Shown here: piece after piece, positions 1-53,524 of the stretch | Numbering within the stretch: the stretch's first letter is position 1 | Layout: every line of letters begins with the position of its first letter | Origin: a virus | Taxonomy: Duplodnaviria > Caudoviricetes | Reading direction: 5' to 3' (one strand) | IMG/VR virus record: IMGVR_UViG_3300020045_013114 | Coordinates: 1-53,524 of that record | DNA length: 53,524 nt | Notes under the pieces: generated by a model | What the model was told of the DNA's origin: nothing | Databases searched by the model: none | What the model saw: the letters and a program-made list of their open reading frames with translations, nothing else | Made by a program: the position numbers and the translations under genes

Positions 1-120
1 GTTGGGGAAGATGAAAAAAATTGGGGCATTTCAGAGGGGAATAAGCTCATTGTTATTGGAATGACTGAGTTTAATGGAGAGTGTTACGTAAATAAGAATC
101 AGGTAATGCGTTGGATTTAA
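1..120 (+). CDS. 3' end of a truncated CDS, possibly GroES-like
   Basis: Frame 1 open to TAA at 118-120 (VGEDEKNWGISEGNKLIVIGMTEFNGECYVNKNQVMRWI); loose resemblance to the GroES C-terminal half. Confidence 0.35.
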   Translation, partial: VGEDEKNWGISEGNKLIVIGMTEFNGECYVNKNQVMRWI

Positions 121-161
121 AAATAATTCAAAATAAATTAGGTTTGTATTAAATAAAGTAT

Positions 162-169
162 TATATTTG
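162..169 (+). promoter_or_regulatory. Bacteroidota sigma-A type -7 box
   Basis: TATATTTG upstream of ORF 279. Confidence 0.7.
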
Positions 170-278
170 TAGAATAAATTATAAGTCAGTGTTTAAGAAA
201 GAGTTGCACTAGTCTTGAATTTAAAAATCTTGTTTTCTAGCCTTTATTCGGCGGAAACAAAAATAGAGAGAATTAATC

Positions 279-1022
279 ATGTCAAAATTGATAGACCGAA
301 AAGGAGAAGTATATGAAAATAGTAACAAAGAAAAAATTGTAATTATTGAGTATACAAATTATAGAAACGTATCTTTTATGTTTGAAGATGGAACTATAAT
401 CAAAAACCGAGAATATTCTGATTTAAAGAGGGGAAAGTTTAAAAATCCAAATAAACCTTCAATATATGGAGTTGGTTTTATAGGTCAAGGAGAATATCCG
501 TCCAGTATAAATAATAAAGTCTTAAAAAGTTATATATGTTGGAAAAGCATGTTGTCAAGAGTGTACTATGGTAAAGAATTATCATATAAAGATTGTACAG
601 TAATAGAAGAGTGGCACAACTTTCAGAATTTTGCCAAGTGGTTCTATGAAAACTACAATCCTGAAGTAATGGAGGATTGGCAACTTGACAAAGATATTCT
701 TCAAAAAGGTAACAAAATTTATTCTCCTGAAACATGCTGTTTTGTTCCGCAAGAGTTGAATATGCTGTTTGTTAAAAGAGTTAGAAATAGAGGTGATTTA
801 CCAATAGGTGTTTTTATACATAAAGGTAAAATTTGTTCTCAGATAAGTAATAGCAGTGGCAGGAAGTTTTTAGGTTACTATACTACACCCGAAGAAGCTT
901 TCCAAGCATATAAAACAGCTAAAGAAGCTCACATTAAAGAGGTTGCAGACAAATGGAAACCATTAATCAAGCCTGAAGTCTACGAAGCAATGTATACTTA
1001 TGAAGTTGAAATAACAGACTAG
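279..1022 (+). CDS. HNH-like (His-Me finger) endonuclease family protein with C-terminal AP2-like domain, copy 1
   Basis: WHNFQNFAKWF..LDKDIL..GNKIYSPETCCFVP..N; C-terminal LPIGV..LGYYTTPEEAFQAY; paralogs at 48515 and 52509. Confidence 0.75.
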   Translation: MSKLIDRKGEVYENSNKEKIVIIEYTNYRNVSFMFEDGTIIKNREYSDLKRGKFKNPNKPSIYGVGFIGQGEYPSSINNKVLKSYICWKSMLSRVYYGKELSYKDCTVIEEWHNFQNFAKWFYENYNPEVMEDWQLDKDILQKGNKIYSPETCCFVPQELNMLFVKRVRNRGDLPIGVFIHKGKICSQISNSSGRKFLGYYTTPEEAFQAYKTAKEAHIKEVADKWKPLIKPEVYEAMYTYEVEITD

Positions 1023-1030
1023 TTTCCAGG

Positions 1031-1170
1031 TAACGACGGCTAACAGCTACTAAGCGAATATAGCGGTTTTAGTCTTGAATTTAAAAACAATCTTGTATCT
1101 GTTAAAATCGGCGAAAAACAGTAAAAACAAGGAATTTTAACCCGCTACATCGCCTAGTAGCAAAACGTTA
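1031..1170 (+). repeat. Flavo-1/attC-like long imperfect hairpin
   Basis: TAAC(1041)...GTTA(1167) closing; pairs gctacta/tagtagc, gcga/tcgc, tagcgg/ccgcta, cttg/caag. Confidence 0.6.
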
Positions 1171-1202
1171 TAATGCATAATTTTTTCATATTTTTATTTT
1201 TT

Positions 1203-1231
1203 AAGCAGAGACGTAAAGTTTCTGCTTTTTT
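1203..1231 (+). terminator. Intrinsic terminator
   Basis: aagcagagac-gtaaa-gtttctgctt followed by T-tract. Confidence 0.8.
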
Positions 1232-1232
1232 G

Positions 1233-1264
1233 TTTGTGTATGTTAAATAAGTTTTGTATATTTG
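1233..1264 (+). promoter_or_regulatory. Bacteroidota-type promoter
   Basis: TTTG-N20-TATATTTG. Confidence 0.8.
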
Positions 1265-1423
1265 TGGAATAAAATAATAAGATATGGAAGACTATATTAG
1301 AAGTATGTTTATAGAGGTTTATAATAAATTTATAAATAGCGGTAAAATTACTAATGGAGATGCGCTTTTCTTAAAAATATATTTTAGTAATAATGAAGAA
1401 TTTTTAAAAATTGTAAATAACTT

Positions 1424-1621
1424 ATGATACAGAAAACAATTAAATTTTTAATAGTTTTAGCACTATTTACTATAATTCCTTATAGTATTGGAGCCTATGT
1501 AAATTATTCTTATGTAAATCATTGGGCAATAATTACATTAATTGGACTACTTGTAGAATCTGTCGCACTTATGATTTTATTAGTCTTTATAATAGTTTTA
1601 ATGGAGTTAAATATAATATGA
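1424..1621 (+). CDS. Small two-TM membrane protein
   Basis: Two hydrophobic segments; ATGA overlap with next gene. Confidence 0.6.
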   Translation: MIQKTIKFLIVLALFTIIPYSIGAYVNYSYVNHWAIITLIGLLVESVALMILLVFIIVLMELNII

Positions 1622-2085
1622 TACAAAAAATAATAAATTTCTTTCGCACTTCGTTTAAGGGTTTTACCCGCGCCAAAAAAGAAATAAAGACAGAAATATT
1701 TCTAGGCTACAATCACACAACAGAAGAACTAGAAATACTAAGACTTATAAACGAATACAGACTAACCTTAAAACTAAGACAACTTTATACAAACAGTTAT
1801 CTTTCTTACAAGTGCGAACAGCATAATTTAGAAATGATTGCAGCAGATAAAGTTTCACATAATGGAAGCGAAAAAAGATTTTCTGAAATCATTAAGTATT
1901 TAAAATGCGTTGCTGTTGCCGAGAATGTAGCATATGATTATAAGTCACCACAAGGAGTTTTTGATGCTTGGATTAGAAGTGACAGTCACAGAGATAATAT
2001 TGTTGGAGATTTTATGGAGTTTGGAGTTTCGGCGAGAAAAGATTTAGAAGGAAAGATTTACTATACAAATATTTTTATAAAATGA
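1618..2085 (+). CDS. CAP/SCP domain protein
   Basis: LRLINEYR..H..M..SH.G..AENVA..AWIRSDSHRDNI..GV..YYTNIF; start moved to ATG 1618 (ATGA coupling). Confidence 0.85.
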   Translation: MIQKIINFFRTSFKGFTRAKKEIKTEIFLGYNHTTEELEILRLINEYRLTLKLRQLYTNSYLSYKCEQHNLEMIAADKVSHNGSEKRFSEIIKYLKCVAVAENVAYDYKSPQGVFDAWIRSDSHRDNIVGDFMEFGVSARKDLEGKIYYTNIFIK

Positions 2086-4786
2086 CACCAAAAACTAGAG
2101 CAAAAGGGATATTTAAAAAGTTTTCAAAAGGAAAAGATGAACATGGGTGGAATCTATGTGAATTTGATAGCTGTGCAAAACAATGCGCATTAATAGTAGT
2201 TGATGAACTAATAAGTCAAATGTTTTCATTAATGAAAGTTTTCAATGAGGATAGAAGTGAATTTGAAGCAATAGAATTAGACTACTGGCAAAAAGTAAAA
2301 CAAGAAATAGAAAAATTATGAAATTACAAGATGAATTTAAAGGATTGGTATATCCTTATTTAGGAAGTGGTATGTTAATAAATGAAAGTGATGAGTCAGT
2401 TATAGAAACTAATTCTAAAATTTGTGAAAAAGTAGCTGAAAATTTTGCTATTGGGTTTGTTGAATGGCTTAATTATAAAAGTTACAGAGCTTATAGTAAT
2501 GGTTGGGCTAATTTTGAAACGAAAGTGGTTAAGGAAAACGAATTGCTACAAATCTATAAAAAAGAAAAAGGATTATGAACGAATATAATACAGTTATAAA
2601 CCTAATAATATTATCTATGCTCAGTGGATTTATAGGATTTACTATCGCAAAATTTATTTATAAAAAATAATTATGATAAGATTTAGTATTAATTCAGAAA
2701 ATAAAACTATAGAACTTCTTAGTGGTGGTACAATAGAAGAGTTGAGAGATTTGTGTGAGAAGTATAAAGATTATTCTTTTTCAGTTTCTTTTGCGCGGGC
2801 AGAGTCCTTAAACGAAGTGCCAAAAACAGAAAATAAAGGAATGGTAGTCGGGGCAAATTATATTAAGTTAATAGGGAATATTGAACACAACTAATTATGA
2901 CAACAGAACGGTTTAAAGAAATAGAAGAAAGAAATAGACATAATCCAATAGTATTATGCTATGAATATTTCCGAGAAGAAAAAGGAGGGAATATGGATTT
3001 ACAATCTTTTCAAAATAACTTTCAGATTTGGATTATGACACAAACATTTGGAAATATTAATGGAGGATTAAATGCTATTGTTGAATATTTAAAAAATAAA
3101 CACAAATGAAACAGATAAATAAATGGAAACTTCTAACAGAAGATATTGTAGATATTTGGATAAGAGAATATTTTGAAATTTCAAGTGACGAAGATGTAGA
3201 TTTTTATTGGATAGGTGATGAAGTCGGTGGTATATTTGAATTTGCCGACTATTTTATTAGTTTTGTAGATGTATTAAACTGTTATAAGCTAAAGATAACT
3301 AAAGAGCAATTCTTTTTATGGAATGAGTATATATTAGATAATCAGTTTGTTAATATTTCTCTCGCCAAATTTATTTTGTCGCCAGAAGAAAAAGATAAAA
3401 AAGAGAAAGAAAATTTGGAAAGATTAAAAGAGAATGTTATATTTGCAGAGCAAGAATTTAATAAGGCTTTAGAAAATTATAAACAATGAGATACACAGAC
3501 CAAAAATCAAAAACAGTTTACGAAGATATTGAAGTAGAAGTGCCTGATGGAGATAGTTATTTTCACACTTGGAATGAAGATGATGAACCTGAATACTACT
3601 ATAGATTGCATATAAAGAAAGACCCTAGATTTGATACTCTATATTATATTGCAATAACTAAAGTCTGCGCTTATGATGACAACTTTTTTGTAAGCTGGAA
3701 AGAAATAAGTGAATCTGAATTGCCGTATAGTTTAAGAGGGTATTTTTGTGGCGAACAAAAGAAAGAAACAATAACAGAAGAGGAATTCAATAAAGTTAAA
3801 CAAGAAATACTAAATAAACTATGAATTTTTACTACGACCCAATCTTAGGATTACAATATACAAATTTACACCCTACTATAATATTAGACATAGCAGTAAT
3901 ACCTAAAGATTTAGATATTAAACAGTTTTTAAAAGAGTGGCAAGAGAGCTATAACTTATTTTGGGATACAGAAATTAATTATTATCCTCAAATTGAAGTA
4001 ATTGGAAACATAACAGAATATAGATTATGACAGTAGAAGAATTATTAAAAGATAAATTAGAAGAATACTACTATGATGAAGATACTATTATGGTAACAAC
4101 GGCATTTTTAGATATGTTTGCTAAAGAATTTGCTAAAGAAAAATGTAAAGAGTTATTAGAGATAGTGGCAGAGAAAGTTGTAGCAACAGTTGCATTTTCG
4201 CCAGGGCAACCTGTTAGAGGGTATGTTAAAAAAGACAGTATATTAAATGCTGTTGATTTAGACAGTTTTATTATTTAACTTTTTCTGCGGCAAAAATGAA
4301 AGAAACAGACAAATATAAATACTGCAATCATCATCACGAACTAACAGAAGAACACGAGATAGTGGATTTTGGAGAGGGAGAGTTTGTAGCAAACAAAAAA
4401 GCAATACCACTTCTAAAAGCTCTAAACGATTTAGGTTTAAGAACTAGAACACATCATATTGACGCAGTTGGCAATAATAATTTCTTTTCTATTATTTTGG
4501 CGGAAAATATAGAAATAGAAGTAAAAACTGTTAATGAAATCGACGCAGAAAGGACTAAATACAATGGACAAAAAGAATTATTAATACAATGGAGATTATG
4601 AGAACAACAAAAAATGAAAAGTTAATTAAAGAGGTAATAGAAACAAGTGAAATGTTATATTATTATACAAATTCTGCACAAAAACTTTTAAATCGACTAC
4701 AAAATACTAAACTCACACGTACTGAAGAAGAACGTTGGAATACTAAAGAAAGATTGATAGAAGATTTAGAGTCATTTACTTATTAA
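2082..4786 (+). other. Run of translationally coupled small hypothetical ORFs (2082, 2318, 2673, 2897, 3106, 3486, 3821, 4027, 4296, 4589)
   Basis: Abutting or overlapping start/stop codons, same strand, phage-typical sizes. Confidence 0.75.
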
Positions 4787-4788
4787 GT

Positions 4789-4962
4789 ATGAATAGTTTA
4801 GTAGGACAAACGTTAGAATTCGCGCAAAAAGAATTAAAAGACAGAGAATTTAGAATCACAAGAATAGACAATAAACCACTAATGATAACTTGTGATTTCC
4901 ACCCCGACAGATTAAATCTTCAAATAGAAAAAGGAATAATAGTAAAAGTAACAGAAGGATGA
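4789..4962 (+). CDS. 57-aa potato-inhibitor-I / I78-like serine protease inhibitor (absent from the ORF track)
   Basis: MNSLVGQTLEFAQKELKDREFRITRIDNKPLMITCDFHPDRLNLQIEKGIIVKVTEG; LVG...T.D..PDRLN....G pattern. Confidence 0.75.
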   Translation: MNSLVGQTLEFAQKELKDREFRITRIDNKPLMITCDFHPDRLNLQIEKGIIVKVTEG

Positions 4963-6093
4963 CAATAATAGAAAGAAGAATAGTAGAGCAATGTTGGTAT
5001 GAGGATACTTATACTAAAAGGGGATGGGATTCTCACGGGTGGATTTTTAAAGATGATCACCAAGGAATTTTTACAAATTGGGAAATTGTAGAAATATTGG
5101 ACTCGGATAAATATGGAAATCCTTTAATAGGAATCGCCGAAAAAGAAACTGAAATAGATTAATATGCAAGAATTAATAGAAAAGTTAAACGATTTAAAAA
5201 TATTACAAGTAAGAGGTGATTGGCAAGAAAACATTCCTGAAGATATTTGGAAAGAATATTTTGAGAATACCCCTTTTGAAGAAGTAGCTTTTGATTTAGA
5301 TGTTGACACCCATAGATGGTATGAAACATCAACTATAGTTATTAGAATAGACGGTGTTTTTATGGGAATAAATTGTATTACAAATACATTTTCTGAATCT
5401 ATGGACTATGAAGACTGTTATCATTATTTAGAGTTTATGGAGATGGAGGAATTTCAAACCGTTTCATATCGCGCGAAAAAAAGATGAAAACAAAACTTTT
5501 AAGAAAACTAAGAAACAGAGGAAGAAATAAAATAACCATAAACTCCATAACAACAGTTGGGAATACAACTACAGGAATGAAATACAGTTATAATGAAAAT
5601 GAGTATAGCGGATTATTTGATTATGGAGATACAGAGCAAGACGTAAAAGAAAAAGCTTGCCGAAGATATTTAGAAACAAACATAGAACAGATAAGAAAGC
5701 AGTATAAAAAATATAGTTGTAATTTGGCAAAAAAGTAATATGACAGAAAAACAAAAACAGTTGAAAATAGCATTTAGAAAACCTTATGGAGACGATAAGT
5801 ATTTAGTGCAAGAACCTTACAGTGGTGCTTGGATATATGACCAAGAAGACACTTTTAAAATAGATAATATTCCCTTTGAAGCTGAATTAGAATATATAAC
5901 TTATGAAACAGGAAGAAGTTCTTTACATACTATTTGGCGGGATAAAAAAAGAAAATTAGATTATGTTGCCTCCTTTGGAATGTTACACGGTGTAGTTTTA
6001 ATGGATGAAATAAAGGATAGGAAGATTAAAGGAACTTTTCAGTTTTATAAACAAGGCACTTCAATTTTATTAGAATTCGCTCCAAAAAATTAA
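4959..6093 (+). other. Small hypothetical ORFs (4959, 5164, 5484, 5740)
   Basis: Coupled ORFs; no recognised motif. Confidence 0.7.
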
Positions 6094-6098
6094 AATAA

Positions 6099-6242
6099 AT
6101 GGAAAAAGAAAAATGCCCAAACTGTAAAACAGAATTAGAACACACAAGCATATCAGATATGTATTCAGTAGTAACATCTTCCTGTAGTTATTGCCCAAAA
6201 TGTTTATACGTAACAGATGAATATATAAGATTGTCGAAATGA
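6099..6242 (+). CDS. 47-aa zinc-ribbon protein (absent from the ORF track)
   Basis: MEKEKCPNCK...YCPKCLY; ATGA overlap with 6239. Confidence 0.65.
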   Translation: MEKEKCPNCKTELEHTSISDMYSVVTSSCSYCPKCLYVTDEYIRLSK

Positions 6243-6943
6243 AACCAAAACTATATTACAGAGTAGATGAAAAAGGAATTCCCTTTGATAATTTCTGTTC
6301 TGATGCCGCAATAGGGGCTAATGAGGCAGATATATTGTGTATTGCATTCTCCGATATAAAACAAGTTCCTAAAAGTCAGTACAATATTGTAGTAACAACA
6401 GTTGAAGAGTCTCAAGAGTGGTTAGGGTATAAAGTATTTCCTATCAATGATACTTGGGCGGGAGAATTTAAGAAAAGAGAGGAAAAATTCTGTTTGTTGG
6501 AAGAAATAGAAAAATATCCTTGTTTTATAAAACCCGCGCAGGATATAAAACAGTTTACAGGAATTGTAGTTGAGAATGAGAAAGAAGCTAAACTATTCAC
6601 TAGCAATTATGATGGACAGTTATCAGTTCAGGAGATTGTGGAGATAGAAAGTGAATATCGTTTATACTATACAGAGACAAGAGGTATTTTAGGAATTAAA
6701 CATTATCTTGGAAATCCTTACTTAGTTCCTGATGAAAAGTTTGTGGAAGAGCTTGTATTTCACGCGAAAAAAGAGTTAAAAGAGAAATCATTTACTCTAG
6801 ACATAGGAATAAAAAACAACGGAGAAACATTCTTAATAGAAATTAATGACGGATGGGCTGTAGGTAATTATGGATTACCGCCAAACCTATACTACAGTTT
6901 TGTAAAGGCACGATGGTTACAGTTAACAGGCGTAATAAAATAA
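6239..6943 (+). CDS. ATP-grasp protein, R2K/DUF4343-like
   Basis: FIKP..KQFTG, EYRLY, FTLDIG, LIEIND.WA.G.YG motifs. Confidence 0.8.
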   Translation: MKPKLYYRVDEKGIPFDNFCSDAAIGANEADILCIAFSDIKQVPKSQYNIVVTTVEESQEWLGYKVFPINDTWAGEFKKREEKFCLLEEIEKYPCFIKPAQDIKQFTGIVVENEKEAKLFTSNYDGQLSVQEIVEIESEYRLYYTETRGILGIKHYLGNPYLVPDEKFVEELVFHAKKELKEKSFTLDIGIKNNGETFLIEINDGWAVGNYGLPPNLYYSFVKARWLQLTGVIK

Positions 6944-6964
6944 AAAGCAATTCGTACTTGTAAT

Positions 6965-6992
6965 GTCCTCACTATAACAGTGGGGATTTTTT
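6965..6992 (+). terminator. Intrinsic terminator
   Basis: gtcctcact-ataac-agtggggat + T-tract. Confidence 0.8.
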
Positions 6993-7600
6993 ATGCGCAC
7001 ACCCCTCTCTCAAAATGTACCTATGCTTATATAAGCACCCCCCTATAAGATTTTAAAAAACATACCCCCACCCTAAAATAGACGTTTTAAGAGCTTAAAA
7101 ATTTTAAGTGGATAGTTAGTATTGTTTTTGATAGTTTTTTAATTGTAGTGGCTATTTTTATGCTTATAAGTACTACTATTAAAAAGTGGATAGATGTATT
7201 TGTAGGTGGCAGGATAAAATTGGGTTATACGGATTACTGACACCTACCACTTCTCAAGAACAGCTATACCCCCACCGAGCTTTTCTGGGGTACTCCCTAT
7301 CTTTGCTATACATTTTATTTTTTGAAGCCTTAAAACGCCTTATTTTGACTTTTATTTTGAAAGTTTTTATAAGGCTTTTATATTTTATATTTGTTGTTGG
7401 TTTATATGTGTTATATTGTTTTGTTAACTGTTCCTTTCTGTTTTATTCTTTTTTGCGCGAAATTCTATGTATTTATTTTATTATATATTGAATTGTGCGC
7501 GCCCGTTATACAACAAAAAAAGTTAATATCCTAATGTTTTTTATTTTTTTCTAAGTTATTTTAGTCGTTATTTTGTCCTGTCGCTAATGACAAACAAACT
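6993..7600. other. Long non-coding region, candidate genome end or packaging region
   Basis: No credible ORF; C-runs, short palindromes, T-rich block; gene style changes downstream. Confidence 0.4.
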
Positions 7601-7918
7601 CTTATTAATCTTTAAATACTTTTATATTATGAAATCAAATAGAATAATACTTACAGTAATGAAACAGGATAACACTACTATAACAGTCGTTACCAAAGAA
7701 AACGAAAGTATAGACGATTGTTTAATTCGTCGATGTCCTGATTATAAAGCCTATAAAATCGTATAATTATGAAACTATCTAAAAGCATTGCAAAGCGTGT
7801 ACGTACTAATTGGTATTATATTAATCGTAAACCGATATTTGTTTTATCAGTTCTTTTCTTTTTAATCTTTTTTTGCGCAAATTTGCTACTTAATTTAATT
7901 AACTTAATCTAATATATT

Positions 7919-8585
7919 ATGATACAAATAACACTTACAGAAACAAGACTGACAAAAAACCCAAACACTAAAACCACTTACATAGTTGATAGTGTAGAAA
8001 CAAATGTAGTTACCGAAAAACAACACAGTTTAACAACCAGCGACAATGCTATTAAATGGTTTAGACGGATAGGTGGAAAAGAAACTTTACAAAGGTCTTA
8101 CACTTGCGCGGGCTACGTTGTAACAAAGTTAATAAGCACTTCGCCCGACAAGGAAACAAAAGTAATAAGAGAATATAAATTTAAAAGCATATAACTATGG
8201 ACGTTTTATTTATCACATTAGAAAACGAGTTGACACAATTAGTGTACACTTATTCAGGGTCACAAAGACTTAAAACAGAAATGTTAAAACGTAAAATAAA
8301 CTATACCAAAGTTTGTCACGGTGCAAAGGTAAGTTTTGTTTTAAGGCATAAGGATATAAAAGGGGGTAAATTAACAGTAACACTATAATTATGAAAATAG
8401 TAGCAACACAAGCGATAAAAACAGCCGAAATACACAAAGAAAACAAAGTATTTGCAGTTAGACTGTTTGAACACGGGCAATATATAGAAACTTTTTACAG
8501 TAGATTAAAAAGAGATATTAAGCCACAATTAAAAAAGTTAGGGTATAAACTAACTTATGATTTTTCACTACTTAAAACACTATAA
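7919..8585 (+). other. Early-type small ORFs (7919, 8197, 8391)
   Basis: Coupled ORFs with A-rich starts. Confidence 0.65.
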
Positions 8586-8587
8586 TT

Positions 8588-8755
8588 ATGGAAGCAATTA
8601 CATATCACAGGAAGCCAACCAAAGGCGAAATAAAGTTTGGCGAGGGTGCAACACATTACAAAGACTTTGAGCCGTGTTTTTGTTGGAATGACAAAACAGA
8701 CAGTCCAAAACGTTGGTTAATTTGTCCAGTTGATGGATTAAGGTATTACTATTAA
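8588..8755 (+). CDS. 55-aa small phage protein (absent from the ORF track)
   Basis: MEAITYHRKPTKGEIKFGEGATHYKDF...DGLRYYY; resembles small proteins of crAss-like/Bacteroidota phages (from recall). Confidence 0.65.
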   Translation: MEAITYHRKPTKGEIKFGEGATHYKDFEPCFCWNDKTDSPKRWLICPVDGLRYYY

Positions 8756-8881
8756 TCTATTTTTCGGGCGAAAAGAAAATTAAAACAGCAAAGATAAACA
8801 AAACAAATTTAATAAACAATAGTAAAGATAAAAAACTTTTATTTACCTTTACATAGTCTAACAAATAAAACATATACTATT

Positions 8882-9226
8882 ATGAAAACTTCACTTTACA
8901 CATTTTTTGAAAAAACAATTATTGATAACATCGATTTTGAAGGGTACGAAATAAGTAACGATTGTTATTTATACGACAAGATTAAAACCCTTTACAATAT
9001 CTTTAAGCGCGAATACGGATTTATGATTGAAAGGATAGGCGAACAAAAAGCATTTAGCGAATGGTTGCAAGGTTTACCAAGTGCGTTAACAGTTCCGTTT
9101 TATTATAGTGAAATTTTAGAAAATGCCTTAATTGCTGGTATAAATGTACAGGATGAGGAAAAGTTTTGTTTAGAGTATTGGGATAATTTAAGTAGTGCTT
9201 TTTTTACTCTTAAAGATAACCTTTAA
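8882..9226 (+). CDS. Hypothetical early protein
   Basis: 114-aa ORF with EWLQGLPS motif; TACCTTTA promoter-like box upstream. Confidence 0.75.
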   Translation: MKTSLYTFFEKTIIDNIDFEGYEISNDCYLYDKIKTLYNIFKREYGFMIERIGEQKAFSEWLQGLPSALTVPFYYSEILENALIAGINVQDEEKFCLEYWDNLSSAFFTLKDNL

Positions 9227-9689
9227 TTTTTCCGCGCAAAAAGAAACTAAACAGAAAAACTATGTTACAAACACTAACAGTTTATAGAGAGTGGGAAAGT
9301 AGCTATAATATGCTAACTATCTTAAAAGATGATAAAGGAAAGGTAAAAGCCATTATACCATCGAGCATAAGGCAACCAAGACGCGGACAAAAAACAATAA
9401 AATTAAATTGCTGGACTTGGTTATTAAATTGGGAACACGTACCAAAGGAATATATAAAAGTAAAGGATAGAGTTTAAAAACAATTTAAAATAAATAACTA
9501 TGTTAGATTTTTTATTCGGTGAACAAAGCATCACCATAAGCAAACCAATACACGGAAATTTAAACAATATATTTAAGGTTCGTTATATAGGATATACTAA
9601 AAAGGAAGCAAAAGAAAAGTTTAAACAAGACTTTAAAAAGGAACAAAGTAAGTATTTTATTAATATACCTTAAAATAGTTGATAATATG

Positions 9690-9721
9690 TTTGGTAGTAT
9701 CAATCTAATTTTGTATATTTG
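9690..9721 (+). promoter_or_regulatory. Bacteroidota-type promoter
   Basis: TTTG-N20-TATATTTG. Confidence 0.8.
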
Positions 9722-9730
9722 TTTAATAAA

Positions 9731-9990
9731 TCAATGTTTAACGGTTTAAAAACTTATCAATGGGGTATATCGCAAAGGAAATAAGCACAAATAAAGTGTA
9801 TTATAGCAAAGGAGCAAACAAAATAAGCGAAAAAATAGGGTGCAACTACTCTACACTAACAAAATTTTTCAATTTAAAGGAAAATATCGGCAAAGAAAAG
9901 ACTATAAAAGGGTTTATTATATCAAAAACAATCGATTTAATCAACCAAAATAGGGGAAATAATATAAAATTCAATGTTTAACGGTTTAAA
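9731..9990 (+). repeat. Exact 20-bp direct repeat TCAATGTTTAACGGTTTAAA (9731-9750, 9971-9990)
   Basis: Read directly; brackets ORF 9760-9981. Confidence 0.9.
9760..9981 (+). CDS. Small HTH DNA-binding protein
   Basis: GANKISEKIGCNYSTLTKFF helix-turn-helix pattern; basic. Confidence 0.6.
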   Translation: MGYIAKEISTNKVYYSKGANKISEKIGCNYSTLTKFFNLKENIGKEKTIKGFIISKTIDLINQNRGNNIKFNV

Positions 9991-10567
9991 CGCTTATAGA
10001 TTTTGCGCAAAAACAAATTAAAAACAGAAAAAATGAGAACTAAAATAGAAAACAGTCTAATACAATTAGCAAACAACATAAAAGATAAAGGACTATACAA
10101 AACAATACAAACAATCCTTTACGGTAACAGTAAACACATAGCACCAAACGAATGTAAGTGGTAAAATTATTGTTAGATGCGTCTAAATATAGGTTAGGAC
10201 ACCCCTAAACAAATTTTTAGTCTTGTCTAAAAAACACTAAAACAATCCTCCCAAATCAGGGGCGCGCTATCTAATACCCTAAATAATAACCTTAACAAAC
10301 ATTAACATTTAAAAGCTATGGAAACCCCAAAAGAATACGCACAAAGAAAGTTTAAAGAAAACAACAGTATGAAAGGTTTAGCAAGAATCTTTATAAGTAA
10401 TATGCTTTACAATTCTTTTTTACAGTCAGATAAAGATTTTTATTCTGATGCTTTGAAAGAATTAGATTTGCTCTAATTTCTTTTCGCGGCAAACCATTAA
10501 CAAACAACCATTATAATTAAACCTAATAGCATTTTTAACCCTTTTAAAGCAATAAAAATTTAAAGTT

Positions 10568-12396
10568 ATGCAAGTACATACATTTAGCACAGGAGGTTGT
10601 ACAGATGGAATTTATTTAGAATCACTATCTTTGACAAAAGAAGGGGTTTCTAATTTAATTGATACGCATTTTGATAGAGAATATATCGATAGGGATTTTC
10701 AAAAAGCAGTTGTTAAAGGGGATAGAATTATAGTATCTTATATTGATACGGATACAAAGGAAGTTGAAACAGAATCTTATAGGTTAATTTCTTTTGATGT
10801 TTATTAATCTTTTCCGCGCGAACTTACAATTTAATAAACAAAACATTACTACAATCAATTTAAACAACAGTAACAACCCTTTTAAACCATAAACAAATGA
10901 AAACAACATCTAAATACCAACAAGCAAAAACAAGGCTTAAAACGCTTGCAAAAGATATAAAACTATCGCACCCAACAGACAAACCTATGATAAGAATGGT
11001 TATTAACGATGGCGTTGATGCTTATACAGGATACTTTAGTCTTTCTGACTATCAAAGGGATTTATTGTCTAATTATGCTTGTAAATTGCATCCTAAAAAT
11101 TAACTGTTCTTTTTAATTCTTTTTTGCCGAAAATTAAAAACAATATTAAACCACTAAAAAATTAAATTATGGAACTTAACGCGAATCAAATATTAACTTG
11201 GCAACAAGCGTATGAATGGCAAAAGTTAGAAACTCCAAAATATATTACAGGTTTTAATCTTAAAACACATAAAGAATTTATGAAGCCGTTTTTAAAAGCG
11301 GGTTATATACATAAAGATACTTTAAAATATACAGGAGTTTTTAGACTAACTAAAAAAGGAATAGAAAAATTTGAGGAATTAAAAGACCAGCTTTAATTTT
11401 TTCGCGCAAAAACAAATAAAAACAGCAATTCAATACAACAATATTTTCAAATAAAAAAATTTATTTTCAATTATTTTAATCTTACATTTGTAATGTAATA
11501 AAAACACTAAAAATTATGAAAAATATTCCCTACGATTACCTTTATTTAGGTTTTGCTTTAGCCTTTTTTGCCGATTTATCTTTTTTAAATTGGAAATTTT
11601 ATGCAATACTCATACCTTTTGCAGTTTTTGAAACTTTTAAAAATTTTAAAAAGAATTAACTATGAATACAAATTTAGAAAAAATACAAGACCTGCTTTTT
11701 AAAAGATTTAATACTTCAATCGATGTTAGCTATGAAAATTTTAGATACACTATTACACCAACCGACAATATTAAATTAGCAATGGAGTTGGAAGTTGAGG
11801 TTGATAGCGAGGATTATTTTTATGACCTTGATAAAATAGAAACAGCAATTAATTTATTATTCTTATGAAACCATTAGATAGATTAAGAGAACAGTTTTAA
11901 ACCTCTCTTTAATTCTTTTTCCCGCGCCACAATAGTAAACAAACACCAAACATTTAATTTAAGCATATTAACAGCCGTTTTAAGGCACAAAAAATAAAAT
12001 TATGATATTAGAGCCACCAAAAACAAAAGAGGACTTTGAAGCTATAAAACACACTATTATAGAACTTATGCAAAATCCCTATGCGGATGGAAGAATGATT
12101 GAAAAATTAAAAGTAAAACTAATTAACACGGAAAATAAACTTAAAGAATTATAATTATGAAAGATATAGTATTAACAGATATGGGCGAAGTAATTGATAA
12201 TTTAGTCCGTGATTATGATTGTAGTCAATATTTAATGGATTGGATTTTGGCAAGGATTAATGAAATAGAAGAGAGAGATAATAATTTTGTCTTAATTCGT
12301 GAAGAGGAAGGATTAGGATACATATTAGACGAGTTTGATAACTTTGAGGACGAACCAATTGAAACAACTACATTTTGGTTTGAGGATTTTCAATAA
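10568..12396 (+). other. Loosely spaced early-type ORFs (10568, 10897, 11169, 11662, 12157)
   Basis: 68-79 aa ORFs with A/C-rich spacers; promoter box TACATTTG at 11483. Confidence 0.65.
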
Positions 12397-12470
12397 GGAA
12401 TTAATAATTAATATCCAAATTTTATTTTAAATATTTTTACTTTACCTTTACACTATAAAATAAAGACATT

Positions 12471-12890
12471 ATGACACGTATTAACGCCTCAATCAAACCG
12501 TTTGAACTTTCTAATAGTATGTTATTCGCCGAATATAGAGAAATAAAACGCATACCAAACACAATTAAAACAGGTAAAGCGGTTATAAAAAATATACCAA
12601 AACAGTTTAAATTAGAACAGAATCACGTTAAATTCTTTTACGACAAGATTTTATATTTAAAACGTCGAAGCGATGCTCTTTACATTGAATGTTTGAACCG
12701 TGGCATTAATGCGCCTGATTATTCAGAATGTTACAAAGACATACCAAGCCATTTATTTAATGATTGGCGCGAAACAAAAGAATCAAGAGAACTTTTAAAA
12801 GAGAGAATTAATAAACGCTTAACAGAATCAAAACAAACTATTAGATTTTATGATAGAGTTGTAACGCTTGAAGAAGCACTAATAAAATAA
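12471..12890 (+). CDS. denV: Pyrimidine-dimer DNA glycosylase (T4 endonuclease V-like)
   Basis: MTRIN..L.AEYREIKR..IP..FKL...HVKFFYDK..YL..R....ECL.RG. Confidence 0.92.
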   Translation: MTRINASIKPFELSNSMLFAEYREIKRIPNTIKTGKAVIKNIPKQFKLEQNHVKFFYDKILYLKRRSDALYIECLNRGINAPDYSECYKDIPSHLFNDWRETKESRELLKERINKRLTESKQTIRFYDRVVTLEEALIK

Positions 12891-13497
12891 AGTTATGAAA
12901 TATCAAGATAGATTAAATAAGGTGCAGGAGATATTTAAAATTGCAAGAGATAAAGAACATAATATTTATACAATTGCTTTTTTATTAGCTAACTACAATG
13001 ATAGAGAGTTTGAGTAAAAATTCTGTTTTTATTCTTTTTTCACGGAAAATAATTTAAAAAATAAACAATATGAAAACAATAACATTACAAGGAACAGATA
13101 GTCAATTAGATAACCTAAAATTTATTGAAAGTTTACAAAAAGTAGAAACAAGAGTTTATGTAGTTGATACACACTCTTTATTTTCAAAACCTCATTGGGA
13201 ATTATCAGAAGAAAAATTTATGAGTCTAGCAGAAGAACAAGGAACGGTTTACACTTTGGAAGGTTTTCAAAAGGATTTTAATATTGGTTCAATAAGTGAA
13301 ACTACTTCTGTTATTAGATTTATTAACGTAACAATTTAAAAAATGGAAAAATATCCCGAACTAACAGAAATAGCCAATAAATTAGGCTTAGAATTGTTAC
13401 ATAGAATACACGAGGAAACAAGTAAAGTAGAATCTAAAATGGAATATAAGTTTCAATATGTTTTAGAAGATATTTTAGGTAAATTGGAGAAGAATAT

Positions 13498-13941
13498 ATG
13501 AGTAAGTTTTTAACAGTTTTATTCTGTTTATTTTATTTTTGCGGAAATTCACAAACAATAACAAAAGTAATAGATGGCGACACTTATATAATCGATTATA
13601 AGCAACGAATTAGATTATATGCAGTTGATAGTCCAGAAGCAACTCAAACTTACGGCAGAGAGGCTAAAAAGTATGTTGAGAAGCTTTTATTACATAAAAA
13701 AGTAAGGCTTGCAACAATAAAAACAGATAAATATGGGAGAACTATTGCAAAAGTTTATATTAACGGCAAAGATTTATCAGAAATATTAATTGAAAATGGT
13801 ATTGCTTGGCATTATTCTTATTTTGACAGTTCTTTTATTTTGGCGCAAAAAGAAGAAACAGCAAGAAAAAATAAATTAGGATTTTGGAAATACCCAAATC
13901 CTATTAACCCTTATAAATTTAGAAAACAATGGAAAACTTAG
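13498..13941 (+). CDS. Thermonuclease (SNase-like) with N-terminal signal or lipoprotein-like sequence
   Basis: VIDGDT, IRLYAVDSPE, DKYGRTIA, A..NKLGFW. Confidence 0.9.
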   Translation: MSKFLTVLFCLFYFCGNSQTITKVIDGDTYIIDYKQRIRLYAVDSPEATQTYGREAKKYVEKLLLHKKVRLATIKTDKYGRTIAKVYINGKDLSEILIENGIAWHYSYFDSSFILAQKEETARKNKLGFWKYPNPINPYKFRKQWKT

Positions 13942-16900
13942 AAGATTACTTAGAAACACATTTTGAAATAGCTTCATACATAGACAGAAAATCTAATGCC
14001 ATTGAAGATAATAATATAGCTAAAATAAGATATACAGGAGGACAAGGTGCTTTACATATTTTGGCAAAAGACTGGACAGATGAGTTTCAAGAAAAATATA
14101 AAGACGTAGTATGGGGAGAAGAATTGGAGTATTTTGATGAGTTAGATGAATTTTTAAATGATAAAATAGAGGAATTATGAGAGATTTAATCACAGCAATA
14201 TTTTCATTGCTATTAATACTTACTTTTTGGCTCACTGTAATAGTGGGAATAGCTTGGTTATTTGATTACAAACCCGATAACTTATATTTTGTATGGGGTG
14301 TTTGTTATAAGAGTTTGATAGTTTCTTTTCTATTTTATCTTCTTTTTGGCGGAAATAAAAATTAAAAAATATGAGACACCACTTAAAAATAACAGCGTCC
14401 AATTTTAAAATTGATGAACAAAAACTAACTACTTTTGCATTAGAAAATCACAGAAAGTACGGAATAATAGATGAAAATGGATTTGTAACAACTTCAACTT
14501 GGTACACAGATAATTTAGTGAAAGACTTTAAAAACCAAAACAAATGAATAATCTAAAATTAGCAAAACAAAATTACCCCAAAAATAGTTACTTTATAACT
14601 GCAACAAATAAAATAAACAGTCCTTTAAAAGTAACAACTTTACGAGAAAGTGACATAACAGGAGATATTGTAAATGATGAAGGTGGTGTAGTGTGGGAAA
14701 GAGAATCAAATACTTGGGCAAAGATATGTTAGCAGGAGAAGCATTAAAAATAGCAGAGAAATTATATCCACCAGGAACTTGGATATTACCTCATCCAAAT
14801 AAATATTTTACAGAGCCAGCAATGGTAAGAGGAAGATTAGATATAGCAGAGTATTATTATGGAGTTTGTCATCAAAGTTTCTATCCTATTTGGACACCCA
14901 AACACGGTTTTGCCAAGATAGTGGAGAAACCAGAACACAGTAAATTTTATGGATTTTAATTAAGTATTATGAAAAAACAAGAAGTTGCCCGAAACGTAAG
15001 AGTTAAATTAAATGAGAATTTTAAAATTGACTCATTAGCAGATAAGTATTTAACTGAAGAGCCTATAATTTTTATTGCAGATAATCATATTTACAATGAT
15101 ATAAAAGGAGAATATGTATTTATTAAAGGAGGAAGTTTTCTTAACTCAACTACAGCTTATCTAACAGAGCTAGATTTAGAGTTTCCAATAACAGAAAATC
15201 CCCTTTACACAACACAAGAATATTCTTGGACAAATAGTGCGGTTTCCTACCTTTTGGCGGAAAAAGAAAGAATAGAAAAACAGATATTTGAATTGGATAA
15301 TATGGCTTTAATAAATTATGAACTAAATAAATTATGAAAACAACTAAACAGAAAGCAATCGATTGGTATAACGGTTTAGGTAAAACTAAAAGAGACGAAT
15401 TAGCACTTGATTACTATGGAAGTACTTTACTGTGGGACGATGAAATAGAAGCGATGTATATATTCTATGTGCCAGAAGAGATAACATTTACAAAGGAAGA
15501 TTTACAACAGTCTTTTAATGCAGGAGTAAAAAGAGGTTACAGTGGTTATCCTAATACAGATAATTGGACACAGCCTGAATTTGAAGATTGGTTTAATTCT
15601 TTTTTCGCGCAAAAAACTAAAACAGAAGAAAAATGAAAATAGAAATGAGTAAAGAGCAGGTTTTAAAAGATTTGATTACACTAAAATCTAAATTCCAACA
15701 CGTACATAAGTATTATTCTCTTTCAGATAAAGAATTAACAAAGAATAATTTTGATGAGATTATTGAGAATTTGAAGAAATATTTAACAGAAACATTATGA
15801 AAATAATTTATATGCCCCCAAACAATAAACCTAATAGCTCAAGATAATAATGAAGAAGCTCAAGAGTTAATTAGAAGTGGAGTTGTAATTGACTATGAAG
15901 GTGGAAAATATTTAAAAATAGAAGAATAAAATTTCTGTTTGCCGAAAATTAATCGTATATTTGTAGAATAAAAATAATAAATTATGGAATTAGGAAAATT
16001 GAAAAACCATTTTGAACAAATGGAATCAGGAAAAGTATTAGATTACAAATTAAGCAATCCTTTCTCTTGGAGAGGTATTTATGCCGAATGTGCTTTTAAA
16101 ATTTTAAAAGAAAGTTCTACAAAAGAAGAAAATTTAGAAAAAATAGAAATGGCACTAACCGAAGAGTTTCACGGTTATAAAGGAGGGGAGTATAGATATG
16201 ACTTAGCCACCGATGTTCATTTCGAGGATAGTTTTGGTAGTTGGACAGATGGGGGTTATTCAAGAAGGCTAATTGAGGAAATAAAACAGGAAAAAGAATA
16301 TGTTTCTGTTGAAGAAGAGCTTGTTAACCTGATATTTATTTAATAATTGCGCGCGAAAAAAAGAATAAACAAATGAAACTACTATCCTACCAACTAATAG
16401 AACAAAAAATAGAATTTCAATTTGAAGATAATCAAAGAGCAACATTATATAGTTTTGGTAAAGATTTTATTTCTGATACTTCTGATTGGGTTACAAAACA
16501 TTCTTTGGCGGAAATTAAAAAGAAACTGTTGAAAGATGGAATTGAAGCAGATTTAAGTGAGTTTGTAAATAGAGAATTTAAGAAATATTGGGAGTAATGA
16601 AACACAATGAAAAACAAGCTAAAAAAGCTAAGAGAGTATTAATAGACTATCATAATTATAAAGAAAGTGATTTTTATTTTGATGATACTATAAGAATGAA
16701 TTGTAAAGATAATGTAGGTATTAGTGCTTTTGATTTTGTAGAAAATTTACCGTTTCTTTTATCTTTTTGCGGCGAAAAATTAAAAAATAAATTATGAAAA
16801 GTAGAGTTATAATTAGAGATGATAATGAGGATAATATAAAAGGCATTGTCGAAGATTTTAAAAGGGAATATCCTAGTAAAACAGTCACAATAGACCCCAA

Positions 16901-17633
16901 TAACGAGGTTTATTACGACATTAACATTTCACAAATTCCAAATATCGGAACAGATTTATTTACATACTTTGGATTAGCTGTTGTTGAAGAAATTACCTTT
17001 TCCTTAATAAAAAAATATCCAACTCATATATGGATTAGGTTAATTTAATTCCGCGAAAAAACAAAATAAAACAGAAGAATATTTGGAAATTAATAAAAAT
17101 AATTGTACGTTTGTACTATAAAAAATAACATATGAAAATAGTAAAACATTGGTGGCAAAAACGCCAAATAAAAGAAAGAGAGAATGAAGTCAGCACAAGA
17201 CAAGAAACAATTCTATTCAATATATTTGATGATTTAACAGTAGTAGAATCAGTTAATCTATTTGAAGAAGTTCATTCTGTTTTTGTAGATAAGTTGAGTA
17301 GGAAGTTAGAGATTATTAATGAGGAGAAGGAGTGTATAGAGAAATTTCTTTCTTAATTCTTGGCTTTACGCCTTTAATTCGCAAAAAAACAAAATTATGA
17401 TATACATTATAGCAATAGCAGTTTATTTAGTAAGCGTTTACTTTGTTTGGAGATATATGAGAATAGCACATTCAAAAGGTGGAATATGGTATAATCTAGA
17501 TATAGATGCTGGTACAATTTTCTGGACAGTTGCGCCTGTTTTTAACACAATTGCGGTATTTCTAGCTTACGTATTTTTTCCGCCAAAAGAGAGAAAAAGA
17601 AATTATAACAAATTCTTTAAAATAAAGAAATGA
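13929..17633 (+). other. Run of small hypothetical ORFs (13929-17397), some of them membrane proteins
   Basis: Coupled ORFs; promoters at 15956 (TATATTTG) and 17106 (TACGTTTG). Confidence 0.7.
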
Positions 17634-18169
17634 AAAAGCTACTATTAATCCTACTCATAACAACAGCAACATATTCTCAAAACGTCTATTTCTTAGCAGG
17701 ATTTGATATAAAGAATATGATTGTAGGGAGTGCACCAACAGAAAATAAACCAGAATTAGACTTGCTTCTAAGATTTGGAATGGTGGGAACTATACCTAAT
17801 CACATTACTACACTAGAAGTTCAAGTGGGATATGAAAGGTTTGAAAAACTTGATTACAGTCGTTCTTTTTTTGGTTTGGGTGTTCAGCTATATCCATTTA
17901 AAGATATCACTGTAATACCTACAATAGAGCCTTCGTTGATAGATAGATGGGATAATTGGGGAGGTGGTTTGGGCGAAATAAAACAAAAAAGCAGTCATTT
18001 AACATTGGGAGCATCTTTAGCAGTTAGATATGAATTAAGTTATCATATTTCTTTAGAGATTCAAAGCGGAGTATTACCAAGAACAGATTTATATACGATG
18101 TATCGGTCTATTCATAATAGTGTCCCTATTGTAGTTAATAACAGTTGTTCTGTTTTATATAGATTTTAA
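17630..18169 (+). CDS. Outer-membrane beta-barrel protein
   Basis: Signal peptide MKKLLLILLITTATYSQ, amphipathic beta strands, C-terminal YRF. Confidence 0.7.
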   Translation: MKKLLLILLITTATYSQNVYFLAGFDIKNMIVGSAPTENKPELDLLLRFGMVGTIPNHITTLEVQVGYERFEKLDYSRSFFGLGVQLYPFKDITVIPTIEPSLIDRWDNWGGGLGEIKQKSSHLTLGASLAVRYELSYHISLEIQSGVLPRTDLYTMYRSIHNSVPIVVNNSCSVLYRF

Positions 18170-18317
18170 AAAGTAAAAAGATGGAAACAAAGTTCACTAA
18201 AGCAATGGAGTATTTCAACAGCATTATCAATAAAGTTGAAAAAGGGAGTAAAGAGTATAAGCTAATGTGTTTGTTGAAATATAGGTATATTCAGGATTAT
18301 TAAAAAATCTGTTTTTA

Positions 18318-18349
18318 TTTGTTTTTGCGCCGAAAAAATTGTATATTTG
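18318..18349 (+). promoter_or_regulatory. Bacteroidota-type promoter
   Basis: TTTG-N20-TATATTTG with a CG-core motif in the spacer. Confidence 0.8.
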
Positions 18350-18368
18350 TAAAATAAACTAATAGCAG

Positions 18369-19142
18369 ATGAATTATTTAGAATACTTACAAAGAGAAAT
18401 TAAAGGAGGTCTTAAGGATAAGAAAAGAATAAAAAATATAATTAGTAGTTTTGTAGAGATTGACAACTCTGAAAATTATACAGAGGGTGTCTATCAGATA
18501 GAAAATTTCTATATTGGGCGGTCAAAGAATATCGAGTCAAGAATAGTATATCACATTTTAGAATTAATAGACATAGAAGAGGGCAAGATATTAAATAAGG
18601 AAAAATTGTTTTTAATTAAAAGTGTCCTTAAAGAAAGAAAATTAAAAGTTAAAATATTGAGTAGTAATCAAGAAGAGGAGGAATTCTTCATAAAAGAGCT
18701 ATATAATAAAATACCACTAACTAATATAGAATTTGTAACGCCTTCTATGCAAGATATCAGAAGACTGCAACATATTAGTTTAGCGGAGAATAAAAAATAC
18801 TTTATAAATGTTGTAAGATTTACTTCTGATTTATTTGTGGCTAAGACAGTTATAAACAAAACACTTATTTTTAAAATAGCTTATAAATCAAAAGTTGCAC
18901 AAGCACAATTAAAAGACTACCTGAATCCAAGCTCAAAAAATAAAAAATATCAACCAAAAATAATTGGAGAGGTATCAAAGACCATAACAGATTATAACTA
19001 TGTAGCTGTAAAACGGGGTAAAGTTACAGGTATATATAAGCAAGAGGAAGATTGGAATGGACAAACAGCAGGTTTTAAACTGGCAAGTATTAAGGGATTT
19101 GACAATATAGAGAATGCAAGAGTCTGGATGAAACGGAAGTAA
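18369..19142 (+). CDS. GIY-YIG-like nuclease fused to RNase H1 N-terminal (hybrid-binding/viroplasmin) domain
   Basis: GVYQIENFYIGRSKNIESR..H; C-terminal YVAVKRGKVTGIY..W..Q.AGF.....KGF....A..W. Confidence 0.65.
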   Translation: MNYLEYLQREIKGGLKDKKRIKNIISSFVEIDNSENYTEGVYQIENFYIGRSKNIESRIVYHILELIDIEEGKILNKEKLFLIKSVLKERKLKVKILSSNQEEEEFFIKELYNKIPLTNIEFVTPSMQDIRRLQHISLAENKKYFINVVRFTSDLFVAKTVINKTLIFKIAYKSKVAQAQLKDYLNPSSKNKKYQPKIIGEVSKTITDYNYVAVKRGKVTGIYKQEEDWNGQTAGFKLASIKGFDNIENARVWMKRK

Positions 19143-19154
19143 TTTAAGTTTTCC

Positions 19155-19185
19155 TTGTGGAATTCAAACTAATACACTATCTTTG
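19155..19185 (+). promoter_or_regulatory. Bacteroidota-type promoter
   Basis: TTG-N20-TATCTTTG. Confidence 0.75.
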
Positions 19186-19204
19186 TAAGAGAAAATTAAA
19201 GAAA

Positions 19205-19876
19205 ATGAAAATAGAACAAATAAGTACAGTAGACATAACAGATAAAGGAGGAGTATTTGATGTAACTAAGCAATTCACTAAGTTTATTTATCAAGGAGTT
19301 ACTTATTCTTACATTGCTACAGGTTTTGTGAGAGAAGTATTTAAATCAGAAGACGGATTATCTGTTATAAAAATACCAAAGAGTGAAAGTAGAATAGACC
19401 ATAATATCTTAGAATATGAGGTATATAGAGATGCTCCTGAGTGGTGTAAAAGCCATATTGCAAAAACAGAATTAACAAAAGATAATTACGTAATTCAAGA
19501 GTTTGTAAAAGTAAATCCAGATGCAGGAAATTTTTACAGAGAGATAGGCACTAGAGAATCAGACGGAAAAGCTGTTATATTTGATTGTGATATTTTCCTA
19601 GATTCAAGAATGAAAAAACCAGAAAATGGCTTTAAATACCAACAAGTTTTTTGTAAATCGAATGCTTTTGGAGAAGCGTCTGTTAGGGCTAAAATGTTAC
19701 CTAGAGAGATAAGATTGCAATACAAAAAGGCGGTGGAAAAACATTTTCCAAATATAAATAATCAAAAATTCACAAGTAACGGGACTGATGAGACGTATAT
19801 TGATGATATTTTAGTTCCCATACAAATAGCAGATGAATGTGGATTTAATTTTAAAACAAGAATAGACTACGAATAA
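19205..19876 (+). CDS. Protein-kinase-like fold protein (degenerate)
   Basis: IATGFVREVF..VIKIP..N.LEY.VY..IQEFV..IG...AVIFD; start moved to ATG 19205 downstream of the promoter. Confidence 0.55.
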   Translation: MKIEQISTVDITDKGGVFDVTKQFTKFIYQGVTYSYIATGFVREVFKSEDGLSVIKIPKSESRIDHNILEYEVYRDAPEWCKSHIAKTELTKDNYVIQEFVKVNPDAGNFYREIGTRESDGKAVIFDCDIFLDSRMKKPENGFKYQQVFCKSNAFGEASVRAKMLPREIRLQYKKAVEKHFPNINNQKFTSNGTDETYIDDILVPIQIADECGFNFKTRIDYE

Positions 19877-20232
19877 TTTCGCGCAAAAAACTTAAAAACA
19901 GAAAAATAAATATGAATAATTACACACCGATTGACATCGAAACCTATTTAGAAAGAGAACACATTAAAACACTACCTCAAGAAGTAAAAGACAAAATAAG
20001 AGAAATAAGAACGACTTGGGAATACGTCCCGAATCCAATATTTAGAGAGCTACACACAACTTTAGGGGTAGTAAAACGGCTTAAAAAAACTGAAAAAACC
20101 AAGAGCCCTCTTCACAAACGGAGAAAAAATTGTATATTTTAATAGTTATAAAGGAACTTTTGATATTGTTGGCGAATTTTTAGATTAATTCAAAATAAAG
20201 TATTATCTTTGTAGAATAAAAGAATAGAAATT

Positions 20233-20538
20233 ATGAAAAGTGATTTAATTAGAGAGTTTGAAATGATGGAAGGTATCTCAGTTGACCAGTTCGACTTAAA
20301 AGAATGGCATAGATTTGAGAGATTTGTTCTTTCGCGGGAAAAAGAAAATAAAGAAGATATGAAAAAGTACACATTAATTTATGCAGATATTATGCAATTA
20401 GGAAGTCATCAAAACAGTATTACAAAATTAAAGTATGTTGAGTGCTTACCAACGGAGTTAGATAAAGTAATTGAAGAAGATATTGGATGGGGAAATATAT
20501 GGTTTATTTTTGATGGGCATTGTAAACAATCGGAATAA
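20233..20538 (+). CDS. Hypothetical protein
   Basis: ORF preceded by TATCTTTG at 20204. Confidence 0.7.
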   Translation: MKSDLIREFEMMEGISVDQFDLKEWHRFERFVLSREKENKEDMKKYTLIYADIMQLGSHQNSITKLKYVECLPTELDKVIEEDIGWGNIWFIFDGHCKQSE

Positions 20539-20730
20539 TTATGAGAACTAAAGAAGAAATAAAACGGCTAAAAGAAGAAGAACCTTGGGAATATGATGCT
20601 TTATATAGCGACCCAGTAACAGGACAAAGCCATTCAGATAATAGTGGATGTGCAGAAGTGTTCTTTATAGCTTTGATAGCTTTAGGGACTTGGGGATTAG
20701 TTAGTTTAATAATAAATACAATTTAAAAAT

Positions 20731-21252
20731 ATGACAACAGAACAAGAAGAATTATTTAAAGCAGACCCTTTTATAAAAATGATATTAGAGTCAGGAGACT
20801 ATACATCAGTTAACCTTGTAGGAGGAGCTGTGATTGACATCCTTGAAAAAAGGAAGCCAAAGGATTACGACTTAGTAGGCTATATTTCAGATACTTTAAT
20901 TAAAAATTTAGGTTTAATCTATCAATATGAGACAAAAACGGCAAAAACATTTAAAAAAGAAAAGCTAACAATTCAAATACTAAAAACAGCTAAGGAAGAC
21001 TTTGATTTTAAAATATCACTAGCAAATTTAGAAATACGTCCAAATACTAAAAGACTGCTATTAGCAATAGATAATGATTCTTTTGAAAATAAGATGCTAA
21101 TACCTTGTGAAAAATGCTGGACGGAGCGTAAAAATGCTATGAACACACTTCATAGAATAGTTCACTGGGCTAAAAAAGGATATAAAATAAATGCAACCAC
21201 ATATCTAAGTTTATTGGGTGTGATAGCTAAAAGTAATAATATAAATAGTTAA
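20731..21252 (+). CDS. Nucleotidyltransferase, CCA-adding/poly(A) polymerase head domain
   Basis: LVGGAVIDIL....PKDYDL motif and FDFKI. Confidence 0.8.
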   Translation: MTTEQEELFKADPFIKMILESGDYTSVNLVGGAVIDILEKRKPKDYDLVGYISDTLIKNLGLIYQYETKTAKTFKKEKLTIQILKTAKEDFDFKISLANLEIRPNTKRLLLAIDNDSFENKMLIPCEKCWTERKNAMNTLHRIVHWAKKGYKINATTYLSLLGVIAKSNNINS

Positions 21253-21267
21253 GTAAAGCTCGATATT

Positions 21268-22380
21268 ATGCCAAAAAGATTAACACACGAAGAGTTTTTA
21301 GAAAAGTTAAAAGGAAAAAACTCGCACTATAGAGATGGAAAATTTGAAGTTATAAGTACTTATGAAAATTATTACGCACCCGTACTAGTAAAAGATAAAT
21401 ATGGAGTATGTAAAGTATCGTACACACAACTAATCAATAATAATTATATTCCTTCTATAATTAGTGCCATAGATAAAACTAACTATTTTAAAAATGAAAT
21501 TTTAGAATTGAACAAATATTATAAAAATAAAGATTTTGAAATAATAGGGAATTATGAGGGTAGGCAGTATAAAATACTAACTTTAGATAAGTATGGAATT
21601 TGTAACACAAATGTATCATCATTATTAGCTGGATATATGACGGGAATAGAATCCGCGATTAATAAAGAAGAATATTACCATAGTATTTTAAAAGAAAGAA
21701 ATCCTAAAATATCAAACTTAGTAGTTATTAAAGAGTATAAACCCCCTATGGTTAGGTTAGAAACATTATACGGCGAGTTGTCCGCATATTCAGATTCTGT
21801 ATTTGATTGGAATATTTTAAGTATTCAGTCAGCTTTAGATAAAGAAACATTTTGGATTAAAAGAGCTATAGATACTGTTACCTTTTCAAACAATGTAGAT
21901 TACAGAAATTGCAGATATGAAAATAATAAAACTCAAGTTTCTTTAAGTTGTAAGATACACAATTATGAGTATATGCAAAGACCAACTCATCATATGACTA
22001 GTACACAAGGGTGCCCATACTGCGCAACAAGTACAATAAAATACTCTAAAGAAAATTTTGAAAAACATAAAGACTTCTTTAAGGGAAGAAAAGGCACTTT
22101 ATATGTATTAAATTTAAAGGGGGAAGGAGAAAGTTTTTATAAAGTAGGTATTACAGGTAGAGATGAGAAGTATAGACTAAGTTCTATATCTCAAAACTAT
22201 AAAGTTACTGTAGAGTATCTAGAAGAAATGTCTATAGAAGAAGCATACAATTTGGAACAATTTTTCTTAACGGACTTTAAAAAATATAAATACATTCCGA
22301 AAATAAAATTTAAAGGTTATACAGAATGCTTATCAACTAATCCAATAGCCGAATATTATGATTGGTTTTACAATAAATAA
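21268..22380 (+). CDS. Putative homing endonuclease (repeats, Zn finger, C-terminal GIY-YIG/T5orf172-like)
   Basis: Internal repeats (DKYG.C x2), CKIH...GCPYC, LYVL......FYKVGIT, GYTEC. Confidence 0.75.
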   Translation: MPKRLTHEEFLEKLKGKNSHYRDGKFEVISTYENYYAPVLVKDKYGVCKVSYTQLINNNYIPSIISAIDKTNYFKNEILELNKYYKNKDFEIIGNYEGRQYKILTLDKYGICNTNVSSLLAGYMTGIESAINKEEYYHSILKERNPKISNLVVIKEYKPPMVRLETLYGELSAYSDSVFDWNILSIQSALDKETFWIKRAIDTVTFSNNVDYRNCRYENNKTQVSLSCKIHNYEYMQRPTHHMTSTQGCPYCATSTIKYSKENFEKHKDFFKGRKGTLYVLNLKGEGESFYKVGITGRDEKYRLSSISQNYKVTVEYLEEMSIEEAYNLEQFFLTDFKKYKYIPKIKFKGYTECLSTNPIAEYYDWFYNK

Positions 22381-22391
22381 ATAAATTAGAT

Positions 22392-23360
22392 ATGAATCAG
22401 AAAATTAAGAATTTAGACATTGAAAAAATCCTATTTTGGGATTTGGAATCAGTAAGAGCAAATAAGGAGTTAGTGCCCGACTCAGAAGAATATCACTTAT
22501 ACGAGCACAAAACTCGAAACAAAGAAACAGACGAGGTTTTACCACAAGCAGAAGTAATAGAACTTTATAGAAAAAAAGCTGCGTTAGACCGTACATATAA
22601 CAAAATAGTATGTATATCTATGGCTTATATTGCAGGAGGAAAGATTAATGTAAAATCTATTACAGGAAATCAAAAGGATATTATAAAAGAATTTTCTAAC
22701 GTGTTAAGTAAGGGGTTTATTCCTTGTGGGTGGAACATTGTAGGATTTGATTTTCCAGTTTTGAGAACGAAAGCATTTGAAGAAGGTGTTTTTGATTATG
22801 CCCCTGAAAGATTTAATGATGCAGGAAAAAAAGAATGGGGCATCACAGAAATTAAATATGAGATTAATATAATTGATTTAATGTTATTAGCTAAGGGTAC
22901 TTCATATTTAAATAGCTCTTTAGCTGAATGTTGCTACACTGCAAAAATCCCTTCTCCTAAAAACGATGATATAGAGGGGTCGCAAGTTTCAGAAGTTTAC
23001 TATAATGAAGGGGTAGAGAGAATTCAAAAATATTGTGAAAGAGATGTAATCAGTTGTGTACACTTATTACAATGGATGCGAGGAGAAGAGCTAACTAAAG
23101 ATATTGTTTACAAAACAGATAGGGAAGTTGAGCAACCGATTCTCAATAAACTATTCAACACAAAACAGTTTAATAAAGAAGTTAAAGATTATTTATTAGG
23201 GTTAAAAATTGCCAAAAAAGATAAAGAGACAGTTGAAAAATTAGTTTTGGCACACTATCAAGAGCAGATAGATGTTATGTCACAAAACAAAAAAGAACTG
23301 AAAGAGATAAATGAACAAAGAATAGAAGAGGTAAAAACTTTCTTTAAAACATTAAAATAA
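22392..23360 (+). CDS. DEDD 3'-5' exonuclease (PolB-exo-like)
   Basis: FWDLES (ExoI), GWNIVGFDFP (ExoII), YCERDV (ExoIII). Confidence 0.88.
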   Translation: MNQKIKNLDIEKILFWDLESVRANKELVPDSEEYHLYEHKTRNKETDEVLPQAEVIELYRKKAALDRTYNKIVCISMAYIAGGKINVKSITGNQKDIIKEFSNVLSKGFIPCGWNIVGFDFPVLRTKAFEEGVFDYAPERFNDAGKKEWGITEIKYEINIIDLMLLAKGTSYLNSSLAECCYTAKIPSPKNDDIEGSQVSEVYYNEGVERIQKYCERDVISCVHLLQWMRGEELTKDIVYKTDREVEQPILNKLFNTKQFNKEVKDYLLGLKIAKKDKETVEKLVLAHYQEQIDVMSQNKKELKEINEQRIEEVKTFFKTLK

Positions 23361-23362
23361 TT

Positions 23363-24073
23363 ATGAGTATACTACTTCCAAAAACCTTTGAAGACAGAAA
23401 CAACAAAAGACCTGAATGTAAAGGTAAGCCAAAATTAAGTTATAGCCAATATAGCTCTTATAAAGACCCTGAGTATCAAAACCAATATTATATTCAGTAT
23501 TTTAGTGGTATCAATCTACCAAGTGGTGAATTTGCAGAATTTGGAACATCCTGCGGAGAGTTTATTGAGGATGTGGGGAATAAAGCAGTTCCTGTTAGAT
23601 TAGGACACCTTTCCCAAGAAGATACAGAAGTTTTAATGAAATTAGATTATCCTGATAATTGTGTATATGAAGATGAGATTATTGTAGATTTAGGAGACTT
23701 TTGTTTGGAAGGTTACACAGATAGAACGTGGTATAAAGAAAATAATGAAGTTGAAATTAGAGATTACAAAACTTTAAATTTAGATAAGAAAAAAGACTTC
23801 TATGCTTCAGATGAGTATGGACAAACAGCTTTATACAGTCACCAAAAAGAATTAGAAGGATATAAGGTAACTAAAGCAGAAGTTGGTGGACTAGGACGTA
23901 AAGGAAGCAGCTTATCAGGCACAGGAAATTTTAAAATGAGGTTATCTGGACAAATAGAATTTATACCTACACCTTATACAGAAGAGCGTGGAAAAAAGAT
24001 TATAGCAGATATTACTAAAGTTGCACATCAGATTTCTGAGGATTATAAAATATTTCTAAAATATTTCAAATAA
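23363..24073 (+). CDS. PD-(D/E)XK nuclease (RecB/Cas4-like exonuclease)
   Basis: LSYSQ, FGT, GYTD...IRDYKT, Q..LY. Confidence 0.85.
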   Translation: MSILLPKTFEDRNNKRPECKGKPKLSYSQYSSYKDPEYQNQYYIQYFSGINLPSGEFAEFGTSCGEFIEDVGNKAVPVRLGHLSQEDTEVLMKLDYPDNCVYEDEIIVDLGDFCLEGYTDRTWYKENNEVEIRDYKTLNLDKKKDFYASDEYGQTALYSHQKELEGYKVTKAEVGGLGRKGSSLSGTGNFKMRLSGQIEFIPTPYTEERGKKIIADITKVAHQISEDYKIFLKYFK

Positions 24074-24076
24074 AAC

Positions 24077-24107
24077 TTGTAAGAACCAAAAACAAATCTT
24101 ATATTTG
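24077..24107 (+). promoter_or_regulatory. Promoter driving the non-coding RNA region
   Basis: TTG-N20-TATATTTG. Confidence 0.8.
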
Positions 24108-24112
24108 TAGAA

Positions 24113-24348
24113 GAAAAATAACAGAACAATAAGAAAGATAAATATAAGTATTTTATATTAAAAAACAGTGGAAGTAAGGGCACTGAAAACATTGTGATAT
24201 AGATAAGATATTGCACTATTCAAGATAACTGAAAACGAATGAAGAAAGTTAAGTGTTATGTTTATTAAGTATGAGTCAGTCATTTAATTGATAGCGTTAG
24301 GAGCGTGGCTTTTTCAATCTTGAGAAATGAGTTCTGTTTTTATTTTTC
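24113..24348 (+). ncRNA. Candidate structured ncRNA or leader (about 235 nt)
   Basis: ORF-free region directly after a promoter; helices cagtg/cactg, tgtgatat/atattgca, tcaagat/atcttga, gagtca/tggctt. Confidence 0.45.
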
Positions 24349-24361
24349 GCGCAAAAAAACT

Positions 24362-24562
24362 ATGAAAAAATACAATAAAATAACAAAGCAACAAGTACTA
24401 GACCTATATAAAGAAAGAACAGTTGTAAACAGAGAAGCAATAACTAAAAAATATGGTTGTTCTGTGTATGCAGTTAGAAGAGTTATAGAGGACTTACTTG
24501 ATGACAATAAAATTAAATTAACTAATTACGGATACAAACAAACACCCGTACCAATGCGATAG
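24362..24562 (+). CDS. Small winged-HTH-like protein
   Basis: QVLDLY..REAITKKYGCSVYAVRRVIEDL; ATG 24362 preferred over GTG 24305. Confidence 0.6.
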   Translation: MKKYNKITKQQVLDLYKERTVVNREAITKKYGCSVYAVRRVIEDLLDDNKIKLTNYGYKQTPVPMR

Positions 24563-24780
24563 GGAATAAATAAACGCCCTATCTTAGACGAAAGGTCAAA
24601 TAGTTCAGCAACGGGTGTTGAATAAAATATATTGCTTCTAAGTGAAGTACGAGCTATGAATATATGGGAACAAGTTAAAGAGATTTGATACTTAACTCTT
24701 GAATTCATATGCTGGTTATCTACAATATATTTTTTAAGAGTCGAGGGCTCAGTCAGTTGATTTGAGCACAGCTACCTCAG
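24541..24780 (+). ncRNA. Three consecutive structured RNA candidates
   Basis: aacacccgt/acgggtgtt with gataggg/ccctatc; aaaatatattg/caatatatttt with tatgaat/attcata; gagg-gctca/tgagc-cctc. Confidence 0.5.
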
Positions 24781-24814
24781 GATTTGATACAGTGACCTGC
24801 ACACGCGGTAAAAT

Positions 24815-24915
24815 GGGAAAGTATATCAGTTGGTAGAACTTATGCGGTAGACGTGCAACTCGTCATTAAATACTAGTGTGCATAAGGGTCGGGGATTCGA
24901 GTTCCTCCTTTTCCA
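24815..24915 (+). tRNA. Atypical tRNA-like RNA (101 nt) with Ala identity elements and expanded anticodon arm
   Basis: Acceptor GGGAAAG/CTTTTCC+A, D-loop AGTTGGTA, T-arm GGGGA-TTCGAGT-TCCTC; 48-nt arm in the anticodon position; no encoded CCA. Confidence 0.65.
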
Positions 24916-24926
24916 CAGAGCGATAG

Positions 24927-25172
24927 GTTCTTTATAGTGAGAAAAGCCCTTAAATTGGCGACTATAATGACTTATAGGAAAGACTATTATTTTATAGTAT
25001 AACAGTTCAGAAGCTATAATCTTAAAATACTGAATTGAGGTAAATATTCCCTTCCGATAAGAAGAATAGGGGGTAAATTAAAAAGAAACAGTTATTTAAG
25101 GTTACATTGTGAAGCGGTTAACACACCTTAGATTAAATCATAGAATCCGCTATTATAGGTTGCTGTTTCTTT
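24927..25172 (+). ncRNA. Further structured RNA candidates
   Basis: ttatagt/actataa with gcc/ggc; cagttcag/ctgaattg; aaagaaacag/ctgtttcttt with taaggt/acctta and loop-loop agcgg/ccgct. Confidence 0.4.
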
Positions 25173-25314
25173 ATTTTTTGGCGCAAAAAACAATTTAAAA
25201 ACAAATAATTATGAACTTATCAGAATTAGAGTTACACGTAAAAAAAGAATTACTTATAGATTGGATTAATCAAATGGATGAGCAGGGATTGGATGAATTA
25301 ATTGAAGAATATTT

Positions 25315-26176
25315 ATGAAAACAGCAATACAAGAATTAATTGAGTATATTGAAAAAAGATATGCAGGACAAGTCTCACAAGGAATAGTAGTTAAAGCAAG
25401 AGAGCTTTTAGAAAAAGAAAAACAGCAGATAATTGATGCTTGTAAATATGGAAATAATTTTGAGCAAGGAGATTTAATCTGCGAAGTATATTATAATCAA
25501 ACGTATAAAAACAAATAAATATGAACAAAGCTTTTGAAAAAACAGACAAAATAGTATTAGACTCCAATTGGGATTTAACCCCAGATGCAGATAACGGAGT
25601 GATTTTAACCTTCTCAGAAATTAGAGAAAGGGAGAAAACTAAAAAAGAGGGCGGAAAAACAATTAAAACAGGAGAATTTGAAGAGTATACATATGAAGAT
25701 AAGTTGTATTATCCGAGAATTGTACAAGCAATAAGAAAGTATTATGAAACCACTCTAAACAATAGTGAAACATTTAAAGAAATAATTGAGAAAGAAGATA
25801 AAATTATAGTTTTACTTGAAAAAATTGATAAAGAATTTAAACAATTTAATTAATTATGGGAGTAGACTATACAGGAAATTACGGAGCAGGAATACAAATC
25901 ATATTACCTGAATTTGAAGAAGGACACGAATTTTATGAAGATGAGTTTAGCTGGCTTGATGATTTATTAGAAGATACGGACTATTATTACTTTGAAGTTG
26001 GTGAAGAAATGTATGGAGGAGAGAAGAATGAGATATATGTTTGTATTAGTGAGCCGTTTAAAAAAGGATTTTATGATTTAGATTTTAAAATAGATGCTTT
26101 CTTAGCTTTTTTGCGCGAAAATAAAATAGAAACAGTTGGAGAATTTGACGTAGTAGGAGGATTATTAATTGACTAA
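25315..26176 (+). other. Hypothetical ORFs 25315, 25521, 25856 (last is strongly acidic)
   Basis: Coupled ORFs. Confidence 0.75.
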
Positions 26177-26188
26177 TCTATTAATAAG

Positions 26189-26220
26189 TTTGCACAACAA
26201 TAATATAATGCATACATTTG
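26189..26220 (+). promoter_or_regulatory. Bacteroidota-type promoter
   Basis: TTTG-N20-TACATTTG. Confidence 0.7.
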
Positions 26221-26232
26221 CATAACATATAT

Positions 26233-26257
26233 GCCTCTCTAGTTGGGAGGCTTTTTT
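26233..26257 (+). terminator. Intrinsic terminator
   Basis: gcctctc-tagtt-gggaggc + TTTTTT. Confidence 0.75.
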
Positions 26258-26403
26258 GACTAATAAATTTAAACAAATGAAATCAACACAAACAGCCCTA
26301 CAGAGAATCACACGAATAGAGAACTTTTACTACAAAAGGGGCGTGAATAAGGAAACCGTAAACGCCGTAAAAAGAAAAATACTTGCCTTAAAATTTAGTA
26401 AAA

Positions 26404-26892
26404 ATGACCTACAATCAAATAAGTAAAATCACAGGTAAAAGTGTTTCAAATATCCGAAGTCTTGCCCACAAATTGGACACAGAAAGAACTTTAATCAAAG
26501 GTGTTACACATATTTCTAAGGAGGATTTTGAGACCTTACAAGCGCACTTACAACCTAAAACATCAAAAACCAAAAACAGTAGGGTTAAGATTAGAGTTAT
26601 GGAAAACTATTTTAAAACTTACAGTTGTAGGGCTGTTGCAAGAACTTGTAATCTACAAAGGATAGCTGTTGGAAATATAGTTAAGGAGTGGGAAGATACA
26701 GGCTGTATTGTAGTAGACAGTTCTATTAATTTTGGTGAAAAAATACAAAATAAGGGTATATTTAAGAAAGGTAAGAAATGGGGATATTGCATAGTGAGAA
26801 ATGGAATTAAACACTATAAATCTGGGTTTGAAAATGAGCTAGAGGCAGTAGAAGAATTAACAAGAGTAAAGGAACAAATTAAAAATAAATAA
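26404..26892 (+). CDS. DNA-binding protein, two HTH-like segments plus AP2-like C-terminus
   Basis: TYNQISKITGKSVSNIR; SCRAVARTCNLQR; KGI..KGKKW.....NG...Y.SGF.NELEA. Confidence 0.6.
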   Translation: MTYNQISKITGKSVSNIRSLAHKLDTERTLIKGVTHISKEDFETLQAHLQPKTSKTKNSRVKIRVMENYFKTYSCRAVARTCNLQRIAVGNIVKEWEDTGCIVVDSSINFGEKIQNKGIFKKGKKWGYCIVRNGIKHYKSGFENELEAVEELTRVKEQIKNK

Positions 26893-28673
26893 TGTATACA
26901 AAACTAACAAAAAAACAGGTTGAAACTAAGGTTAATTTCATTAAAAACTACATCTCTGCTCACAATGCCGCAAGTGGTTCTCTCTTTGACTCAAATGCCA
27001 ATGTATCTAATAAGAATGTTGCAACACTTGAAGCAGAATTAAACAAAGATATTAATATTCAAGTGAATAGGTTATTAGTTTCTGAAAAAATAAAAGAGTT
27101 ATATGGTGAAGAACTTTCTTTAGAATATAATAGGCAAATTGAAGACCACGAAATTTATATTAACGATGAAACAAGCTTAAAACCATACTGTGTCAGTGTT
27201 ACAATGTATCCACTTTTATTTGACGGATTAACTAAATTAGGCGGTGAGTCAAAAGCCCCTAAGCACTTAGCAAGTTTTTGTGGTACGTTTGTTAATTTTT
27301 TATTTTCAGTTTCTTCTCAATTTGCGGGAGCTGTTGCAACAGTTGAGTTTTTAATGTATTTTGACTACTTTGCAAGAAGAGATTATGGAGATGATTACTT
27401 AAATACACATACAGAAATAATTAGAAATGAATTGCAACACGTTATTTATGCTATAAATCAACCTGCTGCGGCTAGAGGATACCAAAGTTGCTTTTGGAAT
27501 ATATCTCTTTATGATTCCTTCTATTTTGAGTCAATGTTTGGTACTTTTGTGTTCCCTAATGGAGACTCCCCAAAATATGAAAATATTGATAAGTTGCAGA
27601 AATTCTTTATGGAATGGTTTAATAAAGAAAGAGAAGTATCTATTTTAACTTTTCCAGTTATTACCGCCGCAATGCTAACTAAAGATAAAAAAACAGCAGA
27701 TGTAGAGTTTGCAAATTTTTGTGCAAAAGAGCTGAGTGAAGGGAATTCATTCTTTATTTATCAGTCTGATAGCGCAGATAGTTTGGCAAGTTGTTGCCGC
27801 TTAAGAAACGAGTTTACTGATAATACATTTAGCTATTCTCTAGGAGCAGGTGGTGTATCAACAGGCTCTATTAATGTAATCACTATAAATATTAATAGAT
27901 TGGTTCAGAATAATATATCTGTCGGTGATGTTGTTGACAAAATACACAAGTATCAAATAGCTTACAGAAAAATAATTGAAGATTATAAAAATGCCAATAT
28001 GTTGCCTGTATATGATGCTGGTTTTATTACTTTAGATAAACAGTTTTTAACAATTGGTATTAACGGAATGGTTGAGGCTGCTGAGTTTTTAGGATTAGAG
28101 ATTTCAGATAATGAAGGTTATAAAAACTTTATTAATAACACTCTAAAAGTTATTTATGATAGAAATAAGCAAATTAAGGCTGAAACAGGTTATATGTTTA
28201 ATACAGAATTTGTTCCCGCAGAAAATCTAGGAATTAAAAATGCTAATTGGGATAGAAAAGACGGTTTAATTGTTCCTAGAGACTGTTATAATTCTTATTT
28301 TTATGCTGTTGAAGATGACTCTTTAAACGTCGTTGATAAATTTTATATGCACGGAAATGATTATATTAAATATCTTGATGGTGGAAGTGCTTATCACTGT
28401 AATTTGGAAGAATATCCAACTCAAGAAGGTTTCTATAAGCTTTTAAATGTTGCGGCTTCTACAGGATGTAATTACTTCTGTTTTAATGTTAAAGTGACAG
28501 TTTGTAATAGTTGTGATTATATTAATAAGCAAACAAAGCAGTCTTGTACTAAGTGCGGAAGCAAAGATGTTGATTATGCTACGAGAATTATTGGCTATTT
28601 AAAAAGAATTACCAACTTCTCAAAAGACCGCCAAAAAGAAGAAAAGCAAAGGTATTATGCCGATAAAGTTTAA
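26892..28673 (+). CDS. nrdD: Anaerobic (class III) ribonucleoside-triphosphate reductase
   Basis: SCCRL finger loop, FPVIT, EFVPAE, CxxC...CxxC, glycyl-radical motif TRIIGYL. Confidence 0.95.
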   Translation: MYTKLTKKQVETKVNFIKNYISAHNAASGSLFDSNANVSNKNVATLEAELNKDINIQVNRLLVSEKIKELYGEELSLEYNRQIEDHEIYINDETSLKPYCVSVTMYPLLFDGLTKLGGESKAPKHLASFCGTFVNFLFSVSSQFAGAVATVEFLMYFDYFARRDYGDDYLNTHTEIIRNELQHVIYAINQPAAARGYQSCFWNISLYDSFYFESMFGTFVFPNGDSPKYENIDKLQKFFMEWFNKEREVSILTFPVITAAMLTKDKKTADVEFANFCAKELSEGNSFFIYQSDSADSLASCCRLRNEFTDNTFSYSLGAGGVSTGSINVITININRLVQNNISVGDVVDKIHKYQIAYRKIIEDYKNANMLPVYDAGFITLDKQFLTIGINGMVEAAEFLGLEISDNEGYKNFINNTLKVIYDRNKQIKAETGYMFNTEFVPAENLGIKNANWDRKDGLIVPRDCYNSYFYAVEDDSLNVVDKFYMHGNDYIKYLDGGSAYHCNLEEYPTQEGFYKLLNVAASTGCNYFCFNVKVTVCNSCDYINKQTKQSCTKCGSKDVDYATRIIGYLKRITNFSKDRQKEEKQRYYADKV

Positions 28674-29136
28674 TTCTTATAATATAGTTTTACAGGAGAT
28701 TCCAAATGAAATTACACTAGCTTTTGAAATTATAGGTTGTAAGTTAAATTGTAAAGGTTGCCACTCTCAGCATCTTTGGGACACAAATAAAGGAGAAGTT
28801 TTAACAGATGAAATCCTACTAAATCTTTTAGATAAATATGAGAATACTATTTCTTGTGTTTTATTTATGGGCGGAGAATGGACAGAATCTTTACTATCAA
28901 AAATAGAATTAGTTAAAAGTAAAGGATTAAAAGTAGCTTTATACACAGGATTGACTGAAAAGCAGGTATTTAAAAAATATCCATCACTATTAGATAAATT
29001 AGATTTTATTAAATACGGAAGATGGGTAGAAGAACTTGGAGGTTTAAAGAGTGTAATAACTAATCAGCTTTTGATGGATTTAAAAACCAAAGAAATTTTA
29101 AACAAGTATTTTATTAGTCCCCTATCATTAAGTTGA
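28657..29136 (+). CDS. nrdG: Class III RNR activating radical-SAM protein
   Basis: CKLNCKGCH (CxxxCxxC), FMGGEW, LYTG; adjacent to nrdD. Confidence 0.93.
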   Translation: MPIKFNSYNIVLQEIPNEITLAFEIIGCKLNCKGCHSQHLWDTNKGEVLTDEILLNLLDKYENTISCVLFMGGEWTESLLSKIELVKSKGLKVALYTGLTEKQVFKKYPSLLDKLDFIKYGRWVEELGGLKSVITNQLLMDLKTKEILNKYFISPLSLS

Positions 29137-29148
29137 TGGGGGTTTTTT
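29117..29148 (+). terminator. Intrinsic terminator
   Basis: cccctatca-ttaagt-tgatggggg + T-tract. Confidence 0.8.
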
Positions 29149-29201
29149 GTTCCTGTTCTTTTCAGTTTTTTGCGCGAAAAACAAAATAAAACAGATTTTT
29201 C

Positions 29202-29232
29202 TTTGTACATTCAATATTTATACCTATCTTTG
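29202..29232 (+). promoter_or_regulatory. Bacteroidota-type promoter
   Basis: TTTG-N19-TATCTTTG. Confidence 0.8.
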
Positions 29233-29251
29233 TAGAAGAAAATTTAAAACT

Positions 29252-31033
29252 ATGGAAACTTTAAGAACAATTTGGAATTTTTTATTTAACCACAAAACAG
29301 TATGTGGCAAGCAATGGATTGAAGAATCTATGACTAAAGAGTACGGTGAAGACTGGCTTGAACAATGTATGGAGAGTTTAAAAGACCCTGATATTAGAAA
29401 ATCAATTGCGAAAGAATTAAAATTAAGACAATAATGGACAGAGGAATGAAATCTTTTTGCGACAGAAAGCAAATAAACGCAATAAAAACGGTTAAAATGT
29501 TTACAAAAGAAACAGGCTTACAAGTTGATAATAACTTTGTAAAGTTTGCTACATTTGTAGATAAGAAGATTAAGAGTGGGGAATTACAAGGTAACGATGC
29601 TCCCTTAAACAAAGAAATGTGGGACGAGAATAAAAGAGAGAAAGCTGAATATGATGCTGAGATGGCTACGTTTACTACAGAACAAAGACAGTTTTATGGT
29701 AGAGTTAAGAGAGTTGGTAGAAACACTTTAGACTCCTTTTTCGGCAAAAAACAATTAACAAAGCCTAAACAAACTGAATCAAAAACTAAACTAGGTAGAA
29801 TGATACCAATATTTGATTATTTAAAAGATAATGGATTACTTGAAGAGTTTATGGAATATCAATATGTAAAACAATAAATTATGATACCAACAGCAGAAGA
29901 ATTACTAGCAAACAGTTTTGATGGTTTGAGAGAAGTTATAAATGATGATGACCTATTCTTTTTTTATAAAGGAGTTATGTGTGAGTTTGCAAAAAATTTA
30001 GCGGAATTACACGTAGAAGAAGCCTTGAAAATAGCGAGTAAAAATGCACAAGTAACTGATTGGGGTTATGCAGTTAGTAAAGATTCAATATTAAATGCTT
30101 ATCCACTTGAGAATATAAAATGACGAAAGAAGAATATTTAGAATTAAAGAGAGTGTATAAATATGCTAATTGGGTTTTAATAGGCTGTTCTTTAATAGCT
30201 GTAGTATTAAATTACTGTTTTTTAACTTTTTTGGCGCGAAAATGAGAATATAAAATTATGGAAAGAGATGATATTTTAGAAGAGTTAGAAGATATGTGGG
30301 AAGAGTCAAATAGTATCCACTTAGGAAGTGGAGAAGCCGAATTAGATTTTAGAGAAGCAGTGGCAGATTGGATTTATAGACTTTACAACGAAAAGTAATG
30401 AAAAAAGAAACAACAATTAACTATTTAGGAGTTGAGTTAACGGTTTTTGGTAACTTTGAACCACCAGAAGAACAAGTTAAATATTACAGTGATATGTCAG
30501 GCTATCCAGGAAGTCCTGCTGAATTTAATATAGAGAAGGTAATGACAGAATCAGGAGATGATATTTACGGAATTTTCTTAGACAATCAAATTGAAGATAT
30601 AGAAGAGTTGTGTTTAATTAATTTATCTTTTTAACCCTTTTGCGAAAAAATTATGAATAAAGAATATAAAGCTTTTATAGATAAAATGCGTGATGACGAA
30701 AGTATTAAAGGAGAATTTGAATTTTATTGGCGTATTTCACAGGCTATCTTAGAGGACGATAAAAGTTTAAGTTATGACGAAAAAGAACACTTTTTAGCAA
30801 TACATAAATCAACTTTAGACGTATACACTCTTCAATAGAAATTAAAATTTATGATAAACAAAGACGAAAACAAGATAGGATTTGCAACCTACGAATTAGC
30901 TCGTGAGGAGCTTGAACGCATAATAAATACAAACTACAATGTATGTAAAAAGAAGAAGCCTACAAGGGTGTATTTCAGCCAAATCACAAAATTATGGCAT
31001 CTTACTAGTAGCCCCACAATTACCATATATTAA
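29252..31033 (+). other. Small hypothetical ORFs (29252, 29434, 29881, 30398, 30653, 30851)
   Basis: Coupled ORFs; first start moved to ATG 29252. Confidence 0.7.
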
Positions 31034-31069
31034 ATTTCCGCAAAAACAAAATAAAAAACAGCAAAACTC

Positions 31070-31100
31070 TTGCAAGAACAAAATAAAGGTTATATATTTG
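31070..31100 (+). promoter_or_regulatory. Bacteroidota-type promoter
   Basis: TTG-N20-TATATTTG. Confidence 0.8.
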
Positions 31101-31144
31101 CATAAGAAAAGGACATAAGTCCCGAATAATTAAAAACATAACTT

Positions 31145-32431
31145 ATGAAAGAGTATTTAGAAATTAAGTCTTTTGGACAAATAGATGTTCAAGCTTTTAC
31201 TTTAATCGGCGCGTCTACAAAAAGAAATGATGACACAAAGATTGGACTATATGGGTCAGGAAATAAATATAGTATAGCTACAATGCTCAGGCAGAATATC
31301 GACTTTAAAGTATTTTCAGGAGAAGATGAAATAGTATTTGCAACTAGAAACCAACAGTTTAGAGACCAAAATTTTGATGTTATTTTGGTGAATGGACAAG
31401 AGACATCTTTGACCACTACGATGGGAGGAGAAGACTGGAATACGGCTTTTGCACCTATTAGAGAAATATACTCTAATGCTTTAGATGAAGATGATGATGC
31501 AACTTTAAAAAGGGTTTCTGAAATTATTCCAGAGCAAGGGTACACTAAATTTTTCATAGAGTTAACTAAAGATGTAAAACATTTTTATGATAACATCCAT
31601 TTATACTTTTGTAAGCACAACCCAAAAGTTTTGTTTTCAAACAATTATGGCTCTATTTATACGAATACAGATGATGGAAACATAAGAGTCTTTAGAAAAA
31701 ACATCCTTTCCCATTTTGATGATAAAAACAAAGCCTTACTACATTATAATTTTGAAGATTTGGATATTAATGAAAGTAGAGTTGTTAAATACGTTTGGCA
31801 AATCAATAATAGGATGGCTAATGTATGGAAAACTTGTACAAATGAAGAATTAATCAATACACTACTGTTAAGATTAAATGGTGGAAATGCTGGATATTTA
31901 GAGCATTCAATAGGTTGGGAATCTTGGTGCAGTTTTACACCTCAATGGTACAATGTGTGTAAAGATAAGACATTTGCTCCTGTAGAGTTTTTAAATATAT
32001 TTAGTGAGGATGAATTAAGAGGAGCTTACGTTCTTCCAATGAAAATGCTGAAAGAGTTAAAAACGGCTTTTACAGATTTAAATGTTCTAGGTATTAGTTC
32101 TAAATCAGATGGCGCGTTTGTAACAGTTGAACCAAAACAGACACTTTTAAATAAAGTTATGGATGCTATGGGTAAATTGTATGAAACAGAATATAAACAC
32201 AGATTTGACAATCCTCAAATAGAGTATGTAAAATTCTCTAATGAAAATGTCTTAGGTTTGGCAGAGAATGAAAAAATATATCTTTCAGTTAAATTAGATG
32301 TCTATAGTGTAGATGAAATCGCAAAAATAATTATAGAAGAAAATGAACATAATTTGAGTGGGCTAGAAGATGAAACAAGAGCTTTTCAAAATCACCTTTT
32401 TAATCTCTATTATTCAGAATTAATAAAATAA
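31145..32431 (+). CDS. GHKL-type ATPase (permuted motif order) with zincin-like C-terminus
   Basis: STK....IGLYGSG precedes IREIYSNALD; C-terminal LG......IYL...IIIEENEH. Confidence 0.7.
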   Translation: MKEYLEIKSFGQIDVQAFTLIGASTKRNDDTKIGLYGSGNKYSIATMLRQNIDFKVFSGEDEIVFATRNQQFRDQNFDVILVNGQETSLTTTMGGEDWNTAFAPIREIYSNALDEDDDATLKRVSEIIPEQGYTKFFIELTKDVKHFYDNIHLYFCKHNPKVLFSNNYGSIYTNTDDGNIRVFRKNILSHFDDKNKALLHYNFEDLDINESRVVKYVWQINNRMANVWKTCTNEELINTLLLRLNGGNAGYLEHSIGWESWCSFTPQWYNVCKDKTFAPVEFLNIFSEDELRGAYVLPMKMLKELKTAFTDLNVLGISSKSDGAFVTVEPKQTLLNKVMDAMGKLYETEYKHRFDNPQIEYVKFSNENVLGLAENEKIYLSVKLDVYSVDEIAKIIIEENEHNLSGLEDETRAFQNHLFNLYYSELIK

Positions 32432-32432
32432 C

Positions 32433-32840
32433 ATGCAAAAACAATTAGCTGAAGTAGCAAAATTCCAAATAGCTTTTGGACAAAATGTAGAAACACAACC
32501 AACTTTAATAAATAAAGAAAAAGCAGAATTAAGGTTTAAATTAATGCGAGAAGAAAATGAAGAGTACTTAGAAGCTGTAGAAGATAATGACTTAATCGAA
32601 GTAGCTGATGCATTGACAGACCAGCTCTATATACTTTGCGGAACTATTTTAGAACATGGAATGCAAAATATTATTGAGAAATGTTTTGAAGAGGTTCAGA
32701 GAAGCAATATGAGTAAGTTAGATAATAATGGACTGCCTATTATAAATGGGGAAAATGGTGTGTGGGATGAAAGTCGAGCAAAAGGAAAAATACTAAAGAG
32801 TAAAAATTATAGCAAGCCTAATTTAAAACAGTTTTTATGA
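32433..32840 (+). CDS. MazG-like NTP pyrophosphohydrolase
   Basis: LMREENEEY..EVADALTDQLY..EVQRSNMSK..GKILK. Confidence 0.9.
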   Translation: MQKQLAEVAKFQIAFGQNVETQPTLINKEKAELRFKLMREENEEYLEAVEDNDLIEVADALTDQLYILCGTILEHGMQNIIEKCFEEVQRSNMSKLDNNGLPIINGENGVWDESRAKGKILKSKNYSKPNLKQFL

Positions 32841-33268
32841 AAAGATATAAACATAAGATAACAGGAGATATCATAGAAAGACTTAGCTATAAACAATATT
32901 ATGTAGTTAATTATGGACAATCTATTCCTAAAAGATTTGTAGAAAATTCTTGTGATTGGGAAGAAATTAAAGAGCCTATTTTTGTAACAGAAGATGGTGT
33001 TGATGTTTTTGAAGGAGACTCAATATATACAGTTAGTGATAATTTTCAATTGTTATATACTTCTTTTGCTCTAAAAATTGATAAAACAGTTAGAAGTTTT
33101 GCCGAAAAAGAAAATGCAGAAAAGTATATTGAAGACAATCAAAAAAAGTTTAGTTTAAGTGATATTAGAGAAGCTATAAAATATGTATTACCAGATGAAT
33201 TAGGATATAAAAATTGGAAAGAGGATTGTACTAAAGATTTTGAAAATTATTTAAATGGAGAAAATTAA
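32837..33268 (+). CDS. Hypothetical protein
   Basis: 143-aa coupled ORF with FVTEDGVD..EGD. Confidence 0.7.
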   Translation: MKRYKHKITGDIIERLSYKQYYVVNYGQSIPKRFVENSCDWEEIKEPIFVTEDGVDVFEGDSIYTVSDNFQLLYTSFALKIDKTVRSFAEKENAEKYIEDNQKKFSLSDIREAIKYVLPDELGYKNWKEDCTKDFENYLNGEN

Positions 33269-33357
33269 AGTCTTACTCATTATAGCTATCTGTTGGGTAA
33301 TTTATGAGGTGGTAAATAATCTTCTGTTTTATTCTTTTTTCGCGCAAAAATAATGAT

Positions 33358-33963
33358 ATGAGTTATATAAATTACGAAATAATGACTTCAAAACTCTTAA
33401 CTCTATATGAATTAGGAGTTTTACAACTAGTCAAGCAGAACAGAATAGAGGATTTAAGCCAACAAATAGAATTTTCTATGCAAGGTACTGATATCTTGGA
33501 GAAGTTCTCTAATATGGGCTATATTGAGTTCATAAAAGGAAAGAAAGGTCAAAGTACTTTTCAATTAATTCGTGCGACAAAAAAAGGAGTAGACACATTA
33601 GATTTAATAAACACTCCAGAAATAACCGATGGTGATTATCAGCTATACCAGTATCTCTGTGAGATGTATATTAATGAAGATGCAACTAGAACTTTAGGTA
33701 ATAGAAAAGCTGGATTAATTTACAGCGCACAATTCAGACAATTAATGGGTTTCACTTTACACGAAGCTTTTTACCTTTATGAAATGTTTATAAATAATAT
33801 GAGTTTTACCAAGGTACTTGAATACATCTTCTTTTCCAAGAAAGAAAATCCATATGGAAAGTTCAAAGACAACTACGAGGGGTCAAAACTCTACCAATTC
33901 TGGCAGGACAATGAATATGAAATTAGAGATTATTGGGCACAAAAAATAAAAACAGAAGAATAA
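33358..33963 (+). CDS. Putative replication protein (winged-helix N-terminus), possible helicase partner
   Basis: LEKF..MGYIE...RATKKG wHTH-like; directly upstream of the helicase. Confidence 0.5.
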   Translation: MSYINYEIMTSKLLTLYELGVLQLVKQNRIEDLSQQIEFSMQGTDILEKFSNMGYIEFIKGKKGQSTFQLIRATKKGVDTLDLINTPEITDGDYQLYQYLCEMYINEDATRTLGNRKAGLIYSAQFRQLMGFTLHEAFYLYEMFINNMSFTKVLEYIFFSKKENPYGKFKDNYEGSKLYQFWQDNEYEIRDYWAQKIKTEE

Positions 33964-33964
33964 T

Positions 33965-35104
33965 ATGCAATTAGATTCCCGAATAAAACGAGCAGGAGAT
34001 TTAGCAACAACTGCTTTTCAATATTTACATAAACTTCAAACAAAAGAAAAACCTATTGTAAAAACGGGGCAAGAATTTATAGACGTACATTTACAAGGCG
34101 TTTTACCATCTGACGTTATATTATATGCAGGAAATTCGGGGACAGGTAAGACAAAGTTGTTGTATGATACGCTTGACAGTATATTAGACGAAAAGGTAAA
34201 TAAAAATGCTTCTAATTTTGTTACGCTTCAATATGAGCTAGAGATGCGGTTTCTAAATAAAATATTAAGAGATAGCCATTCGCTAACCAAGCTTAAAAAA
34301 AGCGAGATACTTTCAAAAGAGTTCAACGAGGAAGAAAAAGAGATTATTAAAAGATATTATGAGGGGTTAAAAGATAATAGAAGATTTATTTGTGAAGAAA
34401 CTATAACCACAGACGATTTTCTAAAAATGACAGATGATTTTTGTGCTCAAAACACAGATAAAGATGCAATTTGGTGCACATTAGACCACTGCTTACTAGT
34501 TCAAAAATCAAATCCTCACGAAGATGTAGCCGAAAGACTAACGTCCCACATAAATACTCTAAGAAAAAAGTACAGCAATGTTTATTTTATCTTATTAAGT
34601 CAAAATAATAGGTCAAGTATGGCGGTTATTAAAGACAGAGATAATGCTATGATACCAACAACAGCAATTATCTACGGCAGTTCTCATTTTGAATTTTTAG
34701 CCTCTTTTATTATTGTTATTACAGACCCATTCAAACTAGGTATTAATTCTTACCTCAAGGTAAACCCCGATAGGTATGAGTGGTTGTCTGAATATATGGA
34801 AGACCCTGATAAAAATGGGAAAGTTTCATTTTCAACTTTAGGGAATCATTTTATATGGACTTTGAAAACGCGTGAAAGTGATGAAGCTTATAAGAATCTA
34901 CATATTCGTCCTATGACACTCACATCAGAACAGATAAATAAAATGAAACAGTCAGTTGATACTGGCAATACACCATCTTTCTCAACAGCTATTCCAGTAT
35001 TTACAGAATTGCCTGTATTCCAAAAAGAATTGCCGATAACACCGAATTTTAATCTATCCCAAGCATTTGACCCGCCAGAAAAGAATACTTCAGAACCATT
35101 TTAA
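33965..35104 (+). CDS. DnaB-like SF4 replicative helicase
   Basis: KTGQ.FID, Walker A AGNSGTGKT, LEM, LDH, LSQNNR. Confidence 0.85.
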   Translation: MQLDSRIKRAGDLATTAFQYLHKLQTKEKPIVKTGQEFIDVHLQGVLPSDVILYAGNSGTGKTKLLYDTLDSILDEKVNKNASNFVTLQYELEMRFLNKILRDSHSLTKLKKSEILSKEFNEEEKEIIKRYYEGLKDNRRFICEETITTDDFLKMTDDFCAQNTDKDAIWCTLDHCLLVQKSNPHEDVAERLTSHINTLRKKYSNVYFILLSQNNRSSMAVIKDRDNAMIPTTAIIYGSSHFEFLASFIIVITDPFKLGINSYLKVNPDRYEWLSEYMEDPDKNGKVSFSTLGNHFIWTLKTRESDEAYKNLHIRPMTLTSEQINKMKQSVDTGNTPSFSTAIPVFTELPVFQKELPITPNFNLSQAFDPPEKNTSEPF

Positions 35105-35197
35105 GTGAACAAAGGTTAGTAGTAGCTATTTCTCAAACCTGTAACCTTGAAAGACCCAAAGACATTTATTGTTAGTTTAAGCAGTTAGGGGATAATT

Positions 35198-35225
35198 AAA
35201 GACAGATTAGTTTCTGTCTTTTTTT
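35198..35225 (+). terminator. Intrinsic terminator
   Basis: aaagacaga-ttagtt-tctgtcttt + T-tract. Confidence 0.8.
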
Positions 35226-35261
35226 GTTTTTGCGCTAAATAAAAAATAAAACAGATTTTTC

Positions 35262-35292
35262 TTTGTAGAATGAAATAATAGTTATATATTTG
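35262..35292 (+). promoter_or_regulatory. Bacteroidota-type promoter
   Basis: TTTG-N19-TATATTTG. Confidence 0.8.
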
Positions 35293-35312
35293 TCAAATAA
35301 AAGAAAGAAATT

Positions 35313-37906
35313 ATGACAGCAAAAGAATTTATAGATAAGAAACAAGATGAACACTTCAAACAGTTTGGTGTTTATGCGGATACTAATTTTAAAACAGCAA
35401 AGTGGTTAGAAGAATATGCTAAAGTTGTTTTAAATATTGCGGCGGAAAAAGCTAAAACAAAAGCATATTCAAATCAATATATGACTGATTTTTCAAGAAT
35501 AGTTGTAGATAAGGAGAGTATTATTAACTGTTTAAAAGATTAAATTATGAGTAGATTACTAAAAATGTTAGAAGAGTTTGATGACAATGTAACTGTTGGT
35601 CAAGTGATAAAAAAGATTAAAGGAGATTTAGCCGAAAACACTAAGGAAGAAGAATCAACTTTCCAAAGAATACAAAAAGAATATAAAAACTCTTATTTAA
35701 AGTTTCTTGATGCAGACGCTTTATTTGGCAGAACTCTGAGTGTTTACCACATAGAAGAGGTTATATTTAGAGAAAGAGATACTGATTGGAGTATGCATTA
35801 TACAGTAAAAGGTAAGAAAATAGAATTTACTAATAGAGAAGTATTTGAACTTAATATGAACGGTACAGATATACACCACTCTTTCTCAGAAATGCAGTTA
35901 AAAGAGATGACTAAAATAACTGAAAAAGATTTTAAAGATTATGTTTTTGAATATGACAGAATTAAAGATAAATTAGCTAAAATAATTGAATGATGAAAGT
36001 AGAAGTATTAAGTTCTGTTAATGTGGCAGAAGCACAAGAAAAAATAAATATCTTTTTACAAGATAATCCTATAAGACTTATATCGATTGAAGTAAAACCT
36101 TATCATTTACACGATTTATATACACATAACGGTGAAATTTGTAATCAGTGGATTGAATATATAACAACTATAATCTACGAATAATGGACGATTTTCAAAT
36201 TAAAAGATTAGGTAAATTTAGACAAAGAATAGTTATCTCTGTTCTTGGTTTTATTTATGTCGGCGGTAAAGTATATTGGACTGGAGAGTTATTAAGTTAT
36301 GTCACAATATTGGAAGAGAAGATTAAATGGAGAAGTACTGCTAGTAATCAGCTTGCTTATGGTCTTTATTGGAATGATTGGGAATATAAATGGGAATTAA
36401 TTAAAATATTATAAAAATGGAAAATAGAAGATTAGAAAAAGACGTAGATTCAGCTAAGGATACATTAGACAACTTAGTTTTAGAGATAGAACAATTAGAA
36501 GCTTTGGTAGAATCCCTGCAAAAAGATTTAGAAGAAAAAGAAGATAAGATTGAAGAATTAGAGACTTATATTTCGGAATTAAAAGATAATTAAAATGGAG
36601 AATAGAACACCTTTAAAAGAAAAAAGAAATACCGATTTAATTACTATTTGGTTTGCAATATCAGCTTTGTCTGGACTTATTTCAACATATAAATATAACA
36701 CTGATGGAGAAAGGGCTTTAATGGCTATCTTAGCTTTACAGTTTTGTTTTCTGTTGTATAGAGTTTTGACTTACTGTTTTAATTCTTTGCTTTTAGTTTG
36801 TTTTCGCGGCAAAAAGTTTAAAATAAATAGATTGAAAGGAAGAGTAACTCCTATTTATAAAATAAGAGAAGCTATTATGTATGGTTTTTACGTAAGCAAG
36901 TACTCTGTCTACTATACAAAGTTAGACCTCAAATGGAGCATCCCATTTTCTGTGCTATTTGAAGAACAAGAATATTTATGGGATGGAGAGCATCTTTTCA
37001 GTGAGGAGCCTGAAAATCTAGAAGAAGCTTGGGAATTTGAAGAAAGTGAAAAAAACTTAAAATTAGCTTTAGAAATCGCGGAAAAAGATAAAAAACAGCA
37101 AAAATTAGACAAATTAAATAAGGTTTTTAACGAGAATTACAAATAAAATACTTATCTTTGTAAAATGAAAAAAATAAAATTTAATATATTGGAAATAGGA
37201 CAGACGTTTTATATTATAGGAGACTATGCTAAAATTTGTCAATATGAGAAAATATCAGACAGTTACGGTGTAGAAATACTAACCAACTCTTCTAAATGGT
37301 TTAATGATGAGGAATTAATTTATATAGACTAGAGATGAAAATATGTACAGGTTTTATAGATAGTAATAAAAATCCAATTCATTTAGGAGATTATATGGAA
37401 AGTCCTGATGAAGAATACTTTGGTCAGGTTATAAAGTATAAAGATAAATTCGTTTTAAGCTATCCAAGTCACTCCTTCACATTTGATGATATACGAGCTA
37501 TAGCTGATAAATATCACCTAATTTCTGAAAATTATGCCAATTTTTTACAAACCTATCTTTAATTTTCGGCAAAAAACAAATAAAAACAGATGGAAAAGAG
37601 ATTCAAACATAGAAAAACTAAAGAAATAGTAATCTACAAAGACGGGGTTTGGAAACAAGACAGAACTTGTGTAGACATTGGACACGAACCTAGTAATGAA
37701 TTTTGGGAAGAAATAAAATGAAACAGAAGTATATTTACAAACAAAAAGAGTATTACATAAAAGAAATAATAACAATGAAAAATCCTTGCACTAGAGAATG
37801 GCAAAAAGCTTATACCTACTGTCAAATAGGATTGGATATGGTATTTTGTCGAGAAAAAGAAGAGTTTGAGAGATTGTTTAAACGTGATGGGTATTTAATA
37901 GAGTAA
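35313..37906 (+). other. Hypothetical ORFs (35313, 35547, 35990, 36184, 36417-36593 coiled coil, 36595 membrane, 37335, 37718)
   Basis: Coupled ORFs; TATCTTTG at 37153. Confidence 0.7.
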
Positions 37907-37908
37907 TT

Positions 37909-38610
37909 ATGGAAGAAACTTGGAAAGATATTCCTGATTATGAAGGGTATTATCAAGCTAGTAATTTAGGAAGGATTAGGAGTTTAGAAAGAGTGGTAAA
38001 GAGTTCTAAAAATAGAAGTAGAACAGTTGTTGAGAGAATATTGGTATTAAGTTATGACACTTATGGTTATAAAATAATAAATTTGAATAAAGAAGGAAAG
38101 TCTTGTACAAATAAAGTTCATAGGCTTGTAATGTTAACTTTTATGGGGGAATCAAATTTAGAAGTAGACCATATAAATGGGATAAGGGATGACAATAGAT
38201 TGTGTAATTTAAGGTATTGTACTCAAAGAGAGAATGTACATTTTTACAGGGATAAAATAATAAGTAGTTCTAATTTTATAGGTGTGTCTTGGTGCGATGC
38301 CACCTTTAAATGGAAAGTTTCTATAAAAATAGGGAATAAGAGTATTCATCTAGGGTATTATATATCAGAAATTGAAGCTTCCGAAATATATAATTCTGCC
38401 CTTTTAAATTGGAATACTTCAAAAACTATTCCAGAGTACATAAATCAAAATAAAACAAGTAAGTATAAGGGTGTAAGTTGGAATAAATCCAAGAATAAAT
38501 GGGTGGTGCAACTATCTACAAAGTTAGGTGGGAAACGGTATCTGGGGGCATTTGAGGCAGAGGAAGAGGCAATAAATTTTTTAAATACTTACTTAAATGG
38601 ACTTAAATAG
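37909..38610 (+). CDS. NUMOD4-HNH-AP2 homing endonuclease
   Basis: WKDIPDYEGYYQASNLGRIRS; VHRLV..F..EVDHING..DN...NL...T..EN; two GVSW AP2 repeats; overlaps the polymerase start. Confidence 0.9.
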   Translation: MEETWKDIPDYEGYYQASNLGRIRSLERVVKSSKNRSRTVVERILVLSYDTYGYKIINLNKEGKSCTNKVHRLVMLTFMGESNLEVDHINGIRDDNRLCNLRYCTQRENVHFYRDKIISSSNFIGVSWCDATFKWKVSIKIGNKSIHLGYYISEIEASEIYNSALLNWNTSKTIPEYINQNKTSKYKGVSWNKSKNKWVVQLSTKLGGKRYLGAFEAEEEAINFLNTYLNGLK

Positions 38611-40612
38611 GGCAATGATTGGAGATATTGAAACCACTGGGTTTATTGAGGATATGCAAGGACTTGAATCTGATTTACACGTTCTAGGTATTGCCTATCT
38701 AAATAATGAAAAAAAGTGGACAGTAAAAACAACCAATAAAAAAGAGGATGTAAAAAGAGTCTTTGAAAATCCAAATAATACCATAGTAGGGCATAATTTT
38801 TTTATGTTTGATGTGCCAGCATTAGAAAAAATATTTAAAGATATTAATATTCAAGCTACAATATTGGACTCCTTATTAGTGGCTTGGTATATAGAACCAA
38901 ATAGAATTAAAGAAGGGGGTAAATACGGATTGGCTGATTTTGGTGAAGAGTTTGGTGTAGAAAAACCAAAAATTGAAAGTTGGACAGATTTATCATATGC
39001 CGAGTATGAACATAGGGTTTCTAGTGATTGTAGAATCAACACAAACGTCTGGATTAAGCATTTACGAATGTTAAGAGAATTATATGAAAATGATGATGAA
39101 CGCATTAAATCATTATTGAAGTTTTTAATGACTAAAGGTAAAGTCTATAAAATGCATCAAGATAACCCATTAACTTTAGATATTGAGCAGTGTGAAAAAA
39201 ATTTACTTCTTTTTGATGAAATGATAAAAGAGCGAGTAGATAAGTTGAAACAAGTGATGCCTAAAATACCTGTAGAAGTTACTAGGAAAAAACCAAATAG
39301 TCTTTATAAAAAGGATGGATGCTTATCTGTATCAGGTGAAAATTGGAAAAGGCTTACAGAGGGTTGTGGATTACCTTTAGAATATGACGGAGATATAAAA
39401 GAGCGTTTAAAACTAGAAGATGCAAATCCTCAAAGCCCAACGCAAGTTAAGCAATGGTTATTTAGTTTAGGTTGGATACCTGAAATATTTGTAGAGTCTA
39501 AAAATACAAAGGGTGAAATAAATAAAGTTCCACAAACAAAAGATAAAAACAAAGATTTATGTAAATCTATCATAAAGCTTTCAGAAGCCATCCCAGAAAT
39601 AAGGGAACTAACGGATTTAAGCCTACTACAACATCGTAGGGGCTATTTTGTTGGTTTTCTAAGGGATAAGATAAGAGGTAATAAAATAGTGGCTGATATA
39701 GGCGGTTTTACAAATACTTTAAGAATACGTCACAGAACGTTAGTTAATCTAATAAAACCTTCAGCTCCTTATGGAGAATATGTTAGAAGTTTGCTTAAAC
39801 CAACAGAGGGAGAGGTAATGATAGGTGCAGATGTAAGTGCATTAGAAAGTATCACAAGAAACAATTTTGTCTATGATATAGATAGAAAGTTTGTGGAAGA
39901 CCAAGCACATCCATTTTATGACCCACACCTTGAAATTTGTGAGATTGCAGGAATGGCGACTTCAGCAGAAGTTTACTTTTATAAGTGGTGGAAAGAAAAA
40001 AGAAAAAATCCTAATATTGCATTTGAGGAAATTGGAGAAGTACCTGAAGATTTTCAAATTATATTAAATTCCTATACAACTGATGAAGAAAAACAAGATT
40101 TTCACGATAAATTAGACAAAAAAAGACATTCAGGAAAGCAAACCAACTACAGTTCAATGTATGGCATTGGTAAGGACAAGCTTGCAAAAGAATTAGGAAT
40201 TACAGTAAAAGAAGCTTTAAAACTTATAGATGCTTATTGGATTAAAAATAAATGTGTAAAAACTTTTTCTGAGTCTTGTGAGACAAAAACTGTAGGTGGA
40301 CAACTTTGGGTTAAAAATCCCCTTAATAATTACTATTACTCATTGCGCTCAACTAAAGATATTTTCTCTACTATAAACCAAGGGACAGGTGATTATATAT
40401 TCACTTTGTGGCAATATAATTTAATGAATATGGGAGTCAGACTTTATGCAGGTTTCCATGACGAAATAGTAACTTGTTGTAAGCCTGAAGAAACTGATTG
40501 TGTTATAGAGAAACTAAAGAAGGCTATGGAATTGGTTAATAAGCAATTAAAACTAAAAGTTCCCGTAGGAATTGACTATAAAATAGGTATCTCATATGCA
40601 GATGTCCACTAG
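38597..40612 (+). CDS. Family A DNA polymerase with 3'-5' exonuclease (T7-like)
   Basis: DIETTG, GHN..FD; motif A GADVSALE, motif B RHSGKQTNYSSMYG, motif C FHDEI. Confidence 0.95.
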   Translation: MDLNRAMIGDIETTGFIEDMQGLESDLHVLGIAYLNNEKKWTVKTTNKKEDVKRVFENPNNTIVGHNFFMFDVPALEKIFKDINIQATILDSLLVAWYIEPNRIKEGGKYGLADFGEEFGVEKPKIESWTDLSYAEYEHRVSSDCRINTNVWIKHLRMLRELYENDDERIKSLLKFLMTKGKVYKMHQDNPLTLDIEQCEKNLLLFDEMIKERVDKLKQVMPKIPVEVTRKKPNSLYKKDGCLSVSGENWKRLTEGCGLPLEYDGDIKERLKLEDANPQSPTQVKQWLFSLGWIPEIFVESKNTKGEINKVPQTKDKNKDLCKSIIKLSEAIPEIRELTDLSLLQHRRGYFVGFLRDKIRGNKIVADIGGFTNTLRIRHRTLVNLIKPSAPYGEYVRSLLKPTEGEVMIGADVSALESITRNNFVYDIDRKFVEDQAHPFYDPHLEICEIAGMATSAEVYFYKWWKEKRKNPNIAFEEIGEVPEDFQIILNSYTTDEEKQDFHDKLDKKRHSGKQTNYSSMYGIGKDKLAKELGITVKEALKLIDAYWIKNKCVKTFSESCETKTVGGQLWVKNPLNNYYYSLRSTKDIFSTINQGTGDYIFTLWQYNLMNMGVRLYAGFHDEIVTCCKPEETDCVIEKLKKAMELVNKQLKLKVPVGIDYKIGISYADVH

Positions 40613-40617
40613 AAACT

Positions 40618-40641
40618 AAGCCCTCTTAATTGAGGGTTTTT
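40618..40641 (+). terminator. Intrinsic terminator
   Basis: aagccctc-ttaatt-gagggttt + T. Confidence 0.8.
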
Positions 40642-40657
40642 ATTTTTTACGATTTTA

Positions 40658-40689
40658 TTTGCATATGTGAATATTATGTTATATCTTTG
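40658..40689 (+). promoter_or_regulatory. Bacteroidota-type promoter
   Basis: TTTG-N20-TATCTTTG. Confidence 0.8.
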
Positions 40690-40749
40690 TAGAAGAAAAT
40701 CCGTTTAAATCTTTTTTTGCGGCAAAAATAAACAAATAAAAAAGAAATT

Positions 40750-42828
40750 ATGAGATACATTATCATACCACTAGTAATTATACTCTACATTTGGTGGAGT
40801 TATAAATCAATTAAAAGTTTAAGGAACAATAATGCTAAAGAATTTGCCGAATTTTGGCTTATAGTTCATATAGTTTTACCTGCTGGATATCTATTATTTA
40901 AACTTACAGAATTTACAATAAATAATTGGTAATCTATGGAAAATAAATATGTAGTCGGATTTCTAGAAAGAAACGGCTTTATAAACATAGAAGAAGAGGT
41001 ATACAGTAATGAACATTGTACAATTACTTTATTTGAAGACCATTATAAAATTGAATATTGGGATAGCGATTGGATGGATAATGTTTGTACCTATACTCCA
41101 AATCTGTCTATTTATTTTTTAGCGGGATATTTATCTTATATGGACTTTATTCCGCGTGGATATAATAAATAAAATTAAAAAATATGGAACTACAAAATAA
41201 AATAAGAAACCGATTAGACGAATTAGAGATTGAAGAGTGGTGGGATTATGGAGATTATAGAGAAATCCGTGATAAAGACTATACAGCAATTAATATTCTG
41301 AATGATGCACTTGAAGAACTACTGACAAAAGAACAGTTATATGAATGCTTAGGACATTTTGCTTATAAATATGGAATAACTATTAATGGAGCTGATATAG
41401 ATAAATGGCTTGAAAATTTAGAGAGATGAGAAACCAACCAAAATTTATTTATCTCCAGACAGGATTAGAAGACTGCGGAGAAACTTGTAGTGACTTTGAT
41501 GAATTAGATATGGTATCTTGGTGCGTAGATAAGATTTATTCTGATGATTTACAATATATTTCTGTTTCTAGTGTTTTTGCGCGAATAAAAGAATTAGAAA
41601 AAGATGTTTATATAGACCCAAATGATAAAAAACAAAGAGTTAAGGAGCTTAAAAACTTAATAAAATAATGGAAAGACAGATAATTTACAACGCAATAATG
41701 ACTCCTGATGGGACAGTCTTAGAATCAAAACATAGACACGATTATGTAACTCATTTAGATAAAAACGGTGAAGAATATATGCTTGATGGTGGGCTAGATT
41801 ATACAAGAAGAAGCATAAATAAGGAAGAAGCTAAAGACATTAGTTTATATTCTGATGCGCCACACGAACAAATTAGAGATAAGGTATCTAGAGGAGGTAG
41901 AGGCTTGGATGGAACTGAGCCTTTAAAGTATGTCTTATTAAAAGATATAAACAACAAATGGTTACAAGCTATTATTGACTATGAAGAGTTGTATCGCCCA
42001 CAAAATAGATTTCTACAAATTTATAAAGATGAGCAAAAATTTAGAAACAAGTAGTTATGGCATCAATAGAATTAAACAACAATCAACTTCGCCTTATTCA
42101 AACTGCTTTAGACTTTTATAGTAGAATTGGCATCTTACAGTTGGATAGAATTCTGGAACACCCTTCAGTTGAATCTTTATTAAGAGAACAATTTATACCC
42201 AAAGAAGAGCTAAAAGTAGGAAGTCAGACAGAAAGAGGCGAAATTACCAAAATAACCAAGAAAGCCGTTTGGACTAAAGGACGTTGGGGCAATGGTGAAG
42301 AAGTTAGAAAATGGACTGATATTGAAAATGTAAAACTTTCTATTGATTATGGGGAATATCGCGCAAAAGAAGATGAAATAAAAGACCTTCTAACACAAGT
42401 TAATTCTATAGTTTATGGTAAGCCTATGACAAGAAATATGTCTTTAGGTATTTATAATGAACAAGTTGATGAATCGTGTAGAGAAGCATTTTCAATAGTA
42501 AAAAAGATACGTCATCAATTTTGGTTAGCAAATTCAGACAGGTCAAATATGACAGTTGATTCAACAGACGGTAATAGTAATGTAAAAGTAAGATTAGATG
42601 AAAGCAAAACTAATATTTAAATTGCCAGAAGACCAAGTAGAATTTGAACAATGCTCTAAAGCAAGTGATTTGGCTTTTATTATTTGGGAATTTTGTCACA
42701 ATAGTAAAAAATCACTGATTAAATACGCAGATGTTTCAGAAGAATATGAAACAGGTGTTGAAGCAGCATATAATAAGCTTTATGAGCTGTTAGAAGAATA
42801 TAATATTAATTTAGATAAACTTGTATGA
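40750..42828 (+). other. Hypothetical ORFs (40750, 40936, 41184, 41426, 41668, 42057, 42598)
   Basis: Coupled ORFs; 41668 has the common phage motif LES.HRHD...DGG.DY.RR. Confidence 0.75.
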
Positions 42829-43733
42829 TTGAGCCAACCTTTCAGTACTACCCATCTAATGTAAAAATAACTCGTCCTTTAGGAACAGTTAGTCTGTCTT
42901 CTTTTATTTCCGCCAATCAAAATCCTAAACAAGAGGTTCAAGAATTATTTAAAAAAATTCAAGTTGCGGGAGAAAAAGAAAAACAGGAATTAAAACAACA
43001 GTTATTTTATTTTACTCCTTGCGTGACAACAAATGGTCTTGGAAGAAGCTATTCAGATATTGAATTTTTCAATGGGATATGTGTAGTAGAATTTGATAAA
43101 ATACCTGACTTTGCCCATCAACTAAGGGATTGGATTTTTGATAATTTTGAAGAATGTTTTTGTGCCTATGTCAGCCCTAGTGGAAAAGGGACTAAGAGTC
43201 TTTGGAAGATACCTTGTGTAAAATCTGTTGATGAGTTCAAGGCTTATTTTTATGGAATTGCACAGAGATTTTCAAAGATACAGGGCTTCGATGGGAGTGC
43301 CCAAAACCCTATTTTGCCTCTCTATTTGTCGTGGGATAAATACTTGCGTCACAGACCTTATGATGAAGCCAAAACTTGGACTACTAGGGGCGGAAAAATA
43401 AATGAATTTAAGCCGTTTACTGGAGAAATTGAGGTATTAGAAAGTGTAGATGAAAAAGATTTGGACAGGATATTCAGAGCCATTGACCAAACGTTTAATA
43501 AAATTGATAGGGAACAAACTGCTCATTTTTTACTACGAAATTTAAGTCTTTGGATTGGGGGTCTTTGCGGATACGGATATTTAACAACGGACGATGCTGC
43601 TGACTATATTTGCGATAAAGTTAAAGAATCCCCTTATTGTATAAAAAATGAAATAGGTTACTGTACTACGGTTCGGGATTTTATTATAAAAGGTAGTACT
43701 TCACCATTAAAATTAGAAGAGGATGACAATTGA
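42825..43733 (+). CDS. Primase-like protein, BT4734/VirE N-terminal AEP type
   Basis: K..L.YFTP, G..VVEFDK, YVSPSGKG.K, FD.S......LYLSWD. Confidence 0.8.
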   Translation: MIEPTFQYYPSNVKITRPLGTVSLSSFISANQNPKQEVQELFKKIQVAGEKEKQELKQQLFYFTPCVTTNGLGRSYSDIEFFNGICVVEFDKIPDFAHQLRDWIFDNFEECFCAYVSPSGKGTKSLWKIPCVKSVDEFKAYFYGIAQRFSKIQGFDGSAQNPILPLYLSWDKYLRHRPYDEAKTWTTRGGKINEFKPFTGEIEVLESVDEKDLDRIFRAIDQTFNKIDREQTAHFLLRNLSLWIGGLCGYGYLTTDDAADYICDKVKESPYCIKNEIGYCTTVRDFIIKGSTSPLKLEEDDN

Positions 43734-43819
43734 TTCAAGATGGATACAAAAAGATTTTAAACAAAAATACTACCTTTTTTGCCGCGAAAAAAAGATTGAA
43801 CAAATAAGCCTTAAAAAAG

Positions 43820-43850
43820 TTGCACCATTCAATAATAATGACTATATTTG
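43820..43850 (+). promoter_or_regulatory. Bacteroidota-type promoter
   Basis: TTG-N20-TATATTTG. Confidence 0.75.
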
Positions 43851-43917
43851 TAGGATAACAATAACAGAATTATAAATGTTTGTTATTATGAACAAAACAG
43901 CTTAAAATGTATATAAT

Positions 43918-44355
43918 ATGAAACAAAATGAAATAAGATACGCAGGTAAACAAGTCTTTGCTAATCAAGATGAATTAGAAGAAGGATATGTTGAAATAGT
44001 AATCAATATAGACGATATATTAGAGGAAATTGATGATGAGTATATTGCCATATATGCAAGATATTCCTTGAATATGAGACACGAAGATGATTTTGAAAGT
44101 TCTTTGGACGATTTTGATGATGACGAATTATTAGAAGCCTTAAAAAATAACTATTATAATTTTGCAAAAGAAGTTGAAGAAGACGAGATGATTGAATATC
44201 TTGAAGAGCGTGGATATACTGTTGAGGCAGATAGTAGAAGTACTCCTGAATATGATTATGTTGATAACTGTTTGTTTTATGATATTGTAAATAAGTTCAA
44301 TTCCTTAGATTGTTTTTCGCGCCAAAAAATGAGAGATTTAATAATAAATTTATAG
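43918..44355 (+). CDS. Highly acidic protein
   Basis: About 40 D/E versus about 13 K/R in 145 aa (hand count). Confidence 0.75.
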   Translation: MKQNEIRYAGKQVFANQDELEEGYVEIVINIDDILEEIDDEYIAIYARYSLNMRHEDDFESSLDDFDDDELLEALKNNYYNFAKEVEEDEMIEYLEERGYTVEADSRSTPEYDYVDNCLFYDIVNKFNSLDCFSRQKMRDLIINL

Positions 44356-44358
44356 ATT

Positions 44359-45140
44359 ATGGAGTTCCAAATTGACTTTAACGACCCAAATAAATACGAT
44401 GATAATTTCTTAATTGATGTTTTAGGTGCAGAACTTATTCCAACAAATTCCGATAAGTACCCTCCTTTTGATGTGTTAAAAATAGAAATAAGTGATTTTG
44501 AACATTTAGAAGAAATATTAAGAGTGGTTGATAAAGAGTTTAATTGTATTTCAACAGCTCTTATATCATTTGACCCGCCTACAATATTTTTAGATATTGA
44601 ATAACGGCGATTATCACCGCAACAGAGTAAAAATATAAATTAACTTTTGGCAAAAAACAGTAAAAACTGCCAAAGTTTAATTACCTTTAACCACAAGATA
44701 AACCCCATAAATTAGGGTTTTAATAACAACAAAAAGTAATGAAAGAACTAAACCTATACCGCCTTTGGGAGATATGCAATTTATTCTCCGAAAAAGAGTC
44801 AGAGCTGTCTGAACAGAATATTTTTATCTCTTTTATGGGACATAAATCTAACTTTGGAGCTCAAACATTTGAAAGCTTTTTAGAATATTATAGTTTTAAA
44901 ATTGAAGGGGATGTTATTATGGTTTTTAATGACGATGGCGTACCCTACGAGGACTATCACAACGATGACTTCTCTTATATTCCTTTGTCTTTTCTTTCTT
45001 TTTCCGACGAGAGACTTGAAAGTTGGATGAAAATTGAGACTACTTTACAATTGGTGGGGCAGGAAAGGGATAAATTGGCGCGAAAAGAAGATATAAAAGA
45101 GCAAATTAAACGATTAAAAACACAATTAAATAATTTATAA
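44359..45140 (+). other. Hypothetical ORFs 44359 and 44739
   Basis: ORF track; no recognised motif. Confidence 0.7.
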
Positions 45141-45144
45141 ATAA

Positions 45145-46407
45145 ATGATAGAATTCAAATTAGAAGAAGCACTAAGAATTTACGAGACAGAAAATAATAT
45201 TTCAGAAGCTTGTAGACAACATTGTTCAGAATTAGGTATAGAATACTCAGAAAAATATCGAAATAGATTAAGTAGGTATTTAAGAAGTGGTAAAAGTGAT
45301 GTTGATGATGACTTGGAGAATGATACAAAGACAGAGACTAATCAGTATGAAAACGACAAAGAAAAACCACAAAAAGGATTTACAGCTATTGCTAAAGATG
45401 GCTCACTTATGAACATAAATCAATATTGTGAATACTATGGATTAGATGTAAATAAAATAAGAAGTTATAAGTTAATTTCTCATTCAGGAGTTCCTTTTTA
45501 TAATGCGGTATTCTATGAAGAAGTCGTAGAACCTGTAGTTACAGAACAAGAGCTAAAAGATATTATTTTTGAGGGTATTAAATCTATAAAATACGCTCCT
45601 CTTTTACAAAAATCATCTAATAAAGTTGGTATTGTTAAAATCGCAGATTTGCATTTGGGGAGCTATGTTGACAACTTAATTAGAACTAAGAATTTCTCCA
45701 TTGATATACTAGCTAATAAGCTTTTAGAGGCAGTAAATGATATTAATGATAGAAACTATTCAGTTGTACACGTTCACGTATTAGGTGACTTAATTGAGTC
45801 ATTTACGGGGCTTTCTCATAAGAATACTTGGAAAGGTTTAGATAAGGCTATGGTTGGAGCAGAAGCTGTTAAACTTGTAGTTAAAATTCTTCACGATAAT
45901 TTCTTATCTAAAATTGTGAATTTAGGAGAAGTTAAAATTGTAGCAGGAAATCACGATAGAGTAACTTCAGATAATAAAGAAGATGTTCAGGGTGGCGCGG
46001 CGAGTTTAGTTTGTTGGGGTTTAGAATTGATTGGATATTCTGTTGAGTTTAATCCTCTTGTAATTACCCACACTGTTGGTAATATATGTCACATTTTAAC
46101 TCACGGACATCATTCCCTCAGTAAAAAGTCTACAAAACAGCTATGTTGGGATTATGGAGAACAGGGGAAATATAATTTAATTTGTGAAGGGCATTTACAC
46201 AGTATTATTCAAAAGCTTAATATTAACCAAAGAGAAGGCTATCAAACCATTAAAGATGATGCTGTAGACCATCGTAGAATGAACTGCCCTTCTTTTTTTA
46301 CAGGTAATTTCTTTAGTGAATCTTTAGGCTATACTTCTGAAAGCGGATTTGTTATTACTGAGGATAATGGTAAAGGTATTCCTAATGTGTTCTATTATGC
46401 TGTTTAA
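45145..46407 (+). CDS. Calcineurin-like metallophosphoesterase with N-terminal HTH-like region
   Basis: ADLHLG, LGDLIE, GNHD, HGH, GHLH. Confidence 0.88.
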   Translation: MIEFKLEEALRIYETENNISEACRQHCSELGIEYSEKYRNRLSRYLRSGKSDVDDDLENDTKTETNQYENDKEKPQKGFTAIAKDGSLMNINQYCEYYGLDVNKIRSYKLISHSGVPFYNAVFYEEVVEPVVTEQELKDIIFEGIKSIKYAPLLQKSSNKVGIVKIADLHLGSYVDNLIRTKNFSIDILANKLLEAVNDINDRNYSVVHVHVLGDLIESFTGLSHKNTWKGLDKAMVGAEAVKLVVKILHDNFLSKIVNLGEVKIVAGNHDRVTSDNKEDVQGGAASLVCWGLELIGYSVEFNPLVITHTVGNICHILTHGHHSLSKKSTKQLCWDYGEQGKYNLICEGHLHSIIQKLNINQREGYQTIKDDAVDHRRMNCPSFFTGNFFSESLGYTSESGFVITEDNGKGIPNVFYYAV

Positions 46408-46432
46408 TATAGCTACTTTCTTTTAATGTATT

Positions 46433-46461
46433 AAGGCTCTCAGAAATGGGGGTCTTTTTTT
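46433..46461 (+). terminator. Intrinsic terminator
   Basis: aaggctctca-gaaa-tgggggtctt + T-tract. Confidence 0.75.
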
Positions 46462-46505
46462 ATTTCTTTTTTCGCGAAAAATTAGAATAATTCAATTATT
46501 AGTTG

Positions 46506-46513
46506 TATATTTG
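46506..46513 (+). promoter_or_regulatory. Promoter -7 box
   Basis: TATATTTG after the terminator. Confidence 0.7.
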
Positions 46514-46539
46514 TAGAATAAAAATAAAATATTTTAACT

Positions 46540-48310
46540 ATGGATAATGAAGCCTATTTGTCGGAGAGTTGTAAAAATGAAAGTATCACTTACTTTGATA
46601 CGGTTTGGGGTAAAAATATTCCTCATATAAATATAGGTTCTGAGAGTAATCCTTTTTATCTTCCACAAGAAATGTTTAAGATAACAGATGAGCACAGAAA
46701 ATATTTGGTTAGAAATTTAAAGAAATTATAATTATGAAAAACAATAAAGGATTATTTGTAAAAGACCCTCAGAAATGGAGAGTTCCTAGAAAGTTAAAAA
46801 AGAAAATACCTAAAAATACACACTATTGTTATACTCCCACTTCAGAACCTGGAATAATGGAAGACGGTAAATGGGGCTATGCTATTAAACTCTGTGGTTT
46901 TTATGTCTATAGGAAATTAAAGGATTTAAAACCTGATTATTTAGATGCAGAAGATTTAATTAAATATGGTGAGGAGAGAGTCGGGTGTTGTAGTCTTCTT
47001 AAATGTGAGATAGATGATTGTTGCAAAAATTGTGGAATTAGATACTAAGAATTATGAAAGAAGTATATTTAGTTAAATGGTCAAGTGGTAGCTATGATGA
47101 CTATACGGAAAATAATTTAAAAACTGTCTTTTTATCTCTTTCTTCTGCCGAAAAAGCTAAAGAAGATTTGGAGACTTATAATAATACAGAAGAGCCTTTT
47201 CCTTTTGAAGCAATTTATGACGTGGAAATTTTTGAAGAATTATTATATTCAGATAAACTAACTACAGAAGATATAAATTTATATGATAAGTGGCGAGATG
47301 AAAAATATCAAAAAGAAGATTTTAATGGAGCGTGGATTGAAACATTAACACTAGAAGAATAGATTATGACACACAAATGGCACAAAATCTATAAGAAATA
47401 CGGCTTACACAGCTTACCAAAACTAAATAAAACTGTTGAGATTTTAGTAGATAAAAGTGTTTATAAAGCTAAGTTAGTTATGGAAGATATTCCTTGTATG
47501 ACTTTGGATGAACAGCTTTATTGGGAAATTGAGAATTTAGGAAGTTTTTGTTTAATTACGCCAGATTTTTGGCGGGAGATAGATAATTATGGAATGGATT
47601 AAGGATACTCGTTATACTAATGTTTATTATATCTCTAAACAATTTAATGGCTTTCAGTATAATGCCATTATGACTTTAGAAGAAACTGATAAATCTGTTA
47701 AGTGCTATTTTAGTGCTTCATCAGGTAAGAAGCGTAAAGAGTTTGAGATATTTGAAGATAAGGATTCTAAATCATTTGGAGGGATTAAAGCTTTGTTTTG
47801 GCTTAGAGACTGTCTAGTTAATTTTCCAACTTTTTTCGCGCCAAAATTATATGGAAGAAATTTATACCTGTGTGTAGCTTGGTCGGACAACAGAAGAAGA
47901 AATATTTATCAAAGACTTGAAAAAGAAGGTTTTGTTTTTATGAGAGAATATAGAAGTAAAATATTAATGAAGAAAATAGAATTATGATAGAACTTAAAGA
48001 CGGTATTAACTACCACAACTTCCTTTTAGATATTAAGAGTAAGGAGTGGTTCAAACGGCAGAAAGAAGAAACAATAGGTCAATGGCTTAAAAGAACAGCT
48101 TATCAAGGTAATGGATTTCCTAAAAGAGATGGTACAAATGATAGCTTTAAAATTGCTGTTTCTATTTTATCTTTTTTGCGCGAAAATAAAATTGAAAAAG
48201 AGACATTTGAAGACTTAGTTGGATTTGAAGTAGATTTACACGGACAATTTGATTATCCAATATCTCAGATTAGAAAAATAGAATTAATTATAAATAAAAA
48301 ATTAGTATGA
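46540..48310 (+). other. Hypothetical ORFs (46540, 46734 Cys-rich, 47054, 47366, 47589, 47984)
   Basis: Coupled ORFs. Confidence 0.7.
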
Positions 48311-48513
48311 AAAAATTATTATTACTTGGAATTTGCTGTTTATTTTTTAGTTGCGGCAAAAAAGAAGAATCAAAATACCCTATTGAAGTACTTATCTTTG
48401 CAACAAATGAATATGGACATACTTTTGAAGTAGACTCTATACAAGGAAAGTTTGCCTTTAAAGATGGCAGGAAAATAGAATTAAAAAATGTTGGATATAT
48501 TAAATTTAAATAA
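48307..48513 (+). CDS. Small lipoprotein
   Basis: MKKLLLLGICCLFFS-C lipobox. Confidence 0.7.
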   Translation: MKKLLLLGICCLFFSCGKKEESKYPIEVLIFATNEYGHTFEVDSIQGKFAFKDGRKIELKNVGYIKFK

Positions 48514-48514
48514 A

Positions 48515-49279
48515 ATGAAACACGGAAAGGAACACGGAGCTTTCAAAGATAGAACAGGAGAAAAATATACTACAAATGAGGGTTATGAAATTGAAATTAT
48601 TGAATATTTTAATAAAAATAACTGTACTATTGAATTTGATGAAGGTACAATTTTAAAAAATATACAACTAAGTAATATCACAGCAGGTGGTGTAAAAAAT
48701 CCACTAAAAAGGACAGCTTTTGGCATAGGATATCTTGGAATTGGTGAGTATAAGGTAAAGTATAAAGGACGTACGAGAAAAGAGTATTATTTATGGAGAA
48801 GTATGCTGGAAAGATGCTATAAAAGAGATAGAACTATTAGAAATATGACATATTCGGATATAATTGTTTGTGATGAATGGTGCAATTTCCAAAACTTTGC
48901 AAAGTGGTTTGAAAATAATTATGTTGAAAAATTTGAACTTGATAAGGATATACTTTGCCCTGATTGTAAGGTATATAGCCCTGAAAATTGTTGCTTTATT
49001 CCACAAGAGATAAATAAACTATTTAATACTAGTGGTAAAACAAGAGGTATATATCCTATTGGAGTCACTAAATCACCTACTGGTAAGTTTATTGCTAAGA
49101 TTTCTATATTGGGGGAACGACTTCATTTAGGTTCTTATAATACACCCGAAGAAGCTTTCCAAGCATATAAAATCTCAAAAGAAAAACACATTAAAGAAGT
49201 TGCAGACAAATGGAAACATATTATAAAATTAGAAATCTACGAAGCAATGTATAACTACAAGGTTGGAATAACTGATTAA
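48515..49279 (+). CDS. HNH-like/AP2-like protein, copy 2
   Basis: WCNFQNFAKWF..LDKDIL..YSPENCCFIP..IN; start moved to 48515. Confidence 0.75.
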   Translation: MKHGKEHGAFKDRTGEKYTTNEGYEIEIIEYFNKNNCTIEFDEGTILKNIQLSNITAGGVKNPLKRTAFGIGYLGIGEYKVKYKGRTRKEYYLWRSMLERCYKRDRTIRNMTYSDIIVCDEWCNFQNFAKWFENNYVEKFELDKDILCPDCKVYSPENCCFIPQEINKLFNTSGKTRGIYPIGVTKSPTGKFIAKISILGERLHLGSYNTPEEAFQAYKISKEKHIKEVADKWKHIIKLEIYEAMYNYKVGITD

Positions 49280-49290
49280 AGATAAATAAT

Positions 49291-49778
49291 ATGAAAAAAC
49301 CGATATTTTTGGAAAACGAGTACCAATATGACTTAGAAGTAATAGACAACATATGCACTCTCTATTACAGTAACAATGAATGCTGGCAAAGTAATATAAG
49401 AAACACCATTACATTACAATTAGTGAACACAGGCAATGGTTTTAAAGTCATTGGCTTAGAAAAGAAACATAGACTAAATTATTCGGAAGCTCAAGAACTG
49501 TATATTTTATTATCTGCTATAAAAGATAGTAAGATTGAGATAGTAGAATTGAAAAAGGAATTATGATAACGTATTCAAAATTAGCAGATAAGTTTATAGA
49601 TAAAGGTTATCTTATGGAACTTCATTATCTTGTAATACCACCACCATTATTTCAATCTGGTAAATTACTAGGAACAGAAGAAGAGCAGAAAAGGAAGTTT
49701 AGTATAATCGTTGAGGAAGTATATGGAGAAGGATGGGACGATTGGAATACTTGGATAGATTACCAAAATTATAAATAA
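49291..49778 (+). other. Hypothetical ORFs 49291 and 49563
   Basis: Coupled ORFs ending at the convergent terminator. Confidence 0.7.
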
Positions 49779-49783
49779 AAGAT

Positions 49784-49815
49784 AAGCCTGACGATTAATT
49801 TTCATCAGGCTTTTT
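49784..49815. terminator. Terminator at the convergence of + and - transcription units, probably bidirectional
   Basis: aagcctga...tcaggctt + T-tract, A-rich on the other side. Confidence 0.75.
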
Positions 49816-49886
49816 AGTTTCTTGTATTTTTATCCATTTACCATAGCAATACTTGTAACAAGGTTCTTCTGTTTCTTCTTTCATTT

Positions 49887-50732
49887 TTATTGCGGAATTT
49901 CCATATAACCTATTACACTCCAATCAATATTTTCTACATTGTCCATCTCATCATCTAGCCACTCTCCATCAACATAAGAGGCAAAAGAAACAACAGTGGT
50001 TTTAGTATGTTTTCTCTGTTCTTTGACTAAAACATCGTTACTATGTGGTGGAGTACCCTTAATCCACTTTGGACTGTATATTTCTTTAGCTACTTCAAAT
50101 CCTCTGCTAAAATCTAATCTACTCTGTGTTACTTCTGGCACGTACATAGGTTCGTCTTTATCTTCTTGATATAAGTAGTCTATATAGTCTTCTATTAATT
50201 CTTCTTTTGTTTTCATTTTAATTTATTTTGTAATTCAAGTAAAGCTTCTATTTTAGCTTCTAAGGTTGCAATTTTATCTTCATTTAGTGTTTTATCTAAT
50301 TTTATTCTTTGTTCATTAGAAAGGTCAGAACGGTACTTATTTAAGATATCCAATAATATTTTATCTATTAATTTTTTATGCACCGAAAAACCTTCTAAAA
50401 AAGCCTCTTTTGCATAATCATTTTCCCAGGACAACCCTTCTCTACTACAGAAATCATCTGCTATTTTATTCTTCATACCTTATTTGAATTGTGCCTATAT
50501 TTATAAGCTCATTTAACGAATTATGTAAATTATCTTCTTCTTGATAAAAACCTCTCCATTCTGGAATAGTGTCCTTCAAGGAGTGTATTAAGGCGTTCTT
50601 AGCGTGTCCCTCTTTTCCCCAAACGTATTTACCGCTATTCATAACCAACAACTCTCCATCAAAATAAATCCTCCACCCAGATATACTTTTTATCTTTTGT
50701 GTTTGTAGTTGTTTTAATATCTTATTTTTCAT
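49887..50732 (-). other. Hypothetical ORFs (50216 with DUF551-like C-terminus, 50476, 50732)
   Basis: WI...PP....VLV...W....VIGYMEIP; coupled. Confidence 0.7.
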
Positions 50733-50899
50733 TATAATTCAAATTTATCACAGATTTTACTCTTTAATGTAAGAGGTTCTTCTGTTAGGTTACATTTATG
50801 TAGAACTCTTCTTCCTTTGCTGTATCTTTTGAAGTTTTTGCAATGCTTGCACTTAGCGTCGTAGAATATTTCTACTCTTATTGCTCTATTCTCTTCCAT
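50732..50899 (-). CDS. 55-aa Cys-rich protein (absent from the ORF track)
   Basis: MEENRAIRVEIFYDAKCKHCKNF...HKCNL...ICDKFEL. Confidence 0.6.
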   Translation of the reverse strand: MEENRAIRVEIFYDAKCKHCKNFKRYSKGRRVLHKCNLTEEPLTLKSKICDKFEL

Positions 50900-51257
50900 A
50901 TTGAATTATTTTAATTTTTATTCCTTTCTTTTCGGCGAACTTAATTGTTGAAGCAGTTCCATTTGAACCCGTTGTTATTGCGATTAGATATTGTGAAGCT
51001 TCTACTATTTGTTTATTTCTTATGTGTGTTGCTCCTTTTCCGTATTGTTTGTAATCGGGTAAATAAATTTCTGTTTTTAATCCTTTTTCGGCGGCGTACA
51101 GCTCAGATATTCTATCAATTCCAACACAACCTCCACTTACAAGTACAACTTCATATTCTTCTAAAAGTCGCGCCAAATAAAAATCTAAAGAAGAAAAAAC
51201 AAATTCCCTGTCATTTATTTCACGACTACCCACTACACCGACTTTGATTACAGACAT
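50886..51257 (-). CDS. SLOG-family (YspA/DUF2493-like) protein
   Basis: VGVVGSR, VSGGCVGID, IRNKQIVE, S.GT..TI..A. Confidence 0.85.
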   Translation of the reverse strand: MSVIKVGVVGSREINDREFVFSSLDFYLARLLEEYEVVLVSGGCVGIDRISELYAAEKGLKTEIYLPDYKQYGKGATHIRNKQIVEASQYLIAITTGSNGTASTIKFAEKKGIKIKIIQYGRE

Positions 51258-51448
51258 AAGAGTAATTTAATTTTATTTTCGCAATACTCTATTATTGAGT
51301 CTAAATCTTCCCTAGTTCCAACTTTTTCTCTGTGCTCAAATGCCATTTTTCTATATTCTAATAGTTCTCTTAACGGATTTGGATATTCACTATAATCTGC
51401 TCCAATAATTTGCTGTACTTTGTACAAATCTTTACTTATGTTACTCAT
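51248..51448 (-). CDS. Hypothetical protein
   Basis: 66-aa coupled ORF. Confidence 0.6.
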   Translation of the reverse strand: MSNISKDLYKVQQIIGADYSEYPNPLRELLEYRKMAFEHREKVGTREDLDSIIEYCENKIKLLLCL

Positions 51449-51450
51449 AA

Positions 51451-52509
51451 TTAATCAGTTATTTCTACTTGGTAATTGTACATTGCTTGGTAACATCTTT
51501 CTGTAATACACCCTTTCCATTTATCTGCAAGCTCTTTAATATAAGCTTCTTTATGTTCTTTATAAAATAAAAACGCTTCTGTAGAAGTATCAAACTTTTT
51601 TCTTATTCTACTGTTTCCACAAGAAATTCCCGCCTCAAACTTATTTTGACTTTTTGATACTCCTATTGGTAGATTTCCCCTTCTTTTATCAGCTCTGACA
51701 AAACAAAAATTAATCTCTGGAGGTACTAATTCACAAGTTTCAGGTGAATATACTTTATTTCCTTTTACCAAAATATCTTTATCTAGATGAAATCCTAACA
51801 TAGTTACAGGGTTATAAATTTTTTCAAACCAATCTACAAAGTTTTCAAAATTGTGCCACTCTTTGCAAACACTAACACCTAAATAACTGGGACTCTCGAT
51901 TTCTTGGTTCTTACTATAACATCTATCCATCATACCTCCCCACTTATCGTATATTAAAGAGTTTACTTTACTATGGGCATATTTACCTAAATAACCTACA
52001 CCATTAACTGAGCGATGTAGGGGATTTTTAACTGCGCCTTTCCTAAGACTGTGCAAAGTAACATTTCTTAACATATTCTGTTCTGAGAATCTAATAGTTA
52101 AATTCCTACTATTAAAATATTCTATTATTTCTACTTCATATCCCTCATTGGTCATATACTTTGTACCTATCTCGTTGAAAGGTTTCCACGTTGCACCCCT
52201 AAGTATATCAAAATATGGAACTTTTTCTTTAATTACACCATCTTCATATTGTATGGTGCAATTACTAGACCCAAAAATATCTATAATTTTAAAAGGATAT
52301 CCTTGATTATTTGTGTGGATTTCTCCAATATGAAATTTTGGATTCTTAATACTCCCCTTACTAAATGCAGCATATTCTTTTTTAGCTACGATTGTTCCGC
52401 AAGAGAATTGAATAGTTAAATTTTGTGCCCCGTGATATTCTATTATTTCCATTGGGCAACCTTGATAATTTATATTCTTTTCTCCAATTCTATCTGTATT
52501 TTTTCCCAT
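51451..52509 (-). CDS. HNH-like/AP2-like protein, copy 3, with three N-terminal repeats
   Basis: 3x GE....N.QG/EG...I..I......TI.F; WHNFENF..WF..LDKDIL..GNKVYSPETC. Confidence 0.75.
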   Translation of the reverse strand: MGKNTDRIGEKNINYQGCPMEIIEYHGAQNLTIQFSCGTIVAKKEYAAFSKGSIKNPKFHIGEIHTNNQGYPFKIIDIFGSSNCTIQYEDGVIKEKVPYFDILRGATWKPFNEIGTKYMTNEGYEVEIIEYFNSRNLTIRFSEQNMLRNVTLHSLRKGAVKNPLHRSVNGVGYLGKYAHSKVNSLIYDKWGGMMDRCYSKNQEIESPSYLGVSVCKEWHNFENFVDWFEKIYNPVTMLGFHLDKDILVKGNKVYSPETCELVPPEINFCFVRADKRRGNLPIGVSKSQNKFEAGISCGNSRIRKKFDTSTEAFLFYKEHKEAYIKELADKWKGCITERCYQAMYNYQVEITD

Positions 52510-52542
52510 ATTTATTTATTTATTTTGATGTAAATTTAAAAT

Positions 52543-52575
52543 AAAAAATCCACACTACAAAATATAATGTGGATT
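52543..52575 (-). terminator. Intrinsic terminator (minus strand)
   Basis: aatccaca/tgtggatt hairpin with an A-tract on the + strand left side. Confidence 0.6.
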
Positions 52576-52596
52576 AATTTTAAAAATATTGTGTTT

Positions 52597-53524
52597 TTAC
52601 TTTTCTTCACCAAACAGATAGGATAGTGCCACCACTTTCTCAGTGTCTTCGTTAAAGAATTTATAGCTCTTAGTCTCCTCTTCTATATTCCCTAATCTAC
52701 GTATATCCTTCATAAACGGGACTAGCTTATTAATTTTTCGCCACGATTCCGTTTCACCCTTATATTTTCCCCTTTCAATGATGTCTGAGCTAAAAATTTC
52801 ATACGAAGTTGCTATTTCCTGCATTGTTGTTAATGAAACTACTGGGGATTTTAGCTTTCCAATATATTGTAGACCAATTGCTGAAGTGGATGAAGCTACC
52901 TCATTAGTTGTTCTCACGTTAAAATATATAGCTAAATCAAGTAATTCATTTGCTAATGTATCATCATCGTCATCTCCACGAAGCTGAGATAATAAGAGTC
53001 CAATTAAAAACATTCCATTCACAACTGCAATTTCTGCTCCTGTTCTAGCAAGATTTTCTCTTTGATTTTTTAACTTGTCCAAATCTATGTTTCCATCTTC
53101 GTCTTTTAGGTTCATACCATTCCAAACATTTTTTACGTGCTCTAAATAGCTTGCTCCGTTTCTTTTACTTGCTCCTGTAGTGATATCCTTTATGAATCTT
53201 CCTGCTGTTTGCCAGTTCCCTTCTTCCCAAGCCCCTGTAGCTAAATTTAAATGTCCACTTTTAAACTTTTTAGCCGTTGCTATTAATAACCATCCAGAGT
53301 GTTGTAATAATAAATTAGAAAGTGAGTTTCTTGCTAAAATAGACTTTTCCTCATCTGGTATTGCCATATCTACATCTTGAACTGCTGTCTTTACCCTTGT
53401 TGATATTCCTATATGAACTTGGTCTAAGTATTTATTTAGCTGTTCTTGGTCTGTTATGTTTAATTTTTTGGCGGCATTTGCTAGGTTCATAGAGTACACT
53501 CCATTAGTTGTCTTCATAGCGTCA
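52597..53524 (-). CDS. C-terminal part of a larger protein, possibly a virion or ejection protein; probably truncated by the window edge
   Basis: Frame open to the window end; helical, hydrophobic segment followed by DDDDD, typical of large podophage internal proteins (inference). Confidence 0.5.
   Translation of the reverse strand, partial: DAMKTTNGVYSMNLANAAKKLNITDQEQLNKYLDQVHIGISTRVKTAVQDVDMAIPDEEKSILARNSLSNLLLQHSGWLLIATAKKFKSGHLNLATGAWEEGNWQTAGRFIKDITTGASKRNGASYLEHVKNVWNGMNLKDEDGNIDLDKLKNQRENLARTGAEIAVVNGMFLIGLLLSQLRGDDDDDTLANELLDLAIYFNVRTTNEVASSTSAIGLQYIGKLKSPVVSLTTMQEIATSYEIFSSDIIERGKYKGETESWRKINKLVPFMKDIRRLGNIEEETKSYKFFNEDTEKVVALSYLFGEEK

What the first reader, a model, noticed from the sequence alone, without database searches (positions are those of the whole stretch)
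246..53480. Genome-wide ~45-bp pseudo-palindromic motif, quasi-periodic and embedded in coding sequence
Seen: in this CpG-poor genome many of the CG-rich spots sit in one context: CTGTTTT(A)TT.TTTTT - 4-6 bp core (CGCGC, GCGCG, GGCGG, GCCG, CGGC) - AAAAA.AAAT.AAAACAG. Approximate core positions: 250, 1110, 1670, 2030, 2795, 3750, 4288, 4500, 4822, 5137, 5472, 6765, 7457, 7877, 8768, 9235, 10006, 10487, 10816, 11127, 11403, 11923, 13042, 13542, 13842, 14349, 15258, 15606, 15942, 16352, 16770, 17053, 17381, 17582, 18327, 19882, 20335, 24348, 25181, 26113, 29172, 29743, 30235, 31039, 33101, 33341, 35232, 36805, 37567, 40720, 43782, 44318, 46473, 47837, 48178. Many neighbours are 280-410 bp apart by hand count. 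It occurs inside CDSs and appears to set residues: two unrelated proteins both read FLRENKIE (26113, 48178); others read FFAQK, FFAPK, FSRQK, FRGKK. It is weak or absent in the polymerase and homing endonuclease genes. Inference: a selected, strand-symmetric DNA-level code for a DNA-wrapping or bending factor (nucleoid protein, SMC or gyrase loading, packaging/ejection scaffold, or a decoy for a host protein). It matches no element I recognise.
Basis: partly seen in the sequence, partly recalled or inferred. Interest (0 to 1): 0.9.

Follow-up and report, generated by a model that had tools for sequence, protein, structure and literature searches.

The report
Mirror-symmetric T-run/CpG-core/A-run phage DNA signal
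An uncultured flavobacterial phage and its relatives keep dozens of copies of a 43-base mirror-symmetric DNA signal (T-rich arm, short CpG-rich core, A-rich arm) between and inside their early genes; it is real and selected, and most likely a docking site for an unidentified DNA-binding factor.

Summary
TTT-[C/G]4-8-AAA occurs 40 times in the window against 1.8 in dinucleotide shuffles and 3.6 in an order-3 Markov null. Inside genes it occurs 23 times against 5.5 after synonymous-codon shuffling. Pooling 248 sites from seven related genomes shows a dyad: CTGT about 17-19 nt left of a CpG-rich 4-6 nt core, and ACAG at the mirror position. The span is about 43 bp, with T/A-skew shoulders reaching about 100 nt on each side.

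It is not a hairpin. Folding energy equals that of shuffles, and cognate arms pair less often than permuted arms (z = -3.3).

It is not genome-wide. In five complete or near-complete relatives it is concentrated in the small-gene early/replication arm: 57 of 247 intergenic gaps there against 4 of 94 in late-strand gaps.

It is not enriched in four of five Flavobacteriales genomes checked, and it is absent from the cultured relative Cellulophaga phage phi4:1.

Best reading: a DNA-level docking or bending site for an unidentified dimeric factor acting on the early arm. This is inferred, with confidence 0.4. Rivals are a host gyrase site, a break/recombination hotspot, a directional transcription signal and an RNA element.

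This scan has noted similar motifs before on other phage DNA (e1-5826401, e1-5934717, e1-5341838, e1-5625253).

The parts
230..273 (.). site, core CGGCGG 249-254, intergenic, 24 nt before ATG of HNH-like gene
1090..1132 (.). variant site, core CGGCG 1109-1113 (left flank AAAAT), after the same gene; lies in 48-nt direct repeat D9
4480..4522 (.). site, core GGCGG, in CDS 4296-4601
4802..4844 (.). site, core CGCGC, in CDS 4789-4962
7436..7478 (.). site, core GCGCG, left arm with CTGT
7856..7897 (.). variant site, core GCGC 7875-7878
8746..8789 (.). site, core CGGGCG, intergenic, right arm with ACAG
9213..9256 (.). site, core CCGCGC, fills the 35-nt gap before ATG 9262; upstream stop TAA in left arm
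9986..10027 (.). site, core GCGC, intergenic; conserved after the orthologous gene in G001
10466..10509 (.). site, core CGCGGC, intergenic
10795..10839 (.). variant site, core CCGCGCG 10814-10820
11107..11148 (.). site, core GCCG, intergenic, left arm with CTGT
11384..11426 (.). site, core CGCGC, intergenic, right arm with ACAG
11902..11947 (.). variant site, core CCCGCGCC 11921-11928
12747..12790 (.). site, core GGCGCG, deep in CDS 12471-12890
13522..13563 (.). site, core GCGG, codon 15 of CDS 13498-13941
13823..13865 (.). site, core GGCGC, in CDS 13498-13941
14329..14371 (.). site, core GGCGG, 3' end of CDS 14177-14365; motif kept at the same place in G002 and G001 orthologues
15237..15279 (.). 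site, core GGCGG, in CDS 14969-15337
15587..15629 (.). site, core CGCGC, 3' end of CDS 15334-15636
15922..15963 (.). site, core GCCG, overlaps a host-type promoter (TATATTTG 14 nt downstream)
16330..16374 (.). site, core GCGCGCG, fills the 29-nt gap before ATG 16373
16488..16530 (.). site, core GGCGG, in CDS 16373-16597
16750..16793 (.). site, core GCGGCG, 3' end of CDS 16597-16797
17032..17074 (.). site, core CCGCG, intergenic, right arm with ACAG
17561..17603 (.). site, core CCGCC, in CDS 17397-17633; absent from the G002 orthologue, so made by substitutions, not insertion
17952..17994 (.). site, core GGGCG, deep in CDS 17630-18169
18308..18351 (.). site, core GCGCCG, lies in the spacer of a host-type promoter
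19861..19903 (.). variant site, core CGCGC 19880-19884, fills the 35-nt gap before ATG 19912
20314..20357 (.). site, core CGCGGG, in CDS 20233-20538
24329..24371 (.). site, core CGCGC, 9 nt before ATG 24362
25161..25203 (.). site, core GGCGC, at the end of the 752-nt ORF-free stretch
26094..26136 (.). site, core GCGCG, in CDS 25856-26176 (reads FLRENKIE)
29153..29195 (.). full dyad site CTGT..GCGCG..ACAG, between a canonical terminator and a host-type promoter; part of 86-nt repeat D15
29723..29764 (.). site, core CGGC, deep in CDS 29434-29877
30214..30257 (.). site, core GGCGCG, 3' end of CDS 30120-30245; kept in the G002 orthologue
31019..31060 (.). site, core CCGC, intergenic, right arm with ACAG
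33082..33123 (.). site, core GCCG, deep in CDS 32837-33268
33322..33364 (.). site, core CGCGC, 12 nt before ATG 33358; absent at the same junction in G002 and G001
35213..35254 (.). variant full dyad, core GCGC 35232-35235 (right flank TAAAT), second copy of repeat D15
36786..36829 (.). site, core CGCGGC, deep in CDS 36595-37146
37548..37589 (.). site, core CGGC, fills the 27-nt gap; ACAG abuts ATG 37590
40700..40742 (.). site, core GCGGC, downstream of the terminator and host-type promoter after the DNA polymerase gene, 26 nt before ATG 40750
41560..41602 (.). site, core GCGCG, in CDS 41426-41668
42891..42933 (.). site, core CCGCC, codon 29 of the primase-like CDS 42825-43733
43762..43805 (.). 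site, core GCCGCG, in CDS 43723-43875
44299..44342 (.). site, core CGCGCC, 3' end of CDS 43918-44355
46454..46495 (.). site, core CGCG, intergenic, about 36 nt upstream of a host-type promoter -7 box
47818..47861 (.). site, core CGCGCC, deep in CDS 47589-47987
48159..48201 (.). site, core GCGCG, in CDS 47984-48310 (reads FLRENKIE)
48334..48376 (.). site, core GCGGC, codon 16 of CDS 48307-48513
50914..50956 (.). only strict site in the minus-strand gene block, core CGGCG, in CDS 50886-51257(-)

Best explanation
The element is a dyad-symmetric double-stranded-DNA recognition site. It has a 4-6 bp CpG-rich core, a T-rich arm on its 5' side and an A-rich arm on its 3' side. Outer boxes CTGT and ACAG lie about 41-43 bp apart, roughly four helical turns. 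Weaker T-over-A and A-over-T shoulders extend to about 100 nt.

I propose that a two-fold-symmetric protein, a dimer or larger bending/wrapping complex, docks on it. The protein could be phage-encoded or a host protein recruited by the phage. The sites punctuate the early/replication gene arm about every 1-3 kb. The most likely consequence is control of transcription through that arm, as a roadblock, insulator or topological barrier, rather than initiation at a fixed distance.

Shown: the symmetry, the selection, the arm restriction, the lineage specificity and the absence of hairpin signal.
For: 1. Two-fold symmetry at base level in 248 sites from 7 genomes, oriented by transcription. The left profile correlates with the reverse-complemented right profile at r = 0.87. 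CTGT peaks at -19..-16 (40 sites) and ACAG at +14..+16 (36 sites), and the swapped words show no peak.
2. The outer boxes move inward as the core lengthens. The calculated span stays at 41-42 bp for cores of 4, 5 and 6. Four of the six sites that carry both boxes span 42-43 bp; the other two span 38 and 45.
3. Arm quality is anticorrelated (Spearman -0.20, p = 0.0016). Left-only (76) and right-only (68) variants are equally common and equally placed relative to genes. This is expected if total affinity for a symmetric reader is what is selected. It is not expected for a directional RNA or promoter signal.
4. No hairpin. MFE is -5.03 against -5.09 kcal/mol for shuffles. Cognate arms form 1657 Watson-Crick pairs against 1755 +/- 29 when arms are permuted.
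5. Selection acts on DNA. The motif occurs in all three frames and 4-5 times above synonymous-codon shuffles.
6. Arm-specific. Early-strand intergenic gaps carry a site in 57 of 247 cases against 4 of 94 late-strand gaps (Fisher p = 1.3e-5). In-CDS density is 0.251 against 0.061 per kb.
7. Mostly not a general host signal. Four of five Flavobacteriales genomes have 2-5 hits per 2.8-4.2 Mb, at or below the reversed control. The window has 13 in 53.5 kb. The fifth genome is described under evidence against.
8. Lineage-specific. Seven related genomes carry 21-53 copies each. Cellulophaga phage phi4:1 has 3 against 4 for the reversed control.
9. T/A shoulders persist at 12 sites deep inside genes. 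AT skew on the left is -0.011 and on the right +0.177. Right exceeds left in 11 of 12.
Against: - No reader protein was found. There is no T7-type RNA polymerase or sigma region 2 and no GyrA/ParC. An HU-like hit is not conserved. Only weak HTH hits appear among 104 small ORFs.
- Core length varies from 4 to 8 bp, which a rigid dimer would tolerate poorly.
- Individual sites turn over fast. At orthologous junctions a site is present in at most 3 of 7 genomes. Function, if any, is therefore collective or weak per site.
- 142 of 248 sites lie inside genes with a near-uniform position (KS p = 0.053). The link to gene starts (30 observed against 7.5 expected at 10-40 nt) may partly reflect weaker constraint in spacers.
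- One of the five host-lineage genomes, G009, has 30 hits against 9 for the reversed control, so a host-side signal is not excluded everywhere.
- The 100-nt shoulders are wider than most operator footprints. In the whole-set analysis they were compared only with random nearby positions, not with motif-free gene borders.
Confidence: 0.4

Rival explanations
1. Break or nick and recombination hotspot. A phage endonuclease, for example the multi-copy HNH-like/AP2-like family, or another enzyme repeatedly opens the DNA at the CpG core. Resection exposes the 3'-ended strand on each side. This seeds recombination-dependent replication and gene shuffling in the hyperplastic arm, and leaves a mirror-image mutational footprint.
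For: - There is mirror-image skew beyond the arms. On the left, T is up and C is down (G:C 1775:1002 against 6965:4758 in controls at -60..-21). On the right, A is up and G is down (1434:1118 against 7025:4748). This is what C-to-T change on 3' tails would give; that link is my inference.
- Gene turnover is extreme. Only 25 of 136 window ORFs have a homologue in G002 or in G001, although the polymerase is 80-84% identical.
- An HNH-like plus AP2-like family is present in all 7 motif-bearing genomes (16 copies). It is not found in phi4:1, where the only hit falls in thymidylate synthase. A bona fide NUMOD4-HNH-AP2 protein is encoded at 37909-38610.
- That AP2 domains bind GC-rich boxes is recalled, not tested.
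- A RecA/UvsX-like recombinase is in the family.
Against: - Endonuclease genes are no closer to sites than other early genes: 6 of 16 against 359 of 1123 within 200 nt.
- The G/C part of the footprint is not seen at 12 sites deep in genes. Left GC skew is 0.215 and right is 0.282, and left exceeds right in only 6 of 12. It may therefore come from gene borders.
- AP2 hits are below cut-off or absent in G001.
- A genome that keeps 40 cleavage sites for its own nuclease would need protection.
- The fixed outer CTGT/ACAG boxes point to recognition, not mutation alone.
Confidence: 0.17
2. Directional transcription signal. The element would be a phage-specific (middle-class) promoter, or a hairpin-independent pause or terminator read by host RNA polymerase, perhaps with a phage factor. 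It would mark cistron borders in the early arm.
For: - Sites are enriched just upstream of starts: 30 observed against 7.5 expected at 10-40 nt, and 23 against 63 beyond 150 nt.
- Several short gaps consist of the element alone.
- The motif is restricted to the early arm.
- Copy number, 21-53 per genome, is in the range of phage promoter classes (recalled for T4).
- A T-run followed by a GC block would weaken the RNA:DNA hybrid ahead of a hard-to-melt duplex (inference).
Against: - The element is symmetric, and its left-only and right-only forms are equally frequent on the coding strand, although nearly all genes run one way.
- There is no fixed distance to start codons or to host-type promoters. 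Only 23 cores lie within 300 nt of 79 predicted promoters, and they are scattered upstream, inside and downstream.
- 57% of sites are inside genes at near-uniform positions.
- No phage RNA polymerase or sigma was detected.
- Canonical GC-stem/T-run terminators and host-type promoters already exist alongside it.
Confidence: 0.14
3. Strong site for the host type IIA topoisomerase (gyrase). The phage would have evolved it to remove supercoils generated by intense co-directional early transcription. The core would be the cleavage centre and the T/A-rich flanks would wrap on the C-terminal domains.
For: - The E. coli gyrase motif is symmetric about a 4-bp staggered cut. It has a 36-bp central part and 47-bp periodic flanks, 130 bp in all, and is enriched downstream of highly transcribed operons (PMC6379681, passages read).
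- Here there is a 4-6 bp core, a 43-bp central dyad and shoulders to about +/-100 nt.
- T/A tract peaks lie about 9-10 bp apart within each arm.
- The motif is restricted to the early arm.
- The phage family encodes no GyrA/ParC of its own.
Against: - Four of five host-lineage genomes show no enrichment of the word.
- Periodicity beyond +/-20 nt was not analysed.
- Sequence-specific outer boxes (CTGT/ACAG) are not a feature reported for gyrase in the passages I read.
- Close relatives do without the motif (phi4:1).
- No cleavage data exist.
Confidence: 0.1
4. RNA-level element in the polycistronic early mRNA. It would be a weak A-U hairpin with a GC loop, or a single-stranded U-rich/A-rich module. 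It would serve translational coupling, ribosome loading without Shine-Dalgarno pairing, or endonucleolytic processing.
For: - The typical layout is an upstream stop codon (TAA) inside the left arm and an A-rich right arm ending 0-12 nt before the ATG.
- 155 of 248 sites can form at least 6 cross-core pairs in the MFE fold.
- That A-rich unstructured leaders favour initiation in Bacteroidota is recalled, not tested.
Against: - Folding energy equals that of mononucleotide shuffles.
- Cognate arms pair worse than non-cognate ones: -1.95 against -3.08 kcal/mol, and z = -3.3.
- No complementary changes appear where the left arm has C or G.
- There is no Rfam family match.
- More than half the sites are inside genes, far from any start.
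- Mirrored fine detail has no RNA rationale without pairing.
Confidence: 0.07
5. Small mobile or copy-pasted cassette (MITE, RPE or PeSL-like) that spreads by insertion or recombination and has no function of its own.
For: - An 86-nt element-plus-promoter cassette is duplicated at 29157-29242 and 35217-35302 with 74% identity. A 48-nt repeat containing the element flanks the gene at 279-1022.
- Sites come and go at orthologous junctions.
Against: - In CDS 17397-17633 the site differs from the G002 orthologue by substitutions, not by an inserted block.
- Copies share only the degenerate consensus (66-89% to family references), with no terminal repeats or target duplications seen.
- Cores differ in sequence and length.
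- Synonymous sites are shaped in place.
Confidence: 0.05

Closest known systems
Stoperators of Cluster A mycobacteriophages (L5, TipsytheTRex; PMC9283540, abstract and passages read)
   Same: Both are dozens of copies of one recognition sequence dispersed through a phage genome, many at gene borders. Stoperators are read at DNA level by a protein that blocks transcription elongation; that is the working model proposed here too.
   Different: Stoperators are a 13-bp asymmetric consensus bound by a monomeric two-domain repressor (26 sites in TipsytheTRex). That they are oriented with transcription is recalled. This element is about 43 bp, dyad-symmetric and orientation-neutral, has a variable CpG core, is confined to one arm, and has no identified repressor.
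PeSL promoter-early/stem-loop cassettes of T4-type phages (PMC4122927 abstract read; PMC2839356 seen in the search listing only)
   Same: Both are short repeated regulatory-looking sequences between small ORFs in hyperplastic regions of large myoviruses. PeSLs are associated with gene shuffling. Here one 86-nt element-plus-promoter cassette is duplicated.
   Different: PeSLs are composite terminator/promoter units. This element has no stable stem-loop and lies at variable distance from host-type promoters. More than half of its copies are inside genes.
Extended DNA gyrase binding motif and strong gyrase sites (PMC6379681, passages read)
   Same: Both are symmetric about a short centre, with a central part of about 36-43 bp plus flanks out to 65-100 nt whose composition suggests DNA wrapping. 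Both are linked to heavily transcribed regions.
   Different: The gyrase motif is highly degenerate and defined by 10.75-bp GC% phasing, not by specific boxes. No cleavage or periodicity test was done here. Four of five host-lineage genomes lack the word.
Domain-restricted palindromic sites of chromosome organisers (matS/MatP, Noc-binding sites, parS/ParB) and phage bending regulators (phi29 p4 sites, SPO1 TF1). All recalled, none from a call.
   Same: All are palindromic T-rich/GC/A-rich words bound by dimers. They are present in many copies and confined to one genome domain.
   Different: Those sites are 13-16 bp with fixed cores. No ParB family search was run. An HU family search gave only two sub-cut-off hits, and the one followed up (in G001) is not conserved. 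Site density here is far higher.
Similar T-tract/GC-core/A-tract motifs noted earlier in this scan on other phage DNA (e1-5826401, e1-5934717, e1-5934723, e1-5341838, e1-5625253, e1-6024405)
   Same: The architecture is the same (T run, short CpG-rich G/C core, A run).
   Different: Those notes are unchecked AI notes on other genomes. Core lengths differ (5-10). Some of the genomes are called crAss-like. Kinship with this family was not tested.

Membership tests
Stoperator (Cluster A mycobacteriophage) | Many dispersed copies of one recognition sequence, mostly in short intergenic regions | tested here: inconclusive
   There are 40-46 copies in 53.5 kb. 21 of the 46 strict sites are intergenic or at a gene boundary and 25 are inside CDS. 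Across 7 genomes 142 of 248 sites are in CDS.
Stoperator (Cluster A mycobacteriophage) | Asymmetric 13-bp consensus, read by a monomer (PMC9283540) | tested here: not met
   The element is dyad-symmetric and about 43 bp. Left-only (76) and right-only (68) forms are equally frequent.
Stoperator (Cluster A mycobacteriophage) | Bound by the phage immunity repressor (HTH plus Stoperator domain) | not tested
   No repressor homologue was searched for. Only weak HTH hits appear among 104 small ORFs.
PeSL cassette (T4-type phages) | Composite of an early promoter and a stem-loop terminator | tested here: not met
   Folding is no more stable than shuffles. Pairing is below the permuted level. Host-type promoters lie at variable offsets, with 23 cores within 300 nt of 79 predicted promoters.
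PeSL cassette (T4-type phages) | Lies between small ORFs of hyperplastic regions and marks exchange points | tested here: inconclusive
   The hyperplastic arm is confirmed: 25 of 136 ORFs are shared. One duplicated 86-nt cassette and one 48-nt flanking repeat were found. Exchange points were not mapped.
Intrinsic (Rho-independent) terminator | GC-rich hairpin followed by a U tract | tested here: not met
   The order is T run, GC core, A run, and the core is too short to pair. Canonical terminators occur separately, for example after 29136 and after 40612.
Structured RNA / known Rfam family (including Flavo-1) | Match to a covariance model, or pairing covariation | tested here: not met
   There are 0 Rfam matches at gathering score in the window. 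There is no covariation.
Gyrase binding motif (PMC6379681) | Two-fold symmetry about a short central cleavage region | tested here: inconclusive
   Symmetry is met. Cleavage is not testable with these tools.
Gyrase binding motif (PMC6379681) | About 130 bp extent with 10.75-bp phased GC% in the flanks | tested here: inconclusive
   Shoulders reach about +/-100 nt. Tract peaks lie near -4/-13 and +4/+13. Phasing beyond 20 nt was not analysed.
MITE / RPE-like inserted palindromic element | Present or absent as an inserted block relative to orthologues, with terminal repeats or target duplication | tested here: not met
   In CDS 17397-17633 the site arises by substitutions relative to the G002 orthologue. 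No terminal repeats were seen in the site listings.
HU/IHF/TF1-type site | A conserved HU-family protein encoded by the motif-bearing phages | tested here: not met
   PF00216 hits in G001 and G011 are below cut-off. The G001 protein has no homologue in G002, G011, G013 or G014, and only a weak match in phi4:1. Host HU/IHF is not excluded.
T7-type class II pause/termination signal (ATCTGTT plus T run; recalled) | Single-subunit phage RNA polymerase present | tested here: not met
   PF00940 was not found in G001 or G002. However, the control genomes gave no signal either, so the search is weak. The mirrored ACAG on the coding strand also argues against this family.

The most novel reading that the evidence does not exclude
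The element would be one spelling of a wider, undescribed class of phage genome punctuation. These would be two-fold-symmetric T-run/CpG-core/A-run sites in the early arms of several unrelated Bacteroidota-type phage lineages. At each site the duplex would be repeatedly opened or cut, by a topoisomerase II-like, nicking or homing-type enzyme. This would leave a mirror-image single-strand mutational footprint. It would both relieve or insulate early transcription and drive the extreme gene turnover of these arms.
Probability: 0.15. Interest if true: 0.8.

Novelty: new variant of a known kind. Interest (0 to 1): 0.58.

Why it matters
Dispersed recognition repeats are among the few handles on how uncultured phages organise gene expression and genome plasticity. 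This one is abundant, under selection strong enough to override codon and amino-acid choice, and confined to the early arm. It is absent from the only cultured relatives. By this scan's own notes it recurs in other Bacteroidota-type phages.

Finding its reader would give three things:
- a new regulator, or a new use of a host enzyme, in marine flavobacterial phages;
- a sequence tag for recognising this phage lineage and its early regions in metagenomes;
- a test of whether such sites drive the gene shuffling of hyperplastic regions.

If it turns out to be only an operator-like site of a lineage-specific repressor, it is a modest addition to a known theme.

Tried and rejected
**Hypotheses tested and rejected**
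- Hairpin or cruciform: rejected.
- Peptide-level motif: rejected, because the motif occurs in all three frames.
- Host-wide signal: no enrichment in 4 of 5 Flavobacteriales genomes; one (G009) has 30 against 9 for the control.
- Fixed part of the host-type promoter: rejected.
- T7-like RNA polymerase, sigma region 2 and GyrA/ParC: none found. The PF00940 control rang nowhere, so that search is weak.
- HU-like candidate in G001: not conserved in G002, G011, G013 or G014.
- Endonuclease adjacency: not enriched.
- AP2 domain by Pfam in the 279-1022 family: not detected. Only weak pairwise similarity to the AP2 repeats of 37909-38610 was seen, and PDB sequence search gave nothing.

**Leads that stayed open or gave nothing**
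- Phyletic-profile search for a reader. 27 clusters are shared by the 5 complete or near-complete motif-bearing genomes, and 7 of them have no hit in phi4:1. These are a T5orf172-like family, a primase-like protein, GroEL, PhoH, an acidic protein of 148-167 aa, an SSB-like protein ending in DLPF, and a small structural-arm protein. With one negative genome this is only a lead. The HNH/AP2-like family counts as an eighth, because its single phi4:1 hit falls in thymidylate synthase.
- G003 (20 kb, 0 sites) is too short to count as a motif-free lineage.
- No RNA holder was listed by the look-up of sequencing runs, and read laying was not used.
- Literature: three generic full-text searches found no description of this motif. 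This does not show it is unpublished. Supplementary files were not consulted.
I replaced it with 12 composition_profile calls on sites deep in genes and averaged them by hand.

Full report
**What the window is.** It is a 53.5-kb IMG/VR virus record rated 37% complete, with 29.8% G+C and CpG observed/expected of 0.68. Genes run on the + strand to about 49.8 kb and on the - strand after that. It encodes nucleotide-metabolism and replication functions:
- NrdD and its activase;
- a DnaB-like helicase;
- a family A DNA polymerase;
- a 3'-5' exonuclease and a PD-(D/E)XK nuclease;
- a MazG-like protein and a primase-like protein;
- a NUMOD4-HNH-AP2 endonuclease.

It also has about 100 small ORFs with almost no family matches. 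NrdD is 67-78% identical to Flavobacteriales proteins. The nearest cultured relatives are Cellulophaga phages phi4:1 and phi17:2 (genus Lightbulbvirus, about 145 kb). They share a conserved 201-aa protein next to the helicase in the same genome position. Uncultured relatives with 79-84% identical polymerase include a complete 146.5-kb genome with terminal repeats (G001) and a 66.7-kb fragment (G002).

**Is the motif real?** Yes.
- TTT-[C/G]4-8-AAA occurs 40 times against 1.8 +/- 1.4 in 100 dinucleotide-preserving shuffles. The four-base-flank version occurs 28 times against 0.34. The opposite order (AAA-S-TTT) is at chance, 4 against 1.85.
- An order-3 Markov null gives 3.6 +/- 1.9. Even an order-5 model, which has learned the motif's own hexamers, gives 15.8.
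- The eight-letter words of the motif are the most over-represented in the window and in G002. A generic repeat finder returns them as its largest families.
The other 12 are variants with one interrupting base.
- The core is specifically CpG-rich. 32 of 61 G/C runs with two or more CpG sit in the TT_AA context, against 29 of 193 with one CpG and 8 of 121 with none.

**Coding sequence.** By my ORF calls, 25 of the 46 strict sites lie inside genes. The core starts at codon position 1, 2 or 3 in 5, 9 and 11 cases, so no peptide is being encoded. Both FLRENKIE readings are present.

Shuffling synonymous codons within each gene leaves 5.5 +/- 1.6 motifs against 23 observed (max 9 in 200). Shuffling whole codons leaves 1.75. 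G002 gives 30 against 6.1. Both codon choice and amino-acid order are therefore bent towards the DNA word.

In one orthologous pair the site differs from its motif-free counterpart by point substitutions, not by an inserted block.

**Anatomy.** I pooled 248 TTT-S4-8-AAA sites from seven genomes and oriented each by local transcription. The cores are 5 nt (109 sites), 4 nt (65), 6 nt (59), 7 nt (12) and 8 nt (3).

The left profile and the reverse-complemented right profile agree at r = 0.87 over positions 4-30. The shared features are:
- T (or mirrored A) tracts at 1-8 and 11-18;
- a W-rich dip at 9-10, where the upstream gene's TAA often sits;
- a C (mirrored G) preference at 6-7;
- an outer CTG/CAG.

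CTGT begins at -19..-16 in 40 sites and ACAG at +14..+16 in 36. The swapped words show no peak. As the core lengthens from 4 to 6 nt, the outer boxes shift inward, so the calculated overall span stays at 41-42 bp. Four of the six sites with both boxes span 42-43 bp; the other two span 38 and 45.

**Not a hairpin.**
- With the core forced open, cognate arms fold at -1.95 kcal/mol on average, against -3.08 for arms swapped between sites.
- Unconstrained 61-nt folds average -5.03 against -5.09 kcal/mol for shuffles of the same sequences.
- Across positions 4-22, cognate arms make 1657 Watson-Crick pairs against 1755 +/- 29 after permuting the right arms (z = -3.3). Where the left arm has C or G, the partner is complementary no more often than expected.
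- Arm scores are anticorrelated (rho = -0.20, p = 0.0016). There are 76 left-only, 68 right-only, 52 two-armed and 52 core-only sites. Left-only and right-only sites lie equally close to downstream starts.

This is the signature of two half-sites whose summed quality is what matters. It is not the signature of an RNA or cruciform stem, or of a directional signal.

**Where it lies.** In the window and G002 the core is 10-40 nt upstream of a start codon in 30 of 99 cases, against 7.5 expected. It is more than 150 nt away in 23 cases against 63 expected. Several short spacers are nothing but the element.

Yet 142 of 248 sites are inside genes, spread almost evenly along them (KS p = 0.053).

Relative to host-type Bacteroidota promoters (TTTG...TAnnTTTG; the consensus is recalled, and the matching repeat families are), cores lie upstream, within the spacer or in the 5' leader, with no preferred offset. 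Canonical GC-stem/T-run terminators exist separately.

The spacing claim reduces to gene length. Gap CV is 0.90-0.94 overall. It is 0.48 only in the 8.7-18.4 kb stretch, where median gene length is 225 nt.

**Beyond the window.**
- G002 has 53 sites in 66.7 kb.
- G001 and four further 130-143 kb genomes found by scanning viral contigs for one spelling have 21-38 each, against 2-4 for the reversed order.
- In all five of these complete or near-complete genomes the sites are concentrated in the arm of small genes, which also holds the replication genes. 57 of 247 early-strand intergenic gaps carry one, against 4 of 94 late-strand gaps (p = 1.3e-5). In-gene density is 0.251 against 0.061 per kb. 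The restriction therefore holds in non-coding DNA too and is not only a matter of coding constraint.
- The arm is hyperplastic. Only 25 of 136 window ORFs have a homologue in G002, and 25 in G001.
- Individual sites are not conserved. At orthologous junctions a site is present in 1-3 of 4-7 genomes, although a few are shared.
- Phi4:1 has 3 sites against 4 reversed in 145.9 kb, and no G/C run with two CpG in its 45.9-kb early region.
- Four candidate host-lineage genomes (Polaribacter, Tenacibaculum, Lutibacter, Formosa) have 2-5 hits in 2.8-4.2 Mb, at or below the reversed control. A fifth has 30 against 9. The window has 13 hits of the same pattern in 53.5 kb.

**Shoulders.** Outside the 20-nt arms the composition stays mirrored. 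(T-A)/(T+A) is +0.009 at -40..-21 and -0.066 at -60..-41, against about -0.14 in nearby control positions. It is -0.276 at +21..+40 and -0.223 at +41..+60. It returns to baseline near +/-110 nt. G over C rises on the left and falls on the right.

Those controls were not gene borders, so I checked 12 window sites whose flanks lie within (or within 15 nt of) the host gene's borders. For 80-nt windows, (A-T)/(A+T) averages -0.011 on the left and +0.177 on the right, against a window mean of 0.119 computed. Right exceeds left in 11 of 12. The G/C component is not reproduced: 0.215 on the left against 0.282 on the right, with left higher in only 6 of 12 (averaged by hand).

The T/A shoulders are thus a property of the element.

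**Search for a reader.**
- There is no T7-type polymerase or sigma region 2 in G001 or G002, and no GyrA/ParC in four family genomes or phi4:1.
- An HU-like hit in G001 is not conserved in the family.
- A family with a degenerate HNH-like block followed by an AP2-like segment has 16 copies in the seven motif-bearing genomes. Three are in the window, at 279-1022, 48488-49279 and 51451-52509(-). In two relatives it is fused into a thymidylate-synthase-like ORF. It is not found in phi4:1.
- Pfam does not recognise AP2 in that family. Similarity to the true AP2 repeats of 37909-38610 is weak. These genes are no nearer to sites than other early genes. The family stays a lead only.

**Reading.** The symmetry, the compensating half-sites, the constant outer span, selection at synonymous positions, restriction to one arm, near-absence from four of five host-lineage genomes and lineage specificity together point to a double-stranded-DNA site. 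It would be read by a two-fold-symmetric factor that contacts about four helical turns and influences about 200 bp.

I rank this first at 0.4, with its effect on early-arm transcription or topology inferred. The rivals are a break/recombination hotspot (0.17), a directional transcription signal (0.14), a host gyrase site (0.10), an RNA element (0.07) and a passive mobile cassette (0.05). A small remainder is left for something not considered.

**Comparison with known systems.** The element works most like stoperators: many copies, DNA-level, acting at gene borders (PMC9283540). It fails their defining asymmetry and monomer reading. It shares habitat with PeSLs (PMC4122927) but lacks their promoter-plus-stem-loop make-up. 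It shares geometry with the gyrase motif (PMC6379681), untested for cleavage. It belongs to the known kind 'dispersed phage recognition repeat' but is a new variant.

This scan has already noted look-alike motifs in other phage genomes, one of them a 142-kb flavobacterial-type phage with the same conclusion. This report is therefore a further, more fully controlled instance and not a first sighting.

Noticed in passing
window 279-1022, 48488-49279, 51451-52509(-); L237:10910-12577; L244:18438-19334: There are three paralogous genes with a degenerate HNH-like block (LDKD...YSPETC...N) followed by an AP2-like segment. In relatives G011 and G010 the same module sits inside a thymidylate-synthase-like ORF. 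The family is in all 7 motif-bearing genomes and not in phi4:1. Pfam does not recognise it.
   Followed up: partly
window 210-257 and 1070-1117: A 48-nt direct repeat (71% identity, beginning with an identical 18-mer) flanks the gene at 279-1022. Each copy ends in a motif core (family D9). It may be a cassette boundary.
   Followed up: no
window 29157-29242 and 35217-35302: An 86-nt cassette is duplicated at 74% identity. It holds the motif, then ACAGATTTTTCTTTGTA, then a host-type -7 box (family D15). This resembles a PeSL-like regulatory module.
   Followed up: no
window about 165, 1257, 9740, 15960, 18342, 20210, 24100, 29222, 31100, 35290, 40687, 46510: A host-type Bacteroidota promoter-like repeat (..TTG..N..TAnnTTTGTAGAAtAAA) recurs. 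TATATTTG occurs 16 times against 5.0 expected. These are probably the early promoters. The consensus is recalled, not tested.
   Followed up: partly
window 24563-25314: A 752-nt stretch has no ORF of 40 aa or more and is rich in G/C runs. First-reader notes propose structured RNAs and a tRNA mimic there. ARAGORN finds no tRNA and Rfam finds no family in the window.
   Followed up: partly
window 6944-7405: A 462-nt ORF-free stretch has several C5-6 and G4 runs (CCCCCC, CCCCC, GGGG) and no motif copy. Its role is unknown.
   Followed up: no
window 7455, 13541, 43781, 48353: In four sites at codons 15-20 of small ORFs, the T run plus TGC of the core reads as a hydrophobic stretch ending in F-C. 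This looks like a lipoprotein signal peptide. Either the motif is reused for that, or these are chance readings.
   Followed up: no
L013:16484-17203 and orthologues (alignment A3): A 228-249 aa protein is conserved in the five complete or near-complete motif-bearing genomes and not found in phi4:1. It ends in a Pro/Thr-rich linker and D-L-P-F, like the C-terminal tip of bacterial SSB (recalled). It is always next to an acidic protein of 148-167 aa.
   Followed up: partly
window 1031-1170: A first-reader note calls this a Flavo-1/attC-like hairpin. Rfam, which includes Flavo-1 by my recollection, gives no match at gathering score.
   Followed up: partly
NC_021788.1 (phi4:1), L246-L248: The motif-free cultured relative carries four annotated DNA methyltransferase or methylase genes (gp019, gp028, gp132) and has no G/C run with two CpG in its early region. 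Whether the motif-bearing lineage differs in DNA modification was not examined.
   Followed up: no

What the first reader, a model, noticed from the sequence alone, without database searches (positions are those of the whole stretch)
24815..24915. tRNA mimic with G3-U70/A73 alanine identity and an oversized anticodon arm
Seen: a complete 7-bp acceptor stem (G1-C72, G2-C71, G3-U70, discriminator A), a canonical T-arm and D-loop, and a weak D-stem. The anticodon arm is replaced by 48 nt: cttatgc/gcataag enclosing gacg-tgcaact-cgtc, which contains TGC but not in a canonical loop. Established: G3-U70 is the AlaRS determinant, also used by tmRNA. Inference: a mini-tmRNA-like or decoy tRNA, an anticodon-nuclease-resistant mimic, or a tRNA with an unusual short intron.
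Basis: partly seen in the sequence, partly recalled or inferred. Interest (0 to 1): 0.75.

Follow-up and report, generated by a model that had tools for sequence, protein, structure and literature searches.

The report
Non-decoding tRNA look-alike in a phage
A large environmental phage carries a 101-base gene that folds like a transfer RNA, except that a long rod-like hairpin replaces the part that reads codons; it is probably a tRNA mimic or a decaying tRNA gene rather than a working tRNA or a tmRNA.

Summary
Window 24815-24915 (+) has a perfect 7-bp acceptor stem (G1-C72, G2-C71, G3.U70, A73), a T arm with loop TTCGAGT, a tRNA-type D loop on a weak D stem, and a 48-nt arm in place of the anticodon arm.

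Standard finders reject it. ARAGORN at default and the Rfam tRNA and tmRNA models find nothing. ARAGORN calls it tRNA-Thr(AGT) with a 27-nt intron only at a relaxed threshold.

The window is a fragment of a ~145-kb low-GC phage. The element lies in a 750-nt ORF-free locus whose modules are swapped among relatives. The same slot holds a normal tRNA-Met in one relative. In others it holds a conserved 141-145-nt tRNA-shaped RNA with a ~70-nt arm ("family A", not in Rfam).

A near-identical copy in another metagenome keeps the helix but gains a base inside the supposed anticodon loop, which argues against an intron-bearing tRNA. G3.U70 occurs in only 5 of 11 family A members.

Best reading: a non-decoding tRNA mimic processed like a tRNA. 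Its function is unknown, and decay is a serious rival. Moderately interesting.

The parts
24815..24821 (+). Acceptor stem, 5' strand (GGGAAAG)
   Evidence: pairs 7 of 7 with 24908-24914. Nearly the same stem occurs in relatives L008/L018 (GGGAAAT/ATTTTCC) and L027 (GGGAAAG/CTTTTTT).
24822..24839 (+). T8 A9 and the D region (TATC-AGTTGGTA-GAAC) with a weak D stem
   Evidence: read directly. A14, G18 and G19 are present, and 2 of 4 canonical D-stem pairs form. One search's MFE draws an alternative 4-bp stem instead (positions 10-13 with 18-21). Run X1 has T>C at 24834, in the D loop.
24839..24886 (+). 48-nt arm replacing the anticodon arm: basal helix CTTATGC/GCATAAG, middle helix GGTA/TACT, terminal hairpin GACG-TGCAACT-CGTC
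   Evidence: MFE: 7+4+4 bp with 3'-side bulges of 5 and 6 nt. In run X1, A>G at 24882 turns U-A into U.G. T>C at 24879 turns a possible G.U into G-C. The insert has no match in IMG/VR and no significant similarity to 60 tRNAs of related loci.
24873..24879 (+). CTAGTGT, the 7 nt that relaxed ARAGORN reads as an anticodon loop (anticodon AGT)
   Evidence: -i0,100 -ps90 only. Run X1 has a G inserted behind 24877 and T>C at 24879, so the loop is not kept.
24887..24890 (+). Variable-region equivalent (GGTC)
24891..24907 (+). T arm GGGGA-TTCGAGT-TCCTC
   Evidence: This is the only part that the weak Rfam YrlA match aligns with confidence.
24908..24915 (+). Acceptor stem 3' strand (CTTTTCC) and discriminator A. 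No CCA is encoded; CAGAG follows.
   Evidence: The trailer CAGAGCGAT equals the trailer that follows a second tRNA-shaped gene in run X1 (loose end at 24926), and is close to the trailers in L008 and L009.
24733..24813 (+). Conserved upstream RNA motif ("motif X") that abuts the element
   Evidence: BLAST matches to L018 and L026 and to G003; alignment with L018, L026 and L027. In the relatives it is also followed by a tRNA-shaped gene, or in L018 by a hairpin.
25085..25179 (+). Long hairpin (GAAACAG...CTGTTTC) plus a T run: the likely end of the non-coding transcription unit
   Evidence: Read. The 3' part from 25163 on is conserved in L009, L010, L012 and L018. The simple terminator scan did not list it because its loop is too long for that scan, so its role as a terminator is inferred.
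24363..24563 (+). Small ORF upstream of the non-coding stretch, whose transcript may run into it
   Evidence: Read; one search lists the longer GTG-started frame 24305-24562. A homologous small ORF lies in L018 (BLAST match 24365-24473).

Best explanation
The element is a tRNA-derived, non-decoding tRNA look-alike. It lies in a rapidly reshuffled non-coding RNA locus of a large phage whose promoters look Bacteroidota-type.

Inferred mechanism:
- It is transcribed on the + strand as part of a multi-module RNA that ends at the hairpin and T run near 25170.
- Its intact acceptor/T-arm "elbow" shell lets host RNase P and 3' end-processing enzymes cut it out, and CCA is then added.
- The product is a stable RNA of about 101 nt that cannot read codons, because a 15-bp rod takes the place of the anticodon stem-loop.
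- It then acts through its tRNA-like shell. Either it binds or titrates a host or phage factor that recognises the tRNA elbow or acceptor end, or it simply serves as a processing signal that releases the neighbouring RNA modules.
- G1-C72, G2-C71, G3.U70 and A73 would in principle let alanyl-tRNA synthetase charge it. This is not required by the model.

Shown here: the shape, the homology of the slot and flanks, retention of the helix in a second genotype, and the existence of a conserved covarying class of similar RNAs in related phages. Inferred: transcription, processing, stability, charging and any binding partner.
For: Shape:
- Perfect acceptor stem and T arm, and tRNA-type D-loop residues.
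- A shell of this kind appears in 4 of 200 shuffles of the window.
- By eye, roughly 45 of the 101 bases are G or C, against 27-32% in the window.

Persistence across genotypes:
- The same element occurs in at least two other genotypes with different flanks.
- Run X1 contig 1 covers 24731-24916, then continues with the sequence that follows tRNA-Met in L003, L018 and L027.
- A run X3 contig covers 24811-24850 behind an L009-like upstream sequence (compare).
- So the module survived several recombination events.

Helix retention:
- Of the 3 substitutions and 1 insertion that X1 shows inside the element, both substitutions in the basal helix keep pairing (U-A to U.G; G.U to G-C). The other two changes lie in loops or bulges.

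Re-registering relative to L008 (by-eye comparison):
- The T loop and 3' strand are shifted by one base.
- Matching changes on the 5' strands (GGAGG to GGGGA; position 7 T to G) keep both stems perfect.

Precedent in relatives:
- Family A is a 141-145-nt tRNA-shaped RNA with a ~70-nt arm in place of the anticodon arm.
- It has 11 distinct sequences from 14 loci.
- Compensatory changes occur in 5 acceptor pairs, 4 T-stem pairs and 2 basal arm pairs.
- All 11 keep a 4/4-paired D stem, spelled with five different sequence pairs.
- It sits inside phage tRNA arrays, spaced like a tRNA.
- Its closest members share the window element's acceptor stem and 3' trailer.

No canonical tRNA lies in the window. 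Complete relatives have 0-2 tRNAs. This locus therefore holds the clade's only tRNA-type genes near this position.
Against: - No expression data. No RNA run was listed, so transcription and processing are untested.
- The fold is no more stable than shuffles (z = -0.98).
- The D stem is weak, and the last T-stem pair is A-U rather than the near-universal G53-C61 (the usual pair is recalled).
- The insert was not found outside near-identical copies. Two exact patterns gave 0 hits in IMG/VR. BLAST found no copy in 5 related phage records.
- The element scores only 17.3 bits with the family A model, like an ordinary tRNA (14-26 bits), against 132-159 bits for members. Family A's covariation therefore cannot be transferred to it.
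- The X1 evidence rests on one contig at depth about 4, and only 2 informative substitutions.
- The locus is visibly decaying or reshuffling in relatives. L018's tRNA-Met has a non-canonical T loop, and L004/L005 have no RNA locus at all.
- The window itself has lost the linker and the second tRNA-shaped gene that X1 keeps.
Confidence: 0.5

Rival explanations
1. It is a decaying or chimeric tRNA gene with no function of its own. On this view it is a by-product of recombination between neighbouring tRNA-type genes in a plastic locus, such as the tRNA-Met slot and the family A slot. Its anticodon arm has been replaced by unrelated sequence.
For: - A relative has a normal tRNA-Met in the equivalent slot (L003 5133-5208, 64.7 bits).
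- In X1 the element is followed by the sequence that follows tRNA-Met elsewhere.
- The window copy carries the 3' trailer of the second gene, so at least one deletion between the two genes has occurred.
- The D stem is weak, the last T-stem pair is A-U, and there is no 7-nt anticodon loop.
- The insert is unique to near-identical copies.
- Fold energy is not exceptional.
- L018's tRNA-Met and the L002 element also look degenerate.
- L004 and L005 lack the locus entirely.
Against: - The acceptor and T stems are perfect, and were re-registered with matching changes relative to L008.
- The long arm is a clean 7+4+4-bp rod rather than random sequence.
- Both helix substitutions in X1 keep pairing.
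- The module persists in three flank contexts.
- The element is much more GC-rich than the surrounding 27-32% GC genome, which neutral decay should erode.
Confidence: 0.3
2. It is a real decoding tRNA interrupted by a short intron, like the "enigmatic introns" reported in Lak megaphage tRNAs. The 27 nt would be removed by an unknown route to give tRNA-Thr(AGU) or another isoacceptor.
For: - ARAGORN with introns allowed and the threshold lowered to 90% gives tRNA-Thr(AGT) with a 27-nt intron at 31/32 and a well-formed loop CTAGTGT.
- The Lak megaphage preprint (10.1101/356790; passages read) reports introns in phage tRNAs, predicted with eukaryote settings.
- Several other tRNA-shaped genes with extra sequence occur in related arrays.
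Against: - ARAGORN finds nothing at default settings, even with introns allowed.
- No Rfam tRNA match reaches E<=10.
- The X1 copy has a G inserted directly after the putative anticodon, plus T>C two bases on. This makes an 8-nt loop while extending the helix.
- In the MFE fold the insert junctions do not lie in a bulge-helix-bulge: both bulges are on the 3' strand, 5 and 6 nt long.
- 27 nt is far too short for a self-splicing group I intron (established knowledge, recalled).
- An A34 Thr anticodon with G37 would be unusual for bacteria (recalled).
- ARAGORN's intron calls on the related odd genes give isotypes that do not fit their scaffolds.
Confidence: 0.08
3. It is a miniature tmRNA-like rescuer. 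It would combine an alanine-accepting tRNA-like domain, a helix-2-like stem, and a very short reading frame in the insert (GCA ACT CGT CAT TAA).
For: - G1-C72, G2-C71, G3.U70 and A73 match the alanine identity set that tmRNA also uses (sequence; the identity set is recalled).
- The D stem is weak, as in tmRNA (recalled).
- A GCA codon followed four codons later by TAA can be read in the insert.
- Relatives L026 and L027 carry a tmRNA in the same locus.
Against: - ARAGORN's tmRNA mode finds nothing, even at 80% threshold.
- No Rfam tmRNA family matches.
- There are no pseudoknots.
- A 4-codon frame has no comparative support.
- The tmRNAs of L026 and L027 are ordinary permuted ones, separate from the tRNA-shaped genes. 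None is found in 5 closer relatives.
- G3.U70 is present in only 5 of 11 family A members.
Confidence: 0.03
4. It is a Y RNA-like (YrlA-type) module. Its tRNA-like part would be read together with the downstream 24927-24973 hairpins and would bind a Ro/Rsr protein.
For: The only Rfam match in the region is YrlA (RF02553) at 24863-24973, aligned over the whole model.
Against: - The score is 17.1 bits against a gathering score of 69, with E = 1.3. Only the T arm aligns with confidence.
- In X1 the element has a different downstream neighbour, so the proposed fold is not conserved.
- No TROVE/Ro family appears among the 25 families listed for the 54 window ORFs scanned against Pfam. The window is only about 37% of the genome.
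Confidence: 0.02

Closest known systems
It has no Rfam family.
   Same: - Same genomic slot and 3' trailer in the closest relatives.
- Nearly the same acceptor stem (GGGAAAT/ATTTTCC in L008/L018; GGGAAAG/CTTTTTT in L027), with A73.
- A T arm with a TTCGA loop.
- The anticodon arm is replaced by a long helical arm, and no CCA is encoded.
   Different: - The window element lacks the family's conserved core and its enlarged 17-20-nt D loop.
- Its arm is 48 nt rather than about 80 nt.
- It scores 17.3 bits with the family model, against 132-159 bits for members.
- Pairwise alignment of its interior to members is no better than shuffled (z from -0.1 to 1.2).
Canonical phage tRNA (for example the tRNA-Met of relative L003)
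   Same: Same slot in the locus. Same D loop AGTTGGT(T)A and T loop TTCGAGT. A 7-bp acceptor stem and A73.
   Different: There is no 5-bp anticodon stem with a 7-nt loop. It is not detected by ARAGORN at default or by Rfam RF00005. The D stem is weak.
Intron-bearing tRNA genes of Lak megaphages (Devoto et al., preprint 10.1101/356790)
   Same: Phage tRNA-type genes that are longer than expected and are only called when introns are allowed. The hosts are Bacteroidota (Prevotella, per the paper; passages read).
   Different: The Lak introns are reported as conserved and as giving recognisable isotypes. Here the only intron solution is sub-threshold and is not kept in a near-identical copy.
tmRNA tRNA-like domain
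   Same: G3.U70 with A73, a degenerate D stem, a T arm, and a large insertion between the two halves of the tRNA-like domain.
   Different: Only 34 nt lie inside the basal helix. There are no pseudoknots and no supported tag frame. ARAGORN and Rfam tmRNA searches are negative.
Phage T4 RNA C and RNA D (small stable RNAs from the T4 tRNA region)
   Same: Small non-tRNA RNAs encoded among phage tRNA genes, with unknown roles. [quoted passage not shown] That they are co-processed with the tRNAs is my recollection.
   Different: No sequence relation was tested.
Bacterial Y RNA-like YrlA (RF02553)
   Same: A non-decoding RNA that mimics the tRNA acceptor/T/D shell.
   Different: In YrlA the RNA ends lie in the protein-binding stem and the acceptor stem is closed by a loop (recalled). 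The match here is 17.1 bits against a gathering score of 69.

Membership tests
Canonical tRNA (Rfam RF00005 / ARAGORN) | Detected by tRNA models at their normal thresholds | tested here: not met
   ARAGORN at default finds 0 genes in the window. Rfam at gathering threshold gives 0 matches. No RF00005 match reaches E<=10 in 24500-25300. The same model gives 64.7 bits for L003's tRNA-Met.
Canonical tRNA (Rfam RF00005 / ARAGORN) | 5-bp anticodon stem closing a 7-nt loop with U33 | tested here: not met
   The basal helix encloses 34 nt. The terminal hairpin loop TGCAACT has G at its second position.
Canonical tRNA (Rfam RF00005 / ARAGORN) | 7-bp acceptor stem, T arm with a TTCRA loop, and D-loop G18 G19 | tested here: met
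Intron-bearing tRNA | Removing the insert leaves an anticodon loop that relatives keep | tested here: not met
   The loop CTAGTGT (24873-24879) is called only at -ps90. Run X1 has a G inserted behind 24877 and T>C at 24879 (one contig, depth about 4).
Intron-bearing tRNA | A recognisable splicing signal (bulge-helix-bulge, or a group I/II intron core) | tested here: not met
   The MFE fold puts both bulges on the 3' strand, 5 and 6 nt long, with no 3-4-3 bulge-helix-bulge. No Rfam intron family matches. That 27 nt is too short for a group I core is recalled knowledge.
tmRNA | Detected by tmRNA models (ARAGORN -m; Rfam tmRNA families) | tested here: not met
   (-m at -ps80: nothing). The same tools do find a permuted tmRNA in L026 and L027.
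tmRNA | G3.U70 with A73 in the tRNA-like domain | tested here: met
   Read.
tmRNA | A tag reading frame with comparative support, and pseudoknots | tested here: not met
   Only a 4-codon GCA...TAA frame can be read. No pseudoknot is evident, though the method does not predict pseudoknots. No diverged copies exist to test the frame.
Alanine-accepting RNA (AlaRS substrate) | G3.U70 wobble pair, A73 and G2-C71 in the acceptor stem | tested here: met
   Read. Pair 4:69 is A-U. G3.U70 is present in 5 of 11 family A members. The identity set itself is recalled.
Alanine-accepting RNA (AlaRS substrate) | Actual 3' CCA addition and alanylation | not testable with these tools
   No CCA is encoded: the trailer is CAGAG. 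This needs biochemistry.
   17.3 bits with filters off, against 132.3-158.6 bits for 12 member loci and 13.0-26.0 bits for ordinary tRNAs. The arm core is absent.
YrlA / bacterial Y RNA (RF02553) | Rfam gathering score, and a Ro-binding stem formed by the RNA ends | tested here: not met
   17.1 bits against a gathering score of 69, E = 1.3. The downstream partner sequence is not linked to the element in X1.
YrlA / bacterial Y RNA (RF02553) | An associated Ro/Rsr (TROVE) gene | tested here: inconclusive
   TROVE is not among the 25 families listed for the 54 window ORFs. The window is about 37% of the genome, and the batch output lists only the top 25 families.

The most novel reading that the evidence does not exclude
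The element would be one member of an undescribed class of phage-encoded, non-decoding tRNA mimics. The class would also include the much better supported family A and several other odd tRNA-shaped genes in related phage tRNA arrays.

These RNAs keep the acceptor/T/D shell and replace the anticodon arm by diverse rods. They would be cut out and CCA-tailed like tRNAs, and in this clade perhaps alanylated through G3.U70/A73.

They would act as sponges or decoys for host factors that recognise the tRNA elbow or 3' end. Examples are tRNA-targeting defence enzymes that act on the acceptor end. This would protect the real tRNA pool during infection.
Probability: 0.2. Interest if true: 0.75.

Novelty: new variant of a known kind. 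Interest (0 to 1): 0.45.

Why it matters
Phage tRNA regions are known to hold RNAs that are not tRNAs (T4 RNA C and D) and tRNA genes with unexplained extra sequence (Lak megaphages). Nobody knows what these do.

This locus gives a compact, testable example. The RNA has a complete tRNA shell and alanine-type acceptor features but no way to decode. Its relatives include a conserved, covarying family that is absent from Rfam.

If such RNAs turn out to be processed and stable, they would be candidates for a new layer of phage-host conflict around tRNA-recognising enzymes. If they are only recombination debris, the locus still documents how quickly phage tRNA-type genes are shuffled through their shared shell sequences.

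The window element alone is weak evidence either way. The family in its relatives is the better entry point.

Tried and rejected
Direct similarity searches:
- BLAST of 24300-25400 against GenBank phages: no match.
- Exact 30-mer of the T arm and acceptor, and exact 18-mer of the insert, against IMG/VR: 0 hits each.
- BLAST of 24740-24930 against 5 related phage records: only motif X matched, in G003.

Origin of the insert:
- Local alignment of the 34-nt insert against 60 ARAGORN tRNAs from related loci gave a best score of 16. Shuffled inserts reached that score in 83.5% of 200 trials. A nested tRNA fragment is therefore not supported.
- Whole-element alignments to tRNA-Met gave z = 2.3-3.8. 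I attribute this to the generic D-loop and T-loop letters.

Expression:
- No RNA holder was listed by the look-up of sequencing runs, so there is no evidence either way.

Family A outside phage metagenomes:
- The 18-mer core gave 8 hits in genome contigs. None is a member by model R1, and I estimate that about this many are expected by chance.
- No match in GenBank phages.
- One IMG/VR scan was wasted on a pattern with a wrong fixed spacer. The corrected gapped pattern returned the same 12 contigs.

Alternative D-region helix in family A:
- The RNAalifold helix TCGCTC/GAGTGG shows no covariation, and three kinds of single change break it.
- I prefer the 4-bp D stem, which covaries.

Tag-like frame in the linker of relatives:
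- ARAGORN calls it a tmRNA tag in L027.
- The frame is open stop-to-stop in 4 of 4 loci, without a conserved start codon.
- My by-eye count of variable sites per codon position is 7/8/7, so coding is not supported.

Other checks:
- The sigma-70 promoter scan is uninformative here: 13 sites against 7.3 expected.
- The literature searches found no description of this RNA. Those five listings are the basis for saying it is not in print.
- The Lak paper's supplementary intron table could not be opened (supplements closed).
Full report
**What is there.** The window is an IMG/VR virus record of 53,524 bases, estimated 37% complete. GC content is 27-32%, and almost all ORFs lie on the + strand. The neighbours are replication and nucleotide-metabolism genes: two exonucleases upstream and an anaerobic ribonucleotide reductase downstream. 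After the exonuclease gene (ends 24073) comes a promoter-like TATATTTG box. It fits the Bacteroidota -7 consensus as I recall it. Next come about 230 nt of non-coding sequence and a small ORF (24363-24563). A further 750 nt with no ORF of 60 aa or more runs to 25314. The finding lies in that stretch.

**The observation.** Position 1 is set at 24815 throughout.
- GGGAAAG pairs 7 of 7 with CTTTTCC (positions 94-100). G3.T70 is the only wobble, and A is the discriminator.
- The T arm is GGGGA-TTCGAGT-TCCTC.
- The D region is TATC-AGTTGGTA-GAAC, with only 2 of 4 canonical stem pairs.
- Positions 25-72 are the 48-nt arm.
- ViennaRNA draws the arm as a rod of 7+4+4 bp with two bulges on the 3' side and a 7-nt loop TGCAACT. 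Overall stability is ordinary: z = -0.98, and 34 of 200 shuffles fold as well.
- A shell defined by T arm, acceptor pairing, T8 and a D-loop motif occurs once in the window. It occurs in 4 of 200 dinucleotide shuffles. Without the D-loop requirement it occurs in 95 of 200.

**What the standard tools say.**
- ARAGORN finds no tRNA or tmRNA in the window.
- Rfam finds nothing at gathering thresholds.
- With E up to 10 on 24500-25300, the only match is YrlA at 17.1 bits (gathering score 69, E = 1.3). Only the T arm is aligned with confidence.
- ARAGORN with introns allowed finds nothing at default.
- With the score threshold lowered to 90%, ARAGORN reports tRNA-Thr(AGT) with a 27-nt intron between positions 31 and 32.
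- The tmRNA mode finds nothing even at 80%.

**Relatives and the locus.** I fetched related phage loci using the 236-aa exonuclease as anchor.
- L003 (59% amino-acid identity, a complete 131-kb genome) has a normal tRNA-Met (CAT) at 5133-5208 in the same intergenic region.
- L004 and L005 have no RNA locus there.
- L008 is the closest relative (91% identity). It has a 145-nt tRNA-shaped gene at 1007-1151, with acceptor GGGAAAT/ATTTTCC, A73 and T arm GGAGG-TTCGATT-CCTCC. About 95 nt lie between the D and T regions, and its trailer CAGAG matches the window's.
- L009 (73% identity) has a homologous 144-nt gene with acceptor GGGGGTA/TACTTCC.

**Family A.** Two conserved stretches of these genes retrieved 12 IMG/VR contigs. 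With L008 and L009 this makes 14 loci and 11 distinct sequences, which I call family A.
- RNAalifold finds 39 pairs, 14 of them with compensatory changes. These include 5 of 7 acceptor pairs, 4 of 5 T-stem pairs and 2 pairs at the base of the long arm.
- My own tabulation shows a 4-bp D stem paired 4/4 in 11 of 11 sequences, spelled with five different sequence pairs. The D loop is 17-20 nt. The base of the arm is paired 5/5 in 9 sequences and 4/5 in 2.
- In several contigs the gene sits inside long tRNA arrays, a few bases from its neighbours.
- It has no Rfam match and no match in GenBank phages.
- The 8 bacterial-genome hits to its 18-mer core are not members.

Family A is therefore a real, conserved, apparently undescribed tRNA-shaped RNA with an oversized arm.

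**Is the window element a member?** No.
- With the family model it scores 17.3 bits, and only with filters off. At default filters it gives no match at E up to 10.
- That is the range of ordinary tRNAs (13.0-26.0 bits), not of members (132.3-158.6 bits).
- Its interior aligns to members no better than shuffled sequence (z from -0.1 to 1.2).
- It has a normal-sized D loop.
- What it shares with its nearest family A neighbours is the acceptor stem, A73, the T-arm type and the trailer.

**A second genotype.** Contigs of four metagenome runs were laid on 24400-25350.
- Run X1 has a contig that covers 24731-24916 with 5 substitutions and 4 gap letters. This contig skips 24618-24730, so one upstream module is a discrete indel.
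- Inside the element it differs by T>C at 24834 (D loop), a G inserted behind 24877, T>C at 24879, and A>G at 24882.
- A>G at 24882 changes U29-A68 to U.G. T>C at 24879 changes a possible G32.U65 to G-C. Both helix substitutions keep pairing.
- The inserted G and T>C at 24879 fall inside the 7 nt that relaxed ARAGORN reads as the anticodon loop. That loop would become 8 nt.
- Caveat: this is one contig at depth about 4.

**Flank contexts.**
- Beyond 24916 the X1 contig continues with the sequence that follows tRNA-Met in L003, L018 and L027.
- A second X1 contig shows the end of another tRNA-shaped gene (acceptor 3' strand ATCCTCC, A73), followed by CAGAGCGAT and then window 24926-25178.
- So in X1 the element sits in the tRNA-Met slot. 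A linker and a second tRNA-shaped gene follow it.
- The window has lost that linker and second gene, through a deletion between the two ...CCA-CAG ends.
- A run X3 contig has the element's 5' half (24811-24850) behind an L009-like upstream sequence.

The module thus occurs in three flank contexts. Recombination through the shared shell sequences is evidently frequent.

**Other context.**
- Directly upstream (24733-24813) is a motif conserved in L018, L026 and L027.
- L026 and L027 also carry an ordinary permuted tmRNA (RF04321, 58-64 bits, with a tag frame ending in a stop) elsewhere in the locus. Five closer relatives do not.
- Complete relatives have only 0-2 canonical tRNAs.
- Pfam families found among 54 window ORFs include no tRNA-repair, Ro or synthetase family among the 25 listed.

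**Interpretation.**
- The tmRNA reading fails every test I could run except the acceptor identity.
- The intron reading rests on a sub-threshold call. It is contradicted by the X1 copy, lacks a bulge-helix-bulge in the predicted fold, and has no known splicing route in bacteria for a 27-nt insert (recalled).
- Two readings remain: a non-decoding mimic that is kept because its tRNA shell is useful, or recombination debris.
- For the mimic: both stems are perfect and were re-registered with matching changes relative to L008. The arm is a clean rod. Pairing is kept in X1. The module survives in three contexts. GC content is high in an AT-rich genome. Family A sets a precedent.
- For debris: the insert is unique to near-identical copies. 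The D stem is weak and the last T-stem pair is A-U. The fold energy is ordinary. A normal tRNA sits in the slot elsewhere. The locus shows obvious churn.
- I put the mimic at 0.5 and debris at 0.3.
- The alanine identity is real in sequence. It is shared by the window element and by 5 of 11 family A members, all with related acceptor stems. Common descent explains it as well as selection does.

**Comparison with the known.**
- The closest described things are the small RNAs C and D of the T4 tRNA region, whose roles are unknown (PMC3014915, passage read).
- Also close are the "enigmatic introns" of Lak megaphage tRNAs (10.1101/356790, passages read).
- Five literature searches turned up no description of this element or of family A.
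- I file the window element as a new variant of a known kind: tRNA-derived non-tRNA genes in phage tRNA regions.
- Its interest is moderate. The more valuable by-product is family A, which lies outside the window.

Noticed in passing
L008 1007-1151; L009 2306-2449; L018 2849-2993(-); L019 5584-5727(-); L020 8332-8475(-); L021 1278-1422(-); L023 6992-7135(-); L025 14170-14313; L026 2956-3097(-); L027 757-898; L030 3746-3886: Family A is a conserved 141-145-nt tRNA-shaped RNA of uncultured phages. It has a covarying acceptor stem, D stem, T stem and basal arm helix, a 17-20-nt D loop, and a ~70-nt arm with an invariant core. It often sits inside tRNA arrays. It is not in Rfam 15 or GenBank phages. 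It looks like an undescribed RNA class and deserves its own report.
   Followed up: partly
window 24733-24813; L018 3385-3456(-); L026 about 3987-4030(-); L027 about 43-115: A conserved RNA motif ("motif X") lies directly upstream of a tRNA-shaped gene in the window, L026 and L027, and of a hairpin in L018. Its inner hairpin shows compensatory changes by eye (GCTCA/TGAGC against GCTTC/GAAGC). It has no Rfam match.
   Followed up: partly
L003 about 5208-5290; L018 about 3060-3140(-); L027 611-690; L026 downstream of 3453(-): The linker after tRNA-Met holds a 7-bp hairpin and a stop-to-stop frame of 24-27 codons, kept open in 4 of 4 loci with no conserved start codon. ARAGORN reads it as a tmRNA tag in L027. 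Variable sites per codon position are 7/8/7 by my count, so coding is not supported. In run X1 this linker follows the window-type element.
   Followed up: partly
L027 242-504; L026 3560-3824(-): Phage-encoded permuted (two-piece) tmRNA, above the Rfam gathering score (64.1 and 58.4 bits against 47). It has an acceptor piece, a 5' strand GGGGGTG, and a tag frame ending in a stop codon. It is absent from five closer relatives of the window.
   Followed up: partly
L020 10422-10518(-); L026 3832-3953(-); L007 5714-5838; L023 4749-4897(-); L030 6256-6405; L027 124-234; L022 8007-8122: Further tRNA-shaped genes of 97-150 nt have good acceptor and T arms but abnormal anticodon regions. L023 and L030 share a conserved insert of their own. 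ARAGORN with introns gives them isotypes that do not fit their scaffolds.
   Followed up: no
window 24618-24730: A 113-nt module closed by an AT-rich helix is cleanly absent from the run X1 contig, which joins 24617 to 24731. Run X4 has 116 other letters between 24696 and 24730.
   Followed up: partly
window 24330-24360 and 25163-25200: A hairpin ending in CTGTTT, followed by a T run and the box TTTTCGCGCAAAAAA / TTTTTGGCGCAAAAAA, stands before two successive genes. The second copy is conserved in L009, L010, L012 and L018. It is probably a terminator plus a promoter or regulatory box of this phage group.
   Followed up: no
window 9226-12471: About 3.2 kb without any ORF of 80 aa or more, in an otherwise densely coding genome. 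No tRNA and no Rfam family lie there.
   Followed up: no
L002 about 4750-4856 (the same sequence as L013): A short tRNA-like element with acceptor GGGGGAT/ATCCTCC, G3.T70 and A73, but only about 3 T-stem pairs. It lies in the same slot of a complete 141-kb relative in which Rfam finds no tRNA at all. Run X1's second tRNA-shaped gene has the same acceptor 3' strand.
   Followed up: no
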